Positions 1 through 64,000 of a stretch of 64,000 nt of DNA are shown one piece after another. Origin of the DNA: a virus. The notes beneath the pieces were generated by a model. That model did not search any database. It was not told the DNA's origin and was given only the letters and a program-made list of their open reading frames with translations. The DNA lies in the IMG/VR virus record IMGVR_UViG_3300027769_001114, positions 66,482 through 130,481 of that record; one strand, written 5' to 3'. The position numbers and the translations under genes were made by a program. Position 1 is the first letter of the stretch, and every line of letters begins with the position of its first letter.

Positions 1-2
1 GG

Positions 3-419
3 AAGTATCCCCCGGGCTGGGCGTTCGGATACGGATCGGAGTATTGGTCAGAACAACACAATGTCTGGGTCATGTCCGCACCGCCGATCAACCCCGAGAC
101 CATCAGGCACATTGTGTCTGCGCCAAATCACGTCAGGGCGTGGAGGTCGTCTGTCTATAGGGCTCTCGGCGGACACGACACATCCTTGCCAGTTGCCGAT
201 GACTACGACCTGGTCGTGAGGACATTCATCGCAACGAGGTTCGCCCACATCCCAAAGATGCTCTACAAGCAACACATTGGGCCGTCTACGGCGCAACGGG
301 TCAGGAACGGCCAGATACAGCAACTCGTCGCCGAAATATCTGCCAAGTACGACCCATTTATCAGCGAAAGATTTGTACAGCTTGGCCCGATTGACGGCGT
401 TATTGTCAATAATACATAA
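3..419 (+). CDS. glycosyltransferase family 2-like protein, C-terminal part (5' truncated)
   Basis: Frame open from window start; PNHVRAWR..YRALGGHD..LPVADDYDLVVR resembles the GT2 GG..(E/D)DxDL acceptor region. Confidence 0.7.
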   Translation, partial: KYPPGWAFGYGSEYWSEQHNVWVMSAPPINPETIRHIVSAPNHVRAWRSSVYRALGGHDTSLPVADDYDLVVRTFIATRFAHIPKMLYKQHIGPSTAQRVRNGQIQQLVAEISAKYDPFISERFVQLGPIDGVIVNNT

Positions 420-489
420 CCAAGAAACTGATCTAGCCTAGTCGTCTGAAGACCGTCCGCGTTGGGCGACGACCACGGAGAAGCGAAAA

Positions 490-1950
490 ATGGCAAAGTT
501 CCTGACGAGCATTGACCTTCAGAAGAATCAACTGATCAAGGCGAGGATCGAGAACCTTGCGGACGACCCGGGTACGCCGGTCGCTGGTCAGATCTATTTC
601 AATACCGGCTCAAGCCGTTTGCGTTACTACACCGGTTCGGCTTGGATTGAACTTGACTCGGCTGTTGAGTCAATCACGGCAGATGCACCCCTGAGCGTTG
701 AAGTTGAAGGCACTACCGTCACCATCTCTATCTCTGAGGCAAACTCAAGTACTGACGGCTTCATGACCATGGAATACGCCGCCATGCTCACCGACGCCAC
801 CGACGCAAATACCGCCAGCAAGCTCGTCAAGAGGGACTCCAACGGTGACTTTGCGGCCAATATGATCACCGCAGATCTTACGGGTGATGTCACCGGTGAA
901 GTATCGTCACTCGCCAACCACGACACCGACGATCTTGCAGAGGGTACAACCAATCTCTACTACCTTGATACGAGAGTACAGGCCAACAGGCTTGATCAGA
1001 TGGCGGCCCCAACGAGTAGCGTCTCGTTCAATAGTCAGAAGATCACCAGCCTCGCCGATCCGACCAACCCTCAGGATGCCGCCACTAAGGCATATGTTGA
1101 TGCCGCTCGGCAAGGGCTTGATGTCAAGAGGTCAGTCCGCGCTGCCACAACTGGGCCCGTCACATTGGCTACGGCTCTTGAAGCTGGCGACACAATCGAC
1201 ACGAACGTCACTCTTGCCATCGGTGATCGCGTCCTTGTCAAGGATCAGGCAACCGCATCGCAGAACGGTATCTATGTCGTCAAAGCCTCCGGTGCTCCCG
1301 ATAGGGCTACGGATGCCAATGGCACCGCCGACACAGGTACGGTCTCTGGTGGCACATTCACCTTCGTAGAAGAAGGTCTCGTCAACGCCGATAGTGGCTG
1401 GGTTGTTTCAAGTGACGGCCCGATCACCGTTGGCACCAACCCTATGAACTGGGTGCAGTTTTCTGGAGCCGGGCAGATTATTGCTGGTGATGGTCTCACC
1501 AAGGATGGCAATACACTCAATGTTGGTGGAACGACCGACCGTATTACTGTCGGTGCAAACGCCGTGGACATTGCCGGTACGTATGCTGGTCAAAACACAA
1601 TCAGCACCCTCGGCACGATCGTTAATGGTGTTTGGAACGGCACGGCTGTGGCGGTTGCCTACGGTGGAACTGGAGCGTCCACTGCGGCCGACGCTAGGGC
1701 AAACCTTTCGGCTACCACCAAGTACGCCACCAATATCACGGGAACCGGAGCGGCGACAAGCTTCACCATCACTCACTCGCTCAATACGACCGATGTCGTC
1801 GTCATGATCTACGACACCCTCTCGGGTAACAACGATGTCGTCTATGCCGAAGTCAGGATTGCGTCGGTCAACACGATTACCGTCCTGTTCGATCAGGCTC
1901 CAGTTGGCGGCGGAACTCCGCAGACATACAGGGTCGTTGTCGTCGGCTGA
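490..1950 (+). CDS. virion structural / tail fibre-like protein
   Basis: 486 aa, T/G/A/V-rich; GQIYFNT..LRYY, PTNPQDAATKAYVD, GDRVLVKDQ...QNGIY and FTITHSLNT are motifs typical of phage tail fibre proteins. Confidence 0.75.
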   Translation: MAKFLTSIDLQKNQLIKARIENLADDPGTPVAGQIYFNTGSSRLRYYTGSAWIELDSAVESITADAPLSVEVEGTTVTISISEANSSTDGFMTMEYAAMLTDATDANTASKLVKRDSNGDFAANMITADLTGDVTGEVSSLANHDTDDLAEGTTNLYYLDTRVQANRLDQMAAPTSSVSFNSQKITSLADPTNPQDAATKAYVDAARQGLDVKRSVRAATTGPVTLATALEAGDTIDTNVTLAIGDRVLVKDQATASQNGIYVVKASGAPDRATDANGTADTGTVSGGTFTFVEEGLVNADSGWVVSSDGPITVGTNPMNWVQFSGAGQIIAGDGLTKDGNTLNVGGTTDRITVGANAVDIAGTYAGQNTISTLGTIVNGVWNGTAVAVAYGGTGASTAADARANLSATTKYATNITGTGAATSFTITHSLNTTDVVVMIYDTLSGNNDVVYAEVRIASVNTITVLFDQAPVGGGTPQTYRVVVVG

Positions 1951-1959
1951 TAGTGCCGG

Positions 1960-2622
1960 TTAGGCCGTTCCCACTATGAAGTTGCGGTAGTGATCGGCAT
2001 GTCGATCGTCCCACGGGCTGTAACAGAACGAACTGACGATGTGCTTGTCGCCCGATAAGGGGATTCGCCCGCCGTGAGGATAGTTGAACCCGGTTGGGAA
2101 TATGGCGACTCTTCCAGCCCTTGGTCGTACTGCGTATTCGTGTAGGTCAAACCATGTCTCGCCGCCACGTTCAACATCGTTGAGGTACAGAATGACTGCG
2201 ACGACACGTTCGTTCAATGGCGGCATGTCAAATGGGGCCCCGTCAATGTGGCTCAAATAACGCCCTGATCCCTTTTCGTACTTTTGATATTGGTAGCCAG
2301 TGTCGTAACGGTTGATCCAGTTTTGTAGATGGAAAAAACGAGAGCAGTACTCAGTAAGGAGTGGAGAGAGGTGTGAGAACAGAACATCGTTATATGTCCC
2401 AAGTTGGGCTTTCTGATCTCCCTCTGCCCTATTGTTGTAGGCCGAAAGCCATGTGTCTGTTGATCGTTTTACATTCCTGTCGATGCCACCTACCGTCAGC
2501 CCGTCGTACGTCAGGTGCTGATTGGCCTCAATATAGGCAACAATCTCCGCACAGATATCTCGGTCAATCACATTGTCCGCGACGCCGATTGCCGAGGCTA
2601 TTCCCAATGGAAACTCAATCAC
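1960..2622 (-). CDS. 2OG-Fe(II) oxygenase (prolyl 4-hydroxylase-like)
   Basis: HID...ILYLNDVERGGET.F...PHGG...GDK (HxD...H...K); GTG start chosen to abut the upstream gene. Confidence 0.88.
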   Translation of the reverse strand: MIEFPLGIASAIGVADNVIDRDICAEIVAYIEANQHLTYDGLTVGGIDRNVKRSTDTWLSAYNNRAEGDQKAQLGTYNDVLFSHLSPLLTEYCSRFFHLQNWINRYDTGYQYQKYEKGSGRYLSHIDGAPFDMPPLNERVVAVILYLNDVERGGETWFDLHEYAVRPRAGRVAIFPTGFNYPHGGRIPLSGDKHIVSSFCYSPWDDRHADHYRNFIVGTA

Positions 2623-3400
2623 GGCCGCCTTCTTTCTCGGCAATCTCCGCGTCCACTTTGACTTTGTGCATACGATATGGACGCGCTGTCGACCCGCCCG
2701 ATGGGTGAAGCGAACCATTACCAAAACCCCTGCCCGCCAACAACCTGTGATATTCAGGCCCGCCAAAGATTATTTTGTTCGTGTCAGCAGAACGCTTAAA
2801 GGGAATGAGGTGCGCAATCGGATACCCATAAGGTATTGAGAAGTCCTCCCCTGCAAGAGGATTTAGAACCACATTCATAGTGTGGTAGAAGTCGGTATGA
2901 ATAACAGCCGGAGTGACGGTGAAGTTTGGTGACGGCTCGTACAGATTGGGCAGGATGATCGTTGACCAGCCTGGTGCAGTTCTAAAGTAGTACGGCGTTA
3001 CAATCTTTGGATAGAAAGACTCTTCTACCTGTCTTACCGAGGTCATCGGACACTTCCCGGTCTGCTCGTGGGCAAATGATCGCACGTAAAACTCGTACTG
3101 ATCCTTACTGGCCTCGGTCTCTGAAAAGTTGTCCCAGTTGACGGACCAGTCATTTCCCTCGGGAGACAACTTCATCCTGATATTCGTCCATAGTGGCAAT
3201 GTGACACCCATCGCCATGTAATCAGAAATACCAGCACAACGCCTGACGGAGCCAGGGAACTTTCCGATTGACCTGAACCATGATGGTGGTCTTGAGAGTT
3301 CGTTCACGAACGGTGGCATTTCAAGCAACCTGTCGTCGTGGTAACTAATAAACAACTCCCCAGGCTTAATCTTCATGCCTGAGTAGCGTGGTCGTGGCAT
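2615..3400 (-). CDS. conserved phage hypothetical protein
   Basis: P.WF, RRCAGI.DY, TAPGWS, PAVIHTD and GYPIAHLIPFKR recall proteins found in phage oxygenase clusters; coupled to neighbours. Confidence 0.6.
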   Translation of the reverse strand: MPRPRYSGMKIKPGELFISYHDDRLLEMPPFVNELSRPPSWFRSIGKFPGSVRRCAGISDYMAMGVTLPLWTNIRMKLSPEGNDWSVNWDNFSETEASKDQYEFYVRSFAHEQTGKCPMTSVRQVEESFYPKIVTPYYFRTAPGWSTIILPNLYEPSPNFTVTPAVIHTDFYHTMNVVLNPLAGEDFSIPYGYPIAHLIPFKRSADTNKIIFGGPEYHRLLAGRGFGNGSLHPSGGSTARPYRMHKVKVDAEIAEKEGGRD

Positions 3401-3401
3401 C

Positions 3402-4889
3402 TCAGTTCGTTGTTTCGAGGAGCGCCTGAGCGTGGTCAACCAACTCATGTGAGTACCTTTCTCTGCGTCGTTCATTCATGTCGTAGTCAACTCGCTGACG
3501 CAACCCCATGTTGTGTATTGCGAGTCCTGCCGCCTCGGGGTTCAATAGACCCTGCCCCTGAGCAACATGGAAAAAGTGAGGGGCGAGGAACATTTGCCCG
3601 TTTTCGTGTGGGACATCCATTCTTGACGGCGTCCTCTCGGACCACAACTCTAGGAGCTCAGCAAGTGTGTCGTTAATCGGCATCTCCGAGCAGGCACGCC
3701 AGAACGGAGTGTGTGCGTTATCGGACATGTAGTGCATCCTGATCATCGTGAGGATGTTGTCCATCATTGCGTCCATGTCGGAGTTGTACTTCTTTTGCAT
3801 TGCTTTGTTACCTGGCTTGTAGGCAGCGACCGATGGTATGAGAAGCCTCAGTTGTTGAATAGTCGAACCTATTGAGGTTGCCTCTAGAGGTTCAACGAAC
3901 GACGAAGCTAGACCGATGGCGCAACAGTTGTTAGCCCAAGAACCCTTCATGTAGCCAGGATCAAACTTGAACCGCCTAGCCGGCACGACACCACGACCCA
4001 CGACGGAGGCAACCTCGTCAACAGCCTGCTCCTCCGTCAAGAAGGCGGAGCTATAGACATACCCGTTCCCTCTTCTCTCTTGTGTCGGTATCTCCCAAAC
4101 CCAACCGGAGGACATTGCTCTCGCTCTTGTGTACGGACGTATCTGCCCAGAAGGGTCGGAGAGCGTTGGGAAGGCAATAGCAGAGTCGCATAGGAGATAC
4201 TTGCTAAAGGATTGCCACTCCGCAGTCTCGTACTTGCTTATCAAGACGCGAGAAAAACCGGATGCGTCTATCCAGAAATCTGCCTCCACATCCGCGTCAT
4301 TTACGGTCACAGAAGTGATGTTGTTGGAGTCAGGGTCGAATGAGATCTCGCCGACATCGCCGTCCACAAACCGTATCTGTCTCACGACGCACAGTTCGGT
4401 GAAGTATGAGTTCAGCTTGAAAGTGTCAAAGTGGAACTGATTAGTGTTCCCGTGGAGGTTTTCCCTCCTGATCTGATTCCTGACAAGGCCGATTGACGAT
4501 GTCTGACTTGTCAGCGATTGTCCGGCCTCCAAGAAACCCATATAGGTTGCGAACAACTGAAAAGCGTAGATTGTCTCGTCGCCCGAGACGCTGTGAAAGT
4601 AGTCGGGAAAGGTACTTGACCATCCCTCAAACCTGATCCCGTACTTGTGGGTCGCCCCCGTCTTGGCAATCATTTCATGCACGGGTATGCGGCAGGTATC
4701 CATGAACTGCTTCCAATGCTCAGTACTTCCCTCGCCGACGCCAACAATACCGATGGTGCTCGACGAGACAACGGTGATGTCGGAGTTTGGGAAGGCGACC
4801 CTGAGCATGAGGGCGGATATAAGACCGGCTGTTCCTGAGCCGACTATTGCGAACGAGATTGGTGCTTCGGTCTCTACTTCTTTATACAT
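3402..4889 (-). CDS. flavin-dependent halogenase (tryptophan halogenase family)
   Basis: GSGTAG FAD motif, GVGEGS, ATHKYGIRF (catalytic Lys position), GWVWEIP (WxWxIP), FVEPLEATSI. Confidence 0.92.
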   Translation of the reverse strand: MYKEVETEAPISFAIVGSGTAGLISALMLRVAFPNSDITVVSSSTIGIVGVGEGSTEHWKQFMDTCRIPVHEMIAKTGATHKYGIRFEGWSSTFPDYFHSVSGDETIYAFQLFATYMGFLEAGQSLTSQTSSIGLVRNQIRRENLHGNTNQFHFDTFKLNSYFTELCVVRQIRFVDGDVGEISFDPDSNNITSVTVNDADVEADFWIDASGFSRVLISKYETAEWQSFSKYLLCDSAIAFPTLSDPSGQIRPYTRARAMSSGWVWEIPTQERRGNGYVYSSAFLTEEQAVDEVASVVGRGVVPARRFKFDPGYMKGSWANNCCAIGLASSFVEPLEATSIGSTIQQLRLLIPSVAAYKPGNKAMQKKYNSDMDAMMDNILTMIRMHYMSDNAHTPFWRACSEMPINDTLAELLELWSERTPSRMDVPHENGQMFLAPHFFHVAQGQGLLNPEAAGLAIHNMGLRQRVDYDMNERRRERYSHELVDHAQALLETTN

Positions 4890-5575
4890 ATTGTTTGTGC
4901 TATGAAACCCGGGAGGTGATACATCAGCACATCCCCTCTTTCTCTTATTTCTGAGTGTATGTGGTGCGACAATGATTCGTCAAGTGCCGTGTACAGTTCG
5001 CCACCATTACCAGAGTTCTGTAGAACCATGACCTTGCCCTGTGGGAGAGCGTCAATGATTGCGTGAAGCAGTTGCTGATCGCAGGCAACCATATGTAGCA
5101 AGACTTGCGCATAGTCAAACTCAACAAGACCGTCAACTAATGCCTCATACGTTGTCATCTCCACATTTGGGATGAGTGAGGTGTCGCAGTACCTCTCCAT
5201 GAGTTTGGTCTGAAGGTTAGACGGAGTGACAACCTGATTCACGACATTTGCCACGATTGCAATCGTCCCGGGTGCCCCAATGATGAGAGCCCTAGTCCCC
5301 TTGCCGAGCATGGCGAACATCTCTTCAAGGAGGTTCAGTCCGTCCATGAAGGGGGCAAACGACTCCCCGCCCTCTGTCCCCATGAGGGAGGCCAGATAGA
5401 ACTCGTCACTACCTTGCAACACCCTTTGGTCAACCCCGGTTGAGAGCCATTCTCCGTGAACAATCTGGCAGAAGTCAATCAAGGATTGTTGAGTTGGGAA
5501 CGCGTTCGGACGCCCGACCCTTGTGCTCTGTTCAAGAACCTGCTCCATGGTCACTACGGTCATTGGCTTGGTCAT
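4874..5575 (-). CDS. divergent class I SAM-methyltransferase-like protein
   Basis: RALIIGAPG (motif I-like), FDYAQV, DALPQGKVMVL (LxPGGxL-like); degenerate. Confidence 0.4.
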   Translation of the reverse strand: MTKPMTVVTMEQVLEQSTRVGRPNAFPTQQSLIDFCQIVHGEWLSTGVDQRVLQGSDEFYLASLMGTEGGESFAPFMDGLNLLEEMFAMLGKGTRALIIGAPGTIAIVANVVNQVVTPSNLQTKLMERYCDTSLIPNVEMTTYEALVDGLVEFDYAQVLLHMVACDQQLLHAIIDALPQGKVMVLQNSGNGGELYTALDESLSHHIHSEIRERGDVLMYHLPGFIAQTICIKK

Positions 5576-5805
5576 GAGGCACTCCCGTTCAGATGTTGAA
5601 TCATCGTAAGAACATAGATGATGTTCCTAAGTTCTACTTTTGCTCGACGCAACTCTCCACCAGTTAGGTAGGTGTTAAGGCCGTCCCTGATAGTTGTGTA
5701 GTTATCAGCGGTGATCGCTGTTTCGTCAACCATGGCTAGATCACATAGATACGCAACCCTGGCCGCAACATACTTCATGTGCGATGCCTCGTCATGCTCA
5801 ATCAT
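5572..5805 (-). CDS. hypothetical protein
   Basis: Coupled small ORF in operon, GAGGGGGAG upstream. Confidence 0.6.
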   Translation of the reverse strand: MIEHDEASHMKYVAARVAYLCDLAMVDETAITADNYTTIRDGLNTYLTGGELRRAKVELRNIIYVLTMIQHLNGSAS

Positions 5806-6004
5806 CAGACTCCCCCTCAATGATCATTGGGCCAAGTGTGTCAAACACCGAACACCCTGAGATGCCACCTCCAGCGGCCCAGTTTATGAGCCTAAGTTTT
5901 GGCCCCGACGCTTCAATGTAGTACTGATCTTCGTCTGATGTTTCCCCACCGTTCGGTGACGCTGGCAGTCCTGGCATGATTGGTGTATCGCTCATAGTCA
6001 TCAT
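5798..6004 (-). CDS. small hypothetical protein
   Basis: Fills the gap between operon genes. Confidence 0.5.
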   Translation of the reverse strand: MMTMSDTPIMPGLPASPNGGETSDEDQYYIEASGPKLRLINWAAGGGISGCSVFDTLGPMIIEGESDD

Positions 6005-6005
6005 C

Positions 6006-6584
6006 CTAGTGATACCAGGTGACAAGTGAGTACTTTGTCCCCTCGGTCGGGCCAGCAGTATGAGCATAGGGAAAGTTTGACGGGAACATCACAACCCTTC
6101 CTGTCTCGCACGGAACGGACACGTCAAAGTACGGGAAGGTGAGTTCGCCTCCCGTCCCCGAGTTGGACAAGTAAGCAACGCAACTGAATGTTCTTTCGTT
6201 GCCGGGGTAGTGGTCATGGTGTGTCCTGTACTCTCCCCCGGGCAAATACTTGAGAACCCTCCAGCCCTCATGAGGGGCTTGATGTATTGAGTGGTACGCA
6301 ATGAAGTCAGATACACACCGTTCCACTACAGAGAGAACATCTTTTGAGAAAGTCTCCATGATGGGCGAGGTCGGGTTGGGGCTCATTATCGGGAGCAGTA
6401 AGCACTCCTTGGACGAACGGTATTCGGAGACCGTCCCTTTTCCGGTGCGGGCTTCGTCCCATGACAGCCTGCTCCATTCGTCGGAGCACTCGTCCTCGAG
6501 CATCTTGATAAACGCCGACGAGTTCATGTCTGTGTCGTAGACATGTATTCCCGGTGCTGGCCTATCAAAAGCCTTGAACATCAA
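6006..6584 (-). CDS. 2OG-Fe(II) oxygenase (prolyl 4-hydroxylase-like)
   Basis: LKYLPGGEYRTHHD, AYLS..GTGGEL.F, FPSNFPYAH, GTKYS. Confidence 0.9.
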   Translation of the reverse strand: MMFKAFDRPAPGIHVYDTDMNSSAFIKMLEDECSDEWSRLSWDEARTGKGTVSEYRSSKECLLLPIMSPNPTSPIMETFSKDVLSVVERCVSDFIAYHSIHQAPHEGWRVLKYLPGGEYRTHHDHYPGNERTFSCVAYLSNSGTGGELTFPYFDVSVPCETGRVVMFPSNFPYAHTAGPTEGTKYSLVTWYH

Positions 6585-6993
6585 AATCCCCCCCTATGCC
6601 CATTGGTTCACCGTTAATCACAACATCACAACTATGGGTCCCCGTATGTTCGGTTAGGAACACCCACCTTGCGTGGTGTACCTCTTTCACCAAAGGCTGA
6701 AGTACTTGCGTACCCATTGGTGATACAACCTCAAGGACAACCCGTTCATTTCTCATATTGACAAACTCATCGTCGTACATCACGACATGGTGCAACCCAA
6801 TCGTAACTGCCTCTCTCATGAAAAACTTTTTGATTGACGGTATGGAGACTACGCACGGCGTCGATGGATCATTGACTTGATGTGCGTAGGAATCCGTCAA
6901 CCCAACAACCATGGGCATCATGAGTCTTGATGCAAGTTCAACATTGTCTGCGTTCCCGTCCTCCCCTTCGGGAACGTACAGGTAACGGAGCAT
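6565..6993 (-). CDS. hypothetical protein
   Basis: 142-aa ORF coupled to both neighbours. Confidence 0.65.
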   Translation of the reverse strand: MLRYLYVPEGEDGNADNVELASRLMMPMVVGLTDSYAHQVNDPSTPCVVSIPSIKKFFMREAVTIGLHHVVMYDDEFVNMRNERVVLEVVSPMGTQVLQPLVKEVHHARWVFLTEHTGTHSCDVVINGEPMGIGGDFDVQGF

Positions 6994-7241
6994 TACTGAG
7001 TCTCGCCGAGTGCTTCCAGTTTGTCTGACATTTGAGTGATCAGATTCAGGATCTGAGGTATTCGTGTCTCCGCATATGGATGGCTGGGTGGATTTGATGG
7101 GGTAAACGACGAGTAGTCGTAGGTGTCGGGGTCAATCCCCATTTCGAGTGAACGTTCGTAGAGTTCTGCCTCAAGGCGGACAAGAGCGTTCTCGAGGAAT
7201 ATCTTCTTTTGAGCATTAGAGATGTTTGTACGGAATCCCAT
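6993..7241 (-). CDS. hypothetical protein
   Basis: 82-aa ORF, AAAGGGA upstream. Confidence 0.65.
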   Translation of the reverse strand: MGFRTNISNAQKKIFLENALVRLEAELYERSLEMGIDPDTYDYSSFTPSNPPSHPYAETRIPQILNLITQMSDKLEALGETQ

Positions 7242-7252
7242 ATCGTCCCTTT

Positions 7253-9082
7253 CTAGGCGTTCAGTATGAGGTAACTATACCCGTCGGAAGATGTCCTGAC
7301 GGTCTCGTCGGCGCCACCCGTAGCACCCTTACTGACATTGTACGAGATGCTCGGCGTTGTTTCGGTAACGACAATAATACCACCGCCACCACCCTTTCCG
7401 CCAGTGTTTCCAGTTGCGCCGGAGTTACCTACTCCTCCGGTGCCGCCAACGTTGCCCGTTGCGCCAGGGTTGCCCGCCGCTCCAGGGTTGCCCGAGTTGC
7501 CTTGGGTGGCATTACCACGATTTCCCGCTGCACCACCAGCGCCCCCATTGCCACCCGGATAAGTGGTCGGAGGGTTGGCATGATGGTGTACGGCGGGGGC
7601 ATTATGGTAGAGACCTGTTGGCACCCAGTGTGGACCATGGTTTGAGTTTGAGAGAGAAACTTCAATGTACTGAGTGGAGTGCGACCCGATCGTGGCGTTA
7701 TGGTAATGGTGGTAGTGATGCGGGCCGTGGTGCGCTGGACCACCCTGTGTGATGTGGTGGTTGTGGCCGTGCGGGCCGTCATGGTGCGGGTTATGACTAT
7801 GACCCGTATGGTGATGGGCCGCTGCAATGGAGTGATCTGCGGCAGGGTTATGAACCCCATGATTGTGGCTTTTTGAGGCTTTGTGGACATCGTGCTGATA
7901 TGTCCCAAAGTGGACATGCTGCCCCGTGCCGTAGTTTGCGTTATATACGGTATGTATTGCCCTATGGGGGTTGCTGACGCTGTCAGGGTTTGCATGGGTA
8001 AGGGCCGGCGCAGCAGCGCCAGTATTGCCTGCGCTACCAAAACCACCAGGGATTCCATGATTCCCAGGACTGCCGGCATTGCCGGGACTTCCTGCTGAGC
8101 CGGGACTTCCTGCTGAGCCGGGACTTCCTGCTGAGCCAAGCTGCCCACCCAACCCCGTTACCCCGTTGCCGCCGAGTGAGACTATGGACCCAGAGCCAAC
8201 GATGCTCTTCGCCACAACGATGACAATCCCCCCACCAATACCACCGTTGCCACCGGCACCACCTAGTCCGCCAGAACCACCTGAGCCACCGGCACCACCT
8301 GGGCCACCGGCACCACCGGCACCACCGTTACCACGCGCACCACCAGGTCCAGGGTTTCCAGCGTTGCCCGCCGTGCCCGAGTTGCCCGAATAGCCCCTGC
8401 CACCCTCAGCACCAACCGTGTTTGCGTTAGGCCCATACGAACCAGGATTACCGGCACTTCCTGCACCACCTGCGCCACCCGGATTACTAGGGTTCGCTGT
8501 CCCTGCATTTCCATTCGCCCCAGTGTTTCCCGCCGCCCCCGTAGTGCCCGGGGCACCCGATGCACCAGGGTTGCCCGATGCCCCCGTGTTCCCCTGTCCC
8601 CCAGAGACCCCGCCATTGAAGCCGACGGGGCTTGTTGTGGCCTTGACGATCAGTCCCCTAACCGCCATTGGTATATTGCCGTTAATAATCGACGTACCGT
8701 CTGTCGGAGTAACGGCGGTTCCGCCCGCAGGCACAGCACCGAGACCACCGATCCTGTATGTGATCGCACCGCCAGGAGAGTGAGTTCCGTTGACCGTACC
8801 CGCAGTCACCGCACTCGGTGCAGATATTGAGCCACCCGAAAATGTACCGATACCCACAAAACCACCACTAGCAATAGTGATACTCGTCTTACAAAAGACC
8901 CTGAAACCGTTTGTGTGGAGAAACGCGCCGTTCGGGACGGTAAGTACGTCGTAGTACATGTCCCGAGTCAATGTTGTTGTACCTGCCGAGAGTGTGACCG
9001 TGCCGTCTTGACCGTTGCCATAGACGGAGTCGTTACCAATCCTCTGTACTGTTTTTATGTTGTACCTATCAACGGCAGACAT
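7253..9082 (-). CDS. Gly-X-X repeat fibre-like protein with His-rich insert
   Basis: Long GNTGASGNPG-type tracts; about 36 His in about 145 aa; N-terminus paralogous to 9086-9772. Confidence 0.85.
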   Translation of the reverse strand: MSAVDRYNIKTVQRIGNDSVYGNGQDGTVTLSAGTTTLTRDMYYDVLTVPNGAFLHTNGFRVFCKTSITIASGGFVGIGTFSGGSISAPSAVTAGTVNGTHSPGGAITYRIGGLGAVPAGGTAVTPTDGTSIINGNIPMAVRGLIVKATTSPVGFNGGVSGGQGNTGASGNPGASGAPGTTGAAGNTGANGNAGTANPSNPGGAGGAGSAGNPGSYGPNANTVGAEGGRGYSGNSGTAGNAGNPGPGGARGNGGAGGAGGPGGAGGSGGSGGLGGAGGNGGIGGGIVIVVAKSIVGSGSIVSLGGNGVTGLGGQLGSAGSPGSAGSPGSAGSPGNAGSPGNHGIPGGFGSAGNTGAAAPALTHANPDSVSNPHRAIHTVYNANYGTGQHVHFGTYQHDVHKASKSHNHGVHNPAADHSIAAAHHHTGHSHNPHHDGPHGHNHHITQGGPAHHGPHHYHHYHNATIGSHSTQYIEVSLSNSNHGPHWVPTGLYHNAPAVHHHANPPTTYPGGNGGAGGAAGNRGNATQGNSGNPGAAGNPGATGNVGGTGGVGNSGATGNTGGKGGGGGIIVVTETTPSISYNVSKGATGGADETVRTSSDGYSYLILNA

Positions 9083-9085
9083 CGG

Positions 9086-9772
9086 TTACACCAACTGTAT
9101 GTACTTTGACGTGCCGGCAGACCCCGTGCCATTGCCAGCCACATCAGTATCAACATTTGATGGCAACGATGGCCTTGAGGAGACGATGATTATGGCACCT
9201 CCACCAGCATTGGCAGATCCTCCGGGCGCGGCGAACTTGGCGTTTGTTGAAGTAGCCGTACAGGCGATGTACCTAGCGGCGACTATAACGATACCCCCAC
9301 CTACACCGGTCGAGCCACCCGCACCACCCCTAAGCCAGGTGATACCTGTCGGAGTTACTGAGTAACCAAGGACGGCCTGATTTGCTTGGTCGTACCATTG
9401 GGTTCCCCCAACCGCCGCGGTTGGAGCGGGGGCGGTATATGTTCCGCCACTCCCTGTACCACCAAGACTTGAGGTCACAGATGTTGTGACTGCACCCCCA
9501 CCATAGATAGAGCCGACCGCGGAGGAGCCGGTGGTAAAGCCGATTACTGTTGCATTACCAAGAGTAAGCAGGCCTTTCACAAACAGCCTGTAAGCACCCG
9601 TATTGAGTGTGATTGAACTGTTCACCGTCAGGTTGTTGTAGAACATATCCCTTGTCATGGTCGTGTTCGTGCTGATGGTGACATTGCCATCCGAGCCTGA
9701 CCCATATACAACGTCCGGTGCGTCAAGAAAGGCGGCGAGGGTGTTTGAGCCGTACCTGGCTAAGGCTGGCAT
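9086..9772 (-). CDS. Gly-rich virion/fibre-like protein
   Basis: YGSGSDGNVT...TRDMFYNNLTV...LNTGAYRLFVK; GGGIVIVAA; short paralog of the 609-aa protein. Confidence 0.75.
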   Translation of the reverse strand: MPALARYGSNTLAAFLDAPDVVYGSGSDGNVTISTNTTMTRDMFYNNLTVNSSITLNTGAYRLFVKGLLTLGNATVIGFTTGSSAVGSIYGGGAVTTSVTSSLGGTGSGGTYTAPAPTAAVGGTQWYDQANQAVLGYSVTPTGITWLRGGAGGSTGVGGGIVIVAARYIACTATSTNAKFAAPGGSANAGGGAIIIVSSRPSLPSNVDTDVAGNGTGSAGTSKYIQLV

Positions 9773-10101
9773 CAGGTCTCCTCTATGCCGACGACCGTGA
9801 AGGTAACCGTCGTCGCCGACGCTGTCATGAACAGTTTCTCTGCCGCGGCAAGTACGAGACTCAAGTTCACGGTCATAGTTTCGTTAGCACCTACTGCCAT
9901 ACTCGAGAGGATGCTGACGGCTGCCGTAACCCCACCGATACCTACCGAGACGGTGGCAGCACTTGCGGCCGTGTTGCAGATGATGATCTGTTTGACGATG
10001 GTGGTCGTCAGAGATGGGACGAGATACCTACCGGCAGTCGTATCCGTAGATGTCGTAACCGCCACTACCGGCCCAAACAGGCGTTTTTGCGTTATGGGCA
10101 T
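9772..10101 (-). CDS. small beta-rich virion structural-like protein
   Basis: YLVP..TTTIVKQIIICNT...LVLAAAEKL...V.GIE pattern of small phage tail-associated proteins. Confidence 0.6.
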   Translation of the reverse strand: MPITQKRLFGPVVAVTTSTDTTAGRYLVPSLTTTIVKQIIICNTAASAATVSVGIGGVTAAVSILSSMAVGANETMTVNLSLVLAAAEKLFMTASATTVTFTVVGIEET

Positions 10102-10234
10102 TTTCGACCTCCGTGTAGGCGTACGAGCTTAGACGCTCCCTGTCAATCATAACCCATTGAGGTACAGGACCAAAGTAGTCTTATCGCATTGACCTAGCGA
10201 ACCATCGCAGGTATCTTATGTTCGGAGGAATGAA

Positions 10235-10423
10235 ATGACCAATAACGAAATATCCGTTGAAGGACTCATCAGGGAGATGTCGGCAAAGATCGGCGAAGTG
10301 ACGACCGAGAACATTGCCCTCCGACTACAGGTTGCGGAACTCGTGGCACTACTCAATAGTCCTCCGGCAGATGTTGCCACCGAGCAACTCTTGGCACAGG
10401 CATATGACCAACGCATCGACTGA
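10235..10423 (+). CDS. small coiled-coil hypothetical protein
   Basis: GGAGG RBS; heptad pattern. Confidence 0.6.
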   Translation: MTNNEISVEGLIREMSAKIGEVTTENIALRLQVAELVALLNSPPADVATEQLLAQAYDQRID

Positions 10424-10724
10424 CGATCTCATCTGGCACGACGACGGACACGTCCTATGGCTTGAACTCAATAGGAGTGAACTAATGGTCCTGTCTGTCC
10501 TCTGCCCGGGTGGCGAGGAGTGTGCCGACTCCCGAGGTCGGTGTGTCGTGGAATGGTTCATCAACAGGTTTGGTCTTGAGTGCCATGTCGGCGTATGCGT
10601 GCCAGAGGAACAGGTAAGGATCGCTTGGGCCATAGTTGGCGACAAGGACGAGAAGGACGAATCTCAAGTGTGGGTCATCTCGGTGACGGACGACCTGTAC
10701 GCCGCATGGAGATCAACGCAATAA
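10404..10724 (+). CDS. hypothetical protein (Cys/Trp-rich)
   Basis: ORF overlapping the upstream stop. Confidence 0.6.
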   Translation: MTNASTDDLIWHDDGHVLWLELNRSELMVLSVLCPGGEECADSRGRCVVEWFINRFGLECHVGVCVPEEQVRIAWAIVGDKDEKDESQVWVISVTDDLYAAWRSTQ

Positions 10725-10777
10725 CACGGTTCGTCTAGGAGAGACTCCGAACAAACGACATTACTATCAAAGTCGTT

Positions 10778-12895
10778 ATGAGGATGTCAAGTAAGGGCAG
10801 AGGCCGAGTCAACCCGATCAGCGTCGTCGGTCTCGTCATGATCCTATTCGGGATGTTCGGTGCATTTTTCCCCAGCAGGGCGATGGCATCTACCTATGAA
10901 GTCACTCAGGCGCAAGACTTTCTCTTTTCGTTGACTTCCAGCCAACAGTTCGTTGTCACCGCAGACGCACAGAGGTACGGCATCGACAGTCACCTATGGC
11001 TGTACAACGGGTCAGGCGAACTCATCGCAGCTAACGATGACCACTACGGTCTTGACTCGTATATCTCCATTGCTCTTAGCCCTGGCTCATACAGGTTGCG
11101 CGCTGGAGTCTGTTGTGGCGACCCGAACGCATGGTACGGATCGTCTTACCAAATCACGGTCAACACGGAAGCAATCAACGAGCCAACGACGACAACGAGT
11201 ACTACAAGTACTACAAGTACTACAAGTACTACTACAAGTACTACGACGAGTACCACCACCACGATCGCTCCGTTCATGAGCCAGCCGACGAATGTTGCCG
11301 TAGTCAACTCTGGTAACGGTGTCAACATCTCGTGGGATGCTCCGAACGAGGGAAACATTGAGCCAGAACGGTACGCCATCACCTGGTACTGCGCCGGCTG
11401 TGAGGGCAAAGCTATTTCTTCCTACGAGACGAGCATGTATATCGCGTACCCCGTGATCGCCGAGTCTGGCCCAATAGGGCAGAACTTCTATTTCTCCGTC
11501 AGGGCAGATAACGACACGTTGAGCGTCTACTCCGGTTGGTCTGAAGGAGTGACGGTGAGGGTTGGCCCGACAGTTCCCGATACATCAGAGAGTGGTGGTG
11601 GTTGTGGCCCATACACGCCGAGGCTCGTCGTAGGTAAGTCGCAGGGTGGTGCGGTTTGGGGTTCCAATCCGTACACGGATGACTCCGATATGGGTGTCGC
11701 CGCAGTAAACGCTGGCTTGATCTCTGTCGGAGAGTGGGCCGTCATAGAGCCGTATTGGGTGGACAACTATTCAACATTCCCTAGTGGTACGAACAACGGA
11801 ATCACCACTTACGCGTGGAACTCCTCGTGGTGTGGTTACTACCTCAAAGTCTCAGGGACGCCAACCCCGACCACCACGACAACGACCACCACCACAACGA
11901 CGACTACCGAACCGCCAACAACCACAACGAGCACTACGACGACCACAGAGCCAGAAACAACTACTACTGAGCCCGAGACCACAACGACCGAGACCACAAC
12001 GACCACGAGTACTACAACAACGACAACTACTACTGAACCGCCGGCACCACCGACCGGGACAACCAGCACCACGACCACGGAGGCACCTGTTGAGCAGACG
12101 ATCCCCCCAACGCCAAGCACGACTCAAGTACCTCAATCAACAACGATCCCGCAAACTACAACGACGACGACCCAACCGCAGGTGACTATCCCTGATGTTC
12201 CCGAGGCCGAGCAAGAACTCGCTGATCAGGGTTACGACGCCGAAGAGGTTCAGCAGATAACAGAGACGGCTTCTGCGCTTGAGGATGCTGGTTACTCGGA
12301 AGAGGACGCAATCAGCATCGCTCAGACATCTTTGGATCTGCAAGACGAGGGCTACTCCGAAGAAGAGGCACTAACTATCGCCGAAACATCACTCGAACTA
12401 CAGGACAAGGGCTACGACGAGGAAACTGCAATCGCCATCGCCGAGACATCTCTTGCCCTTGAGGAAAAAGGTTACGACGAAGAGACGGCACTTGAGATCG
12501 CCGAGACAGCCAACGAGGTAGAGGATCTCGGCTTCTCAGAAGAAGACTCAGTTGACATTGCTGAGACGGCAAACGAACTAGGTGACAAGGGGTACGACGA
12601 GGAGACGGCCGTAATCATCGCCGTTGAATCCTTCGAGATACAGGAACAAGGCTTTGATGAAGACGATGCCCTCAGGGCCGCCGAGGCAAACGTGTCGCCG
12701 TTGGCAGGCGTGCTTGGTGAGTCGACTGTCGCAGCCCCGTCGGTCGGACCAATAACGCTTCACATCGTCATCACTCCACAGGAGAGGCGCACCGTCGTAG
12801 CGGCGGGAGTCACTGTCGTATTCGGCGGCGCCACAATATCAAGTTCTAGTAGTATGTCAAGCACGTCGTCTGGCCCATCGGGCAGGAAGAGGTAG
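10778..12895 (+). CDS. large secreted/membrane protein: PPC-like, FN3-like and LCCL-like domains, Thr-rich linkers, acidic repeats
   Basis: N-terminal hydrophobic signal; DSHLWLYN..GELIAANDD (PPC-like); ISWDAP..Y..W...FSVRA.N (FN3); VWGSNPYTDDSD..AAVNAG (LCCL). Confidence 0.8.
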   Translation: MRMSSKGRGRVNPISVVGLVMILFGMFGAFFPSRAMASTYEVTQAQDFLFSLTSSQQFVVTADAQRYGIDSHLWLYNGSGELIAANDDHYGLDSYISIALSPGSYRLRAGVCCGDPNAWYGSSYQITVNTEAINEPTTTTSTTSTTSTTSTTTSTTTSTTTTIAPFMSQPTNVAVVNSGNGVNISWDAPNEGNIEPERYAITWYCAGCEGKAISSYETSMYIAYPVIAESGPIGQNFYFSVRADNDTLSVYSGWSEGVTVRVGPTVPDTSESGGGCGPYTPRLVVGKSQGGAVWGSNPYTDDSDMGVAAVNAGLISVGEWAVIEPYWVDNYSTFPSGTNNGITTYAWNSSWCGYYLKVSGTPTPTTTTTTTTTTTTTEPPTTTTSTTTTTEPETTTTEPETTTTETTTTTSTTTTTTTTEPPAPPTGTTSTTTTEAPVEQTIPPTPSTTQVPQSTTIPQTTTTTTQPQVTIPDVPEAEQELADQGYDAEEVQQITETASALEDAGYSEEDAISIAQTSLDLQDEGYSEEEALTIAETSLELQDKGYDEETAIAIAETSLALEEKGYDEETALEIAETANEVEDLGFSEEDSVDIAETANELGDKGYDEETAVIIAVESFEIQEQGFDEDDALRAAEANVSPLAGVLGESTVAAPSVGPITLHIVITPQERRTVVAAGVTVVFGGATISSSSSMSSTSSGPSGRKR
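11198..11245 (+). repeat. AGTACTACA tandem repeat encoding Ser/Thr linker
   Basis: Directly visible 9-bp tandem units. Confidence 0.85.
12215..12690 (+). repeat. eight 20-codon acidic repeats (GY[DS]EE.A..IAET..L...)
   Basis: Period visible in translation and DNA (GGCTACGACGAGGA-like units about every 60 bp). Confidence 0.85.
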
Positions 12896-12897
12896 TA

Positions 12898-13332
12898 ATG
12901 ATCAGGAAAATCTTCGAGGGCATCTTGCGCCCCTTCTTCAGCGCACCCAGGGTGGTCGTTGATCTAGCCATTGACGACTCCGTCCCGGAACGGTGGCTAA
13001 TACTTGATGCCACCAGCCTTGCCGTTGCCGGTCTTGAGGATGGCGGACACGCAACTGCCAACAACCTGCCCGTCAGGGTGTCCGAGGGTGACTCCCCCGC
13101 CTGCAGTGCCGAGACCGCCGAGGTCATCGGAGCATATTCCGTGATCGTCCGTAGGAGAGTTTTGGTTGCCATCATTCGAGAAATCTGGACTTTGTCTTGG
13201 ACTCTCGTCGGAATGGCCATGGTTCTTGTCACATTGTCGGGCGACGCTCAAAAGATATCCGCCACCTTGATCCTGATCGGTCTTGTATTGCATACAATGA
13301 ACCTGAGGTTGCCAAGGACCCCAAGGAAATAG
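12898..13332 (+). CDS. membrane protein (two C-terminal TM segments)
   Basis: WTLSWTLVGMAMVLVTL and ISATLILIGLVLH hydrophobic segments. Confidence 0.65.
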   Translation: MIRKIFEGILRPFFSAPRVVVDLAIDDSVPERWLILDATSLAVAGLEDGGHATANNLPVRVSEGDSPACSAETAEVIGAYSVIVRRRVLVAIIREIWTLSWTLVGMAMVLVTLSGDAQKISATLILIGLVLHTMNLRLPRTPRK

Positions 13333-13337
13333 GAGAA

Positions 13338-13547
13338 ATGATGAAGATCACCCAAGAGCACAAAGCAATACTGGCGTCGTATGGCAGGTCAATCATTGGT
13401 GCTGCCGTTGCAACATACACCGCAACGCAGGATTGGAAGTTGACATTAAATGCCCTTTGGGCCGCCGCACTCCCAGTCGCAATGAGGTACCTCAACCCCA
13501 ACGACACCGCTTTCGGTCGTGTCTATAAGGGTGGAATCAACAAATGA
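13338..13547 (+). CDS. putative holin
   Basis: Small 2-TM protein with dual Met start and YLNPNDTAFG tail, directly before the endolysin; AGGAG RBS. Confidence 0.7.
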   Translation: MMKITQEHKAILASYGRSIIGAAVATYTATQDWKLTLNALWAAALPVAMRYLNPNDTAFGRVYKGGINK

Positions 13548-14356
13548 GTCTCCCATTCATCAAGCTCGTCGTCCCCACCGCACTCAAGAGCAGGTTCAAG
13601 AACGGACAACTCGATCCTTCCGTCCTGGCTTCAGTCAAGACCGGCGGACGCATGTACGCGCCTGTGGCCGATCAGTTCAATAAGATGTACGACGCCGCCA
13701 TGGGGGCTGGATTCAAGCTCAAGAATGTTGGCGACTACCGCGGCTTTGACGATCAGTTGAAGATGTTCCTTGATCGTTATGTCACCACCGACACCGGCAC
13801 CGGAGTCACTCGTCAGTATGACGGCAAGACCTGGTGGCTCAAGAAGGGCAAGGCCCCATCGGCCGCCCCAGATCCTACAGGCGTGAAGGGCTCCAACCAC
13901 GGTTGGGGACTCGCCATTGACCTTGGCTATGACGTCAATGGCAAGCTCACCTCAATGGGAGGTGCTTGCTTTGACTGGATGTGCGCCAACGCCCCCAAGT
14001 ATGGCTTCTACCTTCAGGGAGACAACAGGGCATCTAAGGAGTTTGAGGCCTGGCACTGGCAGTACTGCCTCGGTGACAACGCCCCTGACGGTTCGGCTCA
14101 GTCCGCCCCATCGGCTCCCGCCGCCGCTCCTGCTCCCGCCGCTGGCGGACTTAACTTCGCCTACCCAGGAGCACCCGTAAAGAAGGGTTCCAAGGGTGAT
14201 GCAGTCAAACTTGTTCAGGCAATGGTTAAGGCTAACCCTGTTGACGGAGACTTTGGTCCCGGCACTGAGGCTCAGGTCAAGGCATGGCAAAAGGGCAAGG
14301 GACTAACCACTGACGGTGTCATCGGGCCTGTTACATGGAAGGCGATGTTCGGTTGA
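13544..14356 (+). CDS. endolysin: M15/VanY-like peptidase plus peptidoglycan-binding domain
   Basis: DYR...Q, SNHGWGLAID, EAWHW zinc motifs; C-terminal KGSKGDAVK.VQ..DGDFGPGT..VK.WQ..GL..DGVIGP.TW. Confidence 0.92.
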   Translation: MSLPFIKLVVPTALKSRFKNGQLDPSVLASVKTGGRMYAPVADQFNKMYDAAMGAGFKLKNVGDYRGFDDQLKMFLDRYVTTDTGTGVTRQYDGKTWWLKKGKAPSAAPDPTGVKGSNHGWGLAIDLGYDVNGKLTSMGGACFDWMCANAPKYGFYLQGDNRASKEFEAWHWQYCLGDNAPDGSAQSAPSAPAAAPAPAAGGLNFAYPGAPVKKGSKGDAVKLVQAMVKANPVDGDFGPGTEAQVKAWQKGKGLTTDGVIGPVTWKAMFG

Positions 14357-14613
14357 TAAGGCAGATCACCCTTCGTATCCTGGCGGCTTTTGCTGCCTCT
14401 GGGCTCGGCGTTGTCGGTGCTGGCTCAATCGCCGGTGTTCCGTTATGGAAGGCCACGCTCATGGCCGGCATCGGTGGAGTTGCGACTGTCATTGAACGCC
14501 TAGCGAGGCTGTACCTTGATGACGGCAAACTCTCGGCGCATGATATTGACATGGCGTTCGGTGTCATTCAGAAAGTTCCAGACGCAGAACCTGAGGAGCC
14601 AGTAAAAGCATGA
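14353..14613 (+). CDS. membrane protein, possible second holin
   Basis: Two hydrophobic segments, overlaps endolysin stop, DDGKLS..DID tail. Confidence 0.6.
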   Translation: MIRQITLRILAAFAASGLGVVGAGSIAGVPLWKATLMAGIGGVATVIERLARLYLDDGKLSAHDIDMAFGVIQKVPDAEPEEPVKA

Positions 14614-14753
14614 CAACGAAGGGCATCGTTTCATCTGCGGTAACCGCACTCATCGTGTTGTTCACTGTCCCGTGTGCGATTATGTCCGTAGCGATGGCTA
14701 AGGCTTTTGCCGATCATCACAGGAATGTCAAGAGTGGGATGCGTTGGGAATGA
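14610..14753 (+). CDS. small membrane protein
   Basis: 47-aa ORF MTTKGIVSSAVTALIVLF..., ATGA-coupled on both sides. Confidence 0.5.
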   Translation: MTTKGIVSSAVTALIVLFTVPCAIMSVAMAKAFADHHRNVKSGMRWE

Positions 14754-15163
14754 CCACCGCCTATTCGCCGTATTGGTACAACGCCAAGGTTCTCAAGACT
14801 GTTGACGGCGACACCATTGACCTCATGGTTGACCTCGGTTTTGATGTTCATCACAAGATCAGGGTTCGTCTGTTCGGAGTCAACACGCCGGAGTCAAGGA
14901 CGAAGGATGCCGCCGAGAAGGAGATGGGACTCAAAGCCAAAGCTTTCACCCATGACTGGCTCGAAGGTCATCCTGAAGTTTTCGTTCAGACAGTGGCAGA
15001 CAAGAACGAGAAGTATGGCAGAGTCCTGGCAAACATCTATTCCAGCAACCTCGTAGATGACCCGTCTACGGCCTGTCTCAACAAAGACATCATCGGTGCT
15101 GGCTACGCCAGGGAGTATTTCGGCATTGGGGACAAAACTTGGAATGAGTATAAAAAGAAGTGA
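14750..15163 (+). CDS. thermonuclease (SNase-like)
   Basis: VDGDTID, VRLFGVNTPE, KYGRVLA. Confidence 0.9.
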   Translation: MTTAYSPYWYNAKVLKTVDGDTIDLMVDLGFDVHHKIRVRLFGVNTPESRTKDAAEKEMGLKAKAFTHDWLEGHPEVFVQTVADKNEKYGRVLANIYSSNLVDDPSTACLNKDIIGAGYAREYFGIGDKTWNEYKKK

Positions 15164-15214
15164 TGTAGCCTCGGTTGTCGGTGGTCCAACAACGACTGAC
15201 GGCAAAGAAAAAGA

Positions 15215-15517
15215 TTAGAGAAAATGCTTTGCGATACTTGCTACGGCAAGCACGCACCAAAGAAGGTTGAACACGATAATCGTTGGCAATGTCTTCTTTG
15301 TTGATGTCCAGATCAGGCTTGCGCTGGAAGCGAGCGCAAAGATATAAAGCCACCACCACTGCTTGCCAAATAGCAAGCCTGGGAAGATGATGGCAATCTT
15401 CGTCATGAAGGCCCAAAACTCAACGGCGTTTACCTTCGTCCAATAGCCCGGGGACGACATCGTCATCAAGGCGTCCTTCACATTGCCGTACGCACGTCGT
15501 GCTTTGTCTGCTCTCAT
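15215..15517 (-). CDS. membrane protein
   Basis: Three hydrophobic segments. Confidence 0.65.
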   Translation of the reverse strand: MRADKARRAYGNVKDALMTMSSPGYWTKVNAVEFWAFMTKIAIIFPGLLFGKQWWWLYIFALASSASLIWTSTKKTLPTIIVFNLLWCVLAVASIAKHFL

Positions 15518-15662
15518 TCGTTGTCCTCGGTTGGCCGATATGTGAATACAACCAATGTTTCCTTATCTCTGGCAACAGGGTCGCCAGCTGGCCACTCCTC
15601 ATCCATTGGGATCTCGATGATACGGAATGTCAATCCGTCAACGACTACTTCCCTCTCTGGAC

Positions 15663-16028
15663 CTACGGCCACTTACTTGCCTGACCGGGACAAAGTGTGA
15701 TGATGGCAGAAGACACGACCGAACGTTGGAGGACGGCGTCACCCTCGTCATCAGAACCTTCGTTGATCCTTGCCTCTACACCTTCTGAACCCATCCCAAG
15801 ACCGATGGCGTAACACCAGGTGTTGCCAAGTTCTATGAGTTCGGTGTCAGTTTTGTTGATCGGCGGCAGGTACGAAGACTTAAAGTCTTCAAGGAAAGCA
15901 GACTCTGCTTGGGTGTTGCGCAATACGGGGATCTCATCGTTATCCGAACCACTAAAGCGCCCTGAGGCGATGGAAGCGATGAGTACCACGAGGGCGATCG
16001 CCCACGAGATATAGGCGGCTTTCTTCAT
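15663..16028 (-). CDS. membrane-anchored DUF732-like protein
   Basis: N-terminal TM; E.AFL...LIELG..WC...G...A...LCP. Confidence 0.6.
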   Translation of the reverse strand: MKKAAYISWAIALVVLIASIASGRFSGSDNDEIPVLRNTQAESAFLEDFKSSYLPPINKTDTELIELGNTWCYAIGLGMGSEGVEARINEGSDDEGDAVLQRSVVSSAIITLCPGQASKWP

Positions 16029-16459
16029 TCGCTAAACTTGTACTCTTGCTCAGGGCAGAAGTTGAGGATGGCCGAAGCAACTACTGAAGTCAGAAGTTCC
16101 TCAATGTCTGGGTCGCCATCTGCTGATGAAGCAATCGCGCTGATCGTCTCGTAAGCCGTACCGCCACTACGAAGAGCCTCGCAAGTTGCGTAGCCAGCGT
16201 CAATCATGTCTTGGTCTTCCAAGTAGATCGCATTGTCATAACTTGTGTTGATGTCGTAGATGAACTCGTCTTCGTCTGTGTAGACGGGTTCGGGTGCTGA
16301 TGTCGCAATCGGTGCGTCAGTCGTTTTGACAACTTTCTCAGTTGTTTCAGGGCTGTTCGGCACTTCTGTGTCTGTTACATAAATGGTCTTAGTTCCGCCA
16401 CACGAGGCGAGAGCCATGGCAATAACGCCGATGATTGTTGTTGTCCTGAATAGTTTCAT
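16025..16459 (-). CDS. lipoprotein, DUF732-like
   Basis: Lipobox LASC; MIDAGYATC..L..G...A..NFCPE; AAAGGA RBS. Confidence 0.7.
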   Translation of the reverse strand: MKLFRTTTIIGVIAMALASCGGTKTIYVTDTEVPNSPETTEKVVKTTDAPIATSAPEPVYTDEDEFIYDINTSYDNAIYLEDQDMIDAGYATCEALRSGGTAYETISAIASSADGDPDIEELLTSVVASAILNFCPEQEYKFSE

Positions 16460-16482
16460 ATCATTCCTTTTGTTGGTTGCGG

Positions 16483-16956
16483 TCAATCTAGTTCGTCGGG
16501 ATACCGGCGCCAAGTTACTTCGGTGCCATGATCCCAATAAGTGGGGATCATGCCAATGGCCCGAGCAGCGATATCTATTTCGGCAACCATCTTGGGGAGC
16601 TCCCTGTCGAGGTTGATCAGCCACGAGGCACAGAAGAGTTGCTCCGACCAGTAGGCCATCGCCGCCGGTAGGAGTCCCCTGATCTCAGCATGGTGTGGGT
16701 GGACTATGTCGTCAGCGACGAGTTCCATACCTTCAGGAGTGACGACCATGCTCCTCATCGTCCCAGGCGTGGACTTGATATACCCACGTTTCTGCATATG
16801 GTTGATCACACCCTGAGCCGATGCCGACGACGAGTAGCCGATGTGCCTGCCAATCTCCCTGACCGACGGCGGGTAACCCCGAACGGACATCGTGTTCACT
16901 ATGAAGGCGATGACTTTGGCGTGCGTCTCCGTGGATGACTCTGATGCGTAACTCAT
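16483..16956 (-). CDS. LexA-type DNA-binding domain protein lacking the S24 peptidase domain
   Basis: GYPPSVREIGRHIGYSS.ASAQ......KRGYI..TPG..RS. Confidence 0.8.
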   Translation of the reverse strand: MSYASESSTETHAKVIAFIVNTMSVRGYPPSVREIGRHIGYSSSASAQGVINHMQKRGYIKSTPGTMRSMVVTPEGMELVADDIVHPHHAEIRGLLPAAMAYWSEQLFCASWLINLDRELPKMVAEIDIAARAIGMIPTYWDHGTEVTWRRYPDELD

Positions 16957-17225
16957 GCGAGTTCCCTGGCGATATCCCACCAGGCTTGCCCCCATACATT
17001 TGATGGGTGCTTGCCTAGATGGCAGGCGACTTCGTCGGCCCTGTGGACACTCAGTCCACTTTCCATCCAATGCCTAAGCGACGCACGGGTGAAACCGCAC
17101 GCCTCGGCTATCGTCCCAAGATCTGTTCCTGGATCCCACATTGAGATCAACGGTGCGACCGGGAGGCGGGCCTGGCTTCCGCGTTTCCTTAGTTTCTTAG
17201 TCGGTGTCTGCGTCTCTGCGATCAT
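16953..17225 (-). CDS. HTH DNA-binding protein
   Basis: IAEACGFTRASLRHW...GL....ADEVACHLGKHPS.VWG. Confidence 0.7.
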   Translation of the reverse strand: MIAETQTPTKKLRKRGSQARLPVAPLISMWDPGTDLGTIAEACGFTRASLRHWMESGLSVHRADEVACHLGKHPSNVWGQAWWDIARELA

Positions 17226-17895
17226 CGAGTACAGAAAGTACCCTCTCCACGGCAGTTTGTCCAATCCCCTCGCCGGAATACTCCCAACCGCCACCCTCCC
17301 TGCTCGTCCATCGCATAGATGGAAGCGGAATCTTTACGCCAAAGGTGTCTTCGTTTGACTTACCGGCACCACGCACGAGCTCCTGTGTCAATACCGCTTC
17401 CTTCACATGGCGCACTATCTCGTTCCTGCCGTATAGGTAGAGGTGGGCTGTCGGGCTAGTGGCGTTGACATATATGGTCACCCTCGCCGAAGCGATCGTG
17501 TGGATGGAAGGACTGACGAGATCCGGTGTCCCAAAAGCCACGAGTTGCTTATGGCCGACTCGGTCGTCCCAGACATTCGCATCTGCTAGATCCCAATACT
17601 CAATGCCGATAGCTTCTGCAACACGTTGCATCCCATCGTGATGCAACTGATTACTTGTGACCTCACAGAGTTCAACAAAGTTCATCGGATACTTCTCGGG
17701 GTTGATCGGTTGTCCCTTGCACTCGCCGTACTCTCCGGACGGGAAGCACAGGTCGCCCTTCTCCCAGTTCTCTACGGAGTCTGTAACGACCCTCGGTTCA
17801 ACTCCGATAACACGGCGAAAGAACTCCGTCGCCATTTCGAGCGCCGGACCTTCCTTGCCCCTGGCCAAACGGTATCCCTCATCCCTTGAGACCAC
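17197..17895 (-). CDS. hypothetical protein, possible PD-(D/E)XK nuclease fold
   Basis: GDL......GECK spacing. Confidence 0.45.
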   Translation of the reverse strand: MVSRDEGYRLARGKEGPALEMATEFFRRVIGVEPRVVTDSVENWEKGDLCFPSGEYGECKGQPINPEKYPMNFVELCEVTSNQLHHDGMQRVAEAIGIEYWDLADANVWDDRVGHKQLVAFGTPDLVSPSIHTIASARVTIYVNATSPTAHLYLYGRNEIVRHVKEAVLTQELVRGAGKSNEDTFGVKIPLPSMRWTSREGGGWEYSGEGIGQTAVERVLSVLDDRRDADTD

Positions 17896-17900
17896 GGATA

Positions 17901-18341
17901 TCAGGCCGACTTTGGGGTGTTGTTGGTCGCTGCCACCCCAAGCAGGGAAGCGAAACGGGCGCTATCAGGGTGCGAAAGCAGTCTGTTTCCGACGATCTTG
18001 TACATAACCCCTTTACCATAACGTGTTCTGGCCACAAAACCGGCGGATACGAGCTCCGCAGCGACCTTTTGGACACGTCCTTCCGACCATCCGAGCCTGT
18101 TGCCGAAAACCCTCAGAGTCCCGGTGGGAGTCGCTGCCATCTCGCACAACAAACGCCCGTGAGAAGAGAAGAGGGACACAGTCGGCTCCTTGCGCACGAC
18201 TCCGAAACCTTCAAGGGCGGAGGCGATTGCGGACGCAAGCATCTCAGGATCACCCGCAAACGAGACGGCGATCGACTTAATGACCTCGGATACGACCTGC
18301 GGGTCAACTGCGTTCCATGTAGTTACATTGGCGTCATTCAT
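17901..18341 (-). CDS. winged-helix (MarR-like) DNA-binding protein
   Basis: TLR..GNRLGWSEGRVQK...EL..AGFVARTR.G. Confidence 0.65.
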   Translation of the reverse strand: MNDANVTTWNAVDPQVVSEVIKSIAVSFAGDPEMLASAIASALEGFGVVRKEPTVSLFSSHGRLLCEMAATPTGTLRVFGNRLGWSEGRVQKVAAELVSAGFVARTRYGKGVMYKIVGNRLLSHPDSARFASLLGVAATNNTPKSA

Positions 18342-18437
18342 GTTGCCCCCGATGCTACTCTTTTGATCGGTGGCAACGCGTCATCTCCCACATATGGGGT
18401 CTTTGGGGTACTTATGCTCAGCAGGGAGTTACCGAGA

Positions 18438-18704
18438 ATGACTACGAAGAACCAAGCAAGCGGTCTGGCATCGCTTCTCAAGGATCTATCTAGCGGTCCG
18501 GCACGGAAGTGCAATGTGGCAAAACTTCTGGAGACTGTGGATAGCGATACTGCGTCCGCCCTTCAGACGGCACTTGACACGGCAACGGTCTCAAACAACA
18601 AGATCAGAGCTGCCTTGCTCACCGAGGGCATCAGGATGTCCCGCGACACTATCGGCGATCACCGCCGCGGTCGTTGCTCGTGCTCAATGGGGGCCACTAA
18701 ATGA
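18438..18704 (+). CDS. hypothetical protein, possible Zn-binding/HTH
   Basis: C.V.....HRRGRCSC; coupled to next gene. Confidence 0.6.
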   Translation: MTTKNQASGLASLLKDLSSGPARKCNVAKLLETVDSDTASALQTALDTATVSNNKIRAALLTEGIRMSRDTIGDHRRGRCSCSMGATK

Positions 18705-19873
18705 GTCTCGGAGATCACCTGGGTGGGATAGTCGCCGAAGAGGCGTCCAAGATCACCAACAAACAACGCAAGGACGCACTCGGCAAGATCGCCCAAATGC
18801 TCGAGAGGCAGGGCATTGACCCCGCCGAAATCGGACAAGTCAAACGCGTCTCCCTTTATCAGACGATCACTAAGGGCGAGGACGGCGAAGCCGAAGTCCA
18901 CGACCTGACCGCAATCCAGTTCTCGCCCGCATGGCAGGACGGCCCGCAATGGCCAGTGATAGCACAAGGGCCGAACATCAAACTGCCCCCCACGAAACCC
19001 TCCAAGACCGAGGCTAGGGACTACAAGAGGGCAGTCATCCTCCCCGATATTCAAGCCGGCTACTACAGGCTTGCCGACGACTCACTTGTTTCCATCCACG
19101 ATGAGAGGGCGATTGCCGCCGCACTACAGGTGGTCAAGGCGGCCAAGCCCGACAAGATCATCATGAACGGTGACAACCTCGACCTTGCTGAGATGGGCAA
19201 GTACATCGTCACTCCGGCCTACCAACGGACAACTCAGGCAACCATTGACTGGATGACCACGTTCTGCGCCACCCTGAGGCATCTCGCCCCGGAAGCCGAG
19301 ATCGTATGGATCGCTGGCAACCACGAGGAACGCCTCCCAAAGTACATTGTCCAGAACGCAACCGCTTCGTTCGGTCTCAGGCAGGGGAACGCCCCAGACT
19401 CCTGGCCTGTTATGTCCGTACCACACTTGTGTCGTCTCAACGAGTGGGGAGTCACCTACCTGCCGGGATACCCAACCGGATCGCATTGGATCAACAACCG
19501 TTTCCGTGTTATCCACGGGCACAAGGTTGCCTCAGGTGGCTCAACCGCCCACAAGTACCTGGCCACCGAGAAGACCTCGGTCATCTACGGACATATCCAC
19601 AGGATTGAACTCGCCCACAGGACGAGGGACGACTGGGACGGGCCGAAGACAATCCTCGCCGCATCTGCCGGTTGTCTCGCCAAGGTGTCGGGAGAAGTCC
19701 CATCCACCAAGGGCGGAACAGACCTAGACGGCCGACCACTCCCACAGACCGAGGACTGGCAACAGGGTATGGCAGTCGTCGACTATGAAGAGGGCGAAGG
19801 CGACTTCCACCTAGAGATCGTGCCAATCATGAACGGTGTCGCACGGTGGCATGGGAAGAACTACGGAGGCTGA
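18701..19873 (+). CDS. calcineurin-like metallophosphoesterase
   Basis: PDIQ, GDNLD, GNHE, HG, GHIHR. Confidence 0.88.
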   Translation: MSLGDHLGGIVAEEASKITNKQRKDALGKIAQMLERQGIDPAEIGQVKRVSLYQTITKGEDGEAEVHDLTAIQFSPAWQDGPQWPVIAQGPNIKLPPTKPSKTEARDYKRAVILPDIQAGYYRLADDSLVSIHDERAIAAALQVVKAAKPDKIIMNGDNLDLAEMGKYIVTPAYQRTTQATIDWMTTFCATLRHLAPEAEIVWIAGNHEERLPKYIVQNATASFGLRQGNAPDSWPVMSVPHLCRLNEWGVTYLPGYPTGSHWINNRFRVIHGHKVASGGSTAHKYLATEKTSVIYGHIHRIELAHRTRDDWDGPKTILAASAGCLAKVSGEVPSTKGGTDLDGRPLPQTEDWQQGMAVVDYEEGEGDFHLEIVPIMNGVARWHGKNYGG

Positions 19874-20099
19874 CTTGTCGGATCTCCCTGTTGCTGTACA
19901 GGTCATACCGTTCGTCCTTTCCCTCGCCGCATTGGTAGAGGCAAGGCGGGCCGTGAACCTGTCCCGACGGGCCGAGCCTGAACCTCCTGTGGTTACCGAC
20001 AAGGTTGATCAGTTGATAGGGGAGATCATGGACTGGGAGACCATGCGCCGTGTTGAAGAGTGGACCGACAGTCTTGATTGGGAGGACGACGAGGAATGA
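19836..20099 (+). CDS. small membrane-anchored hypothetical protein (start uncertain)
   Basis: One hydrophobic segment; stop overlaps next ATG. Confidence 0.5.
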   Translation: MSHGGMGRTTEADLSDLPVAVQVIPFVLSLAALVEARRAVNLSRRAEPEPPVVTDKVDQLIGEIMDWETMRRVEEWTDSLDWEDDEE

Positions 20100-20722
20100 C
20101 AACCATCATCGGAATCCAAGGGGACGGATGGGCGTTCATCGCCGCCGACTCTCGAGTCTCCTCCTGGGACGGGTCGGTCGCCTATCAGAACGCCACCATG
20201 ACACCGATGGCCGGCAAGGTTGCTCAGAACGGTAAGTGGTTACTCGCCGCGGCAGGAGACATCCGTGCGATCAACCTCCTCCACCACGCCTTCGTACCAC
20301 CCGCACCGCATCCAAACCTCAAGGGGAGGAAGCTTGACCACTTCGTCACCACGAAGTTCGTACCTGCCCTACGGGAGTGCTTCGAGGACAACGGCTACGC
20401 AATGCCCGATAATGCGGCAAGGGAACACGCCGCCCAGCACTCCTCCACGATCCTCGCTGTCGTCAATGCCACGATCTACGTAATGGACGGAGACTACTCA
20501 TGGACAACAGACTCAACGGGTCTGTATGCCATCGGGTCGGGAGGACAGTACGCCCTCGGTGCGATCCACGCCTTGAGGGGAAGCAAGGGGATTGACACCC
20601 CACAGCAGGCGAGAACAATCGCTACTAAGGCGATGTCAGTCTCGTCTCGGCTTGATCCATACACCGGACCACCCGTCACCACACACCTTCAGACGACCGA
20701 TACGAAGAACGACAAGACATGA
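20096..20722 (+). CDS. HslV/proteasome beta-subunit-like Ntn peptidase
   Basis: N-terminal MTTII, AADSRVS, GKV, AIGSGG.YALGA, DPYTG. Confidence 0.82.
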   Translation: MTTIIGIQGDGWAFIAADSRVSSWDGSVAYQNATMTPMAGKVAQNGKWLLAAAGDIRAINLLHHAFVPPAPHPNLKGRKLDHFVTTKFVPALRECFEDNGYAMPDNAAREHAAQHSSTILAVVNATIYVMDGDYSWTTDSTGLYAIGSGGQYALGAIHALRGSKGIDTPQQARTIATKAMSVSSRLDPYTGPPVTTHLQTTDTKNDKT

Positions 20723-21057
20723 CACGTCGAGATGATAGGCAAGCATGGACCAGTAGAGCAGCCTGTAAGGGGCAAACTGCGACAATGTTCCCAGCACACC
20801 ATAAAGACACGCAATACATCGTTGCAGCCCGCAAGGTGTGCGATGAGTGCCCCGTCAGACGGGAGTGCCTGGACTACGCCCTCGAGTACCCGCCAGCAGA
20901 TATGCACGGCGTGTGGGCAGGGCTAACGCCGAGGCAACTGGCCGCCGAGCAGAGGCGAAGAGGCATCCGTCCCGTGCGACCGACCATCAGCCAACTGTGG
21001 GCGGAGCTTGCCGGACGGGGGCGGGACCGTCAGGAACGGCAGACCCCGGGCGAGTGA
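20719..21057 (+). CDS. whiB: WhiB family transcription factor
   Basis: AAC...C..CPVRRECL.YAL...GVWAG. Confidence 0.92.
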   Translation: MTRRDDRQAWTSRAACKGQTATMFPAHHKDTQYIVAARKVCDECPVRRECLDYALEYPPADMHGVWAGLTPRQLAAEQRRRGIRPVRPTISQLWAELAGRGRDRQERQTPGE

Positions 21058-21436
21058 CACGGACTCCACACTCGGAGCAGTAGTGGAGACCGGCAGCCTC
21101 GTCCGTCCGTTCGGAGGCGGGGCATGGCCAGGCCTTGCCACACGGAGCGACAAGCGGTGATCCCGTGATCCATGAGGAGAGTGTCTCGACGAGTGTCGGT
21201 GTGTCGTGTGGCGTGTGCTGTGATGTGTCGTGTGGCGTGTCGTGAAGAGTGGTGTCGTGTGTCGTTTCGTGCGATGTGATGCGTGAGGCTTCTATGAGCA
21301 CCGAGGCGGCCCAGGCGTTCACCGTCATGCCGGCGGATGTAGCCGCATCAAGGCAAGCGTTCTTGACCCATCCGGGAACACGGACATAGACGACGGCGTT
21401 GGCGTCAGGCTTGTGACGTAGAGGCTTCTGAGGCAT
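20987..21436 (-). CDS. ribbon-helix-helix protein with HDT repeats and C-terminal Cys cluster
   Basis: VYVRVP..VK.....A...GMTVN.W; PCG..WPC...YCSECG. Confidence 0.6.
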   Translation of the reverse strand: MPQKPLRHKPDANAVVYVRVPGWVKNACLDAATSAGMTVNAWAASVLIEASRITSHETTHDTTLHDTPHDTSQHTPHDTPTLVETLSSWITGSPLVAPCGKAWPCPASERTDEAAGLHYCSECGVRVTRPGSAVPDGPAPVRQAPPTVG

Positions 21437-21599
21437 CCCTGTCCACCAAGGACTGCAAGTACTCCGACATCGTCAGGCCGTAGAGGTCTGCCATCTCGGC
21501 CGCTAGGTTCTTCGTACGGGCCGGCACGCGCACCGTGATCTTCGCTGTCGTCCCGTCGAGCGCGATGACAGGCGGGCGACCCTGCCTACCGTTAGCCAT
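21405..21599 (-). CDS. ribbon-helix-helix protein
   Basis: GRPP...ITVRVP...K......A..YGLTMSEYL..LV. Confidence 0.7.
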   Translation of the reverse strand: MANGRQGRPPVIALDGTTAKITVRVPARTKNLAAEMADLYGLTMSEYLQSLVDRDASEASTSQA

Positions 21600-21663
21600 T
21601 AGTGGAACGGTCTCACGAGGACGAAGACCATCATGGCGGCAAGGACGAGGAGTAGCCCCGGCC

Positions 21664-21999
21664 TCATGATGACAACCTCGCCCCGCAGTCGTTGCAGAAC
21701 TGCGCCCAGGGATACACCCTGCGTGACTTGTGTGGACAGTCGAGGATCGGCACGGCCTTCTCGTCAGTAGCGACCCGGATGAACTCTGACATCGAGACAC
21801 CAGACTTCTCGGCCGCATCCTTCCAGCGGTCACGTGTAGCGGCCGGAACCCGGACGATTACCTGGACCGTTCCCTCACCGGGGGCCGCCCCGGTTGGCGA
21901 GGAGATGCCGGTGCCGGTGTCCTCCAGGGCCTCGGCCATCGCAGCTTCGACCTCAGGTCTCACGTCCGCTTGATTCTTCTCGTTCTGGTTCCTGATCAT
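21664..21999 (-). CDS. ribbon-helix-helix protein with Zn ribbon
   Basis: VIVRVP...RDRWK.AAEK.GVSMSEFIR; CPH...CNDCG; AAGGAG RBS. Confidence 0.7.
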   Translation of the reverse strand: MIRNQNEKNQADVRPEVEAAMAEALEDTGTGISSPTGAAPGEGTVQVIVRVPAATRDRWKDAAEKSGVSMSEFIRVATDEKAVPILDCPHKSRRVYPWAQFCNDCGARLSS

Positions 22000-22597
22000 C
22001 CCGTGACTCTCCTTCTGATATTTCCGCCGTTGTGCCGGCGGGTAGTGATAGCAGTTGATCCATCGTACCTTGCGGCAGTACACCTGACCTCATCATGATG
22101 TCGAGGAGTTGACGGGCCTCCGTCTCCGGGTCGAAGGCGTCAGCGGCCGAAGCGGTTTGTGCGCCGGCGAGGACGGCCCGCTGTGGCGATGCCGTGTTGT
22201 CGACCGTTAAAGCGACGTTGACCTGCTCCATGCCGAGCAGGCGTGACCTGCGGTCCATGATGGCCAGGACTTGCTGCACCGCTTTCATATCCGGTTCGAC
22301 GACGTGCTCCGTACCGTCCGGGGCAGCGACCTTGCGGTGCTGAGTCAGCGGCCAGAGGGCCTGCTGCAGGACGTCGAGCCGTTCGAGCTCCATGCGCAGC
22401 ACTTCCGGGTAAGCCAGTAAAGCTTCCCGGTTGAGCTTCTGCAGGTTCCGCTGCACAGCGTTGTTCACGGCCCCGACCGAGATGCCGAACTTCTTCGATA
22501 TCTCGTGAGTCGTGACCCCTGCTCGCCGCATGGCAAATATCCTCGAGTCGCGTTCGGCCAGGAACTCCCTGGTCAAACCCCTGTCGCTCTCTGCCAC
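21953..22597 (-). CDS. HTH protein, terminase small subunit-like
   Basis: RRAG.T..EI.KKFGIS; ELERLD.L...LW...D.KAV..VL.IMDRRSRLLG pattern of actinophage TerS-like proteins. Confidence 0.6.
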   Translation of the reverse strand: MAESDRGLTREFLAERDSRIFAMRRAGVTTHEISKKFGISVGAVNNAVQRNLQKLNREALLAYPEVLRMELERLDVLQQALWPLTQHRKVAAPDGTEHVVEPDMKAVQQVLAIMDRRSRLLGMEQVNVALTVDNTASPQRAVLAGAQTASAADAFDPETEARQLLDIMMRSGVLPQGTMDQLLSLPAGTTAEISEGESRDDQEPEREESSGRET

Positions 22598-22611
22598 CCG
22601 TGTGCCTCCGT

Positions 22612-24423
22612 CTAGTTGACCTGCTCAAATGGTAGCACCGTGCCGCGTCGTAGCCTCTCCGGCCACTCGCGCATATCTCGCGGACCGCGCCACTGCTTGA
22701 CCTGATACTCCAGGGTCGCTGCCGAGGCATCCGGAGCGAGGGCATACCCGAACTCGGGCCACCGCATCCATACCGATGATCCCATCGGCCTGAGATCGCG
22801 TCCCGAGAGGGCGTTGCCAAGCGGAGCGTGGTGCTCGAGCCAAAGCGCAACACCGAAGTTCGCTCGGAGATGGTCGAGGTACGTCGCCACTTCGATGGCA
22901 ACCGCCTCAGCTGACCGGCCGCCTGGGTCAACGAACGCCTTGTAGAGAGGCCCGAGGACAAGCAACTGCGGCCGTGACTCCTCAATGACGTTCTCTAACC
23001 GAGATCTGTCAGCTGGGTTGAGGACGTTGATGCCGTCCGGCTTGATCCACAAGTGGGCCGATGCCGTTTCACGCTCGGGCCAGTTCTGCTTGACAGCGTC
23101 GACAATCCGCCGCGCGGTACGTCTGATGATCCGTTCCGGGTTTTCAAGGTCGACCAGGAGTGTGCGAACCGGTGGGATGCGTGAATATGTGAACGGATGC
23201 ACGCCGGCGGCGCAGCAGATGGCCACCTGACGGGCCAGCATCGTCTTACCGACACCTTCGGCCGCCACAATCATGACTCGTTCCTGTTCTTCGAGGACAC
23301 CCGGGATCAACCAGCGGTATTCCTCATCGGATTCCGAGACCAACTCGGCCCAAGTGGTAAGCCTGCCGGGGTTCTTCTTGTCCGTGAGGGCCGCCAGGCC
23401 GTCCAGGAGCCTCCGGGCTTTGGACAGGCGAGTGTCGAGAAGCTCACGCTCATCTGAGAGCACCGAAGCGACCTGGCGAGCCACAGCATCACCCGGTGTC
23501 ATCACTTCTTCCGTGACTGTCGGTTCAGCTAGGTCAAGTTCGCCGGCCGAGACCGTTGATCCGTCCAGTTCGACGACGTCTTCGATCGACCCGCCGGCCG
23601 AAATCATGTCAGCGACGTCTTTATGCGGTGGCGGCACCGTACGAAGCCGCACCTTGCAGCCCGCTTCTTCCAGCTGACCGGCAACATACGCAGCGTGGAG
23701 CATCCCGGGATCATCCCGGTCGGCGATGACCCAGATCTTTGAGCCGGCGAGCCACCGGGTGTGCTCGGGCCTCCACTTGTTGCCCATTCCATTATCGGCA
23801 CCCATCGGGTTGCACGTCGCCGCGTGACCCAGATCGGCAAGTGCGTCGGCATCCTTCTCGCCCTCGACAACCCAGATCGGTTCTCCGGCCGAGACGGCCG
23901 CCATCACTTCGGGTAACCGATAGAGGGGCCGTTCTTCAAGATGCGATGTCGACCATGTCCAGCCGCCGTTACCGTCGGGACACCGTTGCCGGAATGTCTT
24001 CCCGCCCTCTTCCGTCCGGTATCGGAGCACCTCCATGACGAGCGTGCCGTCGGGGTCGGTGTACGGATACGTCATGACTAGCTCGCCTGGGCCTGACTTC
24101 TTCTTTGGCTGCGTCAATGCGTGACCCTTCGTTTTGTCGTCGGTGTTCTTCTTTGGGCGCGGGATCGGCGTTCCCCGGTCAGCGTCGTCCGGCCATAGCT
24201 CGGTCGCTTCGATGCCTACCGCTTTACAAATCTCGTCGAGGTCGCACGGTGTGCCGCGATGGCACGTAACAAGGACCTGACCTTGCGAACCGACACCGAC
24301 CGAGAGCGATGGGTTCTTATCATCGGCCCGGCATGGGCACTTAGCAGCCCATTCGTTCTTTGCGCCGGCCTTATGAACGCCGGATAACCGTGCGAGGAAA
24401 TCTGATACTGGGTCAAGGCTCAC
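22612..24423 (-). CDS. DNA primase-helicase (Zn finger, TOPRIM, RecA-family AAA)
   Basis: CPC..D..PSL...CH; VVEGEKDADAL; DRD; AAEGVGKT. Confidence 0.9.
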   Translation of the reverse strand: MSLDPVSDFLARLSGVHKAGAKNEWAAKCPCRADDKNPSLSVGVGSQGQVLVTCHRGTPCDLDEICKAVGIEATELWPDDADRGTPIPRPKKNTDDKTKGHALTQPKKKSGPGELVMTYPYTDPDGTLVMEVLRYRTEEGGKTFRQRCPDGNGGWTWSTSHLEERPLYRLPEVMAAVSAGEPIWVVEGEKDADALADLGHAATCNPMGADNGMGNKWRPEHTRWLAGSKIWVIADRDDPGMLHAAYVAGQLEEAGCKVRLRTVPPPHKDVADMISAGGSIEDVVELDGSTVSAGELDLAEPTVTEEVMTPGDAVARQVASVLSDERELLDTRLSKARRLLDGLAALTDKKNPGRLTTWAELVSESDEEYRWLIPGVLEEQERVMIVAAEGVGKTMLARQVAICCAAGVHPFTYSRIPPVRTLLVDLENPERIIRRTARRIVDAVKQNWPERETASAHLWIKPDGINVLNPADRSRLENVIEESRPQLLVLGPLYKAFVDPGGRSAEAVAIEVATYLDHLRANFGVALWLEHHAPLGNALSGRDLRPMGSSVWMRWPEFGYALAPDASAATLEYQVKQWRGPRDMREWPERLRRGTVLPFEQVN

Positions 24424-24890
24424 TTAGGCACTTCTCCAAATGGTTCGGGGTCGACGACTTCAAGGATTATCTCGTCGCGTTCAATACACAGTTCCTCAAA
24501 GGCGGCCTTGAACGACTTCTCGTCCGGGCGTGACCTTCCGTCCATGCCGGCTCGGCGCATCGCTGACGCAGCTTCAACAGACAGCTCATTCCATTCCGTC
24601 CCGGTCTCGACGGCCCGCAAGCGTTCCTGGACCGATGCCCAGGCTTCGGCCGGCGTCTCAAACTTCTCGCCTTTAAGAACAACAGCCCGGCGAAGTTCAC
24701 CGACCCGTGGTGGCCAGCCGCCCCGGACGACGTGGGAGTCAAGCTCCTTGACGACATCGGCATAATCGAGATCCTGGAGGTAACGCCACCAGGTCCGCAT
24801 CGCGGCGGCCTCCTGACGATCCGAAGAGTCACGGGCTGGCCAAGCGGCGCGGTAGATGTCAACAAGCCTGACTAGCTCGGTGCGATTCAC
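24420..24890 (-). CDS. replication accessory protein (helicase loader/inhibitor-like)
   Basis: W...L.DLDY..V......WPP.VGELR...TP.EAW; upstream of primase-helicase. Confidence 0.55.
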   Translation of the reverse strand: MNRTELVRLVDIYRAAWPARDSSDRQEAAAMRTWWRYLQDLDYADVVKELDSHVVRGGWPPRVGELRRAVVLKGEKFETPAEAWASVQERLRAVETGTEWNELSVEAASAMRRAGMDGRSRPDEKSFKAAFEELCIERDEIILEVVDPEPFGEVPK

Positions 24891-25285
24891 CAGGCATCGC
24901 CTTCGCGGGCCGCACTCGTTGCTTGACCGTCGGATTCAAGATGCTCGTGCCACGCGGTGGCGAACTGTTCAATGTGCCGGCTATCCCGAAGGATCAGCTC
25001 GATGTCCGTGTAGACCTTGCCCCGTGGGTTCTTCCCTAGGTGGAACTCGGAGACTGAGCAACCGCGCACGGCGTCCTTACACGTCTCGGCACCGTAGTCC
25101 CGGACGGCACGCTTGATGAGCGTGGTGCGTTTGGCATCAAGCCTTGGCTTCACGTGCGAACCAGGCCGTAGGAGTTCTATCCAAAGGTCGAAGACTTCGT
25201 TGATCTCCGGGGTCGTGGGGTTAGTGGGTGTTTCATTTTCAGACATAGGTATCCCTTCCGTCGCGGCGAGGGCCAACGGCAGCAT
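24887..25285 (-). CDS. replication-initiator C-terminal-like protein
   Basis: EVF..W....R...I......G...CK.AV.G....FH.G.N..GK.Y...ELILR. Confidence 0.55.
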   Translation of the reverse strand: MLPLALAATEGIPMSENETPTNPTTPEINEVFDLWIELLRPGSHVKPRLDAKRTTLIKRAVRDYGAETCKDAVRGCSVSEFHLGKNPRGKVYTDIELILRDSRHIEQFATAWHEHLESDGQATSAAREGDAW

Positions 25286-25292
25286 AGTTCTT

Positions 25293-25387
25293 CTCCGTAG
25301 GAGTTAGATATTTTGTAGAGATCTCTAAACTCTGTAGGAGTAAGAGATTTTGTACTTGGTAGAAGGTCTTACACCCCCCCTCCCCCC
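25293..25387. repeat. candidate replication origin: two 25-bp direct repeats, 12-bp palindrome, C-run
   Basis: CTCCGTAGGAGTTAGATATTTTGTA (25293) and CTCTGTAGGAGTAAGAGATTTTGTA (25330), 22/25 identical; TAGAGATCTCTA at 25316-25327; AT-rich. Confidence 0.55.
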
Positions 25388-25537
25388 ATCGTTTCCGGGT
25401 GAGTTTCGGGTATTGGTGCGACTTGAAGCAGGCCCCTGTCTTCGTTGACGGTGCTTAGCCTCGGCATTTCGGCGCGCCTAGGTTGGTACGGGAGAGTGTC
25501 TAGCGCCCCTCCCGTACCCGCGGCAACCCGCCCGTCG

Positions 25538-25987
25538 TTATTTCTTCGAGAAACGGAGACGAGTGTCGGGCCGGCGCAACTGTACGACCTTGTCGCCACG
25601 TTGTTTGCGGAGCAGATGTACGCGCAAGTTGATTGAACCGTCGGTTCGCTTGAGCTCCTTGGCGATCTTCGTCGCGGTATGCCCCTGCGACCACATCTTC
25701 ACGATGCTGTCGTCCTCTGCCTTGGTCCAGGACTGACCGTTGTTGACTCGGCGCACGATCTTCTTCGCCGGCTTGGTGGCCTTTGGTGCGACCTTCGGTG
25801 TGGTCTTGCCTCCGAAGAGCGAGGCGATCTCGGCATCAGTGAAACCGGCCTGAGTCAAGACGACTTCAGCGATCCACGAAAGCGTGAGTCCCTTGTCTTG
25901 CCAGATCGGGCCGAGTGAGTTGTCGCGGATCACTTCGAGGAGTGCTCGTGTATTTGTGCCCTTCCGGGCTTGGCTTGGTTGTTTCAT
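25538..25987 (-). CDS. HTH/Myb-like DNA-binding protein
   Basis: WT.AED..I..MW..G.T...IAKELKRT.GSI..R; conserved RBS element upstream. Confidence 0.7.
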   Translation of the reverse strand: MKQPSQARKGTNTRALLEVIRDNSLGPIWQDKGLTLSWIAEVVLTQAGFTDAEIASLFGGKTTPKVAPKATKPAKKIVRRVNNGQSWTKAEDDSIVKMWSQGHTATKIAKELKRTDGSINLRVHLLRKQRGDKVVQLRRPDTRLRFSKK

Positions 25988-26039
25988 AGCTGACCTCCTT
26001 GGTCATTATGTGTGTCGTGTCGTGTGACGCGATGTGTTG

Positions 26040-26069
26040 AGTGTAATGCGTGATCCATGTGCTTGTCAA
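26040..26069 (-). promoter_or_regulatory. sigma70-type promoter
   Basis: TTGACA-18-TACACT upstream of 25987. Confidence 0.6.
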
Positions 26070-26248
26070 GCGTTTGGCATGAACCACATTTCTTCTGCCG
26101 GCGTGTCCGGCGAGATGAGGTGGGTGATCCTTCGCTGAACGCGAGGGTGGGCATCTAGCCACGCCCAGGTTTCCTCCAGCGTTGCGAACGGCCCGAAGTA
26201 GACGACGTCCGTCATTCGGCCATGGATGACCATGTACGCACCGATCAA
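26066..26248 (-). CDS. small hypothetical protein
   Basis: YFGPFATLEE..AW; coupled. Confidence 0.55.
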   Translation of the reverse strand: MIGAYMVIHGRMTDVVYFGPFATLEETWAWLDAHPRVQRRITHLISPDTPAEEMWFMPNA

Positions 26249-26520
26249 GGCAATGCCTCAGCGAGCGCATCGGCCGCCCTGAGGGCGAACGATGACAGAT
26301 ATTTGTACGGTGCGGTACGCAACCACGAGAGGCACTCCTCAGCAGATGTGAAGACCTCGGTCTTCGAGTCCACCATGCTCCATTGGTAGAACCACTCGTA
26401 CGAGATGACCCAACGGTCCGACGATGTCGTGTGCATGTCGGCACGGAAACGTCCCTCGCCCGAATGTTCTTCGGTAAGGAATCGCACATTCTTGACAATC
26501 GAGACTTCAAGGGTGCTCAT
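26245..26520 (-). CDS. hypothetical protein
   Basis: ATGA-coupled to upstream gene. Confidence 0.55.
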   Translation of the reverse strand: MSTLEVSIVKNVRFLTEEHSGEGRFRADMHTTSSDRWVISYEWFYQWSMVDSKTEVFTSAEECLSWLRTAPYKYLSSFALRAADALAEALP

Positions 26521-27080
26521 GCTGCCACCCAGCTTTGATCCCATACGGGCATCGGTGCGTAGCCGTTCTCGGTGACGGCGATGACGACGCGATCGCAGAG
26601 TTTCATGTCGGCCCGACGCACGACGTTGATCGCCTGCGTGCTCCGAATGGACTTGAGAACAGCCTCCATGATTTCAGAGTCGCTCATGTTCTCCATGGCG
26701 CGCCCGTAGTCAACGCATGTGTAGATCGCACCACCGACACCGATGTTCTGTTGCCAGATGTTGTATGAGGTACCGGGGAATCGTTGGACATCCCAGTTCA
26801 CATAGTCAACCCACTCAGAGTTGTTGATGTAGGTGCAGATGTTCTCGTCTGCGGCGAACTCCCAATCGCCGTGGCAGGTCGAGCAGACCTCGCGCACGTC
26901 CTGGTTGTACTTGGTTCCGAAACCGTGGCAAGGACGGCAAGTCCTGCGACCGCCTCGTGGGCCATTCCCGGTACCGAGGCACTTGGGGCAGTCCACCTTG
27001 GTGGGGACACTACCTTCGCGGCAGTTTCGGCAACTTGTCTTGCCTAGTGTGAGTGTTCTTGTTTCGTGGTTGATCTTCAT
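26517..27080 (-). CDS. DnaJ-type zinc-finger protein
   Basis: CRNC..G, CPKCLGTG, CRPCHGFG, CSTCHG. Confidence 0.7.
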   Translation of the reverse strand: MKINHETRTLTLGKTSCRNCREGSVPTKVDCPKCLGTGNGPRGGRRTCRPCHGFGTKYNQDVREVCSTCHGDWEFAADENICTYINNSEWVDYVNWDVQRFPGTSYNIWQQNIGVGGAIYTCVDYGRAMENMSDSEIMEAVLKSIRSTQAINVVRRADMKLCDRVVIAVTENGYAPMPVWDQSWVAA

Positions 27081-27108
27081 AGTCGGCCTCCTTGGGGCTT
27101 GTATTTCC

Positions 27109-27149
27109 TTGACAAAAATAACTGTACTACATGGGTGTGACGGAGTCAA
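27109..27149 (-). promoter_or_regulatory. class A promoter unit
   Basis: TTGACT-17-TACAGT-6-TGTCAA. Confidence 0.75.
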
Positions 27150-27166
27150 GTCTTACCTTGACCCCG

Positions 27167-27451
27167 TCATCCGTTTGTTGATTCCTCAATAGGGATCCAT
27201 GGGCTTGAGGTCAGTTCGTCCATGGCATCCCAAACGAAAGACCAAATACTTTCCATTGACAGGCCGTCGATTTCGCCGCCCTTACCGCAGTAACCATCCT
27301 CTGTGATGAGTCCTTCAGGTATGTCAACCGAGATTGAGCCGAGGTACTCGCCTCGTTCTCGCCAGCGGTCAATCTCAATCGTGAGTCCGTTTTCTTTGGC
27401 GAACTTCTCGCACCGTTGTTTGTTAGGTTTCTGCTTTAGGTTTGTTTCCAT
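27167..27451 (-). CDS. small cassette hypothetical protein
   Basis: Conserved RBS element and class B promoter upstream. Confidence 0.75.
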   Translation of the reverse strand: METNLKQKPNKQRCEKFAKENGLTIEIDRWRERGEYLGSISVDIPEGLITEDGYCGKGGEIDGLSMESIWSFVWDAMDELTSSPWIPIEESTNG

Positions 27452-27481
27452 GACGGCCTCCTTGGGGCTTGCTGTTATTTA

Positions 27482-27512
27482 TAGAACGATCAGGTGTGCG
27501 CAATGTGTGCGC
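27482..27512 (-). promoter_or_regulatory. class B promoter-like unit
   Basis: GCGCACAC-14-ATCGTTCTA. Confidence 0.7.
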
Positions 27513-27531
27513 GACTTCCCGGACTTATTTG

Positions 27532-27867
27532 TCAAGCTTCGCAGTCGTGGCCATAGAGCCACTCGGCATGGTCGTCGTCGTTACCGAGGTTGAACTCACG
27601 TTCACACTCGACGCACTTCTTGACCAGAACGCTCCCACGACCAGAACAGACATCGCACTCGGTCGCTTGGGCCGGCCCGTCATAGACTCCACCACGCCCA
27701 TCACAAGCACGACATGACTGCGTGTTGGTCTTCCGGATGTTCCATCCTTCGTGTGTGGTGGCATGGTGAGCACTGTGAGGCTGAAGGCGGTGGAGTGCCG
27801 CGAAAGCTTCCGAGTCAGTCTCGTGGGTGCTGACGGTCTTGCCGTCTCTGCTCACGACCCAACTCAT
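27532..27867 (-). CDS. zinc-finger hypothetical protein
   Basis: CRACDGRG, CDVCSGRG, CVEC...HDC. Confidence 0.65.
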   Translation of the reverse strand: MSWVVSRDGKTVSTHETDSEAFAALHRLQPHSAHHATTHEGWNIRKTNTQSCRACDGRGGVYDGPAQATECDVCSGRGSVLVKKCVECEREFNLGNDDDHAEWLYGHDCEA

Positions 27868-28253
27868 GCTGACACCTTGGCCTCTGCCGAGAAACAGATC
27901 TCGGCGAGTTGGAAGCAGTAGATGTTTGAGATCTCGTTCACCACGACGACCTGACCCTTGTCCTTGCCGTTGGTGACGAGGCGAAGGGTGCGGACACTGT
28001 AGGTGTCGTCAAAGTCAAGGATGACCTCGATGGCACGGGTGGGTGTAGTGAACATCATTAGACCGACGATGTAAGTACCGACGACGTCCGGATCCGGTTC
28101 GCCCATGATGGCGGACATTTGGCCACCACATAGAGCGAGGGTGTTCATCAGGCCGATCTGCTCGGCGATGACTCGTGCGGAACATTCGCGGCCCTTGCGG
28201 TCAAAGCCTCGAGCTAGAAGTATTTTTGCTTGGTTGTTGGTGAGTTTTCTCAT
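27864..28253 (-). CDS. cassette hypothetical protein
   Basis: Conserved RBS element; V.LD.DDTYSV. Confidence 0.75.
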   Translation of the reverse strand: MRKLTNNQAKILLARGFDRKGRECSARVIAEQIGLMNTLALCGGQMSAIMGEPDPDVVGTYIVGLMMFTTPTRAIEVILDFDDTYSVRTLRLVTNGKDKGQVVVVNEISNIYCFQLAEICFSAEAKVSA

Positions 28254-28277
28254 GGTTGCCTCCTTGGGGCTATTTCG

Positions 28278-28317
28278 TTGACAGATTCATCATGACACAT
28301 CGGTGTGACAGAGTCAA
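28278..28317 (-). promoter_or_regulatory. class A promoter unit
   Basis: TTGACT-17-CATGAT-5-TGTCAA. Confidence 0.75.
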
Positions 28318-28318
28318 G

Positions 28319-28633
28319 TCAGAAGGTAAGAAACTTGTCGGCGATTCCGAACATGACTTCTGCCGTCTTGGCGAACAGGGTCTCGTTGGCTTCGTGGAAC
28401 TTTGTCCACGCCTTGCCGGCGGAGTGGTTGCTGAGGTCGTGCTTAGTGATCGTGAGCCAACCGTCGGTAACGCTCCATGCCGACACAACCACATCGGACT
28501 GATAGTCGTAGTGGTTCTTGGTGATGGTGACCTTGACCCGTTGGCCATTCTTGCGTGCGCGGATCTCGGTGTAGATCGCATCGTTGGGCTTGTAGGCGGT
28601 GTTGCTGTCGATGAGTTCGTAGTTTGTGTTCAT
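28319..28633 (-). CDS. cassette hypothetical protein
   Basis: Conserved RBS element and class B promoter upstream. Confidence 0.75.
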   Translation of the reverse strand: MNTNYELIDSNTAYKPNDAIYTEIRARKNGQRVKVTITKNHYDYQSDVVVSAWSVTDGWLTITKHDLSNHSAGKAWTKFHEANETLFAKTAEVMFGIADKFLTF

Positions 28634-28664
28634 AGTTGGCCTCCTTGGGGCTTGCTGTTGTGTC

Positions 28665-28695
28665 TATAACGATCGGGCCGCACGAAAGTGTGCGC
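28665..28695 (-). promoter_or_regulatory. class B promoter-like unit
   Basis: GCGCACAC-14-ATCGTTATA. Confidence 0.7.
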
Positions 28696-28721
28696 CGTAT
28701 TCCGTGGATTATTCGGATCGG

Positions 28722-29276
28722 TCAGCAGACCTCGTCCTTGTCGTTCAACCGATCAGCGATCTCGTCGTAGAACATCTCCATGGTGGCTTCGTCCTTGTCG
28801 TCCAACCGACTAGCGATCTCGTCGTCGATCTCCTTCCATCGGGCGGTGAGTTTTTCTAAGGAGTTGGCGAAGAACTCATCGCACTCGTCACCCCAGTCAT
28901 CGTCGTCATCTTCGTCATCGTCGTCGTCATCGCTCTCGTTCGCCCATTGGCTGATGAGGCTGACATAGCCGTCGTTCGGGTTATTAACGTTGGTGAACAC
29001 GGCGTTCACGAACCGGAGTCCGCAGGACTCGTCGTACCACTCTCGGACGACGGTGGCGAGGTCTTCTGCGTTCGCCTCAACGGTGCGGTCGTCGCAGTGG
29101 ACTCCGTTGTAGTTGGCACGAAACCATTCGGCCTGCTCCTGATCCATCGCAAGATAGATCTTGTGACAGCCATCGAAGGCGGCGAGTAGAGCGTCGTCGG
29201 CGTACTCGGCGACAGCGTCCCAGCCCTCGCCTAGATCGTCTGCGTTGTGTGGTTGGTATTGGTTTTGTGTTTTCAT
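28722..29276 (-). CDS. acidic cassette protein, paralog of 43734-44156
   Basis: Shared AFDGCHKIYLAMD..A.WF..NYNG..CDDRT. Confidence 0.8.
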   Translation of the reverse strand: MKTQNQYQPHNADDLGEGWDAVAEYADDALLAAFDGCHKIYLAMDQEQAEWFRANYNGVHCDDRTVEANAEDLATVVREWYDESCGLRFVNAVFTNVNNPNDGYVSLISQWANESDDDDDDEDDDDDWGDECDEFFANSLEKLTARWKEIDDEIASRLDDKDEATMEMFYDEIADRLNDKDEVC

Positions 29277-29337
29277 ATTGGCCTCCTTGGGGCTTGTTTC
29301 TTTGACAGTTGTATCTTGACAGGGGGGTGTGGCAGAG

Positions 29338-29562
29338 TTAGCTGGTGAAGGTGTACAGGCCGTTGACGACCCTGTCCTCTACGTACTCAACAAACTCGCC
29401 TGAGATATCTCCCCATGAGGCGGCCTCTCGTATCCCCTCAATGATGGAGATCACATCCACCGAAATGATGAGCTTGCCATCTTCGCCGATCTCGACCGAG
29501 ACTGCGCATCCGGCGTTTGCCGATTCCTCACGAATGTTTCCTGCATTTTCTGATGTTTTCAT
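29338..29562 (-). CDS. small acidic cassette protein, paralog of 41611-41829
   Basis: Shared RE.S..GC....E.G.DGKL.I..D..SI. Confidence 0.75.
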   Translation of the reverse strand: MKTSENAGNIREESANAGCAVSVEIGEDGKLIISVDVISIIEGIREAASWGDISGEFVEYVEDRVVNGLYTFTS

Positions 29563-29586
29563 ATTGGCCTCCTTGGGGCTGTTTCG

Positions 29587-29626
29587 TTGACAAGTACATC
29601 ATGACACATGGGTGTGGCAGAGTCAA
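29587..29626 (-). promoter_or_regulatory. class A promoter unit
   Basis: TTGACT-17-CATGAT-5-TGTCAA. Confidence 0.75.
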
Positions 29627-29658
29627 GTATTTGTTTCTTGACTCCGCCGACGACCCTG

Positions 29659-29841
29659 TCATTCGTCCGGATCTAGGAATCCGTGGCCATTGTCTAAGCA
29701 CCACTGACGAGCCTGATCAAGTGACTTGAAAATCAAGTCGTACTCGTCGCCGTAGTCAACGACCGGCAGTAGGACACAATAAGTGTTGCCGTAGCCGTCG
29801 CGGCCTTCCCTGAACCTGTAAACCTTCACTGATGTTTCCAT
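29659..29841 (-). CDS. small cassette hypothetical protein
   Basis: Conserved RBS element; both promoter classes upstream. Confidence 0.7.
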   Translation of the reverse strand: METSVKVYRFREGRDGYGNTYCVLLPVVDYGDEYDLIFKSLDQARQWCLDNGHGFLDPDE

Positions 29842-29875
29842 AATGACCTCCTTGGTCGTTATTTGCTGTTGAGAG

Positions 29876-29906
29876 TAGAACGATCGGTGTCGGCCAAAGT
29901 GTGCGC
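29876..29906 (-). promoter_or_regulatory. class B promoter-like unit
   Basis: GCGCACAC-14-ATCGTTCTA. Confidence 0.7.
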
Positions 29907-29932
29907 AGATTCCGAAAGTTTTTTATTTCTCC

Positions 29933-29973
29933 TTGACAGAGACCATAATGACACATCGGTGTAGTGGAGTCAA
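29933..29973 (-). promoter_or_regulatory. class A promoter unit
   Basis: TTGACT-17-CATTAT-6-TGTCAA. Confidence 0.7.
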
Positions 29974-30007
29974 GTCAATCGGCCGAAAAGATTCGACGCT
30001 CCAATAG

Positions 30008-30048
30008 TTGACTCTGACACTCCCATTGTGTACGATGGTTTGTGTCAA
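30008..30048 (+). promoter_or_regulatory. class A promoter unit
   Basis: TTGACT-17-TACGAT-6-TGTCAA. Confidence 0.8.
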
Positions 30049-30080
30049 GGAAACGCCGAGACACGACCAAGGAGGTCACT

Positions 30081-30305
30081 ATGAAAAAGACCAATGAAAT
30101 CAAGGTTTTCGTAGCAGTTATCCAAACCAAGTACGAAGTGATGGCCGTGGCCGACACCGAGGAGGGCGCACGTGAGGCGGCCGTCAACAAGGCGTGGGAA
30201 TACCTGTCGGGTGTCAAGACCGACCTCAAGAAGTGGGAGATCGCCGACTACTTCGGCGTGGCCGTCACCGAGCTCGTCCTCAACGGTTCGGGCGAGTTCT
30301 GCTGA
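30081..30305 (+). CDS. small cassette hypothetical protein
   Basis: GACCAAGGAGGTCACT-ATG start. Confidence 0.75.
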   Translation: MKKTNEIKVFVAVIQTKYEVMAVADTEEGAREAAVNKAWEYLSGVKTDLKKWEIADYFGVAVTELVLNGSGEFC

Positions 30306-30310
30306 ACGGG

Positions 30311-30341
30311 CCGCACACTTCGGCAGTGAACGATCGTTATA
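30311..30341 (+). promoter_or_regulatory. class B promoter-like unit
   Basis: CCGCACAC-14-ATCGTTATA. Confidence 0.7.
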
Positions 30342-30374
30342 GATACATACCAATAAATGACCAAGGAGGTCGCC

Positions 30375-30788
30375 ATGAAAACATCAACGAAGTTAGTCCA
30401 CCCCACACCCGAACTATCCGAGCGAGTGATCGCCGTCTGCGAGTATCCACAATGGTGCTTGGATGACGACGGCAACCACACCTGCGTGCCGGACGACATC
30501 GAACCTGCTCGTAAGTACGCCCTCGTGATCGTCAAATCCCACGAGACTCGTGATGGTGCGTATTGGGAGGGTTTACTGTTTCGCAACGGCGAGGCGATCC
30601 TAGATGTCTCCAACGACGGTTGCGGTGGGCCGAACATGTACCACCCCATCCCAGGCCAAGCCCACCCCAACTGGCGAGAGGACTTGGAAACACTCAAGGC
30701 CGACGCACAGAAGGCGTTCCCGCGAGTCAAGTACGAACTTGAGGATGTCCTCATGGGCTACTTGGACATGATCGCCAACGCAGTCTGA
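30375..30788 (+). CDS. cassette hypothetical protein
   Basis: Conserved RBS element; V.NDG.GG motif. Confidence 0.75.
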   Translation: MKTSTKLVHPTPELSERVIAVCEYPQWCLDDDGNHTCVPDDIEPARKYALVIVKSHETRDGAYWEGLLFRNGEAILDVSNDGCGGPNMYHPIPGQAHPNWREDLETLKADAQKAFPRVKYELEDVLMGYLDMIANAV

Positions 30789-30871
30789 TCGGAACGAAAG
30801 CGGGGGTGTCGGCAACTGTGCCACACCCTCGCGGCACAATCTCATTATCAGCAACGACCAAGGAGGTCAAT

Positions 30872-31171
30872 ATGGAAACATCAACTAAGACAGTCAAGGA
30901 TCCGTGCATTTGGTGCGAGCAGTCCACCGCTTTCGGCTCGGGTCGTTTCGTAAACCGGATTCCGGCAGATCGGGACGACGAAGAGGCCACCATCGACGGG
31001 TGGGCTTGCGCCGAGTGTGCGGGCTACGAGTGCGACGAGTGCGGCGAGCAGATCTATCTGGACTCCGAGGTCAGGGTTGACCACCTTGCCGTCGGTGGCG
31101 AGTACCAATACGGCAACTACCACGAGGCCTGTTACTCCCGAACGAAACACGGCCCGATCGCCGAGTACTGA
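30872..31171 (+). CDS. Cys-rich cassette protein
   Basis: CIWC..STAFGSGRFVNRIPA, CAEC, CDEC, HEAC. Confidence 0.75.
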   Translation: METSTKTVKDPCIWCEQSTAFGSGRFVNRIPADRDDEEATIDGWACAECAGYECDECGEQIYLDSEVRVDHLAVGGEYQYGNYHEACYSRTKHGPIAEY

Positions 31172-31197
31172 GCTCGCCGAGAGGCCACCGGAACCGA

Positions 31198-31224
31198 GCC
31201 CCGACCCTCATCGGTCGGGGCTTT
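31198..31224 (+). terminator. intrinsic terminator-like hairpin
   Basis: GCCCCGACC-ctcatc-GGTCGGGGC followed by TTT. Confidence 0.6.
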
Positions 31225-31294
31225 GCCGTTCCTCTGTTTGGGTGGCTAGTATGTCGGTGACAACTAGACACCCCGAAGGGTGAGAGGGAACGAC

Positions 31295-31795
31295 ATGACA
31301 ACCGAGAGCCACCATTACGACGCCCGATGGGCAGTCAACGTCGACGGCATCAAAGCATGGGCGGCCAAGAACGGCAGCCCGATGGCCCCAGCCGGAGCGA
31401 CGATCCGCCTGCGTGACGGCCGGACGGCCAATGTCGGCACGTTCGTTGCGTACGCTCGAGCTAGGCACCGGAAGGGCCTGCTCGACGAGCGTCGAGTCCG
31501 CGAGCTGTCACGCATCCCGGGCTGGACGTGGGACAGACTGTCTCCGGGGCCGAAGGGCAAGGAGTCACGGAACGAGGAGATCCGCCGCCTGCGGGCTCAG
31601 GGCGTGACTCTCGCTGAGATCGCGGAGAAGTTCGAGATGTCGAGACAGCGTGTGCATCAGATTGCGCCGGATGCCCCGGAAGAGTCGAGGCACGAGGCCC
31701 ACCTCGAGAAGCGCCGGAAGCAGCGCGCAAAGCTGAACGTCGAGAAGGTTCGAGCTGCCGTGTCAGCTGCAAAGAACCGGAAGGTGTCGCGTTGA
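31295..31795 (+). CDS. helicase-associated-like domain plus sigma region-4-like HTH protein
   Basis: VGTFV...R.....G.L...R..EL..IPGWTWD; G.TLAEIAEKFEMSRQRVHQI. Confidence 0.7.
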   Translation: MTTESHHYDARWAVNVDGIKAWAAKNGSPMAPAGATIRLRDGRTANVGTFVAYARARHRKGLLDERRVRELSRIPGWTWDRLSPGPKGKESRNEEIRRLRAQGVTLAEIAEKFEMSRQRVHQIAPDAPEESRHEAHLEKRRKQRAKLNVEKVRAAVSAAKNRKVSR

Positions 31796-32001
31796 TGCCC
31801 GCCGTGACTCTCGCTCTGTTTATCTCGTGGTGTTCGTGGGCCTTGATGATCGTCGTGGGCATCCTGCACTCCGTTGGCTTCACGGCCCACACGCTCGGTT
31901 ACGACCAGGCTTCCGGCATTGCCTGGTGCCTGATGCCCCCGGTGTTGTTCCTTATCGCCGGCTCGAGGTACGTGGCCGACCAACAACGGGCCAAGAAATA
32001 G
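31792..32001 (+). CDS. small membrane protein
   Basis: Two hydrophobic segments, coupled. Confidence 0.55.
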   Translation: MMPAVTLALFISWCSWALMIVVGILHSVGFTAHTLGYDQASGIAWCLMPPVLFLIAGSRYVADQQRAKK

Positions 32002-32006
32002 CAAGA

Positions 32007-32039
32007 GAGCCGGCCCCGACCATTGGTCGAGACCGGCTC
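32007..32039. terminator. hairpin between convergent genes
   Basis: GAGCCGG..CGACC-att-GGTCG..CCGGCTC. Confidence 0.5.
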
Positions 32040-32066
32040 ACCCCGCAGATAGGGCTGCGAGATCGT

Positions 32067-33533
32067 TCAGCGGTAACGCTTGTCGCGTTCCCCTGGGAGA
32101 GTCACCGTGCGCAACTCCTTGCCGTAGGCACTAACCCACGAACGTCGCCACACAGGCGGGTACCAACGTCTTGGCTTCTTGCCCTTGCGCAGTTCTTTGA
32201 GCATCACGATCGCCGACTCAACATTCGGTCGCATGATGATGCCGTTGGTGATTGCGAGCTTGGCACATTCAATGCCCTGTGAGTCCTCGTACCGTTGGCT
32301 CGGCCCGTGGACGAGACCATCGGTGATCCAAACGACAGGAGCCTTGCGACTCTGACGTTGTTCAATGGCCCAACGCGCGGCAGGACCATCGACGCCGTTG
32401 CCCTGAACTCGTTCGGGCATCTCGGCGACCATCTTGCCCTTGTCGGCGATGACGAGCAGGTTTGGCCTGACTCTGTCGTTGCTGTTGGAGCAATACACGG
32501 CGACGGTACAGCCGGGTGCGGACTCAAGGATTGACTTGATGTCGTCCTGAGAGAACTTCATGGAAGCCGAACCGTCAATGAGCACAACGCCACCGACAGT
32601 TTTCCTAGTGGTGTCGAATACCTTGCGATCGGGGTCGGTCAGCATCCGAGACATCCGCCTTGGCGATGTGCCAATGTTGGAGGCTTTACGTTTGCGACCG
32701 AGACCGCCTGGTGCCGGCTTGGTCAACGGTAGGCGAGCGATACGAAGGTCGTCCCACCATGAGCCAGCATTGGAGGGCTTCATGCCCTTGATCTCCTCGG
32801 CCTTGGGCGGTTCGGGCTTCTTGGGCGATGCCTGAGCCTCGCCGGCATCCTGTTCCTCGGTGTCGTCCTCGTGTGGATCGTCGGCCGGTGGTGCCGGCGG
32901 GTTGGCGATCTGTTCAATCATGACGGCGATGGCCTCGGTGTACGAGTATCCCCACGGGGCGACCCCTGCGAGTTCATGTACCGATGTATCGGCAAGCTTG
33001 ACCGAGGGGATGTTGTTGATCCACTTGACCAGATTGTCGTTGAGGGTACGGAGCGTCTTGGCCCATTCAGGCTTGTGCTTACGTACGCCCTTAAGGAACT
33101 CCGTGATGCGTCCCGTGTTACCGGAGGCGACCGCGGCGTAGACCGCATCGGCCCACCGATCGTTCTCGGCGAGATACTCACCGCCGGGCTTCTCTGTACC
33201 ATCGGCGACACTGGCCATGTCGAAGCCTGCGCGCTTGCAGAGGGTGTTCACGCGGAACTCCTCAGCAGCGACGAAGGCGGCCATTGGTGCGCGACCCCTG
33301 GCGAGCCACACTCTCGTGTCCTCGGCAACGGGCGAGACCTTGGCGTGCATCATCTCGTGCGCACGAATACAACGCTCCAGGGCATTGTCGCCCTTCGGCA
33401 CTTGTATCTTGCGTTCGGTGACGTTCGTCCACGACTGACCGGGAGCGAGTGAGACCTCATTGACATCCCACGACCCGTGTTCCGCATCATCGCGGCCCAA
33501 CAGGTCGGGCATGACTATGGTCGGCCTACTCAC
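32067..33533 (-). CDS. HExxH plus vWA-domain protein (MoxR partner)
   Basis: AHEMMH..., EEFRVN; VVLIDGSASM (MIDAS); VVWITDG. Confidence 0.78.
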   Translation of the reverse strand: MSRPTIVMPDLLGRDDAEHGSWDVNEVSLAPGQSWTNVTERKIQVPKGDNALERCIRAHEMMHAKVSPVAEDTRVWLARGRAPMAAFVAAEEFRVNTLCKRAGFDMASVADGTEKPGGEYLAENDRWADAVYAAVASGNTGRITEFLKGVRKHKPEWAKTLRTLNDNLVKWINNIPSVKLADTSVHELAGVAPWGYSYTEAIAVMIEQIANPPAPPADDPHEDDTEEQDAGEAQASPKKPEPPKAEEIKGMKPSNAGSWWDDLRIARLPLTKPAPGGLGRKRKASNIGTSPRRMSRMLTDPDRKVFDTTRKTVGGVVLIDGSASMKFSQDDIKSILESAPGCTVAVYCSNSNDRVRPNLLVIADKGKMVAEMPERVQGNGVDGPAARWAIEQRQSRKAPVVWITDGLVHGPSQRYEDSQGIECAKLAITNGIIMRPNVESAIVMLKELRKGKKPRRWYPPVWRRSWVSAYGKELRTVTLPGERDKRYR

Positions 33534-34243
33534 TTGATCACCGTGTCAATGGCGATTGCGTCAAGGACGGCCTGAGCAAGCTTCTCACCGAATACCATCT
33601 CGGCCGCATAGACCTGATCGCCGAGTGACTTGGTCAACTTGTCGAAAGCCATGAACTGACGGAGCGAGATACGACGCTCACCAAGGTCGGCGGCACGCCG
33701 TGCGTAGTCGCGCAAGTTCGGCGACAGACGCAGGAGAGCGTCGGGGTGAGGTTCGTTGATCCTGATACGGACGGGGAAGCGATCAACGAGGGCTTCGGGC
33801 AGTTCGTCCATGTCCTCGGCATTGGTCGTACAGACGACGCTGTATCCCGCCGATGCGACGACGTTGCCGTTCAGACCGGGGTGGTCAAGGGCGATTGAGT
33901 CGTCACTGTCGGTGACGGCGAGGAGGGTCGCAAGGACATCGCCTGATGCCTTGTCAACTTCGTCCAGGATGAGCCGGCCACCGTTGCGGAGTGCGTTGGT
34001 CGCACCGCCGTCGCGCCAAGCCCACACACCGTCGCCGGTGGGAAGCCAGTGCCCGGTCACATCGGCGGATGTCATATCCTCCGTGCAGTTGACCTTCCAT
34101 GCTCCGTTGCGGACATTGCCGAATGTCAGGCCGGCGAATGTTTTGCCGGTTCCTGGTGGCCCGAAAAGGAGGAGACGGTCGATGCCCGACTCCAATGCGT
34201 CTTGTGCGTACTTCCAGCACTTAGGTAGTTCTGATGTTTTCAT
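33530..34243 (-). CDS. MoxR-type AAA+ ATPase
   Basis: GPPGTGKT, WRDG, LILDEVDKA, TTN, LPEALVDRF, ISLR. Confidence 0.9.
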   Translation of the reverse strand: MKTSELPKCWKYAQDALESGIDRLLLFGPPGTGKTFAGLTFGNVRNGAWKVNCTEDMTSADVTGHWLPTGDGVWAWRDGGATNALRNGGRLILDEVDKASGDVLATLLAVTDSDDSIALDHPGLNGNVVASAGYSVVCTTNAEDMDELPEALVDRFPVRIRINEPHPDALLRLSPNLRDYARRAADLGERRISLRQFMAFDKLTKSLGDQVYAAEMVFGEKLAQAVLDAIAIDTVIK

Positions 34244-34272
34244 GGTGACCTCCTTGGTCGTTGTTTATGTCA

Positions 34273-34301
34273 ATGGTATGTGATAACTAAATGGTTGTCA
34301 A
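34273..34301 (-). promoter_or_regulatory. sigma70-type promoter
   Basis: TTGACA-17-TACCAT. Confidence 0.7.
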
Positions 34302-34340
34302 GTCGGCCCAAGCCCGACGCCCGGGCCGACCTGACGATCG

Positions 34341-34817
34341 TCACCAGGACGACGAGTAGGAGAAACTCCAGTCGTCGGGGACGGTGTTGAGGAGACGGGT
34401 GATGGTCTCGGCAGTCCACGAGAGTTGCTCGTAGTACCACTCATCAAAGTTTCCTGAACCGAAGAAGAAACCAGCGACGGGTGGCATGATCTCGCCGGCC
34501 TTGTCGCGGTTGTCCAATACGGACTGACAGAGCGACGCAAGTTCTGCGAGTTGCTTACGTTCGACGCCGTACTCGCGGCAGTCGTCGTCACCGTTCTGAA
34601 TGTTCTGAACGAACCAACCGTGTATTTGATTGGCCTTGCGCCACTGAGCGACACCGACCTTGACTTCGGTCATGGTGTAACCGTTCGGATCCGGCGTGAT
34701 GAACTCGTCGGCTCCAGCGAAGCTGATGATGCTTCGGGCCGCATTGTTCTCGTCGTCCTTATTCCATCGGGCGATGCTCTGATACTTGGTCACTGTAAGT
34801 GTTTGGTCTAATCCCAT
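34341..34817 (-). CDS. conserved phage hypothetical protein
   Basis: MGLD, WRKANQIHGWF, GFFFGS..DEWY, Y.SSW. Confidence 0.8.
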   Translation of the reverse strand: MGLDQTLTVTKYQSIARWNKDDENNAARSIISFAGADEFITPDPNGYTMTEVKVGVAQWRKANQIHGWFVQNIQNGDDDCREYGVERKQLAELASLCQSVLDNRDKAGEIMPPVAGFFFGSGNFDEWYYEQLSWTAETITRLLNTVPDDWSFSYSSSW

Positions 34818-34841
34818 AGTTGCCTCCTTGGCGTTGTTTAC

Positions 34842-34881
34842 TTGACTAACTCAGTATGACACACGGGTGTGAGACTGTCAA
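34842..34881 (-). promoter_or_regulatory. class A promoter unit
   Basis: TTGACA-17-CATACT-5-AGTCAA. Confidence 0.7.
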
Positions 34882-34901
34882 GTCTTTATTCCCGATATTT
34901 A

Positions 34902-34932
34902 TATAACGATCGGTCGGGGTCGAAGTGTGCGC
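34902..34932 (-). promoter_or_regulatory. class B promoter-like unit
   Basis: GCGCACAC-14-ATCGTTATA. Confidence 0.7.
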
Positions 34933-34951
34933 ACTCCGACCCCGAAACCGC

Positions 34952-35383
34952 TTATTTCTTGACCGAGGGCTTTTTGGGCTTCGGTGTCACCTTGATGCTC
35001 GCGGCGACCGGGACGAGGCTTGAGGCCTTGTCTGCGACGTCCTGCGAGATGTAGCCCGACTCAACAGCACCCTTGAAGGCGTCAAGATCAACGGACTTCT
35101 TGGTGAGGTTGTCGTACACCTTGCTCGGCACGAGTTCGGCGAGGACTTCTGCGTCCACACTCAGTCGGCCGTCCGACTCAACGAGTGTCACTTGGGTTTC
35201 GTCGGCGAGTTCAACCTTGACGATCCCGGCGGACTTGAACGCTTCGATTGCGTCGTCCTGGGCTCGCTTTGCGGCGGCCTTGGCGTCCTTCTCGGCAATG
35301 CGAGCGAGGACTAAAGCTTGGGCCGCATATTTGGCGAGCTCGGTGGATACTGACTGTGTTTGGGTTTCATGGGTTGTTTTCAT
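34952..35383 (-). CDS. cassette hypothetical protein
   Basis: Conserved RBS element; helical N-terminus, basic tail. Confidence 0.75.
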   Translation of the reverse strand: MKTTHETQTQSVSTELAKYAAQALVLARIAEKDAKAAAKRAQDDAIEAFKSAGIVKVELADETQVTLVESDGRLSVDAEVLAELVPSKVYDNLTKKSVDLDAFKGAVESGYISQDVADKASSLVPVAASIKVTPKPKKPSVKK

Positions 35384-35469
35384 GGCTGACCTCCTTGGTC
35401 GTTTTGGTTACTTACTCATAGTGCCAGGGGGGTGTGTCAGAGTTGTTCCGACTCACTTCCTGTCAAGAT

Positions 35470-35500
35470 GATAACGATACTATGACTCAGAAGTGTGCGC
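35470..35500 (-). promoter_or_regulatory. class B promoter-like unit
   Basis: GCGCACAC-14-ATCGTTATC. Confidence 0.65.
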
Positions 35501-35541
35501 GTGTCAAGGATTATTTTCAAAAATCTTTTTGGCCGATTGAC

Positions 35542-35581
35542 TTGACTGTGTCATACCTATGTGTCATGATGTGTTTGTCAA
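35542..35581 (+). promoter_or_regulatory. class A promoter unit
   Basis: TTGACT-17-CATGAT-5-TGTCAA. Confidence 0.75.
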
Positions 35582-35612
35582 GGAAACACCGAGACAGACC
35601 AAGGAGGTCACC

Positions 35613-35834
35613 ATGAGCAAAACAGCGCAGAAGCACTACTTCGCCGGACTCGTCGGCAAAACCATTAAGCACGTCGCTTACTTGGACAAAGGCCAAATCG
35701 AAGAAGACTTCGGTTGGTACTGCGATGAGGACGAGACCACCGTCATCGTGTTCACCGATGGCACGGCGGCGATCTTGATGGCCGACCCTGAAGGTAACGG
35801 ACCGGGTTGGATGGAAGTCACCACCGTCGCATGA
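35613..35834 (+). CDS. small cassette hypothetical protein
   Basis: LVGKTI..V.Y...GW...FTDG....DPEGNGPG. Confidence 0.75.
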   Translation: MSKTAQKHYFAGLVGKTIKHVAYLDKGQIEEDFGWYCDEDETTVIVFTDGTAAILMADPEGNGPGWMEVTTVA

Positions 35835-35844
35835 CGAAATAGGT

Positions 35845-35875
35845 GCGCACACTTTGCGCACTACTCATCGTTCTA
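35845..35875 (+). promoter_or_regulatory. class B promoter-like unit
   Basis: GCGCACAC-14-ATCGTTCTA. Confidence 0.7.
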
Positions 35876-35906
35876 GTCTCAACAACGAATGACCAAGGAG
35901 GTCACT

Positions 35907-36149
35907 ATGGAAACGAAACAGGAAGCAATGTCAAATATGACAGCGATGATCAACGGCGAGTTCCGCCGTCTGACCGTCGCCGAGGCGAAGGCCATGCACG
36001 AGGCGGATGTGAAGGCCGAAGCCGACCGCATCGCCGCAGGCGGTTGCCCACACCCCATCGAAGAATGGGATCACGAGTACGACGAGGACTCACTCCTCGG
36101 CGATGCTTACTACTGCGGTCGTTGCAACGAACTCATGCAGGTGGGTTGA
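35907..36149 (+). CDS. small cassette protein with Zn ribbon
   Basis: CPH...CGRC; conserved RBS element. Confidence 0.75.
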   Translation: METKQEAMSNMTAMINGEFRRLTVAEAKAMHEADVKAEADRIAAGGCPHPIEEWDHEYDEDSLLGDAYYCGRCNELMQVG

Positions 36150-36150
36150 G

Positions 36151-36549
36151 ATGAACGCCAACAACGTGAAACTCACATTCACCTACCGACCCTTATCCGA
36201 CACAGCGATGGTCTGGACTGATGTCGTCGTCCCCGACGATGAACGCGAGCAACGACTCGTCACCCGTCCGGTCAATGAGGATATGTCACTACAAGTCCTC
36301 AAGGTCGGGCCGGCTCACAACCGAACCAAGTTGATCTTTGACGGACTTCAAGTCATCTCGGTTAGTCAGAACGACGGCTGGGACGCTTTCCTCGGTCTAA
36401 TGATCACCGACGATCTAGCATCGTTGATCGTGGACAAAATCAAGGAACTCCGATCGTTGCCCGTGCCGGTTGACATCGCCGAACGAGTGCGCACTAGCCA
36501 CCGTTTGGAAGCCGACGTCGACCTGACCGCATTGGTCGTGAGTCAATGA
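36151..36549 (+). CDS. hypothetical protein
   Basis: Follows upstream stop directly. Confidence 0.6.
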   Translation: MNANNVKLTFTYRPLSDTAMVWTDVVVPDDEREQRLVTRPVNEDMSLQVLKVGPAHNRTKLIFDGLQVISVSQNDGWDAFLGLMITDDLASLIVDKIKELRSLPVPVDIAERVRTSHRLEADVDLTALVVSQ

Positions 36550-36743
36550 AAGCCGCAGAGATCGCTCAGGTGATGGACGAGGCGGAGGACGAACTCCGCC
36601 TCGCCGTGGCCCAACTCGTGGCCGGCATTGACGAACTCCTTGCCGCCACCGCGGGCCATCAGGTCATAGCGGCCTCTGAGGTGGCCGACAGTCTCCTGGA
36701 TCTCCGGATCAGAGCGACGGGGCTAGCCGGCCGAATAGGTTGA
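36546..36743 (+). CDS. small hypothetical protein
   Basis: ATGA-coupled. Confidence 0.55.
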   Translation: MKAAEIAQVMDEAEDELRLAVAQLVAGIDELLAATAGHQVIAASEVADSLLDLRIRATGLAGRIG

Positions 36744-36988
36744 CGAGAGAGGGCCACGGGTCGTATATTCGATCCGTGGCCCTTTTCCGTGACTCCCCGT
36801 ATAGGTGCGAGTTCTGCGGCGAGGGTCTTGACCCATCAGCTTCCGGCTCCGCCAAGCGTGTGACGTGCTGGATGAAGAATGGGTCGACCGCAGCCCGGAA
36901 TCCAGGCCCACCGATTGCGTACGCTCACTGGGCGTGTGCCGAGGCCGGCTTGTTGAAGTCCGTGACTGACACTCCGAAACTTTTCTAG
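36740..36988 (+). CDS. small Cys/His protein
   Basis: CEFC...HWAC; coupled. Confidence 0.5.
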   Translation: MTREGHGSYIRSVALFRDSPYRCEFCGEGLDPSASGSAKRVTCWMKNGSTAARNPGPPIAYAHWACAEAGLLKSVTDTPKLF

Positions 36989-37020
36989 ATCCGAGGGTCG
37001 TTGTTTTCTAGATCCGAGGG
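36981..37020. repeat. 17-bp direct repeat
   Basis: TTTTCTAGATCCGAGGG at 36981 and 37004. Confidence 0.85.
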
Positions 37021-37218
37021 CAGATCCCGGATTAGCAGCGACGTCAGCTCGTCGACCGCATCCCAGAACTCCGGCCAGTCACGGCGTTGCCGCCTGGCCT
37101 TTCGACGACCCCGGAACCCGGAAGACCGGCTTATGACGTCGTCAAGCCGGGAAATGGCCGCGACAAGTTCGTCCCAAACGTCGGCTTCATGCCGTGACGG
37201 CCAGCGGCTGTCGCTCAT
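36985..37218 (-). CDS. small hypothetical protein
   Basis: Coupled ORF in minus-strand run. Confidence 0.5.
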   Translation of the reverse strand: MSDSRWPSRHEADVWDELVAAISRLDDVISRSSGFRGRRKARRQRRDWPEFWDAVDELTSLLIRDLPSDLENNDPRI

Positions 37219-37415
37219 TGCTCTATGACTCCCAGGGTCTCAACGAAGGCCATGGCCGCCTGAACGCTGTCGTCGGCCACATCAACCTGATCGCCATCGT
37301 CGGTTATGGAGTCGGAATACGACCCGCCCCACTCTTGGTCGAAACCAACGACATCGCCGCCCTCGTCCGTGTGGACGCTGACGGCGACGTAGAAGGTGTG
37401 AGATGCCGGCTTCAC
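37215..37415 (-). CDS. small acidic hypothetical protein
   Basis: Coupled ORF. Confidence 0.55.
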   Translation of the reverse strand: MKPASHTFYVAVSVHTDEGGDVVGFDQEWGGSYSDSITDDGDQVDVADDSVQAAMAFVETLGVIEQ

Positions 37416-37789
37416 CGAGCGTCCTCGTCAGCCGCAACGACTGCAACGAGTTCACGATCCCAATCGTCGTCCTCAATATGAAGAAGCTCGCGCCACACCT
37501 TGAGGTAGATGTCCCCACGGGGTCGGTCGACCTCGTGGATACGGCTCTTGAAGTTGACGTAGTCAATGGCGGTGGTGGCATTAACGAGATACCGCGCCCA
37601 TTCGTCCTTCTTGATGATGATGCGATACGGATAGTCGGCATTGGTCATCGCAATGATCCGGCCCGTGTCGTAGCCCCAATCTCTGATGTGTTGTAGGTCT
37701 TTAGAGTCCCGTGCGCGCACCATGAGCGTGTCGGGCTTGTCGCGGTGTTGTACCGCACTGAAATATCCGTCTTGAGTTGCTATCCACAT
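37412..37789 (-). CDS. conserved hypothetical protein
   Basis: MWI....GYFSAV...VRAR...DL, ADYPYR, IDY.NFK; conserved RBS element. Confidence 0.8.
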   Translation of the reverse strand: MWIATQDGYFSAVQHRDKPDTLMVRARDSKDLQHIRDWGYDTGRIIAMTNADYPYRIIIKKDEWARYLVNATTAIDYVNFKSRIHEVDRPRGDIYLKVWRELLHIEDDDWDRELVAVVAADEDAR

Positions 37790-37819
37790 AATGACCTCCT
37801 TGGTCGTTGTTGTTGTTGT

Positions 37820-38029
37820 TTATTCGGTTTCTGTATTTTCGACTAATGCTGCGTCCGCAAAGATGTAACGAACGCTCGCCGGCGCACTGACGACGAAGAT
37901 GTTCGGGCCTTGTGAGGGATCGGCTGCGATCTCGGCAAAGTGAGCGAGGGCCTGCCTGACGGCGTCCTCGGCACTCTCGGCGTCGTAGAGCATCGTCCAG
38001 TTCACTTCGTACTCACTTAAAGGCTTCAT
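37820..38029 (-). CDS. small hypothetical protein
   Basis: Y.V.W.....AES.E.A...A. Confidence 0.6.
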   Translation of the reverse strand: MKPLSEYEVNWTMLYDAESAEDAVRQALAHFAEIAADPSQGPNIFVVSAPASVRYIFADAALVENTETE

Positions 38030-38240
38030 CGTTCACCTCTTCGTCGTGATGGTTGTGGGCCGACGCAAGCGCCGTCTCAAAGTCCAGTGCCCACTTGTCG
38101 CAGAAGTGCATGATGTCGGCGATCAGATCGCCCACGACTGACTCGTCCGAAAGATCGGCAGATCCGGGCTCGTAGGCCGTAATCAACCGTCCGGCACGAT
38201 CTGCGCGGTCGTTGTTAGTTATCGGTTTGTAATCTTCCAT
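38013..38240 (-). CDS. small cassette hypothetical protein
   Basis: N..RA.RA...DLIADIMH.CD....DF...L..A..H..EE; conserved RBS element. Confidence 0.75.
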   Translation of the reverse strand: MEDYKPITNNDRADRAGRLITAYEPGSADLSDESVVGDLIADIMHFCDKWALDFETALASAHNHHDEEVNDEAFK

Positions 38241-38267
38241 GATGACCTCCTTGGTCGTTGGTATTCA

Positions 38268-38308
38268 TTGACTAGATCAGTCTGACGCCTAACGGCGTGC
38301 CGTGTCAA
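38268..38308 (-). promoter_or_regulatory. class A promoter unit (divergent)
   Basis: TTGACA-18-CAGACT-5-AGTCAA. Confidence 0.55.
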
Positions 38309-38310
38309 GT

Positions 38311-38793
38311 TCAGGAGATGCTGAAGGTGGTCTCGTTGCGAACCTGCACATCTTTGTAGCCGTCGGCGGCCCACTTCTCAGCGAGTGCGAAAGCTTCGAC
38401 CTTACTGAGGTAGGAGTCGTTCACTTCTCCACCGCCGACCCACACCGAGAACAAGTCGTCGGCGTCCTCGTCGGTCTCGTTGAAGGCGATCGTGGCCTTG
38501 ATCCAGGCCAGGACGTCGGTGGGGAGTTCCTCGTCGGTCTCAATCCACACATGGCTTACCGTGCGGAGTTCAAGAATGTTCCTCTGATCGCCTTCGTTGA
38601 TGACGACATATCCGTTGTCAATGGCCAACAGATCGCCTTCTGCGCCACGACCCTCAAAGGTGCGTACTGAGACGGTGGCGGGGTCAATCCATTCCTGTAG
38701 AACGGCCTTGGCGTCCTCATCGGTGAAGTGCCAACGGGCGACCTCATCGTCTCGGTCGCTCCATGGGTTGATGGTGGTGATTTCTATGCTCAT
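38311..38793 (-). CDS. acidic cassette hypothetical protein
   Basis: SVWVGG.EVND.YL...A..LA..W...GY.DV; RBS element variant. Confidence 0.75.
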   Translation of the reverse strand: MSIEITTINPWSDRDDEVARWHFTDEDAKAVLQEWIDPATVSVRTFEGRGAEGDLLAIDNGYVVINEGDQRNILELRTVSHVWIETDEELPTDVLAWIKATIAFNETDEDADDLFSVWVGGGEVNDSYLSKVEAFALAEKWAADGYKDVQVRNETTFSIS

Positions 38794-38821
38794 AGTGGGC
38801 CTCCTTGTGGCTTCTATTTCC

Positions 38822-38862
38822 TTGACACAAACCACTCTACACATTGGGTGTGTCAAAGTCAA
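38822..38862 (-). promoter_or_regulatory. class A promoter unit
   Basis: TTGACT-17-TAGAGT-6-TGTCAA. Confidence 0.75.
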
Positions 38863-38906
38863 ACATTAAAGCGGGGAATCTTCTAGATATTTTTCGACCG
38901 CATGAC

Positions 38907-38946
38907 TTGACTCTGTCACACCCCTGTGGCATGATGTGTTTGTCAA
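38907..38946 (+). promoter_or_regulatory. class A promoter unit
   Basis: TTGACT-17-CATGAT-5-TGTCAA. Confidence 0.75.
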
Positions 38947-38979
38947 GGAAACGCCTTGACATGGCCAAGGAGGTCCGAC

Positions 38980-39138
38980 ATGGACACAACCAACACCGAG
39001 ATGTGCGAAGTATGCGAAGTGCCCGTGGACTATTGCGAATGTGTCCGATGCCTTGACTGCGCAACGATCTACTTGGTAGACGATGCCGACAAGGTGACCG
39101 ATCCTGATGGCTTCGGCTGCGAGGCTTGCGCCGAGTAA
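38980..39138 (+). CDS. small Cys-rich cassette protein
   Basis: CEVC, CEC, CLDC, CEAC. Confidence 0.7.
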   Translation: MDTTNTEMCEVCEVPVDYCECVRCLDCATIYLVDDADKVTDPDGFGCEACAE

Positions 39139-39200
39139 TCGGTCGGGCCGGCGGTTCACGTCGTTTGACGCCTGCGCGGTACGGGCGGTACGATCGGCCC

Positions 39201-41165
39201 GTGGCGAGGATCGTACAGTCGGGGGGCAGTCAGTTGATCCTGGCCGACGACCACCTCGTCCTGGACTTCCCCTACGACGCTGACCAAGTGGCCACAGTGA
39301 AGGCCATGCACGGAGCTCGGTGGGACAAGATCGCACGGGTCTGGCGGCTTCCGATGGAGAGCCTGGCCGAAGCGCGGGCCTTCGCCCGTGACTGCTCATT
39401 CTGGGTCTCCCCGGAAGTCATGACTTTCAACCTGCCGATCCCGCTGGCCGGCGGAGTCACGGCGGGGAAGAAAAGGCTGCGCATTTCCGGGAAGAAGCTG
39501 CTGATTGAGTTCGGGTACGACCAGCTGATAGCTGAAGCTGCTCGAAAAACTCCGGGGGTGACGTGGGATAAGAAGGCCCGTGTCTTCTCGGCCCCGCTAT
39601 CGGCCGTGACTCATGTTCGAGATTTGTGCGCACGTTTCGGTTTCGACGCTGAGCCAGCTGTCGAAGAGCTCGCTGATGCAGCATCACGCCGGCAGAAGGA
39701 GTCGATTGACGCTTCGAGAGCGCTTGATGCTGACATCGAAGTCCCCGGCATCGGCGGCCAGCTGAAGAACTTCCAGCGGGCCGGCATCAAGTACGTCGTC
39801 GAAGCCCGGCGAGCGTTCCTCGCTGACGACATGGGAACCGGGAAGACGATCCAATCGCTCGTGGCCCTTGAAGCGGCAGCGCAGCAGGGCGTGACTTCGT
39901 GGCCAGCGGTCGTGGTCTGTCCGGCAACGCTTGTACTCAACTGGGGCCGAGAACTCGACAAATGGCTTCCCGGGAAGACGTGGAAGGTGATCCAAGGCCG
40001 GAAAGACCCGGGATCACTCGACGGAATCGACCTCGTGATTGTCGGGTGGCCCAACCTCAGCTCCCACGCCGAGCTGCTCTCCGGCTTCGCCAGCTACATC
40101 TTCGACGAGAGTCACGCAGCGAAGAACTACGACGCTGCTCGAACGAAGGCTGCAATCAAGGTCGCACGTCGAGCTCCGGGCCTGGTTCTCTGCCTGACCG
40201 GGACTCCAATCACGAACAAGCCAGCTGAATACGCTTCGCAGCTCGAGATATTGGGCCGCATCGACGACTTCGGTGGCCGGTGGGCCTTCTACAAGCGTTA
40301 CTGCAACGCCTTCCGTGACCGTTGGGGGCAATGGCATCTCGACGGGGCCGCCAATCTCCCGGAGCTGAACGAGAAGCTGCGGTCGATTTGTTACGTCAGA
40401 AGGACGAAGAACGATGTAATGCCGGAGCTGGCCCCGGTCGAAACAGCGGTGCGGCTCGTTCCGCCGGACTCGAAGGTGATGCTCGACTACCGGAAGGCCG
40501 AAGAAGACATCGTCGAGTACGCCGCTAATCGAGCTGCTGAGATAGCTCGAGAGCTCGGCAAGCCCGCAGGTCACGCAGCAGTACGGGCGCGGTTCGCTGC
40601 TGAGGCGAATGAGCATCTCGTCCGGGTCAGCGCGTTGAGACGCTTGGCGGCGAAGGCGAAGATCCCGGCAATCGAGGAAATGGTCGAAGAGATGGTCGAG
40701 TCCGGTCGAAAGGTCGTCCTTGCGGCCCACCACCGGGACATCGTCGACGAGTTGGCCGAACGTTTCGGCGGCTTGAAGATTCAGGGCCAGATGTCGCCGG
40801 AAGAAGTCGAGTCAGCCAAGCGTGACTTCCAGGAGCTCTCGGTCGAGAAGGCCCCAGTGATCGTGTTGTCGATCATGGCAGCATCAACCGGCCACACTCT
40901 GACAGCGTCGCAGGACGTCATCTTCGTCGAAGAGCCCTGGACGCCCGCAGATGTCGATCAGGTCGTCGCCCGGTGTCACCGGATGGGCCAGGAAGGATCA
41001 GTCACGGCGTGGCACGTCCTTGCCTCCGGCACCATCGACGAACGCGTCCACGAACTCGTTGAGTCGAAGAGGAGTGTCGTCAAGTCAGCGACCGACGGCG
41101 GCGAATCTTCGGCCCGTTCCGGCTCCGTCGTCGCCGACCTCCTGATGGGGATGGTCGGCGACTAA
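39201..41165 (+). CDS. SNF2-family helicase with two N-terminal HARP-like repeats
   Basis: LADDMGTGKT, VVCPA, FDESH, LTGTP..N, YVRRTK, Q..ARCHRMGQ; two F.YD.......PG..WDK..RVW units. Confidence 0.9.
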   Translation: MARIVQSGGSQLILADDHLVLDFPYDADQVATVKAMHGARWDKIARVWRLPMESLAEARAFARDCSFWVSPEVMTFNLPIPLAGGVTAGKKRLRISGKKLLIEFGYDQLIAEAARKTPGVTWDKKARVFSAPLSAVTHVRDLCARFGFDAEPAVEELADAASRRQKESIDASRALDADIEVPGIGGQLKNFQRAGIKYVVEARRAFLADDMGTGKTIQSLVALEAAAQQGVTSWPAVVVCPATLVLNWGRELDKWLPGKTWKVIQGRKDPGSLDGIDLVIVGWPNLSSHAELLSGFASYIFDESHAAKNYDAARTKAAIKVARRAPGLVLCLTGTPITNKPAEYASQLEILGRIDDFGGRWAFYKRYCNAFRDRWGQWHLDGAANLPELNEKLRSICYVRRTKNDVMPELAPVETAVRLVPPDSKVMLDYRKAEEDIVEYAANRAAEIARELGKPAGHAAVRARFAAEANEHLVRVSALRRLAAKAKIPAIEEMVEEMVESGRKVVLAAHHRDIVDELAERFGGLKIQGQMSPEEVESAKRDFQELSVEKAPVIVLSIMAASTGHTLTASQDVIFVEEPWTPADVDQVVARCHRMGQEGSVTAWHVLASGTIDERVHELVESKRSVVKSATDGGESSARSGSVVADLLMGMVGD

Positions 41166-41183
41166 CTCGCTGATCAGGTCAAG

Positions 41184-41417
41184 TCACTCGCCACGAAGCG
41201 ATGTGGTGACAGTCCAGGGGGTCTCACTTGACCAGTGGTCAATCTTGAGCAACTTCGTTCCGTAGGTGGCATCGACGTGGCTTGACATGTTCGTGGGGTC
41301 TTCGTTCTCAACCTGCGGCTCTTCAACCTGAACGGCGACCGCGTTCATTAGGGCGGCGACTTCGTCTTCGGTGAGTTCTCGGTCTGAATCAAATGTGATG
41401 GTGATTGTGTTTCTCAT
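41184..41417 (-). CDS. small cassette hypothetical protein
   Basis: Conserved RBS element and class A promoter. Confidence 0.7.
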   Translation of the reverse strand: MRNTITITFDSDRELTEDEVAALMNAVAVQVEEPQVENEDPTNMSSHVDATYGTKLLKIDHWSSETPWTVTTSLRGE

Positions 41418-41450
41418 GGCTTGACCTCCTTGGTCTGTCAAGGTATTTCC

Positions 41451-41490
41451 TTGACACATTCATCATGACACAGGGGTGTGATGAAGTCAA
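41451..41490 (-). promoter_or_regulatory. class A promoter unit
   Basis: TTGACT-17-CATGAT-5-TGTCAA. Confidence 0.75.
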
Positions 41491-41545
41491 GTCATTCGGG
41501 GTATTTCCCGGAAAAAAAATATCCGTATATTTCTTGCTCCAATGA

Positions 41546-41586
41546 TTGACTTTGACACACCCAAGGTATACGATACTTTGTGTCAA
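41546..41586 (+). promoter_or_regulatory. class A promoter unit
   Basis: TTGACT-17-TACGAT-6-TGTCAA. Confidence 0.8.
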
Positions 41587-41610
41587 GAAGATATGACCAA
41601 GGAGGTCACT

Positions 41611-41829
41611 ATGGAAACATCAGCAAAAGCAAGTGTCAGAGAAATATCGGTAAGTGGTGGTTGCAGGTTCACCATTGAAACCGGAGACGACGGCAAACTC
41701 GTCATCGACATTGACTTTGACTCAATCATGGACACATTAGATGAGTTCGCTTCGTGTGAATACATCTCTGAGGAAGACATTGAGTACATCTCCGATCAGA
41801 TGTCCAAAGGAGAGGTCACCGTCATCTGA
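41611..41829 (+). CDS. small acidic cassette protein, paralog of 29338-29562
   Basis: Sequence similarity; conserved RBS element. Confidence 0.75.
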   Translation: METSAKASVREISVSGGCRFTIETGDDGKLVIDIDFDSIMDTLDEFASCEYISEEDIEYISDQMSKGEVTVI

Positions 41830-41886
41830 CGGGGTCGTCACACCCATCTAGCAAGATATAACCAACACCGACCAAGGAGGTCACCT

Positions 41887-42087
41887 ATGAATACACAGAC
41901 CGAAAGCGAAGTAGTCCCCTGCGACCACGAGTATGAGGCGTACTGCCCGAACTGCGGGATCGACGCATTGGACGACGAGGACGGCACAGGGATCCTGTAC
42001 GACGAAGATGGCAACTCAGAGTATGAGAAAGCCATGGGCGCACCATACGACGACACAGACACCACACAAACGACCAAGGAGGTCTAG
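41887..42087 (+). CDS. small acidic Cys protein
   Basis: CDH....CPNC; conserved RBS element. Confidence 0.65.
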   Translation: MNTQTESEVVPCDHEYEAYCPNCGIDALDDEDGTGILYDEDGNSEYEKAMGAPYDDTDTTQTTKEV

Positions 42088-42089
42088 CC

Positions 42090-42695
42090 ATGCCAAACCA
42101 CTGCCTACAACAGACTGCGATACACGGGCCGCGAGAGTCCCGAGACAGATTCATCTCACTCGCCGTTGACGAGGGATATCCATCGCTCAAAGTTCTACAC
42201 CCGATGCCGGAAGAACTCTCCGGCACCTTTGTCGGTTTTACTCTCGACGAGGAACTAGCCAAGACACGCGCCGAGAGGCACGCATCGCTCCTTCTCAAGT
42301 ACGGGCACGGTGATTGGTACTCATGGGCACACGCCGAGTGGGGGACGAAGTGGGGCGACTACGAGACCAACGTGATCAACCACGACGAGTGGGAGACGAG
42401 CATTGAGTATCAGTCAGCCTGGGGTCCGTCATCGGAACTCGTGCGGCACATCTCGGCCCTGTTTCCCGACCTTCTCTTCGTCACCACGATCACCGAAGAG
42501 TCTCACGCCTTCGCCGGTTACACCATCCACAAGGACGGCAAGACACTTGAAGACACCGAGACCGAGATCCCTGAGTTTGATTGGGAAGCCGACGGCGAGG
42601 ACGACGAGAAGCGTTACGAGTGGGAGGACGCCTACGTGGTGAAGATGCAAGAACTCGCCGACGAGGCGACAGCCCGGTGGCTAGCGACCGCATAA
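42090..42695 (+). CDS. YubB/DUF1281-like ferredoxin-fold protein
   Basis: MPNHC, PMP..L, DWYSW...WGTKW, YQSAWGP, FPDL.F. Confidence 0.75.
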   Translation: MPNHCLQQTAIHGPRESRDRFISLAVDEGYPSLKVLHPMPEELSGTFVGFTLDEELAKTRAERHASLLLKYGHGDWYSWAHAEWGTKWGDYETNVINHDEWETSIEYQSAWGPSSELVRHISALFPDLLFVTTITEESHAFAGYTIHKDGKTLEDTETEIPEFDWEADGEDDEKRYEWEDAYVVKMQELADEATARWLATA

Positions 42696-42716
42696 CGATC
42701 GCTGGATCGACGAAAG

Positions 42717-42750
42717 AAAAGAGGCGACCCGAAATGGGCCGCCTCTTTTT
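42717..42750. terminator. bidirectional intrinsic terminator
   Basis: AAAAGAGGCGACCC-gaaat-GGGCCGCCTCTTTTT. Confidence 0.75.
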
Positions 42751-42797
42751 GTATCCGGTGTGAGGTTTCTCTGACAAACGGTCACGCAAGATCACTT

Positions 42798-43064
42798 ATG
42801 AGTAGCGTGACTGACATGAACTATGAAGACCAAGAAGAACTATTTGAGCGGGAAATCGACTGGTACTGCACCGGAGCTTTCCTGCTGCGGCCCCGATGCC
42901 GGGAGTGGGTCGAGTTTTCAAGACGCTTCGTTGAGTACTGCTTCACGTGGAATGGCTGTTGGGTCGCCGAAGAGGCGATCCGGGAATGGTTGAAGTATCT
43001 CAGTTCGCCGGAGGGTGAGTACTCGCCGCTCAAGTACGAGCGTGACTGGCATTTCAGGCGCTAG
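42798..43064 (+). CDS. small hypothetical protein
   Basis: 88-aa aromatic-rich ORF. Confidence 0.5.
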   Translation: MSSVTDMNYEDQEELFEREIDWYCTGAFLLRPRCREWVEFSRRFVEYCFTWNGCWVAEEAIREWLKYLSSPEGEYSPLKYERDWHFRR

Positions 43065-43309
43065 TGGCCACGTCTCTGCCGGAAGACCACGACCCCGTGC
43101 CGGCGGTACTCAGCCATCACTCCGCGCACATTGTGTCGAAGCTTGGTGCCAGAGCAATAACCGTACTGAGGGTCATTGACCGCTCCCTCTGGCGTTGATG
43201 CCAGAACCCACTCCAGGATCGTGTCACCCGTGGAGACCTTCTTGTAGTGGGAGAAACCGACGGTTCCGGTGGGCCTGAGTTCGACGTCCTCGCCGCACGA
43301 GCACTTCAT
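43061..43309 (-). CDS. small hypothetical protein
   Basis: ATGA-coupled to upstream cassette gene. Confidence 0.55.
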   Translation of the reverse strand: MKCSCGEDVELRPTGTVGFSHYKKVSTGDTILEWVLASTPEGAVNDPQYGYCSGTKLRHNVRGVMAEYRRHGVVVFRQRRGH

Positions 43310-43668
43310 GACTGAACCTCGCTGATGAGTCGCTCAACCGCCTCGGCGAGTTCTTCCTTGAATGATTCTCGGGCCATGCGCCACGACATCTCGGCGGCCA
43401 TGGGGAGAAGCTTCCACTTGTCTCTGCCGTCGCCGAATACTCCGGCGTAGCAGAGCGAGGTGATGCCGAACATGAAGTCGTCGTAGTTGCCCTTGATGAC
43501 TGAGTCTCGGACCTTGTGGGCCGCCTTGATGGCGAGTCGGTTCTTGGCTTTGTCGCCGAGGTCGAACTCGGCGATCTCTTCGTCGTCTGCTCCGGCCCAC
43601 AGAGCGATGACCTCGCTCATCGTGAGTGCCGTGGACATGATCTTGTCTATTGCTTCGTTTTCATCCAT
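43306..43668 (-). CDS. cassette hypothetical protein
   Basis: Conserved RBS element and class B promoter. Confidence 0.75.
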   Translation of the reverse strand: MDENEAIDKIMSTALTMSEVIALWAGADDEEIAEFDLGDKAKNRLAIKAAHKVRDSVIKGNYDDFMFGITSLCYAGVFGDGRDKWKLLPMAAEMSWRMARESFKEELAEAVERLISEVQS

Positions 43669-43697
43669 AGTGACCTCCTTGGTCGTTGTTGTAGTTG

Positions 43698-43728
43698 TAG
43701 AACGATCGTTGGCCCGCAGAGTGTGCGC
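43698..43728 (-). promoter_or_regulatory. class B promoter-like unit
   Basis: GCGCACAC-14-ATCGTTCTA. Confidence 0.7.
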
Positions 43729-43733
43729 ACCTT

Positions 43734-44156
43734 TCACTCGTCGTCGTCGTCGTCTTCTTCGGCTTCATCGTCGTCGTCGCATCCGCCTGAGCAGTCTGAG
43801 TAACCACAGTCTTCGCAAGGATCGTTCTCGTCTTCAAGACCTTGATCAACGAGGCTGACATACCCTGCGTTCGGGTTCTCCTCGTTGTGGCTGACGGCTT
43901 GTACGAACTTCAATGCGCAAGACTCGTTGTACCACTCTTCAACCATGGCGAGCATTTCCTCGGGAGTGCCGCGGAATGTCCGGTCGTCGCAGTTGGTGCC
44001 GTTGTAGTTCTCGGCGAACCACTTGGCTTCAACCTCATCCATGGCGAGGTAGATCTTGTGACAGCCATCGAAGGCCACCAGGTGAGCGTCTTCAATCGCT
44101 TCCTCAACGTTGTCCCAAGCTTCCTGCATTTTGTCTGTCATGTGCTTTGTTCCCAT
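43734..44156 (-). CDS. acidic cassette protein, paralog of 28722-29276
   Basis: Shared FDGCHKIYLAMD and EWY.ESC.L.FV.AV..N..NPN.GYVSL. Confidence 0.8.
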   Translation of the reverse strand: MGTKHMTDKMQEAWDNVEEAIEDAHLVAFDGCHKIYLAMDEVEAKWFAENYNGTNCDDRTFRGTPEEMLAMVEEWYNESCALKFVQAVSHNEENPNAGYVSLVDQGLEDENDPCEDCGYSDCSGGCDDDDEAEEDDDDDE

Positions 44157-44189
44157 GGCGACCTCCTTGGTCATTGTCTCGGTATCTCC

Positions 44190-44230
44190 TTGACAAAAAT
44201 CATCGTACCAAAAGGGTATGACAAAGTCAA
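44190..44230 (-). promoter_or_regulatory. class A promoter unit
   Basis: TTGACT-17-TACGAT-6-TGTCAA. Confidence 0.8.
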
Positions 44231-44285
44231 ACATTTCCTCAAAGAAATCCGAAAATAAATAATCTGGATTATTTGACATTTGGGG

Positions 44286-44326
44286 TTGACATCCATCGTC
44301 AATGGGAGTACGATTCTTTTTGTCAA
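44286..44326 (+). promoter_or_regulatory. class A promoter unit
   Basis: TTGACA-17-TACGAT-6-TGTCAA. Confidence 0.8.
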
Positions 44327-44350
44327 GGAATAACGACCAAGGAGGTCACT

Positions 44351-44548
44351 ATGGAAATCAACTTCACGATGAAAGACAGGGAACACGCCGAGGCGATGTG
44401 GATGCTCATGAGAAAGGCTTACGACGCCGTTGAGGGTCTCCCCAAGGAAACGCCCAAGGAGACGAAGCAACTCCTCTGGGAAGCACTCAACGAGGGCTAC
44501 ATCCTCGCTCAGGATCTCCTCCGCAAGACCGAGTATCTCGTCTGCTAA
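44351..44548 (+). CDS. small cassette hypothetical protein
   Basis: GACCAAGGAGGTCACT-ATG start. Confidence 0.75.
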   Translation: MEINFTMKDREHAEAMWMLMRKAYDAVEGLPKETPKETKQLLWEALNEGYILAQDLLRKTEYLVC

Positions 44549-44603
44549 CGGGAACTGATCACTCGGGGATTCGACACAACCAACAATGACCAAGGAGGTC
44601 ACT

Positions 44604-44816
44604 ATGAACAAGATTGAACAACTCAGCAAGGAAGCGGTAGAACTAGGTTTGTTTCTACTCGCCGGCGAATACAACAAGGCCCAAGGCTTTGCGGCGACCG
44701 ACAGGATTGAAGCCATCTGTCGTGAGATCGGCGGTTCACCAAGTGAACTGATCTCCAACTGCGAGGTAATACTCGCAAGTCGTCAGGCCGTCACTCTCGC
44801 CGAAGCAGGTAACTGA
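44604..44816 (+). CDS. small cassette hypothetical protein
   Basis: GACCAAGGAGGTCACT-ATG start. Confidence 0.75.
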   Translation: MNKIEQLSKEAVELGLFLLAGEYNKAQGFAATDRIEAICREIGGSPSELISNCEVILASRQAVTLAEAGN

Positions 44817-44818
44817 TT

Positions 44819-45280
44819 ATGGCAACTAGAGGGATCATCGCAGTCGCCAACAACGACACAATCGCCGAGGGGTGGCGTGGAAGCTACTCCCATTGGGATA
44901 ACTATCCCGAACGGATGGTCGGCGTTCTTGCCATCCTGGTCGAGCGAGACGGCTACGACAAGGTCGTCAAGACCCTGACGGCCGATCATCAGTCGTGGTC
45001 GTTCATTGACCCGTTCTACGAAGACGACGCTCCTAACTCAGTCAAGGGCTACGGAACGTTCCACGAAGACGAGGATCTGACCGACGAGAACTCGTGGTAT
45101 ACCCACGACTGCGGTTGGTACTCATACGCCTCGTACGCCTATGTCATGACGACTGAGGGCCTTCTCGTCACCCGAGTCGTTGAGACGGGCAACATGTGGG
45201 AGAACGACAAACGGGACATTCAGTCCGATACCTTCCACCCGTGGTCGACGATCATGCCGGGACTTTTCAACCCGGTTTGA
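44819..45280 (+). CDS. conserved phage hypothetical protein
   Basis: MATRG.I....Y.HWD.YP. Confidence 0.75.
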   Translation: MATRGIIAVANNDTIAEGWRGSYSHWDNYPERMVGVLAILVERDGYDKVVKTLTADHQSWSFIDPFYEDDAPNSVKGYGTFHEDEDLTDENSWYTHDCGWYSYASYAYVMTTEGLLVTRVVETGNMWENDKRDIQSDTFHPWSTIMPGLFNPV

Positions 45281-45411
45281 CACCGATGGCGGCGGTGTGG
45301 AAACATCGTCGGGTCGGGTCAATAGGCCCGAGCCATAACCAACACAACGCGGCGAGGCCCACGGAAGACGGAGAGATCCGCCGGCCGTGGGCCTTTCTGT
45401 TGCTCGGACTT

Positions 45412-46407
45412 TTACTGTTGGTTACCGTCAAAGGGGGGTATGTCCCAATCGTAAAAACGCGCAACATTGTATATGGGGAACTTCTGGCGTGGGGCTTCAC
45501 TTTCCGTGACTTCTTGTCGGTACTCGCAACTCGAGCAAAGCGGGCCTGACTTCATGTCTTCGGGCGTCAGCTTCTCCGTCGCTCCCCAGCCCCACTTGCA
45601 GATCTTCGCCGGATGCCCGGCGGCAGCGACCTCGACTTCGAGTTCCCGGATTTGAGCAGCAACGTCCGGGAAGAACATCTCGACCTCGGCCAGTTCATCC
45701 TTGTGCGCAAAGGCCCCACAGAGGCACTCGCCGGACATATGAATCAGATCCGATACTCGGTTACGCGGTACATCGCCCGCCCAGTCACGGTAGGTGTAGA
45801 GGTCAGTCTTCGTCCAGTTGACGAGCGGCGAGACCCAAACGACTGATCCTTCTCGATTCAGTTCCGGGACGTTGGCTCGACGGGCCGACTCGGTTCGACG
45901 ACGGCCGGCAAGGAAGACGACCCGTTCTTTTCGCGGGTTCGAGACAATCTGAGCACGGGCCTGGCGAAGACACCGCTCCTTGAGCCGCTGATACATCTTC
46001 CAATGATGCCCAGGCCCCGGAAAACCTTGGTCGACAACGAGCTCTCGATACGTCGACCCAGCTGGCGGGTAGTACTCCCGCAGCTCGAGACCCCAGTCGA
46101 GGCAGGTCTTGCGCACGAAGTCACGGGTCTCTTCGATCCCGATCGTGGTGTTTGCATGAACGGCCACGTCGACTCGGCCCCGGAACATGTGGGCCAGGCA
46201 GGTCGAGTCGTTGCCGCCCGAGTAGAGGACAGCGATGCCGGCCACCGACTTGCCTTCTCCGGTGATCATTGACTCGATCCCCCAGTCGAGCAGGGCGTGA
46301 CTCTCCTCAAGTAAAGCGTGCATCCGGGCGAGGCGTTCATCTTTGTCGAGGGCCTGCACGTCGGCCTCGGCCATCGCTAGCTTGTTGAGGTCAGGTTGTT
46401 GGATCAT
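45412..46407 (-). CDS. PAPS-reductase-family PP-loop protein with Cys clusters
   Basis: VLYSGGNDS, NT.I, GFPGP..H...YQRLKER, GRRRTESARR, SPL..W, SGECLCGA, CSSC. Confidence 0.82.
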   Translation of the reverse strand: MIQQPDLNKLAMAEADVQALDKDERLARMHALLEESHALLDWGIESMITGEGKSVAGIAVLYSGGNDSTCLAHMFRGRVDVAVHANTTIGIEETRDFVRKTCLDWGLELREYYPPAGSTYRELVVDQGFPGPGHHWKMYQRLKERCLRQARAQIVSNPRKERVVFLAGRRRTESARRANVPELNREGSVVWVSPLVNWTKTDLYTYRDWAGDVPRNRVSDLIHMSGECLCGAFAHKDELAEVEMFFPDVAAQIRELEVEVAAAGHPAKICKWGWGATEKLTPEDMKSGPLCSSCEYRQEVTESEAPRQKFPIYNVARFYDWDIPPFDGNQQ

Positions 46408-46615
46408 GGAAGTCAAGAATACACGGGCCTTGAGTTCTTCCGGCCCATGAACACATTTGCGTAGTCACGCAGGAAGAGCTAAGCCCAGTCGACGGCCGAT
46501 GGCCCCGGGCGACGTTTCGCCGGGACGGTCTTCGCTCTGAGGACATTCCCCGATGCGAACTCGAGGCGGTCAGCGTCCGACCAAGGTCGGCGTGCCACCT
46601 TGGGGGCGGGTCGCT

Positions 46616-46861
46616 TCATGACCAGACCTCGCCCATGAGTTCCCAACCATCTCGCTCAAAGACGGCGTTCAGGCTTGCCTTTTCTTTTCCCTCGGCATCT
46701 TCGTCGTAGTCGTCGTCGTCGGAGTCTCCGGTGACGTACCAAGGGCCTGATATTGAGCGACCGAAGTCAGGTTCGCCGTTCTTGTCGGCGATGATCTCAA
46801 ACTCAATACCGCAAGTTGTGTGAACCACCAACCAAATCTTCTTCTTCGTTACTGTTTCCAT
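46616..46861 (-). CDS. small acidic cassette protein
   Basis: Conserved RBS element and class A promoter. Confidence 0.7.
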   Translation of the reverse strand: METVTKKKIWLVVHTTCGIEFEIIADKNGEPDFGRSISGPWYVTGDSDDDDYDEDAEGKEKASLNAVFERDGWELMGEVWS

Positions 46862-46885
46862 AGCGACCTCCTTGGTCTTCATTAC

Positions 46886-46926
46886 TTGACACAAAGTATC
46901 GTACACAATAGGTATGACAAAGTCAA
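46886..46926 (-). promoter_or_regulatory. class A promoter unit
   Basis: TTGACT-17-TACGAT-6-TGTCAA. Confidence 0.8.
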
Positions 46927-46970
46927 CCATTGGAGCGGAAAATAATCTCGAAGTTTTTTTCGTTCAGTAG

Positions 46971-47011
46971 TTGACTCCGTGCCACCTTGGGTATACCATG
47001 GTCTCTGTCAA
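46971..47011 (+). promoter_or_regulatory. class A promoter unit
   Basis: TTGACT-17-TACCAT-6-TGTCAA. Confidence 0.8.
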
Positions 47012-47042
47012 GGAGATACCGAGACAGACTAAGGAGGTCATT

Positions 47043-47222
47043 ATGGAAGCAACATCAACTCCACATGACGAACTCACACTCGTTACCTGCGCCTGTGGTT
47101 GCGGGGAGCAATGGATTGTTCCTTGGGATGAATACGACTACATCAAGTCTCAAAAGGGCGGACGGTTTTACTACTTGTCTACCTGCGAAGCAAAGAGGCC
47201 CGCACACTTCCGTGTGGGTTGA
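47043..47222 (+). CDS. small Cys-containing cassette protein
   Basis: CACGCG...C; RBS element variant GACTAAGGAGGTC. Confidence 0.7.
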   Translation: MEATSTPHDELTLVTCACGCGEQWIVPWDEYDYIKSQKGGRFYYLSTCEAKRPAHFRVG

Positions 47223-47230
47223 TCGTTATA
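47200..47230 (+). promoter_or_regulatory. class B promoter-like unit
   Basis: CCGCACAC-14-ATCGTTATA. Confidence 0.7.
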
Positions 47231-47263
47231 CAAACAACAACAACAATGACCAAGGAGGTCACC

Positions 47264-47683
47264 ATGGAAGTAACCAAAGAGTTAGCAGTTCAAGTCAGTG
47301 CCGAGATCAAAAAAGCGGTGGAAGAAATCCTCGCCAAGCACGGTCTCGCCGAACCCAAAGTGAAGACGACTTACGGAGACATCTACAAGTTAGTCATTGA
47401 GAGTTCCGTCGAAGCCAAGGACGCATCAGGCGTAAACACAAAGTCCGCCGAAGCGATCTACTACACACGATTCGGATATACGGCGTACGACGCGGCGTTC
47501 AAGGCGACCGAACTCGTTGCCCCACTCGGCACAAAGTTCAAGACGGGCGGAGTTGAGTACGCCTTCGCAGGCATCAACTCAAAGAAGCCAAAGTTCTCCA
47601 TCTCGGCGATCAGGGTCGCCGACGGTCGGACGATCGCCATGACCGATGTGGTCGTGCCACTCATCAACTCTTCCGCCTCCTGA
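47264..47683 (+). CDS. cassette hypothetical protein
   Basis: LGTKF..GG.EY...GIN..KPKF; conserved RBS element. Confidence 0.75.
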   Translation: MEVTKELAVQVSAEIKKAVEEILAKHGLAEPKVKTTYGDIYKLVIESSVEAKDASGVNTKSAEAIYYTRFGYTAYDAAFKATELVAPLGTKFKTGGVEYAFAGINSKKPKFSISAIRVADGRTIAMTDVVVPLINSSAS

Positions 47684-47704
47684 CACAAAAGGAAGAGTCC
47701 CCCA

Positions 47705-47739
47705 AAGCACCCTCGGCAGAAAGTTTGCCGAGGGTGCTT
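47705..47739. terminator. strong hairpin overlapping the next -35 box
   Basis: AAGCACCCTCGGCA-gaaagtt-TGCCGAGGGTGCTT. Confidence 0.7.
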
Positions 47740-47777
47740 GACATTGTGGGTCAAGTTCGGTCTAATGAATGTGTCAA
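47738..47777 (+). promoter_or_regulatory. class A promoter unit (divergent)
   Basis: TTGACA-17-TCTAAT-5-TGTCAA. Confidence 0.6.
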
Positions 47778-47801
47778 CGAAATACGACCAAGGAGGTCAT
47801 T

Positions 47802-48083
47802 ATGAACGGAACACAGAACGGGTGGCACTCACCCATGTACTACAAGGTCAGGAGCACCGTCAGGTTCGTCTTCTGGACGGGTCTGATTGGCGGAACGGTG
47901 TTGGTCGGCAAGTGGTTGGTCGACACCGCCTACGGCGATCAGAGACCCGCCTGCCCCGTCGTCGTGAAGCCCGACTTCACGTGGGCGAGGTCTGATGCGA
48001 CAACCGCCTTCTCTCTCGCCGACTGTCGTCCACCACAGAATGTCGTCCTCTACAACGACGGCACTTGGGGTTGGGAGAACTGA
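47802..48083 (+). CDS. small membrane-anchored cassette protein
   Basis: One TM segment; conserved RBS element. Confidence 0.7.
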   Translation: MNGTQNGWHSPMYYKVRSTVRFVFWTGLIGGTVLVGKWLVDTAYGDQRPACPVVVKPDFTWARSDATTAFSLADCRPPQNVVLYNDGTWGWEN

Positions 48084-48084
48084 T

Positions 48085-48939
48085 TCACCGTGGGTCGGCG
48101 GGCATGACGCTCGCCGACCACACCCACGCCTCGGTCTTCGCACGAACGACCCAACTTCCCTCATCAAGCGTTACCTCCGCCCGGTCGGCGTCAGGCCCCG
48201 GGCGTTCGGCGTCGAGCCATCTACATACCGTGACTAGCGACGACCAAGCGTCGAGGCGGCCGTCTGAGGCTGCGTTCCACTTGCCGGCAAGCGTGTCGAG
48301 GACGTCCTTTCGGTTCTCCTCCCGCTTCTTCGTCCGGTTCTTCGCAAGGAATAGGCCCGAGCACGCCTGGACGAAAGCTGCTGGTGGGAGCTGAGTCTTC
48401 TGCATCGCAGCTTTTGACGACGCGGCTTTCGACTTCCAATCGCTAATGAACTCGGCGATGTCTTCTGATTCAGCGATGCGGGCCTCAAGCGTCGGCCCGT
48501 GCGGCCAGCTGAGACCCGGCTTCGACCCGACCCGGACGAGCGCGCCGGCCTCCTCGACATAAGGAGTCACGGTCAACCCGCCACTCCCGGTGTGGGCCGA
48601 GGTGACGACGACGCACATCGAGCCGCCGATGTCGACTTTTGCCCAGAACCTTCGACCCGACCCGGTCTCGCCGCTCCGGGTTACTTTACCGCCAGTCGAG
48701 AGGGCCACCCCTCGAGCGATGCTGATTACTTCTCGATTCTGCACCGGGTGCCATCTCGACCCAACGACGTCGATTGCGCGTCCTCCGGCCATCACGACGT
48801 TCCTTCCGGGGATTTCGACGAGGCCGTCAGGCCCGATGCCAAAGGCCGGAGAAAGCGTGACTTCCCAGTCGTGGGCGGGGTCGATCAAGTCGCCGTGCGT
48901 GCCACCGACAAAGGCGGCTGTTTCTTCAGCTTGGTTCAT
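48085..48939 (-). CDS. DUF932-like protein
   Basis: DW.V, VVGSRWHPVQN.E, G....GRR.W, SAH.GSG, AW......WLD. Confidence 0.6.
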   Translation of the reverse strand: MNQAEETAAFVGGTHGDLIDPAHDWEVTLSPAFGIGPDGLVEIPGRNVVMAGGRAIDVVGSRWHPVQNREVISIARGVALSTGGKVTRSGETGSGRRFWAKVDIGGSMCVVVTSAHTGSGGLTVTPYVEEAGALVRVGSKPGLSWPHGPTLEARIAESEDIAEFISDWKSKAASSKAAMQKTQLPPAAFVQACSGLFLAKNRTKKREENRKDVLDTLAGKWNAASDGRLDAWSSLVTVCRWLDAERPGPDADRAEVTLDEGSWVVRAKTEAWVWSASVMPADPR

Positions 48940-49002
48940 GGGTCGATGCTACGCCCGGGTCGCAGCTTGCGCCACTCGGTCGAGCGTGGGTATGATCCGT
49001 CG

Positions 49003-49236
49003 ATGACGCTGAAAGCTAACCCGAAGACACACCGGTGTTCGTCGACGCTTGATTACTCTGACGTCGCCGGCGGGAAGATTGTCTGTGTCGAGTGCGGCAG
49101 AAAATGGATACTGATGATCAACACCGGCAAGGACGGAAGGGAGTGGCCCAAGTGGACGCCCTCTCCATGCCCAGGATGCGCCGGGGTCGGGGGCAAATGC
49201 ACTTGCTGGCGAAGCTCCATAGCCCGGAAGCGCTGA
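49003..49236 (+). CDS. small Cys-rich protein
   Basis: HRC, CVECG, CPGC..CTC. Confidence 0.5.
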   Translation: MTLKANPKTHRCSSTLDYSDVAGGKIVCVECGRKWILMINTGKDGREWPKWTPSPCPGCAGVGGKCTCWRSSIARKR

Positions 49237-49505
49237 TGCACATCATCGTTCATGTCAAAGACCTCAGCGGCCGGCGCGACCCTGCGTGCGCCTGGGAAGA
49301 CTATGAGTCACGGACGCAGCTCGAGGCCGCAGATCGAGCGTGGAAGATCTGCAATGGGTTCTTCGGCAACCTGAGCAGCTGGGAACTCGAGGCCCGCAGC
49401 TCTTTCGAGGCGGCAGCACCCGGTTTGTCGATCGGCCCCGGAGACTTTGTCGAGGTCGACGGAGTCAGATGGACGTGTCGACCCGTCGGTTTCGAGCGTT
49501 CTTAG
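49236..49505 (+). CDS. small hypothetical protein
   Basis: LSIGPGDFVEVDG.RW.C..VGF. Confidence 0.55.
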   Translation: MHIIVHVKDLSGRRDPACAWEDYESRTQLEAADRAWKICNGFFGNLSSWELEARSSFEAAAPGLSIGPGDFVEVDGVRWTCRPVGFERS

Positions 49506-49702
49506 TCTTCGCCCAGCTCGAACAGAGTCGATTCGCCGCCGACATACCGGAGGCCCAACTCGTCGACAATGACCGTGGCCATGTCGATCAGCTCTGCTTG
49601 CTGCGCTTCAACTTCCGCTTCATCACCAACCGTGACTTCAAGCGATGTCTTCACCCTACGGATCAGTTCGAGACGTGCTTCTGATTCAGATCTTGTTCCC
49701 AT
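49502..49702 (-). CDS. small hypothetical protein
   Basis: 66-aa ORF. Confidence 0.45.
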   Translation of the reverse strand: MGTRSESEARLELIRRVKTSLEVTVGDEAEVEAQQAELIDMATVIVDELGLRYVGGESTLFELGED

Positions 49703-49785
49703 TGGGTCGACGGTAACCGAACCGGCCCTGAAAGTCAAGCCATCAGCGCCACGACAACGAGCGGGCAAATGATAGCGTTATCGAC

Positions 49786-50325
49786 ATGATCAAAAAATAT
49801 GCAGCAATCATTGCCTACCTAGCAACAATCCCCCTTGCCAACTGGTTCATCAGCAACGTTGGTACTCAGTCCTTCCCGGAAGGCCCGCACACGATCCCGG
49901 TCGGCTTCGGTTATCAGGCCCCGTCCGGCGTGCTGCTGATCGGCATCGCCCTCTTCACCCGTGACTATGTGCAGGAGAAGTTCGGGAAGAGGAACGTTCT
50001 CATCGCCATTGCGGCCGGCATTGTCATCTCGTTCTTCGTGAACCCGGATGTCGCAGCAGCTTCAGCGGTGGCCTTTGCGGTCGGCGAAATCGTCGACTTC
50101 TTCGTTTACACCCGAGTCAAGCGTAAGTCGATTGCGCTTGCCGTGGTCTTCTCCGGGGTCGTCGGCGGCATCATCGACTCATTCCTTTTCCTTCAGATAG
50201 CGTTCGACTCGACCAACTTCTGGCAGGGTCAGGTCATTGGAAAGACGTGGATGGCACTGCTCGGTGGGTTGATCATTTGGGGCTACCGTGCTCTATCTCA
50301 CCGGCTGCATCCCCAAGAAGCCTGA
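49786..50325 (+). CDS. VUT/YhhQ-family (queuosine-precursor transporter-like) membrane protein
   Basis: ANW, G.AL..RD.VQE..G, A.AS..AF..GE..D..VY, DS.LFL..AF, GQ.IGK. Confidence 0.8.
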   Translation: MIKKYAAIIAYLATIPLANWFISNVGTQSFPEGPHTIPVGFGYQAPSGVLLIGIALFTRDYVQEKFGKRNVLIAIAAGIVISFFVNPDVAAASAVAFAVGEIVDFFVYTRVKRKSIALAVVFSGVVGGIIDSFLFLQIAFDSTNFWQGQVIGKTWMALLGGLIIWGYRALSHRLHPQEA

Positions 50326-50962
50326 GCTGCAAAGGCTGCTCCTCGACAACTCGATTGGAGCGATGCTGACGCCGTTCAGTCAGCGCAACGCTCCCTCAAC
50401 TGAGTGGGCCTGGGCTGCTGATAATGGATGCTTTGCTGAACGCTGGGATGAGCGGGTCTGGCTCAACTGGTTGAAGGTGAAGCAACACCCGGAGTCGGCC
50501 CTCTTTGCGACTGTCCCGGACGTTGTGGCCGACCACGCCGCGACGCTTGAACGCTGGGGTCGATACCACGCCACCGTGACTGATGCTGGATACAAGCCGG
50601 CCTTCGTCCTGCAGGACGGGGTGATCCTCGACGAGATCCCATGGGCCGAGATGGGCGCGTTGTTTATCGGCGGCTCGACTGAGTTCAAGCTGTCCGGCAC
50701 GGCCCGGGAAGCTACGCAGATTGCGAAGAGCGAACGCAAATGGGTACATATGGGTCGAGTTAACTCGAAGAAGCGGGTCAAAATCGCCCGGGAGTGGGGC
50801 TGCGACTCGGTCGACGGGACGTACTTAGCCTTCGGCCCGGATCACAACACACCCCGGCTGATCAGGATGATGCAGCACGACCCGCCAGTCACGCCTACGC
50901 TCTGGGACATTGACCTCGAGCCGTCAACCGGCCCCGCCGAGAACTTCCCTCCCACGACTTGA
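50288..50962 (+). CDS. TGT/DpdA-like guanine transglycosylase-fold protein
   Basis: WAADNGCF, PDVV.D...TL, FVLQDG, LFIGGS, HMGRVN, DSVDGT; overlaps the VUT gene. Confidence 0.6.
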   Translation: MLYLTGCIPKKPELQRLLLDNSIGAMLTPFSQRNAPSTEWAWAADNGCFAERWDERVWLNWLKVKQHPESALFATVPDVVADHAATLERWGRYHATVTDAGYKPAFVLQDGVILDEIPWAEMGALFIGGSTEFKLSGTAREATQIAKSERKWVHMGRVNSKKRVKIAREWGCDSVDGTYLAFGPDHNTPRLIRMMQHDPPVTPTLWDIDLEPSTGPAENFPPTT

Positions 50963-51034
50963 CGCCACGCTCGGTGGGCCTGTAGTGTTTCTCAGACCGG
51001 CGGGAATACCCGTCCACGATAAAAGGAGCCAATC

Positions 51035-51514
51035 ATGGCAAACGGAATACAAACAACGGTGGCAGGCAACCTGACCGCCGACCCCGAACTAGCGGTTCTC
51101 GGGTCCGGAGCGTCGAAACTGACGTTCTCGATCGCTTGCGAACGCTCGTGGAAGAATGACAAAGGCGAGTGGGAGAACGAAACATCATTCGTCGACTGCA
51201 TCGCTTGGCGACAAATGGCCGAAGATGCGGCTGGAGTTCTTGAAAAGGGCCTCAGGGTCGTCGCAACTGGACGCTTTGAGCAACGCTTCTGGGACAACGT
51301 CGACACCGGCAAGAAGCAGTCGAAGTGGCAGTTCGTTGTCGACGAAGTTGCCATCAGCACCAAAGTGATCGAGTCTCTCGTTCGCAAGCGCCGTGGCGAT
51401 GCCGAAGGGTCACGCCCAGCAGCTGGCGGACGTCAGCAGCAGTCAGGTGGAGCAGCTCGAGCAGCATCGGCAGCTCGTCGACCCGCACCAAGCAGCAACG
51501 ACGAAGAATGGTGA
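51035..51514 (+). CDS. ssb: single-stranded DNA-binding protein
   Basis: VAGNLTADPEL, F.IA..R, TSFVDC.AWR..AE, KG.RV..TGR..QR. Confidence 0.93.
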   Translation: MANGIQTTVAGNLTADPELAVLGSGASKLTFSIACERSWKNDKGEWENETSFVDCIAWRQMAEDAAGVLEKGLRVVATGRFEQRFWDNVDTGKKQSKWQFVVDEVAISTKVIESLVRKRRGDAEGSRPAAGGRQQQSGGAARAASAARRPAPSSNDEEW

Positions 51515-51703
51515 GCTAGCCTCGCTAACTAAGTCATTTAGTTCTCCCATGCCCGACCCCCCGGAAGGCATGGGGGGGAAACCCCGGCCCGCGTCGCTCC
51601 TCCTTGGGACGTCGGAGCCGGGGTCTTCCATTTTGTAGGAGGAAGAAATGAGAATAGAAGACCTAACCGCCGGCCTCGAAGCCGCAAGGGCCGAGAACTC
51701 CTG

Positions 51704-52138
51704 ATGCCCAGGCCAGAGGGAGAAGCGTGGAAGACCGGGGGTTACGGCACCACGGTCTGGCATCAACGCCTCGACTGCGGCCACGTGATGTCGAAGAAGC
51801 GGAAGCTGAAGCCGGAGGTCGACATCGACTGCCCGGAGTGCCAGGAACTCGAGGAGCAGCGACGTTCGTTCGAGAGGATGCCCGACCCGGAAGTCACGGA
51901 CGCTGGCCAGCACGAGTACATCGAGGCGACCGTGCTCGGCCCCGACCTCGACTCGGTGTCAGCTGCTCTCGAGCGGGCGGCTTTCTCGAGGGCCGCCATC
52001 GCTCACGGCCTCGGTGTCATGGTCGAACAGGTCGAGATCGTCGTGGGGGACACCGGCATCGAGGGTGGAATGATCGTCCTCGGCCCCGGTGACGTGATTT
52101 CTCTTGTACAGAAGTTGACAAGGGGTAACGAGAAGTAG
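51704..52138 (+). CDS. hypothetical protein with Zn ribbon
   Basis: LDCGH...CPEC. Confidence 0.55.
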   Translation: MPRPEGEAWKTGGYGTTVWHQRLDCGHVMSKKRKLKPEVDIDCPECQELEEQRRSFERMPDPEVTDAGQHEYIEATVLGPDLDSVSAALERAAFSRAAIAHGLGVMVEQVEIVVGDTGIEGGMIVLGPGDVISLVQKLTRGNEK

Positions 52139-52144
52139 TACAGT
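52115..52144 (+). promoter_or_regulatory. sigma70-type promoter
   Basis: TTGACA-18-TACAGT. Confidence 0.6.
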
Positions 52145-52198
52145 TACCAAGTCGCCTCAGGGCGGCACTACCTATACACATAAACCAAGGAGGTAACG

Positions 52199-52681
52199 AT
52201 GACACCAAAAGACATCGACGAAGAATACAAGGCAGCCGTTACAGCTCTACAGGAGGCCCACGGATCGTGGACATCTGCGATGAATGATCCTGAGTGGGTC
52301 GTCATTAGCGAGCGCAGTCGGGCGAAGTACGCCATGATGCTGAATCCGGAGACAGAACCCGAGAGGGTGATGACGATGTTCTCTATTGACCGCCGTGTCA
52401 AGGAGGAGATCCTCGGTCGAGCGGTTGAGTTCGCTCCGAAGAAACGCAAGGACGCCTACAAAGTGGCGATCCTTGAGTGGGCCGCCGAGAACGTCGGTGC
52501 CATCGTTACCGCATCAGCACTCGCCGCTCAGTGCGACACCACGTCGTCGAGCGTCCGAGGTTTCATCAACGAACGCCCGGACATGTTCTGGGCAGCAAAG
52601 AAGAAGGGTTCGTACGAAGTGCGCGACCCGAAAGCAGACCGAGAGGCCGAGAAAGCGGCCGGAAAAGGGAAGAAAACATGA
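52199..52681 (+). CDS. hypothetical protein, possible winged helix
   Basis: ACCAAGGAGGT RBS element. Confidence 0.7.
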   Translation: MTPKDIDEEYKAAVTALQEAHGSWTSAMNDPEWVVISERSRAKYAMMLNPETEPERVMTMFSIDRRVKEEILGRAVEFAPKKRKDAYKVAILEWAAENVGAIVTASALAAQCDTTSSSVRGFINERPDMFWAAKKKGSYEVRDPKADREAEKAAGKGKKT

Positions 52682-53457
52682 AAAATAACCAAACCAACAA
52701 GTCAGCTATGACCCGGGACGAGACAATGGCGGCCATGTACGTGGCCGGCAAGACACTCCAGGAGATCGGCGATGCGTACGGCGTGACTCGCGAGCGTGTC
52801 CGTCAGGTGCTGTCGAAACAGGACGTCTCAAGGCGCAAGCCGCTTGACCAGGCCCGCCGGACTCACAATGCGTCGGTCGAAGCAAACCGGGGAACCATCC
52901 TTAGACTCTTCGAGAAGACGCGCAATGTGAAGGAAACCGTTGCTCTTCTTTCGGGAGGCATCCCCGCAAGGGTCGTACGCGAGGTGCTTGCCCCCGTGGC
53001 ACATACTCAGGTGCTAACCAGGAAGGGCTCGGATAAGGACTTCAGCGACGATCAGATCTCCGCCGCAATCATTGAGGCAGAACGACTCGGTTTCACGAGC
53101 GTCATCTCGTACGGAGCGTGGAGAGAAGCGCAAGCGAAGAAGGGCCGTCGTGTTCCGTCGGTCGCAACCATCACGGTTCGGCATGGATCATGGTCGTCGG
53201 CCCGTCGCATGGCGGGTGCTCGCGTCGTCACTGAGCGAATGTCGCCGTCGTGTCAGGTGTTCACCGATCAGCAGATCCAAGAGTCAGTCGACAGGTTCGT
53301 CACAGCGGTTGTCCAAGTCGGGTCAACGCCCACGACACGCCGTTACGACGAGTGGTCAAGGAAGGTCGGCGACGTCCCGTTGCTCTCAACCGTCCGTGCC
53401 CGAACAGGAAAGTCATGGTCATCCTTGACAAGGGAGTCCTTGACTCGCTATTCTTGA
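52678..53457 (+). CDS. sigma region-4-like HTH plus two helical repeats
   Basis: TLQEIGDAYGVTRERVRQV; two FSD.QI...Y..W....VP...T...R.G.SW repeats. Confidence 0.72.
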   Translation: MKNNQTNKSAMTRDETMAAMYVAGKTLQEIGDAYGVTRERVRQVLSKQDVSRRKPLDQARRTHNASVEANRGTILRLFEKTRNVKETVALLSGGIPARVVREVLAPVAHTQVLTRKGSDKDFSDDQISAAIIEAERLGFTSVISYGAWREAQAKKGRRVPSVATITVRHGSWSSARRMAGARVVTERMSPSCQVFTDQQIQESVDRFVTAVVQVGSTPTTRRYDEWSRKVGDVPLLSTVRARTGKSWSSLTRESLTRYS

Positions 53458-53506
53458 CAGTTCGTACTAATACACATTCCAACACACGTTTACCAAGGAG
53501 GTAACA

Positions 53507-54043
53507 ATGAAGAAGAAACCAAACATAATGATCTCTACCCGTTGGGAGGCGGCACGATGGTGCCACTCCTATGACCATGTCCTTACGGTGTTCTCGCCGT
53601 GGTGGCATTGCGATTGGGGCCACGGCGACCATCTGATCGTCGAGTTCCAGGATCGCTACCTTGACCGAGAGGGCGCACCGACGCTTTCTCAGATTGACGA
53701 CATCCTCTGTTGGGCATACCCACGGCTGATGCCCTTTTCGGCCACTCAGGACGATTCAATGTTGATCCACTGCAAGGCAGGTCAGTCTCGTTCAACGGCG
53801 GTTGCGATTGCCATCTGTGCGATGATCGGGATGTCCGAGGAGGAGGCATTTAGCTATGTCTACTCAGAGTGCCGTCCCGCCGGGAAGGTGGGCGTGCGCC
53901 CGTTCATACCTAATATGCGAGTCCTTGAACTTGCTGACGAACTATTGGGCACGAACCTCGTGTCGGCCCATGTCTCGCTTGACGCCACAAAAGAACCCGA
54001 GTGGATGTCTGGCTACCCACGGCTGCTGGATGTGAAGCGATGA
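53507..54043 (+). CDS. protein tyrosine phosphatase-like protein
   Basis: LIHCKAGQSRSTA (CX5R), EFQD, PN. Confidence 0.85.
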   Translation: MKKKPNIMISTRWEAARWCHSYDHVLTVFSPWWHCDWGHGDHLIVEFQDRYLDREGAPTLSQIDDILCWAYPRLMPFSATQDDSMLIHCKAGQSRSTAVAIAICAMIGMSEEEAFSYVYSECRPAGKVGVRPFIPNMRVLELADELLGTNLVSAHVSLDATKEPEWMSGYPRLLDVKR

Positions 54044-54327
54044 GCGAACTCGACATACCCTCGGGACGCCATGCTGAGTGGCGATCCATTATCAAGCACA
54101 AACAACTTGAGATGGCTACAAACCTGTTGAAGGAGATGCGCAGCATCAACCCCGATATACCCAAAGACATTGACGCAATGACCCTGCTAGATGCTTTGGG
54201 TTGTGCCGGCCTGTCCCTTGCCGTCGGCGAGTGGGCCTCGTCGACGTTCATTGAGAACCTCGAGACAACTCGGCCGTGGTCGGACTTAAGTCAGCTGTTG
54301 CCGGACATGGGCGAGGTGGAGTCATGA
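54040..54327 (+). CDS. hypothetical protein
   Basis: ATGA-coupled. Confidence 0.6.
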   Translation: MSELDIPSGRHAEWRSIIKHKQLEMATNLLKEMRSINPDIPKDIDAMTLLDALGCAGLSLAVGEWASSTFIENLETTRPWSDLSQLLPDMGEVES

Positions 54328-54650
54328 CACAGAGCAGCACAACGTGGCGTGACTCGGCGGCGTGCCGCGGGGTTGAGAAGGACTTCTACCCGGCGTCCGG
54401 CAAGAACAATCTGAGGGTCAGGGCCATCGTAAAGGAGGCCCTGGCGATGTGTAACGGCTGCCCCGTCCGGCTCGACTGCCTGAACTGGGCGGTCGAGAAC
54501 AAGGAGTTCTACGGCATCTGGGGAGGGACGACCGAACGTGAGCGCAGGCTAATGATTGAGAACCACGCCCCCTTTGCTGATACGACCATTCGTATGCCGA
54601 TCGTTGAGATAGGTAGCATCATGCTCCCAAGGGAGAAGGAAAGTGAATGA
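54324..54650 (+). CDS. whiB: WhiB family transcription factor
   Basis: WRDSAAC, C.GCPVR.DCL.WA, GIWGGTTERERR. Confidence 0.93.
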   Translation: MTQSSTTWRDSAACRGVEKDFYPASGKNNLRVRAIVKEALAMCNGCPVRLDCLNWAVENKEFYGIWGGTTERERRLMIENHAPFADTTIRMPIVEIGSIMLPREKESE

Positions 54651-54877
54651 GGATGGATCACGAAGCGATGCGGACGGCCCTGACGAACGTCGTCGGCCGT
54701 CCGCCCACATCAGCCGGAGGCTGGGTCTACCTTCCGGGACAAGCTTCCCGGGAGTCACGGCTGCTCGACGCCGGGTGCCGGCTGTTCGACGCGCTCGACT
54801 GCTACCGCGGGTCGAGAGACCCGGTAACCGAGGCCGCTCTGAGGGCGTGGGTCGAAGCAACCGGGGACGTGAAATGA
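54647..54877 (+). CDS. small hypothetical protein
   Basis: ATGA-coupled. Confidence 0.5.
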   Translation: MRMDHEAMRTALTNVVGRPPTSAGGWVYLPGQASRESRLLDAGCRLFDALDCYRGSRDPVTEAALRAWVEATGDVK

Positions 54878-55062
54878 GGGCCTGGATGCTCGCCTTCCTC
54901 GCTCCGGCGATGCTTTTTGGCATCTTCCTCGCTAGCCGCATCCTCGAGGCACTCGACGAGGACGCCGAAGAGGGCCGGAAGTTAGTCGAGGCCGGCGATG
55001 ACGAGCTAATGAAGAGCATCGTTACCGGATGGGCCGAGAAGAATAAGGGCGGCTCAAAGTGA
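54874..55062 (+). CDS. small membrane-anchored protein
   Basis: N-terminal hydrophobic segment; coupled. Confidence 0.5.
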   Translation: MRAWMLAFLAPAMLFGIFLASRILEALDEDAEEGRKLVEAGDDELMKSIVTGWAEKNKGGSK

Positions 55063-55238
55063 GTCGTGTGGAGTCACGGTACGAACGCGCCGACTTCCTC
55101 CGGGCGGACAACGCACTGCAGCTAGTCGAGGCGCTGGCTCGTCAGATCGACGACCCGGAGCTTCTCTCGACGCTGCTGTCAAGGATCACGTCGGTGGCCG
55201 AGGCCGTTGCGTACCGTTCAACGCGGGGAGTTTCCTGA
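55059..55238 (+). CDS. small hypothetical protein
   Basis: 59-aa GTG ORF coupled on both sides. Confidence 0.5.
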   Translation: MSRVESRYERADFLRADNALQLVEALARQIDDPELLSTLLSRITSVAEAVAYRSTRGVS

Positions 55239-55666
55239 TGCCGGCGGATCGGAGGAGGGAAGTCCTCAATGAAGCGTCCTCGCTCGTCAACGGCGATAGG
55301 AACGAGACCTACGGTGACCCCTACGACGACTACATGAAGGTCTCGAAGATGTGGAACGCCTACCTCGAGGGGCTGATGAAGCGTAGGGGGATCAGCGTGT
55401 CGCCTGCGCTGACTGACCTCATTGAGCCGCACGATGCCATCGCAATGATGGTGCTGCTGAAGACGGCCCGCATCGCCAATGCGCCGGGACATCGAGACAA
55501 CTGGGTCGACCTCGCCGGCTATGCAGCCTGCGGATGGGATGCCTATGGAGGGCCAGGTGCGCAGTCACGGGCGGCGGACAACGCAGAGCCGCCACGCGGA
55601 TCGAGGAATCCGTATGACATTCGAGAGGCAGTGGCAGCTTGGCGCAAAGAGAACGGGCCTGGCTGA
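55238..55666 (+). CDS. DUF6378-like phage protein
   Basis: L.EA..LVNGDR...YG.P......MW..YL, MMVLLK.AR, H.DNWVDLAGYAA. Confidence 0.75.
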   Translation: MPADRRREVLNEASSLVNGDRNETYGDPYDDYMKVSKMWNAYLEGLMKRRGISVSPALTDLIEPHDAIAMMVLLKTARIANAPGHRDNWVDLAGYAACGWDAYGGPGAQSRAADNAEPPRGSRNPYDIREAVAAWRKENGPG

Positions 55667-55872
55667 TGGGCTGCACGAGCGACGTCGTCCGGGCTGCGGC
55701 CGGGATCGTCGAGTCCGGGTCTCCGGTGACAGTCGAGGGCATCTCGAAGTCCTGGGGCCGGAGCTATGGGTCGACGCAGCGCATGGTAAGGCATGCCGTG
55801 ACTCTCGGATGGCTCGAGGAGTCGACGTATGCCCCCACCCCCGCCGGCCTCGAAGCGTGCGGCCGCATCTGA
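55666..55872 (+). CDS. small winged-helix-like protein
   Basis: TV..IS...GRS..ST...V...V..GWL....PT.AG. Confidence 0.5.
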   Translation: MGCTSDVVRAAAGIVESGSPVTVEGISKSWGRSYGSTQRMVRHAVTLGWLEESTYAPTPAGLEACGRI

Positions 55873-55909
55873 CTCGGTGCTGCGCGGGCGGCTAGTAGCC
55901 TCTCAGGGC

Positions 55910-56491
55910 ATGAGCCCGCATCCCATCGACATGACGTACGGCGTCCTCGATGCGGCCAAGCAGACGAAGTCGGAATCGGTTCGCTCGATGGGCGTCGGCA
56001 CCGATGTGCTGCCGTGCGTGTTCTGCTTCGATGACACCGGGGTCGTCGAGTCCTATGCGATCCTGATTGAGAACGATTCGTCAAGGACGCTCAACATCGC
56101 TCTCCTCGAGGCCGTAGCGGTGATGCGCCGGTCATGGGGCTGCCACGCCGTGGTATGGGCACACGAGTCCTACACGGCCCCTCCGAGCGACGATACGAGG
56201 ACGTTAGTCGAACGCTTCCCCACCGACCCGGAGGTCGAGGAGTGCATCACCCTGCTGTGCGTGACGATCGAGGGCGATGCTGCCTATGTGGTGCAGCCCT
56301 ACAAGGTGGGCGTCGGCCGGCGCATCGAATGGGCCGAACCCCGGGTGGGCGTCGGGTTCTCGACGGAGCATGAGCTTGCCGATGTGGCCCACCGGATACT
56401 GAGGCAGACCGAGGTGGACAGGTATGCCCTGCCGCACGAGGGCATCACCGCCTTGGGTGAGCTCGGCTTCATGGCGACAGACAACGGCTAG
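55910..56491 (+). CDS. hypothetical protein
   Basis: 193-aa ORF with coding-like composition. Confidence 0.6.
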   Translation: MSPHPIDMTYGVLDAAKQTKSESVRSMGVGTDVLPCVFCFDDTGVVESYAILIENDSSRTLNIALLEAVAVMRRSWGCHAVVWAHESYTAPPSDDTRTLVERFPTDPEVEECITLLCVTIEGDAAYVVQPYKVGVGRRIEWAEPRVGVGFSTEHELADVAHRILRQTEVDRYALPHEGITALGELGFMATDNG

Positions 56492-56613
56492 TGGTCGTCG
56501 TCGTCCCTGCTGATGAGCGTGGGTGCGACGATCATGAGGAGGACACTGACGGCGATGAGGACTGCTGTCTCGAGCACGTCCCCACCGTACCCCCACGGCC
56601 CACTCTCGTGGCC

Positions 56614-56973
56614 TCAGGTGCGTTGGGTGAGTGTCTCTAGGAGTGCCGTCTTGAACTCCTCCCCCAAGCCCGCACGGATCGCCGTGAGGTACTCGTGCCT
56701 CTGTTCGTCGGTCGCCTCCTCGTCCATCCAACGGTCAATGATCGCACTCGCCTGCTCCTCAACGATGACGGCTTCCATGCGTGCGTCCTCCGCCTTCTGC
56801 TCCTCATAGAGGTCGCAACGGTGGGCGATCTTGATGGTCTTCATGACCCACCCGTTCTCGTTCTTGATGTGCGCACCCTCCATGGGGGTGAGATACCACT
56901 TGCCCGCCTTGCTCTGCGCCCACTTCAGGTCAGGGCATCCGCACTTCTTGCATGTGATCGGCTTCTTCTCCAT
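56614..56973 (-). CDS. cassette protein with Zn-binding motif
   Basis: CKKCG...W..SK.GKWY...H.C; conserved RBS element. Confidence 0.75.
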   Translation of the reverse strand: MEKKPITCKKCGCPDLKWAQSKAGKWYLTPMEGAHIKNENGWVMKTIKIAHRCDLYEEQKAEDARMEAVIVEEQASAIIDRWMDEEATDEQRHEYLTAIRAGLGEEFKTALLETLTQRT

Positions 56974-56997
56974 AGCGACCTCCTTGGTCATGTCTCA

Positions 56998-57037
56998 TTG
57001 ACAGACATACCATACCTCAAGGGTGTGACAAAGTCAA
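56998..57037 (-). promoter_or_regulatory. class A promoter unit
   Basis: TTGACT-17-TATGGT-5-TGTCAA. Confidence 0.75.
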
Positions 57038-57068
57038 GTCATTGTTTGACACGGGTGATCACGGGGTG

Positions 57069-57141
57069 CGCCCTCGGCAGGAATCGGACCTGCGACCTGC
57101 GGTTTAGGAAACCGACGCTCTATCCACTGAGCTACGAAGGC
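57069..57141 (-). tRNA. tRNA-Arg(CCU)
   Basis: GCCTTCG/CGAGGGC acceptor, GCTC-AGTGGATA-GAGC D arm, anticodon loop TTCCTAA, GCAGG-TCCGATT-CCTGC T arm; no encoded CCA. Confidence 0.9.
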
Positions 57142-57445
57142 ATGGCATCGAATGGTAGGGCCTCGACGGATGCGACGTCAAGCCGGAAGCAGGGCCAAAG
57201 CTGAGTGGCGGCCGGTGACCGGAGGTGGGGATGCGTGACCCCCGGGGATAGCATCGACCATCAGCTGCCTCGATGTCTCGATGGCGCAGCCTCTGAGCAG
57301 GGGCGATGCCGGGCGTCAGCTGTCAAGGCCGGAGCTGCTCGACTCCGGGGCCGAAGGGGCGAAGAGTCACGGCAGAAAAGTGTCGCGCGAGCCTCCAGAA
57401 CGGGTGTGGATACAAGGGGGGAGCGAAAACGGATCTCCGCGCGCG

Positions 57446-57934
57446 TTACTCCGATTCGGGGGTTCCGATTCCCGAGTGCCGTTCAGCCTCAGGTCGGTCG
57501 GCTCCGAGGTATCGCATCATCGTCTTCGTGAAGTACGGGTTCGTCGTCGTCGTCTCAAACCAGGTCGTGTAGCCGTCGTGGGGGTCGTTGGACGTCGTAA
57601 CTCTCGTCGTGTGCGTGGCGGCCTTGATCGTCGTCGTACGAGTGTTCGCAGTACGGGACGGTGGGCGGTGCTCGGACCAAGGTCCAAGCACCTGATCGGC
57701 TCGAAGTGCCCAGGCCCACTGAACGTGGTCCATCCAGGCACCAGTGTCGTGCGGACCATCGCCGGAGTTGGCAAGGCCCGGCGCAAAAATGAACCTTGGC
57801 GTACCGCCAATGTTGAGACATAGATACGGTTCGGGGGTGTCGATCCCGGGATGCGAACTGTTGTTGACTGCGTAGAGACGGCCGGCTCGTATTTCCATGT
57901 GCAGGACCTTAGGCGCTGCTGAAAGTTTCGTCAA
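57446..57934 (-). CDS. hypothetical protein
   Basis: Coupled to upstream gene. Confidence 0.45.
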   Translation of the reverse strand: MTKLSAAPKVLHMEIRAGRLYAVNNSSHPGIDTPEPYLCLNIGGTPRFIFAPGLANSGDGPHDTGAWMDHVQWAWALRADQVLGPWSEHRPPSRTANTRTTTIKAATHTTRVTTSNDPHDGYTTWFETTTTNPYFTKTMMRYLGADRPEAERHSGIGTPESE

Positions 57935-58698
57935 GTTGCGGAGAGTTCGCTCATCGTTTTCCCGGCGAAACGCTTGTTCGCAACAGGGAGGTTGTTTGCA
58001 ACGATGCCGATTTTCGTTGTTGGAGCGGTGACGGCGAGGAGGTCGTTGTCCTCTTGGTCGTAGTAGTTTGCCTCAGCGAGTGCCGTTGCCGTGGGGAAGA
58101 CATCGGCATGCCTGTCGGTATCCCTGTCAATGAGGTGATCTTGCTTACCGCCATATGAGTAGACGACCCGGAGATTGGGGGGCATTTTTGATTTTTTTTC
58201 TTTTAGCAGCACAACTTCCTTGGTGTAGGCGTAGAAGAGGACATCAGGGGCGGAGACGGCAATCCTGAACCATCTGTCAAGATAGTCGGCTGAGAAGAAG
58301 TCCCCGGCGTCGTGGATGCGAACCGCTTTGCCGCCCCGTGTTATCCAATCAGATAACACTTCGTCCGTTGGATCGTGGTCAAGGTTGAGTGGGGTGCCTG
58401 TCGGCCTCATGCGTTTGTGGGCGACCTCGGCGGTTATCTGTGCCTCCCAGGCGTCGCCGTCTTGGAGGACATACTCGAGGTTTTGTAGATGCCTCTTCCT
58501 GACATTGGAGAAGGTGTACGTCCCCATCTTGGCGTAGCACACCCGCCCGCACGATCCTGCGTTCGGGCAGGTGTTAAACCACGAGCCGTCGGTGAGTTTG
58601 AGAGTGTGGGCCGGGAGCGTCCAGTTCCAGACGCCGACCTTCCTGAGTTCGCTGTTCTGTGTTAGTAGCCGTTGTGGTCTGACTGTGGGCGTTTCCAT
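57931..58698 (-). CDS. GP88-like Cys-motif protein
   Basis: TCPNAGSCGRVCYA, RIHDAGDF, FYAYTK, P.N....S. Confidence 0.72.
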   Translation of the reverse strand: METPTVRPQRLLTQNSELRKVGVWNWTLPAHTLKLTDGSWFNTCPNAGSCGRVCYAKMGTYTFSNVRKRHLQNLEYVLQDGDAWEAQITAEVAHKRMRPTGTPLNLDHDPTDEVLSDWITRGGKAVRIHDAGDFFSADYLDRWFRIAVSAPDVLFYAYTKEVVLLKEKKSKMPPNLRVVYSYGGKQDHLIDRDTDRHADVFPTATALAEANYYDQEDNDLLAVTAPTTKIGIVANNLPVANKRFAGKTMSELSAT

Positions 58699-58708
58699 GC
58701 CCGTAGTT

Positions 58709-59194
58709 CTAGCAGCGCGTTGCCCACGGTCGCCACCCGCACTTATTGCGTTCTTGGCTGTAGTTCCACATCGCAAGTCCAGAACGGAGGTTTGTCGCCG
58801 GATCAAAGAGGTCGTCACAGGTGTTGAGTGTTCCTTGTGCCTGAAGCCAGCCACTCGGGTTGTACTTGTTCTTCTTGCACCAATAACCGTTGATCTGAAT
58901 CAAACCCCTACTTCCGCCGTTGGGGTCGGTGCGATTGAACGACATCGGATTACACCTGGATTCTCGGTACATGACGAAACTCAACTTCTTCCATTGAGCC
59001 TCAGTCCAGCCAACAGAGATGGCGAGGTCGTGGTATTCCCCACACCTGCCATACATGAAGCGGGCGAGTTCCGTCCAGTTGACCTGCGAGTAGTCAATAG
59101 GGGGCGAGTTCTCGGCAGAGACGGATACCGGGCGGTCAACGAGGGGGGAAGCGAGTACCGCCAGGGCAACGGCTAGAACGGTCAGTCGACGCAT
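58709..59194 (-). CDS. secreted lytic transglycosylase/lysozyme-like protein
   Basis: Signal peptide; MYRESRC, GLIQIN, DLFDP.TNL, GW.PW. Confidence 0.8.
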   Translation of the reverse strand: MRRLTVLAVALAVLASPLVDRPVSVSAENSPPIDYSQVNWTELARFMYGRCGEYHDLAISVGWTEAQWKKLSFVMYRESRCNPMSFNRTDPNGGSRGLIQINGYWCKKNKYNPSGWLQAQGTLNTCDDLFDPATNLRSGLAMWNYSQERNKCGWRPWATRC

Positions 59195-59793
59195 GGCCTG
59201 CTCCACGGCTTGAATCCACAGCGACCTCGTTCGTCAAGGTCGCTGTACAGTTTCCAGGCGAACTCAAGGTTCTTGAGAGGGTCAACCATCGCGTCCATCT
59301 CGCCGTATAACTGGCTGACGAAATCCTTGTGAGTGAAGCCGTTGATCTGCATCAAGCCCCAATCGGAGTGATTCCAGAGGTCGGCGTAGTCCTCGCCCCA
59401 TGCGTCGGTTCGTTCGCCAGACCAATGTTCCGGGTATGCGCTGGGCGGACCGAGTGGGAGACATCGAGATTCGCTGTACATCTCGTCAAGGACGTCGGGA
59501 ATGAGATCCAACGGCCAACCTGCTTGTGCAGCGGTGCGGAACCACTGCGAACAGGGCTTCCACTCAAGGCTGAGGTAGATGGCTTCTGCCTCACCGACAG
59601 GGTCGGGAAGGGTTGTGGTTGTGGTTGTGGTTTCCGGAACAACGATTGTCGTCGTGGTTGTTTCGGGGGTGCTGACAACCGTAGTTGTTGTGCTGGGGGC
59701 TGGTGCCATCCCGTTGGCTGTGTAGCCGATTGAGATGACGAGGGCGACGGTTGCCGCCCCAATGGCGTAGCCAAAGGCTTTTTGCTTGCGCAT
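59182..59793 (-). CDS. secreted lytic transglycosylase/lysozyme-like protein with Thr-rich linker
   Basis: Signal/TM; MYSESRC, DWGLMQIN, DP.KNL..A, GF.PW. Confidence 0.8.
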   Translation of the reverse strand: MRKQKAFGYAIGAATVALVISIGYTANGMAPAPSTTTTVVSTPETTTTTIVVPETTTTTTTLPDPVGEAEAIYLSLEWKPCSQWFRTAAQAGWPLDLIPDVLDEMYSESRCLPLGPPSAYPEHWSGERTDAWGEDYADLWNHSDWGLMQINGFTHKDFVSQLYGEMDAMVDPLKNLEFAWKLYSDLDERGRCGFKPWSRPCVD

Positions 59794-59994
59794 GGTGTTT
59801 CTCCTTCTGGTTGTTGCGCGGTCAGTGGGGTTCTATGGGGTGGCTTGCTTGCGCTTGCCGGCCTTAGTGGCCCTTCTTGCCGTCGTGTCCCTCCTGAGAC
59901 ACTCCAGTTGGCAAATCGGAGTCCATCATCCCGTTGTCCTTCCCGTTCTTTTCACGGGGGTCGGCGGGGGTCTCCGTCGTTTGTTGTTAGGAAG

Positions 59995-60023
59995 ACCTTA
60001 GCGACTTCCAAGAGGCATTTCAA
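59995..60023 (-). promoter_or_regulatory. sigma70-type promoter candidate for the transglycosylase operon
   Basis: TTGAAA-17-TAAGGT. Confidence 0.45.
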
Positions 60024-60031
60024 GCACTAAG

Positions 60032-60069
60032 TTTGCCGTCAATGCCATTTGGGGTATTTGCCGTCAATG
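60032..60069. repeat. 13-bp direct repeat in divergent intergenic region
   Basis: TTTGCCGTCAATG at 60032 and 60057. Confidence 0.8.
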
Positions 60070-60135
60070 TTGCGGTCACAGAAGCCCTAGTGGGGGTATG
60101 TTTTCATAGGTATCACTGACCAAAGGAAAAGTTTC

Positions 60136-63100
60136 GTGGCTGATCTCAGTTTCAAGACAATGGGGGGACAAGTTGGCGTCGACGATGCCCTTGGCATAGT
60201 TGAGTGTTTTGTTGCTGCAATCGGCAATAAGGACAGCGTGGGAGACATCATCATCCCCGGTGCTTTCAATAAGTCGCTAAAGCGCAGGAAACCCCGTGTT
60301 GTATGGGGACACGACTGGAATCAGCCCATCGGCAAGGTCATTGACATCTTTGAGGTCAGCCCAAGTGACCCCAGGCTTCCCATGAAAATGAAGCAGGCTG
60401 GCGTGGGTGCGGTTTATGCCCGCGTGCAACTGAACCTCAAGTCAGAACGTGGTCGTGAAGCCTTTTCGTTCGTGCAGTTCTTCGGCGAGGAGCAGGAATG
60501 GTCAATCGGCTACAAGACACTTGACGCCGTATTTGACCCCAAGCTTCAAGCCAACATCCTCAAGGAACTTGAACTCTACGAAGTCTCACCCGTGCTACAC
60601 GGCGCAAACCAACTGACCTCCACTTTGTCCGTGAAAAATGACAAGGGTGGCGATATGCGCACCGATATGCCCATGGTTGAGGGTAGGCCAATCCTTGATG
60701 CCGAGGAATCCGATCTCAGGGATTCTTTACTCAGGATTGTCTCCACTCATGGACGTTTCAATGAGGACTCTCAAGGAGTCTGGGCTGCTTACACCCCCGC
60801 CGACGAGAACGAAGTTGCCTCAATCGGTGTCAAGTGCTCAAACTGCGTTTTCTATAACGCAGACGGCTCGTGCGACATCATTGCCATGGACATCGAGCCA
60901 GGCGGGAAATGCCGTTTCGCGGTCATCCCCAAGGGCGTTGTTGATGTTGATGTTGACGATGACGATGACGACTTGAAAATGTGGCTTCCTTCTGGTGACT
61001 CCGAAGAGAGGGTGAAGTTTCTTGAGGACGATGACGAATACGAGGAGAGCAAGGCAGCACCCGGTGCAGATGCCCTGAATCAGATTGCCAACATTGTCGG
61101 TGTTGATGCTCCACAGGAAAATGTCACCGGTGATATTGCTAGGGGTTACGGCCCGCGTAGAGGAAACCTTGAAAGGTTGCTCCGTTACTGGCGTCCAATC
61201 ATGAAGAAGCCAGGCGGGTTTCGTAGGTGTCGCGTCATTCTCGCCGACCACCCCGAGTTGTACCCGTTAGAGAACATCTGCGCCTGGTTGCATCACGAGA
61301 CGACCGGATTATGGCCAAACGAAGGGTGTCATCACCCCGGGATGAAGAACTGCAAGAAGAAGTTGAAGAAGGGTAAGCGTGTGATTCAGGGATCGCTTTT
61401 CAGTGATGCCGAGTTCAACAACAACCTCAACAATCGTTTTGGCAAGTCGTATGGCAATCCCTACGACGAAGAGGGCGATGACGACGAGGAGATGAAGGGT
61501 TTCATGCTGGCCTTGAAAGACTTCATGGGAGAAGAGCCAGAGTTCACTGATTTCCTGAGGGACGACGACAACTGGGAGTCCGAGGGTGAAGATGAGGAAG
61601 GAATGAGCATGGTCATGCCTTACGCAAAGAAGCCTGGTTGCGGTTGCGGTTGCGGTGGCTTGAAGTCGGCGCTTGACGACGACCTATTCGGCATCAAGGC
61701 AGGACGCGTCTTGTCGTCCAGCAACATTGCCAAACTCAAGCAAGCGGCCGAACTTATCAACGACGTGATCACAATCGGTGAGGTTCAGTTCAAGGGCGCG
61801 GCGTTTGTACTGTCCGTTGAGGACGCGAGTGACCTCGTGTCGCATATTGCTCCTGTTGTCAGCAACTATGACCTCTCCGTCTCGGTAAAGTCACAGACTG
61901 TGACGATTAACGAGAAGAACATGACCGCCGACGCCGCAACGGCCATTGACAACGCCATTAGTTCGTACACCGAGTGGGTCGACGAGGACGGCTATTCCGT
62001 CAAGGGACTTGGTGGCATGGACCCCAAAGCCCGCGACGCAGACGGCGATGGCATGGTCCAGGACAACACGGTCTACCAACGGCCTGCTGGCCCAAAGAAG
62101 CTCGTGAGTGCGGCTGTTTCGGGCGTAAATGCCATGAAGGAGAAGTACAAAAAAGAGTCAATGAAGAAACTCAAGGACAACGAACCGACAACCGTGGACG
62201 AGATGTTTGGCGTATCCGGGACATTGCGAGGTGCGTTTGACAAGTTGTTCTCGCCAGCCGTGAAGATCTCAGGCAGCAAGCACACGGGCGGCATTGGCCC
62301 CAACAACTACTTGCCACGACATGACGGCATGACGGGAAAGCCAATCAAACAACACGTGTCGGACAACGGAAAAGGAAAGTTCAGCGTCTGGTCTGAGTTA
62401 TGGAACGCCGTCCGAAAGCCGTATACCGGTTCGTCCGATGACAAGAAGTTCCATGCGGACGACCTGATGCTCGACGATGTCGGCAGGAGGGACTTCATTG
62501 AGCAGGCCCTCCGCCAGGCAATGGAACTAAGAGAAGCGTACGGAACAATATGGGACAAAAAACCATCAAACACCATCACTGGGGCCAGGGCACGGGAGAT
62601 AATCAAGTCGCAAACGAAAGCCAACCCCCCATTTGACCCTGAGTTCAGCAGGGGCGTAGAGAAGGCTTCGCCTCAGGAGATCATGTCGGCAATGATCGCA
62701 ATGTGGGAGAGTATGGCCTTAAACGCTTATTCGGCACACAATCACATCAGCCAGTTCCAAGCAGAAAAACTTGGTACCCCCGATGTGGATTCATTGGCTG
62801 ACGATGTCAAGTCAGAGGTTAAGAAACTAATCAAGGAACGAGAAGCGGCCGCCGACAACATGTATAAGTGGTTCAAGAAATCACAGGACATCAAGCTGAG
62901 ATGGTACGAAAAAGTGGACTTTCTACGAGCCGCTACCAAGTTCGCAGAACAGACAAAAGAGATTGAAGCCCGCATTGCCTCAATCATGAAGTCATCCGGC
63001 AAGAAGTCGTTAGCCGTCGACGGTGTAACCGTCAAGCAGCACGGCGAGTGGATTGCCCCGGTCGTCTCGTACCACGGCATCGGATATACGGTCAAGGGCG

Positions 63101-63183
63101 ACAGGGTGTTCTACGACACCAACGCAGTAAGTGCCGACGCACTCGAGGCACTCAAAAAAGCCATCGGGTCGGTGTCGCAATGA
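60136..63183 (+). CDS. HK97-family prohead protease with very long C-terminal extension
   Basis: GNKDSVGDIIIPGAF, WGHDW..PIG, EWSIGY, LKELELYEVSPVLHGAN. Confidence 0.88.
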   Translation: MADLSFKTMGGQVGVDDALGIVECFVAAIGNKDSVGDIIIPGAFNKSLKRRKPRVVWGHDWNQPIGKVIDIFEVSPSDPRLPMKMKQAGVGAVYARVQLNLKSERGREAFSFVQFFGEEQEWSIGYKTLDAVFDPKLQANILKELELYEVSPVLHGANQLTSTLSVKNDKGGDMRTDMPMVEGRPILDAEESDLRDSLLRIVSTHGRFNEDSQGVWAAYTPADENEVASIGVKCSNCVFYNADGSCDIIAMDIEPGGKCRFAVIPKGVVDVDVDDDDDDLKMWLPSGDSEERVKFLEDDDEYEESKAAPGADALNQIANIVGVDAPQENVTGDIARGYGPRRGNLERLLRYWRPIMKKPGGFRRCRVILADHPELYPLENICAWLHHETTGLWPNEGCHHPGMKNCKKKLKKGKRVIQGSLFSDAEFNNNLNNRFGKSYGNPYDEEGDDDEEMKGFMLALKDFMGEEPEFTDFLRDDDNWESEGEDEEGMSMVMPYAKKPGCGCGCGGLKSALDDDLFGIKAGRVLSSSNIAKLKQAAELINDVITIGEVQFKGAAFVLSVEDASDLVSHIAPVVSNYDLSVSVKSQTVTINEKNMTADAATAIDNAISSYTEWVDEDGYSVKGLGGMDPKARDADGDGMVQDNTVYQRPAGPKKLVSAAVSGVNAMKEKYKKESMKKLKDNEPTTVDEMFGVSGTLRGAFDKLFSPAVKISGSKHTGGIGPNNYLPRHDGMTGKPIKQHVSDNGKGKFSVWSELWNAVRKPYTGSSDDKKFHADDLMLDDVGRRDFIEQALRQAMELREAYGTIWDKKPSNTITGARAREIIKSQTKANPPFDPEFSRGVEKASPQEIMSAMIAMWESMALNAYSAHNHISQFQAEKLGTPDVDSLADDVKSEVKKLIKEREAAADNMYKWFKKSQDIKLRWYEKVDFLRAATKFAEQTKEIEARIASIMKSSGKKSLAVDGVTVKQHGEWIAPVVSYHGIGYTVKGDRVFYDTNAVSADALEALKKAIGSVSQ

Positions 63184-63286
63184 TGACGAACGGATGTTGT
63201 ACAGTTCAGGGCAGCGAAAAAAAGCTCTGTAGTACCCAGCAATGGGCAAACCAAATGACCCGCAGGGGATCACGGAGGACAGGAAA

Positions 63287-64000
63287 ATGAACCCAGAGAT
63301 CAGTCAGTCTATTGACGAAGAGGTTGAGGAAAAAGCCGTCGTACGCGTCAGCGCCATGGGCGAGGTCAAGGCGTGTGCCAAGGGCGATGTCGCCGGTTGT
63401 GGCTACAAGAAGGGCGACAAGGTCTGCGGCAAGTGCGGAGCTATGGCCGTCATGACCAAGGGCGCACCTACCGAGGACGAGGAATCCGAAATGGACGAGG
63501 AGATGTCCAAGGAAGAACTTGAACTCATGCCAATGAAGAAAAAACCCAAAATGGCATCCGTTGAAGACGAAGAGACTGAAGACGAAGAGACAGAAGTCGA
63601 AGAACGTACCGAGGGTAAGAAAATGCGCATGGAGCGCATGAACAAGATCGGTGTCAAGGACGCAAGTGATGACCACTTCATGTGTGCCTTTGACCGCAAG
63701 GTGCTCGCCCCCGAGTCGCCGGCCTGCGAAGGATGTAAGGGTGGTTGTTTTGCCGTCAAGGGTGGCGTTGACATTCTTGAAGTAGAAGCAATCGCAGAGA
63801 AGCAGTACGACGCAGAGGTTGTTGACTCTGGTTATAGCGACATCTTTGACAGGTTTGTAGTTGACCTTCGTAAAAAGGACGGCGAACTGATCGAGGCTTT
63901 CTACGACGGTTCCGGAAAAGATCGTGGCTGGCAGCCGATTGAAGAAGACGCAATCGCCTTCGCAGACGACGCCATCTCGCCGGACGAAGCAATCGACATC
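63287..64000 (+). CDS. acidic Cys-containing head-region protein (3' truncated)
   Basis: GGAGG..AGGA RBS; MNPEISQSIDEEVEEKAVVRV..., CGKCG; frame appears open to window end. Confidence 0.7.
   Translation, partial: MNPEISQSIDEEVEEKAVVRVSAMGEVKACAKGDVAGCGYKKGDKVCGKCGAMAVMTKGAPTEDEESEMDEEMSKEELELMPMKKKPKMASVEDEETEDEETEVEERTEGKKMRMERMNKIGVKDASDDHFMCAFDRKVLAPESPACEGCKGGCFAVKGGVDILEVEAIAEKQYDAEVVDSGYSDIFDRFVVDLRKKDGELIEAFYDGSGKDRGWQPIEEDAIAFADDAISPDEAIDI

Follow-up and report, generated by a model that had tools for sequence, protein, structure and literature searches.

Behind one near-identical ribosome-binding header, an uncultivated, freshwater, actinobacteria-infecting phage carries 35 small genes of unknown kind, and in relatives at about 95%, 74% and 70% identity the header motif is kept and the cassettes behind it are replaced, deleted, relocated or inverted. 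Taken as a whole, we consider it probable that these are unrelated small genes fitted with a uniform translation-start header, mostly with a promoter module as well, and shuffled at their headers. A sequence-only reading of the window (the whole stretch analysed, 64,000 nucleotides of a 130,481-bp record) had proposed a modular array in which each small gene carries a header for its expression; the repeated header is confirmed, the cassette array is supported and the wider interpretation is partly supported. Because the phage carries two WhiB genes, its host appears to be actinobacterial, and we describe the phage as a freshwater myovirus with a genome of at least 130 kb. The array (Table 1) forms a hyperplastic non-structural block, probably the early region.

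Table 1. Features of the array (SAS, start-associated sequence; lengths in amino acids; R1 to R5, relatives; J and K numbers, junctions)
Coordinates	Strand	Start motif	ORF	Putative upstream element	Remarks
25538..57037	both	35 motif-led ORFs		13 strict class A promoters, 9 class B elements	whole array; 12 strand switches
25538..26004	-	SAS GACCAAGGAGGTC	149	sigma70-like promoter
26517..27097	-	SAS variant CCCCAAGGAGGCC	187	class A 27121-27149
27167..27467	-	SAS variant	94	class B 27482-27512	SAS and ORF swapped in R1 and X9 contig (J1)
27864..28269	-	SAS variant	129	class A 28289-28317
28319..28650	-	SAS variant	104	class B 28665-28695	left side of two-cassette indel K1
28722..29292	-	SAS variant	184, acidic		paralogue of 43734-44156; missing in R2; R3 homologue on opposite arm and strand
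29338..29578	-	SAS variant	74	class A 29598-29626	swapped start-to-stop in R1 (J5), missing in R2 (K1)
29659..29857	-	SAS	60	class B 29876-29906 and sigma70-like site
30065..30305	+	SAS	74	class A 30008-30036	divergent node with 29841
30359..30788	+	SAS	137	class B 30311-30341	two R3 homologues, opposite arm and strand
30856..31171	+	SAS	99	only box plus -10
31295..31795	+	not SAS-led	166		DNA-binding, HA domain PF03457, weak sigma70 region-4-like HTH; conserved anchor, found in R1-R4
32067..33533	-		488		conserved anchor, phrog_33218
33530..34259	-	SAS	237	sigma70-like promoter	conserved anchor, 85% identical in R3
34341..34833	-	SAS variant CGCCAAGGAGGCA	158	tandem class B (34902-34932) / class A (34853-34881)
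34952..35400	-	SAS	143	hairpin-less class B boxes 35470-35500 inside sigma70-like promoter	transcription-unit head
35597..35834	+	SAS	73	class A 35542-35570
35891..36149	+	SAS	80	class B 35845-35875, hairpin z -3.5
37412..37805	-	SAS	125	none found
38013..38256	-	SAS	75	sigma70-like promoter
38311..38810	-	SAS variant CCACAAGGAGGCC	160	class A 38834-38862
38963..39138	+	SAS variant GGCCAAGGAGGTC	52, Cys-rich	class A 38907-38935	SNF2 helicase next
39126..41165	+				SNF2-family helicase embedded in array
41184..41435	-	SAS	77	class A 41462-41490	homologues elsewhere in array in R3, R4
41595..41829	+	SAS	72	class A 41546-41574	paralogue of 29338-29562
41870..42087	+	SAS	66	only box plus -10
42072..42695	+	SAS	201	no own promoter	SAS within end of preceding ORF
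43306..43684	-	SAS	120	class B 43698-43728
43734..44172	-	SAS	140, acidic	class A 44202-44230
44335..44548	+	SAS	65	sigma70-like promoter
44588..44816	+	SAS	70	no own promoter
46616..46877	-	SAS	81	class A 46898-46926
47027..47222	+	SAS variant GACTAAGGAGGTC	59	sigma70-like promoter
47248..47683	+	SAS	139	class B 47200-47230
47786..48083	+	SAS	93	strong hairpin, then TTGACA-type site (unscored by pattern)
52183..52681	+	SAS variant AACCAAGGAGGTA	160	sigma70-like promoter
52477..53457	+		326		sigma70 region-4-type HTH (32.5 bits), no region 2
53491..54043	+	SAS variant TACCAAGGAGGTA	178	sigma70-like promoter
54345..54551	+				WhiB-like gene, E 1.1e-21, actinobacterial-host marker
56614..56989	-	SAS	119	class A 57009-57037	last copy

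The start-associated sequence and its cargo

All 35 starts that had been listed from the letters alone carry the motif directly 5' of an ORF that opens with ATG and encodes 52-237 aa, and the many strand flips noted earlier amount to 12 switches. The motif is a 13-nt sequence, GACC-AAGGAGGT-C, which encloses the full 8-nt Shine-Dalgarno (SD) and whose exact form, GACCAAGGAGGTC, has 23 copies in the 130,481-bp record, 12 on the forward and 11 on the reverse strand (0/0 for a reversed control pattern), all between 25992 and 56989. The 66 kb that precede the window hold structural (late) genes, and before these the motif is absent. As had been claimed, the rest of the window is free of it, holding just one AAGGAGGT, at 5327 and outside a motif context, and one 11-mer with a single mismatch, at 58214(-). 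The core AAGGAGGT has 28 copies, whereas 100 shuffles average 1.56 +/- 1.18 and none reaches 28; for ACCAAGGAGGT with at most one mismatch, 28 copies compare with 0.99 expected. Among the 35 copies, 24 are GACCAAGGAGGTC-type 13-mers (the 23 exact ones and one with GACT), six are CCCCAAGGAGGC(C/A), mutually adjacent at 27087-29578, and five are single forms (CGCC, CCAC, GGCC, AACC..GGTA and TACC..GGTA).

Each header runs from an A/C-rich leader through the 13-nt SAS and 5-7 nt to the ATG, followed by A-rich codons 2-6. The spacing to the ATG is 5 nt in 25 of 34 cases, 6 in seven and 7 in two; the A fraction is 0.54 in codons 2-6 and 0.24 further along the same genes. ATG opens 34/34 scored motif-led ORFs, against 73/112 other called ORFs; the ORFs came from a crude home-made caller biased toward ATG and SD.

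The description of the cargo as small, acidic and unrecognisable also stands. The part in host takeover or anti-defence that had been proposed for it is conjectural. The pI is at most 5.4 in 25 of 34 motif-led ORFs; eight Pfam families are matched, each in one member, and since five of these are AAA/MoxR-type models, probably about 4 of the 34 ORFs have any match. Only two paralogous pairs exist among 65 array ORFs, and the shared header therefore does not stem from gene duplication.

Promoter-like modules

The sequence-only reading gave most starts a promoter of their own within about 100 bp, and 31 of 35 headers indeed have a promoter-like element (sigma70-like, box-plus-minus-10 or class B) no more than 135 nt away. 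Class A is a sigma70-like TTGACT-N17-(-10) arrangement whose spacer holds a conserved box, GTCACACCC, and whose leader starts GTCAAGGAA; copies often stand back-to-back around AT-rich spacers, and AT content in the 45 nt upstream is 57%, compared with 43% for the window. An independent scan of 25-45 kb returned 19 sigma70-like sites, nearly all TTGACT-N17, where shuffles gave 6.7 +/- 2.5. Class B has the form GCGCACAC-N16-CGTT(C/A)TA, and a variable hairpin usually lies across it (z negative in 15 of 17 copies, six of the 17 better than all 200 shuffles). Genome-wide, every strict class A (13/13) and class B (9/9) copy falls in the array, and some headers have a plain sigma70-like site. Early timing and promoter activity are inferred; the RNA-labelled run consists of contigs only and may contain DNA.

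Class B could instead be an element that acts in RNA, serving processing, stability or antitermination between genes transcribed together; we regard this as possible though not the likelier case. Eight of nine copies do sit between co-directional genes, immediately 3' of a stop codon, and in most the hairpin presents the conserved CACACUU as its loop. However, two boxes at invariant spacing around a free 16-nt spacer resemble a protein-DNA contact pattern, the hairpin varies in register and length, and the only copy that heads a unit (35470-35500) keeps both boxes and has no hairpin. Searches of the phage found no sigma factor, RNA polymerase or RNA-binding regulator able to read class B or the motif.

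Constraint on the motif

Strong constraint is confined to a core of about 10 nt and does not extend to the full 60-90-bp header of the sequence-only reading. At -15 to -6 the SAS core is 0.99-1.00 identical to the two closest relatives, R1 and R2, against 0.90 at third codon positions, and 0.90-0.97 identical to R3, against 0.33-0.73 across the remaining header. Positions G1, C3, C4 and C13 are conserved yet unaccounted for by a plain Shine-Dalgarno role. In another reading the 13-mer is an operator: a regulator acting in trans, be it a small RNA or a protein of phage or host, would bind all 35 mRNAs at their ribosome-binding region and switch their translation on or off jointly. Such an arrangement would resemble the logic of phage translational repressor regulons. 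The flanks GACC..GTC extend past the SD and are retained across lineages with 26-30% nucleotide divergence, the spacer between motif and ATG drifts freely, and in 19 of 35 headers the class A leader has another CAAGGA-type motif, some 20 nt further upstream; the same argument has been put forward for cluster K SASs. Against it, the search for a binder returned 0 matches to the RegA-type family, 0 to the cold-shock domain and only a sub-threshold CsrA match (11.7 bits) in a structural-region ORF. The flanks are also not strictly required, because six adjacent copies carry CCCC..GGCC instead. We hold the operator rather unlikely; it can coexist with a uniform start header on shuffled genes.

Cassette turnover and junctions

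The relatives are all metagenome contigs; the 488-aa anchor phrog_33218 served to locate 78 related loci. As had been foreseen, cassettes behind a conserved motif have been gained, lost, replaced, relocated and inverted in the relatives. R1 and R2 nevertheless keep nearly the same gene order and orientation as the window across 12-23 kb. Among 14 motif-led ORFs in R3, five are syntenic, four relocated and/or inverted and five new, and among five in R4, two are syntenic, one relocated and two new. The same 13-mer fronts non-homologous ORFs in R3, R4 and R5.

Of the four differences from close relatives that involve a whole cassette, three have their junctions at the motif or at ORF ends. In K1, a two-cassette indel in R2, the crossover lies within a shared 17-nt motif; J5 exchanges one ORF from start to stop; J1 exchanges motif plus ORF and recurs in an independent 8.7-kb contig of run X9. 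J9, a whole-gene insertion, is bordered not by the header but by an ORF end repeated over 24 nt. The idea that headers are the sites of shuffling is supported in part: some junctions fall exactly in the motif, and 4 of 20 homology-break ends lie within 5 nt of it, against 0.50 expected (p about 0.002). The other 16 lie elsewhere, at intragenic divergence or ORF 3' ends, and selection alone would likewise favour ORF-boundary junctions. Reads showed neither circles nor inversions.

Short-read assemblers mis-joining at repeated headers could in principle mimic such shuffling; all relatives are metagenome assemblies, and many joints rest on sides of only 21-35 nt, which may be headers cross-matching. 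We find this improbable, as the identical stretch at K1 is just 17 nt, presumably below usual assembly words, J1 and J5 hold new sequence rather than mis-joins, J1 and J4 were found again in the 8.7-kb contig from a different study, and R3 and R4 differ throughout.

In the mechanism that we propose, host RNA polymerase and ribosomes would be drawn to many short, insulated transcription units, by which a large set of small proteins would be made strongly and together. Because one short header fronts unrelated ORFs, homologous recombination from header to header may delete, replace, relocate and invert cassettes. "Integron without an integrase", as the array had been called, is a metaphor, with no attC-like site or integrase logic present.

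It is very improbable that the motif folds into a small RNA hairpin, with GACC/GGTC as its stem and AAGGA as its loop, that is read by a CsrA/RsmA-type protein. A stem of 4 bp is possible in the main variant, and single copies show pairing-preserving changes (CGCC..GGCA, TACC..GGTA) or wobbles (GGCC..GGTC, GACT..GGTC), but in the commonest variant (six copies, CCCC..GGC[C/A]) both outer pairs are lost. The phage has no above-threshold CsrA, a family that passed the cut-off in only 3 of 14 control genomes, and the WhiB genes suggest an actinobacterial host; Actinobacteria are not known to have CsrA. Common descent alone, as a tandem gene family or by local gene conversion with no selected function, is hardly credible and largely refuted: the adjacency of the six CCCC..GGC copies suggests local spread or conversion and two paralogous pairs exist, but the other ORFs are dissimilar, the identical 13-mer precedes non-homologous cargo in relatives and the core is far more conserved than third codon positions or the adjoining header.

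The analogues named beforehand are the right ones. The array matches the anatomy of the start-associated sequences known as SAS/ESAS in actinophages of clusters K and EF, and the PeSL cassettes found in T4-type phages behave similarly, with a matching described anatomy; the array is a larger, two-way version of these phage arrangements.

Start motif, promoter-like elements and setting of the array

We find that AAGGAGGT occurs 28 times in the window against 1.56 expected, and that the exact 13-mer GACCAAGGAGGTC has 23 copies in the whole viral record (12 forward and 11 reverse), all of them within the array of small genes (coordinates of the features are collected in the table). None lies in the structural module, found in the other 66 kb of the record and at the ends of the window; the motif is therefore absent before structural (late) genes, as the early-specific regulation of the sequence-only reading would require. 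Written as GACC-N5-GGTC, the motif has 23 exact copies and 12 variants; with the variants counted, the 35 starts which that reading had listed are exactly the 35 motif-led ORFs (52 to 237 aa). The 13-mer is asymmetric with symmetric outer bases, is present in many copies per genome and is restricted to the non-structural part, as are start-associated sequences (SAS). In the 34 copies found with the first pattern, AAGGAGG is separated from the start codon by 5 nt (25 copies), 6 nt (7) or 7 nt (2). ATG opens the ORF behind all 34 of these copies, compared to 73 of the 112 further ORFs of 60 aa or more that we called, a contrast somewhat inflated because our simple home-made ORF caller rewards a Shine-Dalgarno sequence (SD) and ATG. 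Upstream of the motif is an A/C-rich leader, and codons 2 to 6 contain 54% A against 24% deeper in the same genes. The exact 13-mer has no match in the literature library that was searched.

Two classes of promoter-like element accompany the motif. Class A, a sigma70-like type, consists of TTGACT, two bases, the spacer box GTCACACCC, six bases, a -10-like hexamer and a leader opening with GTCAAGGAA; its 13 strict copies all lie inside the array, and six class A pairs stand back to back between divergent genes. An independent consensus scan, which recovers class A, predicts 19 sigma70-like sites at 25-45 kb (6.7 +/- 2.5 expected) and 13 at 44-64 kb (6.5 +/- 2.3 expected), and the 45 nt before the -35 are 57% AT against 43% overall. 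The CTTGAC of the -35 and the GTCAAG of the leader are inverted copies enclosing the sigma70-like promoter, an arrangement that matches the ESAS of other actinophages; between the promoter boxes of class A there is only a weak 7-bp stem.

Class B consists of (G/C)CGCACAC and CGTT(C/A)TA exactly 16 nt apart. The record has nine copies, none of them outside the array, and there are at least eight more in R3, one of the related contigs described below. Folding z-scores are negative in 15 of 17 copies, and six of the 17 fold better than all 200 shuffles. The stems (5-16 bp) vary in sequence and register around a loop centred every time on CACACUU, and because the register varies among copies the hairpin does not lend itself to an alignment-based covariation test. 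The sole class B copy heading a transcription unit keeps both boxes without a hairpin (z +1.5). We take the hairpin for a putative attenuator of the upstream gene and the two boxes for a promoter-type site, which would be the composite logic of PeSLs described in PMC2839356. Gene by gene, 14 of the 35 starts have class A upstream (two also class B), eight a plain sigma70-like site (one also class B), three only a box plus -10, six only class B and four none, although one of these four has a TTGACA site overlooked by the scoring pattern.

Some details of the headers, the promoter-leader-RBS stretches before each ORF, are worth recording in their own right. The GTCAAGGAA with which the predicted leader begins holds another CAAGGA-type motif, some 20 nt ahead of the one in the start motif. 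Of the 35 headers, 19 have it, and it could serve for ribosome standby or as half of an operator. Class B and sigma70-like or class A elements stand in tandem or overlap at two places, and at one of these the GCGCACAC box takes the spacer position held by GTCACACC in class A, a placement which hints that the two boxes may be related.

The record is 130,481 bp long, at an estimated completeness of 88%, and the window is its final 64 kb. The 66 kb before the window encode the major head protein, portal, large terminase, tail sheath and further virion proteins, and because domain and profile scans also detect a prohead protease domain downstream of the array, the structural module carries on round the contig end. 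The array itself is flanked by a primase/helicase and the head module and contains an SNF2 helicase. Immediately past its last class A promoter lies a tRNA-Arg (anticodon CCT), and a 2826-aa ORF in the head module is recognisable only by its pentapeptide repeats (E 4e-56). Two WhiB-family genes (E 1.1e-21 and 8.9e-17), of a family that rises above the cut-off in just 1 of 14 control genomes, point to an actinobacterial host. Close variants of the stretch occur in freshwater metagenomes from several studies. Against the phage collection, megablast with window 38000-48000 and tblastn with the 488-aa anchor (a conserved ORF of the array) give no match, and the best TerL identity is 47.5%, to Gordonia phages; the phage is therefore without an annotated or cultured relative in that collection.

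Coordinates of features, in window positions except for the last row
Feature	Position	Strand
Array	25538-57037	both
Span of the 23 exact 13-mers	25992-56989	both
WhiB-family gene, outside array region	20746-20937	
WhiB-family gene, inside array region	54345-54551	
Primase/helicase	22612-24423	
488-aa anchor	32067-33533	-
Prohead protease domain	60136-63183	
tRNA-Arg	57068-57141	-
Leaders with GTCAAGGAA (examples)	30040-30076; 35575-35608; 41575-41606	
Class B copy heading a transcription unit	35470-35500	
Class B with sigma70-like/class A, tandem or overlapping	34853-34932; 35470-35507	
GCGCACAC box at class A spacer position	35479-35507	
Paralogous acidic proteins	28722-29276; 43734-44156	
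In-frame deletion and depth spike	28786-28912	
Low-complexity repeats left out of joint count	28896-28932; 43737-43779	
Two cassettes missing in R2 (K1)	28652-29564	
Insertion in R1 (J9)	43040-43063	
2826-aa head-module ORF (L009; outside window)	G000:C1:6763-15243	

Constraint on the header core and turnover of the cargo

Five related viral contigs were found, among the matches listed for a scan with a 15-nt motif and by the anchor search. R1 (22.9 kb) and R2 are about 95% and 94% identical to the window, R3 (GC 68%) about 74%, and R4 and R5 about 70%. In every one the identical 13-mer heads small ORFs and, just as for SAS, it precedes ORFs of different families, non-homologous ones in R3 to R5. 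Across 37 orthologous header pairs between the window and R1 or R2, identity in the core (-15 to -6) reaches 0.99-1.00, compared to 0.90 at third codon positions. In six pairs with R3, core identity is still 0.90-0.97, against only 0.53 in the spacer before the ATG and 0.33-0.73 in the rest of the header. That the core so far exceeds the neighbouring header argues for constraint on roughly 10 nt and not on the whole 60-90 bp, so that the shared 60-90 bp header originally proposed holds for its core but not for the remainder. The flanks of the 13-mer outside the SD core are likewise kept across the lineages compared.

What follows the headers is diverse. Only two similar pairs exist among 65 array ORFs, and header identity is therefore no by-product of gene duplication. 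In the 34 ORFs tested, Pfam finds eight families, each in one ORF and five of them AAA/MoxR-type models, and PHROGs finds 16 families with one member each, five with a named function. The pI is at or below 5.4 in 25 of 34 motif-led ORFs. Two paralogous acidic proteins have 29-30% DE and GAC/GAT-type repeats. R1 and an independent contig share a 117-123-bp in-frame deletion in an acidic-protein gene, at a stretch where contig depth spikes because of its low-complexity repeat.

The earlier proposal that the headers serve as joints for shuffling gains partial backing from the breakpoints. Apart from a few events, the window is collinear with both R1 and R2. In K1, two cassettes are missing in R2, with the crossover inside a 17-nt motif stretch common to both sides; in J5 an unrelated 76-aa ORF is substituted for one ORF exactly from start to stop codon; and in J1 the motif and its ORF are swapped between a class B element and the next promoter. 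At the 666-bp insertion J9 the flanking repeat, 24 nt long, copies the 3' end of an ORF and not a header, and J4 is an in-frame deletion inside an acidic repeat. An 8.7-kb contig from an independent run breaks at the identical J1 and J4 positions. Three of the four whole-cassette events (K1, J1, J5) thus fall at motif or cassette junctions, as is seen for PeSLs. Four of 20 break ends lie within 5 nt of a motif (0.50 expected, p about 0.002), five are no more than 10 nt away from where a called ORF ends (1.59 expected), and the other break ends are intragenic. The J9 insert in R1 (the contig behind L013/L162) carries a 208-aa ORF and, owing to the direct repeat that flanks it, the inserted gene shares its last codons with the preceding ORF.

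Gene order is conserved at close range but only in part further out. Of the 14 motif-led ORFs in R3, five are syntenic, four relocated and/or inverted and five new; two genes like that at 30375 and one like those at 28722 and 43734 lie on the opposite arm and strand of a divergent node. R4 has five such ORFs (two syntenic, one relocated, two new).

Part of the stretch is present in 20 of 22 sequencing runs listed, always as contigs. Leaving out the acidic low-complexity repeats and joints inside the helicase, nine of 20 non-repeat joint ends in the runs lie within 10 nt of a motif (0.84 expected), though most have sides of 21-35 nt and these short-sided joints may be header cross-matches. Two joints that go back on themselves have sides of just 34 and 40 nt, and contigs cannot prove circles; the contigs of the runs show no joint that convincingly marks a circle or an inversion. 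The RNA-labelled run X17 covers 27 of 30 bins, mostly at 90-95% likeness, but since DNA may be present, this coverage is no evidence of transcription and the uncovered bins are likewise uninformative.

Relation to known cassette and start-associated systems

How does this array compare with known systems? The two analogues first named, the SAS of cluster K mycobacteriophages and the PeSL cassettes, both fit: the array shows nearly all of the SAS features open to testing and the majority of those of PeSLs. Cluster K SAS, in the sections at hand of PMC3203893 (Pope et al. 2011), are 13-bp motifs with symmetric ends and the SD inside, 3-9 bp before 11-19 starts with ATG preferred, and they conserve positions unable to pair with 16S rRNA and are rare in the host genome. 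They head unrelated gene families in the non-structural (early lytic) arm, and in these same sections and those of PMC11373665 and PMC12699233 their role is called unknown or their function ill-defined. Upstream of about half lies an ESAS of some 50 bp, in which an imperfect inverted repeat accompanies a putative promoter (PMC3203893 and the Adephagia study, PMC11373665, in the portions seen). As far as these sections go, the array agrees in having a 13-nt, SD-holding motif before ATG, in the non-structural arm, and ahead of unrelated families; the flanks of its SD core are conserved across lineages, and some of these positions may likewise lie beyond pairing with 16S rRNA. It differs in motif sequence (GACCAAGGAGGTC, not the cluster K consensus of PMC3203893), in its 35 copies on both strands with 12 switches, where cluster K keeps essentially one orientation, in its two promoter classes and in its documented cassette junctions at the motif. 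The phages differ too, a lytic-looking freshwater myovirus of about 130 kb versus a temperate siphovirus of about 60 kb. Microbacterium cluster EF, in the text available of Jacobs-Sera et al. 2020 (PMC7302621), has SAS/ESAS with a different 13-mer in ten copies as opposed to 35, likewise a 13-nt motif at the RBS position coupled to a conserved upstream element; that text contains no analysis of shuffling. Since its sequence differs and the actinophage is unrelated, this kind of element recurs across actinophages.

PeSLs, in the parts seen of Arbiol et al. 2010 (PMC2839356) and Comeau et al. 2014 (PMC4122927), are composites in which an AT-rich region and a strong sigma70-like promoter, with a stem-loop between or over its boxes, precede the SD and start of an ORFan; they cluster in hyperplastic regions and lie at indel and replacement junctions between close relatives, and their promoter and terminator activity and mini-circles have been shown experimentally. 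To judge from those parts, the array likewise places a repeated composite ahead of ORFans in a hyperplastic region, with indel junctions at cassettes and an excess of predicted sigma70-like sites (19 versus 6.7) in AT-rich surroundings (0.57 versus 0.43). Only the array has an invariant RBS motif, and this, not the promoter, is its most conserved part; PeSL hosts are Gram-negative where the array's would be actinobacterial, and the array is known from sequence alone.

Other comparisons hold less well. Small, unrelated, exchangeable ORFs in a row recall integron cassettes, but the array has no attC/attI sites, single common promoter or uniform orientation. Pfam and PHROG scans of its larger ORFs and the 34 cargo ORFs find no integrase, and its repeats are RBS and promoter motifs, not integron recombination sites. 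The description as an integron without an integrase holds only as an analogy; if cassettes are exchanged, general homologous recombination would be the route. The stoperators of cluster A mycobacteriophages resemble the array in that a 13-bp asymmetric site recurs many times close to gene boundaries of the non-structural arm. They are, however, repressor sites for the control of transcription, with positions independent of the RBS; the array motif is at the RBS position, and no repressor or lysogeny module was identified in the phage. The array is a real and striking example of the known SAS/PeSL kind, set apart by its sequence, its copy number and bidirectionality, a second promoter class, and the type and habitat of the phage.

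We favour a mechanism in which each header would act as a uniform, strong module for starting transcription and translation that doubles as a recombination joint. Its anatomy, constraint and turnover are well supported, and we infer its timing, activity and cargo function. The array extends SAS to an uncultivated freshwater actinophage, with a bidirectional regulon two to three times larger, and ties SAS to PeSL-type modular exchange in a natural data set where the motif stays constant while the cargo turns over. In practice, the motif is a marker for probable early genes of these phages, the roughly 35 small acidic proteins are a candidate pool for host take-over functions, and the promoter-leader-RBS module is a ready-made candidate expression part for actinobacteria. 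A bolder reading, which we hold to be rather unlikely, is that the header is a lineage-wide exchange standard, a short adaptor under strong selection that would ensure expression of whatever ORF follows and be the ORF crossover point among co-infecting freshwater actinophages, and whose non-SD flanks are read by a putative trans-acting factor timing the regulon. More distant relatives, with 12-33 copies of motifs of their own lineages per 15-21 kb, seem to be built alike. If true, this reading would be a general, hitherto undescribed organising principle for a large clade of uncultivated phages.

Candidate readers, marker scans and the wider clade

A phage sigma factor or RNA polymerase reading class B was considered and rejected: the sigma70 region 2 profile has no match in the phage, no polymerase or clear sigma was found, and only region-4-like HTHs appear, in three ORFs with weak PDB matches (best E 9e-4 over about 30 residues). 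A CsrA/RsmA operator, which would need GGA in the loop of a conserved hairpin and a cognate CsrA, fares no better, since the commonest variant disrupts the stem and the phage has no CsrA above threshold (one sub-threshold match). The search for RNA binders gave no RegA-type or cold-shock match in the phage. Among the ORFs considered as readers of class B, the conserved one of 166 aa has an HA domain by precomputed annotation, and the 2826-aa one shows only pentapeptide repeats.

The 15-nt motif scan of viral contigs returned at least 111 stretches, most of them single-copy and probably chance, with five contigs related among the matches listed. The class A core gives 80 single matches in cellular genomes of unrelated phyla, which we read as chance and so provide no host lead, and 11 stretches in viral sequences; five new records checked whole are not motif arrays, since they hold only 0-2 copies of CCAAGGAGGT each. 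As lineage markers, the SNF2 helicase (57 loci, the motif only on a near-identical contig) and the DUF932 protein (three distant loci only) are poor.

The 488-aa anchor leads to 78 related loci, many with dense repeats of their own. In L204 one 11-mer has 32 copies across 18 kb, and in L229 a different one has 33 across 21 kb; L185 has TGTCCGACCCC plus CTACACT in 12 copies on a single strand, each ahead of an SD and a small ORF, and L188 has GTCACACCC and CCAAGGAGGT in common with the array. Repeats are borne by L204, L201, L228, L229, L242, L185, L191 and many of L186-L257, with TAATAGATAACT 25-32 times, AGGTGTAGGTAAG 23-33 times, GAGTAGATAAGT 30 times and TGTCCGACCCC 12 times per 15-21 kb, mostly on one strand and often a little ahead of small ORFs. 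They may be lineage-specific promoters on the same genome plan. A widespread GACGGTGGTGGAA-type motif has 4-9 copies in the distant relatives. Finally, two helicase relatives, L014 and L037 (GC 63-65%), each contain ACCCCCGAGGAGC three times, which may be a further SD-embedded repeat in a different lineage.

What the first reader, a model, noticed from the sequence alone, without database searches (positions are those of the whole stretch)
25991..56990. The shared RBS is a covarying RNA hairpin presenting AAGGA in the loop (CsrA/RsmA-like operator)
Seen: the consensus GACC-AAGGA-GGTC is a 4-bp stem with a 5-nt loop, and variants keep pairing. Examples: GCC-AAGGA-GGC at about 34822 (double compensatory change), GACT-AAGGA-GGTC at 47027 and GGCC-AAGGA-GGTC at 38963 (G-U wobble), GCC-ACAAGGA-GGC at about 38799, and GCC-CCAAGGA-GGC in the 27-29.6 kb block. 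Every time 3' GGT becomes GGC, a 5' GCC appears. Known: CsrA/RsmA proteins bind ANGGA in hairpin loops overlapping the Shine-Dalgarno. Inference: one RNA-binding protein or nuclease could switch off the whole gene set post-transcriptionally, or these mRNAs titrate a host regulator. No CsrA-like ORF was recognised here.
Basis: partly seen in the sequence, partly recalled or inferred. Interest (0 to 1): 0.75.

Follow-up and report, generated by a model that had tools for sequence, protein, structure and literature searches.

The report
Hairpin-forming start tag of phage genes
About 35 small genes of an uncultured 130-kb actinobacterial phage begin with the same 13-base tag, a very strong ribosome-binding site that can fold into a tiny RNA hairpin; it is a new version of the still unexplained "start-associated sequences" of mycobacteriophages, and the phage also encodes one folded RNA whose loop is complementary to the tag.

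Summary
GACCAAGGAGGTC occurs 23 times exactly, only in window 25992-56989. With 12 variants it precedes 35 ATG codons by 5-7 nt.

- **16S pairing:** only AAGGAGGT is complementary to the 16S tail. The flanks pair with each other to give a 3-5 bp stem with AAGGA in the loop.
- **Covariation in this lineage is weak:** the 13-mer is nearly invariant, and the variant alleles look like module swaps.
- **Covariation in Streptomyces phages is clear:** cultured cluster BN phages have the same architecture, with compensatory changes at orthologous genes.

The CsrA reading is not supported. Six phage genomes checked have no CsrA, and a second GGA site is not conserved. The host is unknown, and 55 of 301 genomes sampled from one actinobacterial MAG's phylum do carry CsrA.

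The closest known elements are the start-associated sequences (SAS) of cluster K mycobacteriophages.

A new lead came from earlier notes of this scan on other phages. The one orphan copy of the tag's complement (51599-51607) lies in the apical loop of a conserved hairpin after the SSB gene. It is a candidate anti-tag RNA.

The scan has reported similar start-site hairpins before on other DNA.

The parts
25992..26004 (-). SAS-type tag GACCAAGGAGGTC, 6 nt before ATG of a 149-aa gene
27086..27098 (-). variant GCC-CCAAGGA-GGC (7-nt loop), 187-aa gene
27456..27468 (-). variant GCC-CCAAGGA-GGC, 94-aa gene
28258..28270 (-). variant (t)GCC-CCAAGGA-GGC(a), 129-aa gene
28639..28651 (-). variant GCC-CCAAGGA-GGC, 104-aa gene
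29281..29293 (-). variant GCC-CCAAGGA-GGC, 184-aa gene
29567..29579 (-). variant GCC-CCAAGGA-GGC, 74-aa gene
29845..29857 (-). exact tag, 60-aa gene
30065..30077 (+). exact tag, 74-aa gene
30359..30371 (+). exact tag, 137-aa gene
30856..30868 (+). exact tag, 99-aa gene
34247..34259 (-). exact tag, 237-aa AAA_5 ATPase gene
34822..34832 (-). variant GCC-AAGGA-GGC (A-U replaced by G-C in the 5-nt-loop register), 158-aa gene
35388..35400 (-). exact tag, 143-aa gene
35597..35609 (+). exact tag, 73-aa gene
35891..35903 (+). exact tag, 80-aa gene
37793..37805 (-). exact tag, 125-aa gene
38244..38256 (-). exact tag, 75-aa gene
38799..38811 (-). variant GCC-ACAAGGA-GGC (7-nt loop), 160-aa gene
38963..38975 (+). 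variant GGCC-AAGGA-GGTC (G.U), 52-aa gene
41423..41435 (-). exact tag, 77-aa gene
41595..41607 (+). exact tag, 72-aa gene
41870..41882 (+). exact tag, 66-aa gene
42072..42084 (+). exact tag, 201-aa gene; lies in the 3' end of the upstream gene (gap 2 nt)
43672..43684 (-). exact tag, 120-aa gene
44160..44172 (-). exact tag, 140-aa gene
44335..44347 (+). exact tag, 65-aa gene
44588..44600 (+). exact tag, 70-aa gene
46865..46877 (-). exact tag, 81-aa gene
47027..47039 (+). variant GACT-AAGGA-GGTC (U.G), 59-aa gene
47248..47260 (+). exact tag, 139-aa gene
47786..47798 (+). exact tag, 93-aa gene
52183..52195 (+). variant AACC-AAGGA-GGTA (3 bp ACC/GGT), 160-aa gene
53490..53504 (+). variant TTACC-AAGGA-GGTAA (5 bp), 178-aa gene
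56977..56989 (-). exact tag, 119-aa gene; last copy, next to tRNA-Arg
51581..51625 (+). candidate anti-tag RNA hairpin: its roughly 12-nt apical loop CUCCUCCUUGGG holds the only orphan copy of CCTCCTTGG (51599-51607), the complement of the invariant tag core; it is part of a three-hairpin intergenic fold at 51512-51647

Best explanation
This is a start-associated sequence (SAS)-type translation-initiation module.

Shown:
- An 8-nt Shine-Dalgarno sequence (AAGGAGGU) sits 5-7 nt before the ATG of the first gene of about 35 small transcription units.
- These units lie in the non-structural arm of an uncultured actinobacterial phage.
- The Shine-Dalgarno sequence is flanked by short arms that are complementary to each other.

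Inferred:
- On the mRNA the arms close a 3-5 bp hairpin. AAGGA is unpaired in the loop and the last two G of the Shine-Dalgarno sequence are in the stem.
- The hairpin is weaker than the duplex with the 16S tail, so ribosomes can still open it.
- Its likely job is to give every cassette the same self-contained start site, whatever its flanks, and to give the whole set one common handle for shut-off.

Of the candidates, I rate highest (about 1 in 3) a phage RNA hairpin at 51581-51625 whose loop is complementary to the invariant 9-nt core CCAAGGAGG.
For: Copy number and position:
- 23 exact and 12 variant copies are confined to 25992-56989.
- All 35 precede ATG by 5-7 nt.
- 32 of 34 measurable sites have a 5' gap of at least 41 nt, and operon-internal genes lack the tag.

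16S pairing:
- Three actinobacterial genomes each hold GGATCACCTCCTTTCT once.
- Only AAGGAGGT pairs with that tail, at -12.4 kcal/mol.

Folding:
- The isolated hairpin folds at -5.2 kcal/mol, with a range of -1.8 to -5.3 across this phage's alleles.
- In the natural context from -40 to +36 the stem has P>0.5 at 26 of 35 sites, median 0.81.
- Natural flanks give mean P 0.69 against 0.59 for shuffled flanks (p=0.042).

Alleles:
- GACC/GGTC, GCC/GGC, TTACC/GGTAA, GGCC/GGTC and GACT/GGTC all pair.
- Loop length varies between 5, 6 and 7 nt with the arms kept.

Streptomyces cluster BN phages (61 distinct rows):
- Covariation score 0.203 against 0.103 (0 of 500 shuffles).
- Pair 6-18 is GC 21, UA 20, AU 2, CG 2, other 16.
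- The wrong register scores 0.054 (467 of 500).
- Orthologous genes switch AGCC/GGCT, GGCC/GGCC and GTCC/GGAC; GGCC/GGCC and GCCC/GGGC; GTCC/GGAC and GATCC/GGATT.
Against: - Within this phage's own lineage the covariation score is not significant (56 of 500).
- The switches between GACC/GGTC and GCC(CC)/GGC at orthologous genes look like replacement of a whole 13-16-nt module, not paired point changes.
- The fourth pair is often mismatched, and A.C mismatches are as common as G.U. The data therefore do not identify the RNA strand.
- BN phage Yara lacks the arms at its promoter-proximal genes, so the hairpin is dispensable in at least one relative.
- Cluster K phage Anaya shows only one-sided variants.
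- Transcript starts are unknown, and there are no usable expression data.
Confidence: 0.6

Rival explanations
1. RNA-RNA shut-off. A structured phage RNA in the gap after the SSB gene (51512-51647) displays CUCCUCCUUGGG in the apical loop of a long hairpin. This loop would kiss the AAGGA loop of every tag and extend to a 9-bp duplex with CCAAGGAGG. That duplex would outcompete the 16S tail and silence, or mark for cleavage, all cassette mRNAs once this transcript accumulates. The model extends the hairpin reading; it does not contradict it.
For: - CCTCCTTGG occurs 34 times. Of these, 33 are the reverse side of tags and 1 is an orphan at 51599-51607.
- The orphan lies in the loop of a hairpin (centroid structure of the 101-nt stretch: -32 kcal/mol).
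- The whole gap folds into three hairpins, z -3.44.
- A relative with 80% SSB identity keeps the fold (z -3.17). It keeps 19 nt around the loop identical, with changed stem bases, one compensatory pair and diverged flanks.
- The loop-tag duplex has a median of -17.7 kcal/mol at 35 sites. The median for 257 control starts is -8.7, with 1 as strong. The 16S tail gives -12.4.
- The loop's GG would explain the conserved CC that 16S does not.
- In cluster K phage Anaya the single reverse-orientation SAS also sits in the 10-nt loop of a GC hairpin in a 385-bp gap.
Against: - One orphan 9-mer is not rare: 0.49 are expected per window.
- I looked for it after reading earlier notes of this scan.
- Only two distinct sequences carry the element.
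- The loop could instead act in cis on the AGGAGGAA of the next gene, about 30 nt downstream, or the hairpin could be a terminator.
- My quick 9-mer look found no such orphan in BN phages, and the one candidate I checked is coding.
- There are no expression data.
Confidence: 0.3
2. Protein operator. A phage or host protein reads the GGA-loop hairpin. It could be a CsrA/RsmA-like or RegA-like repressor, or a RegB-like endoribonuclease cutting GG/AG.
For: - The shape fits a GGA-containing hairpin loop, as stated in the abstract of PMC13443453.
[quoted passage not shown] That is the predicted geometry of GACC[AAGGA]GGUC.
- CsrA is present in 55 of 301 genomes sampled from the phylum of an actinobacterial MAG and in 2 of 3 genomes reached through lysin loci.
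Against: - No CsrA, RegB, ParE/RelE, YoeB or RegA profile match in the phage genome.
- No CsrA in 5 BN phages.
- A second AGGA is present at only 9 of 36 sites.
- RegB's A-rich 3' consensus is absent.
- No RNA-binding family appears among the top 25 of 51 Pfam families, or the top 25 of 100 PHROG families, hit by 94 window proteins. The rest were not shown.
- The hits named 'Rnase E' are helix-turn-helix proteins.
- BN stems vary freely, which rules out a stem-sequence reader there.
Confidence: 0.12
3. No RNA function for the arms. The promoter-leader-RBS module is a recombination linker, or a recently copied cassette boundary like the PeSL cassettes of T4-type phages. The complementary arms simply travel with it.
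For: - Near-identity of 23 copies, and blockwise alleles such as the six GCCCC sites at 27-29.6 kb.
- Whole-module swaps at orthologous genes.
- PeSL promoter-stem-loop-SD cassettes mediate shuffling in phages RB49 and phi1 (PMC2839356, abstract and passages).
Against: - It does not explain why every common allele in two phage lineages is self-complementary.
- It does not explain point-wise compensatory changes with the flanks kept, such as GGCC/GGCC to GCCC/GGGC.
- It does not explain why the tag keeps a fixed distance to the ATG and not to the promoter.
Confidence: 0.12
4. The tag is only an extended Shine-Dalgarno sequence, or the flanks are a DNA palindrome bound by a dimeric protein.
For: AAGGAGGT is a perfect 8-nt match to the 16S tail. 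GACC..GGTC is also symmetric as DNA.
Against: - The CC before and the C after the core do not match the 16S tail.
- Half-site spacing varies between 5, 6 and 7 nt, which a dimeric DNA binder would not tolerate.
- The site is strand-specific and tied to the ATG.
Confidence: 0.04

Closest known systems
[quoted passage not shown] 2011, PMC3203893, passages read; PMC12699233, passages read)
   Same: - A 13-nt asymmetric repeat containing the Shine-Dalgarno core.
- A few nt before the start codon, with a strong ATG preference.
- Found only in the non-structural arm, at genes with a long upstream gap.
- Outer bases are complementary (GGG..CCC there, GACC..GGTC here).
- Bases outside the 16S match are conserved.
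- One orphan reverse copy per genome.
- Function untested as of 2025.
   Different: - A different sequence (GGGATAGGAGCCC there) and a different, unknown host.
- Genes lie on both strands.
- The stem here includes two G of the Shine-Dalgarno sequence.
- Several self-complementary alleles exist within one genome.
- Neither paper discusses a hairpin at the SAS: 'hairpin' and 'stem-loop' occur 0 times in the 2025 paper.
Early-gene ribosome-binding sites of cluster BN Streptomyces phages (ShakeNBake, Wentworth, Dryad, phiRKBJ001; GenBank records)
   Same: CC(CC)AAGGAGG core with complementary arms before the first genes of small early transcription units. The arms covary.
   Different: 7-nt loop, many stem alleles per genome, other promoters. 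No description of this feature turned up in my searches.
T4 RegB and RegA control of early mRNAs (review PMC3014915, passages)
   Same: One factor acts at the translation-initiation regions of many early mRNAs. RegB cuts inside the GGAG of the Shine-Dalgarno sequence.
   Different: No RegB or RegA homologue is present here. RegA sites are unstructured and A/U-rich.
CsrA/RsmA binding sites
   Same: GGA in a short hairpin loop overlapping the Shine-Dalgarno sequence.
   Different: No phage CsrA, no conserved second GGA site, and the host is unknown.
PeSL regulatory cassettes of T4-type phages (PMC2839356)
   Same: Repeated promoter plus stem-loop plus Shine-Dalgarno units flanking small orphan genes in plastic regions.
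   Different: The PeSL stem-loop lies in or near the promoter and acts as a terminator. It does not enclose the Shine-Dalgarno sequence.

Membership tests
SAS (cluster K type) | Short asymmetric repeat containing the Shine-Dalgarno core, many copies per genome | tested here: met
   23 exact and 12 variant copies
SAS (cluster K type) | 3-7 nt before the start codon, ATG preferred | tested here: met
   5-7 nt; 35 of 35 ATG
SAS (cluster K type) | Confined to the non-structural part; at genes with a long upstream gap | tested here: met
   All copies lie in 31 kb of the 130 kb record; gap of at least 41 nt at 32 of 34 sites
SAS (cluster K type) | Consensus GGGATAGGAGCCC | tested here: not met
   The consensus here is GACCAAGGAGGTC; Anaya used as control
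SAS (cluster K type) | Extended SAS: imperfect inverted repeats just upstream at about half the sites | tested here: inconclusive
   TGTCAAGG..CCTTGACA or ..CCGAGACA is seen upstream of some sites; not counted systematically
CsrA/RsmA operator | GGA in the loop of a short hairpin overlapping the Shine-Dalgarno sequence | tested here: met
   Predicted fold only
CsrA/RsmA operator | Two or more GGA sites per target (recalled feature) | tested here: not met
   Second AGGA at 9 of 36 sites
CsrA/RsmA operator | A CsrA protein is present | tested here: inconclusive
   None in the phage or in 5 BN phages. The host is unknown. 55 of 301 genomes sampled from the phylum of an actinobacterial MAG have it.
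RegB target | GGAG of an early gene's Shine-Dalgarno sequence, with GGA unpaired and the 4th G constrained | tested here: met
   Predicted fold; criterion taken from PMC3014915
RegB target | RegB homologue and an A-rich 3' consensus | tested here: not met
   No PF10715 match; the 3' context is GGTCAYYATG
Rfam families | Match to any curated RNA family | tested here: not met
   Only one tRNA in the window reaches the gathering score

The most novel reading that the evidence does not exclude
The tag and the orphan hairpin form a phage-encoded RNA-RNA switch.
- Every early cassette mRNA presents AAGGA in a mini-hairpin loop.
- A structured RNA made from the replication-gene operon presents the complementary CUCCUCCUUGG loop.
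- The two kiss and form a 9-bp duplex stronger than the one with 16S rRNA.
- This turns off about 35 genes at once.

The same logic, with one reverse-orientation tag in a hairpin loop, would explain the cluster K SAS, which have been unexplained since 2011.
Probability: 0.3. Interest if true: 0.85.

Novelty: new variant of a known kind. Interest (0 to 1): 0.6.

Why it matters
Start-associated sequences have been known since 2011 without a mechanism. This case adds three things.

1. The flanks of such tags form a selected mini-hairpin. The evidence includes compensatory changes in cultured Streptomyces phages, where experiments are possible.
2. The 16S tail explains only the core of the tag.
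3. There is a concrete, testable candidate reader: a conserved phage RNA loop complementary to the tag. Cluster K phage Anaya has a parallel.

If this holds, it describes a simple way for large phages to time the expression of dozens of small accessory genes. It would also provide a compact, portable translation module for actinobacteria.

Tried and rejected
- **Close relatives among deposited phages:** megablast of 26000-48000 and blastn of L029 against the deposited phage collection gave no match. Protein searches gave only about 31% identity to Arthrobacter and Gordonia phages, so the host remains unknown.
- **TACC-type tag in viral contigs:** the scan gave only single, probably chance, hits.
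- **RNA runs:** three runs hold small shares of the stretch, as contigs only. They say nothing about starts, ends, cleavage or expression.
- **Host from the endolysin:** only the peptidoglycan-binding domain matched, in assorted MAGs.
- **'Rnase E' PHROG hits:** these proved to be the helix-turn-helix region of Sigma70_r4-like proteins.
- **G.U against A.C mismatch bias:** tested as a way to identify the RNA strand; there was no bias.
- **More relatives of the anti-tag hairpin:**
  - The SSB gene and its neighbour found nothing in viral contigs.
  - The 19-nt loop pattern found nothing.
  - Distant SSB loci have no similar element.
  - The metagenome records behind L406 and L408 are not held for whole-record searches.
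- **Terminator scan:** the simple scan does not call the hairpin a terminator.
- **Corrected recall:** I had recalled that Actinobacteria lack CsrA. Searches show this is wrong as a general statement.
- **Not seen:** supplementary files of PMC3203893 and PMC12699233 (SAS lists for other cluster K phages). They may bear on the orphan reverse sites.
- **Literature:** searches found no paper on this motif or on hairpin covariation at SAS. The library is partial.

Full report
**What the window is**

The window is bases 66482-130481 of a 130,481-bp IMG/VR virus record, estimated 88% complete. Several features mark an actinobacterial phage:
- a WhiB gene, two DUF732 proteins, a GP88 homologue and three Sigma70_r4 proteins;
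- best protein matches of about 31% to Arthrobacter and Gordonia phages.

No cultured relative was found at the DNA level, so the host is unknown.

**The observation**

AAGGAGG occurs 40 times against 7.2 expected. The 13-mer GACCAAGGAGGTC occurs 23 times exactly, on both strands, only between 25992 and 56989. Twelve further sites carry variants. All 35 sites are followed by ATG. The gap is 5 nt in 26 sites, 6 nt in 7 and 7 nt in 2. The open frames that follow are 52-237 codons long.

The tagged genes are first cistrons. The 5' gap is at least 41 nt at 32 of 34 measurable sites, and genes inside overlapping operons lack the tag. Upstream lie repeated promoter-like and leader modules. The rule that 3' GGC comes with a 5' GCC holds at 8 of 9 AAGGAGGC sites; the exception is the WhiB gene's site.

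**Is it only a long Shine-Dalgarno sequence?**

Three actinobacterial genomes each contain GGATCACCTCCTTTCT exactly once. Only AAGGAGGT pairs with this tail (8 bp, -12.4 kcal/mol). The CC before the core and the C after it do not pair with it.

**Is it a hairpin?**

Energetics and context:
- ViennaRNA folds the isolated tag at -5.2 kcal/mol. Across this phage's alleles the range is -1.8 to -5.3.
- In the natural context the stem has probability above 0.5 at 26 of 35 sites.
- This is slightly more than with shuffled flanks: 0.69 against 0.59, p=0.042.

Covariation inside this lineage is thin:
- On 89 distinct rows, pairing exceeds every shuffle (71.9% against 68.6%).
- The covariation score does not (0.090 against 0.079; 56 of 500 shuffles reach it).
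- The rows were taken mechanically from 110 sites in the window and four related contigs, after dropping identical rows.
- The GCCCC class pairs only in a 7-nt-loop register.
- My permutation that allows 5-7-nt loops is significant (p from 0.0002 to 0.02). Copies of one module are not independent, so this overstates the case.
- At orthologous genes the GACC/GGTC and GCC(CC)/GGC forms replace each other. This happens in the 129-, 187- and 61-aa groups and in two paralogue pairs. It looks like a module swap.

**An independent lineage settles more**

A pattern scan led to contigs that are 99% identical to cultured Streptomyces phages. The abstract of PMC8852317 names them as cluster BN. Their early genes carry GAGTCC-CC-AAGGA-GGAC, (A/G)GCC-CC-AAGGA-GGC(T/C) or GCCC-CC-AAGGA-GGGC.

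On 61 distinct rows (from 73 sites):
- The covariation score is 0.203 against 0.103 (0 of 500 shuffles).
- The third pair is GC 21, UA 20, AU 2, CG 2, other 16.
- The 5-nt register, used as a control, scores 0.054.

Orthologous genes show double changes in the 119-, 106-, 238- and 118-aa groups. Against this, phage Yara has lost the arms at its promoter-proximal genes. The fourth pair is often open. G.U mismatches are no commoner than A.C.

My reading is that the stem is real but small: three well-kept pairs and a fourth that is often kept.

**What reads it?**

Protein candidates:
- CsrA is absent from this phage and from five BN phages.
- A second AGGA is present at 9 of 36 sites.
- RegB, RegA, ParE/RelE and YoeB profiles find nothing.
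- Contrary to my recollection, CsrA is over the cut-off in 55 of 301 genomes sampled from the phylum of an actinobacterial MAG. A host CsrA therefore cannot be excluded.
- The predicted geometry has GGA unpaired and the next G paired. The T4 review reports this as what RegB needs on a small RNA.

An RNA candidate. Earlier notes of this scan on other phages reported phage RNAs complementary to start tags, so I tested that here.
- The complement of the invariant core, CCTCCTTGG, occurs 34 times. Of these, 33 are the reverse side of tags. One is an orphan at 51599-51607.
- The orphan lies in the roughly 12-nt apical loop of a long GC-rich hairpin in the gap after the SSB gene.
- The gap folds into three hairpins, z -3.44.
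- A metagenome relative with 80% SSB identity keeps the fold (z -3.17). It keeps 19 nt around the loop unchanged. The stem and flanks differ, with one compensatory pair.
- The loop-tag duplex has a median of -17.7 kcal/mol at the 35 sites. The median for 257 control starts is -8.7, and one control is as strong.
- In cluster K phage Anaya the single reverse-orientation SAS also sits in a hairpin loop in a 385-bp gap.

Caveats on the RNA candidate:
- One orphan 9-mer is not rare by chance (0.49 expected).
- Only two distinct sequences carry the element.
- The loop could act in cis on the next gene's ribosome-binding site.
- I saw no such orphan in BN phages in a quick look.
- Nothing shows that the RNA is expressed.

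**Comparison and verdict**

The element meets the positional and copy-number features of cluster K SAS but not their consensus. I file it as a new variant of that kind. It resembles a CsrA site in shape only.

The literature I could search holds no description of this motif or of hairpin covariation at SAS. The 2025 survey of 188 cluster K genomes still calls the function unverified.

Noticed in passing
L131-L147 (viral contigs found through the AAA_5 ATPase, about 56% identity): A different repeat, (t)gACGGTGG(T/C)G(g/t)A.., occurs 4-9 times per roughly 10-kb locus, almost all in one orientation. Many copies follow a -10-like cACTAct, and in some an ATG overlaps the repeat. It may be a conserved transcript 5' end or a leaderless start.
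   Followed up: no
window 57068-57141 (-): tRNA-Arg (anticodon CCT) lies directly beyond the last tagged gene.
   Followed up: no
window, e.g. 41436-41456 (-) and 38941-38961 (+): Class-1 leaders carry an 8-bp inverted repeat TGTCAAGG..CCTTGACA just upstream of the tag, resembling an extended SAS. Its 3' arm CCTTG could alternatively pair with the CAAGG of the tag.
   Followed up: partly
genome 58766 (-), outside the window (window coordinate about -7716): A second orphan, GACCAAGGAGGCC, lies on the minus strand inside a plus-strand structural gene. The late mRNA would therefore carry GGCCUCCUUGGUC, an 11-nt complement of the tag.
   Followed up: no
window 51648-51707 (+): A 19-codon ORF with its own AGGAGGAA site ends in TGATG, overlapping the ATG of the 144-aa gene at 51704. 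In the predicted fold its ribosome-binding site pairs with an upstream CCUC.
   Followed up: no
window 51545-51576 (+) and L408 about 3022-3053: The hairpin just before the anti-tag hairpin has a C-rich loop (CCCCCC) in both relatives, although the stems differ.
   Followed up: no
G001-G3xx (genomes of the phylum of an actinobacterial MAG): CsrA (PF02599) is over the cut-off in 55 of 301 sampled genomes, all 6.5 Mb or smaller. The common belief that Actinobacteria lack CsrA does not hold for the phylum.
   Followed up: partly
L387-L391 (BN Streptomyces phages): Many GAGTCCCC-type tags follow a conserved element..GG(T/C)GCTGGA(C/T)GGC(A/G)CT(C/G)CTGA... By eye it looks like a hairpin, and it contains CTCCTGA, an anti-Shine-Dalgarno-like stretch.
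   Followed up: no
window 25541-25987, 52477-53454 and one more: Three proteins match Sigma70_r4/HTH families and a PHROG named 'Rnase E'. The match is to the helix-turn-helix part, so the PHROG name looks misleading.
   Followed up: partly
window, tagged genes: The N-termini of many unrelated tagged genes begin MKT or MET (11 of 36), often with ACA TCA next. This suggests the conserved module reaches into the first codons.
   Followed up: no
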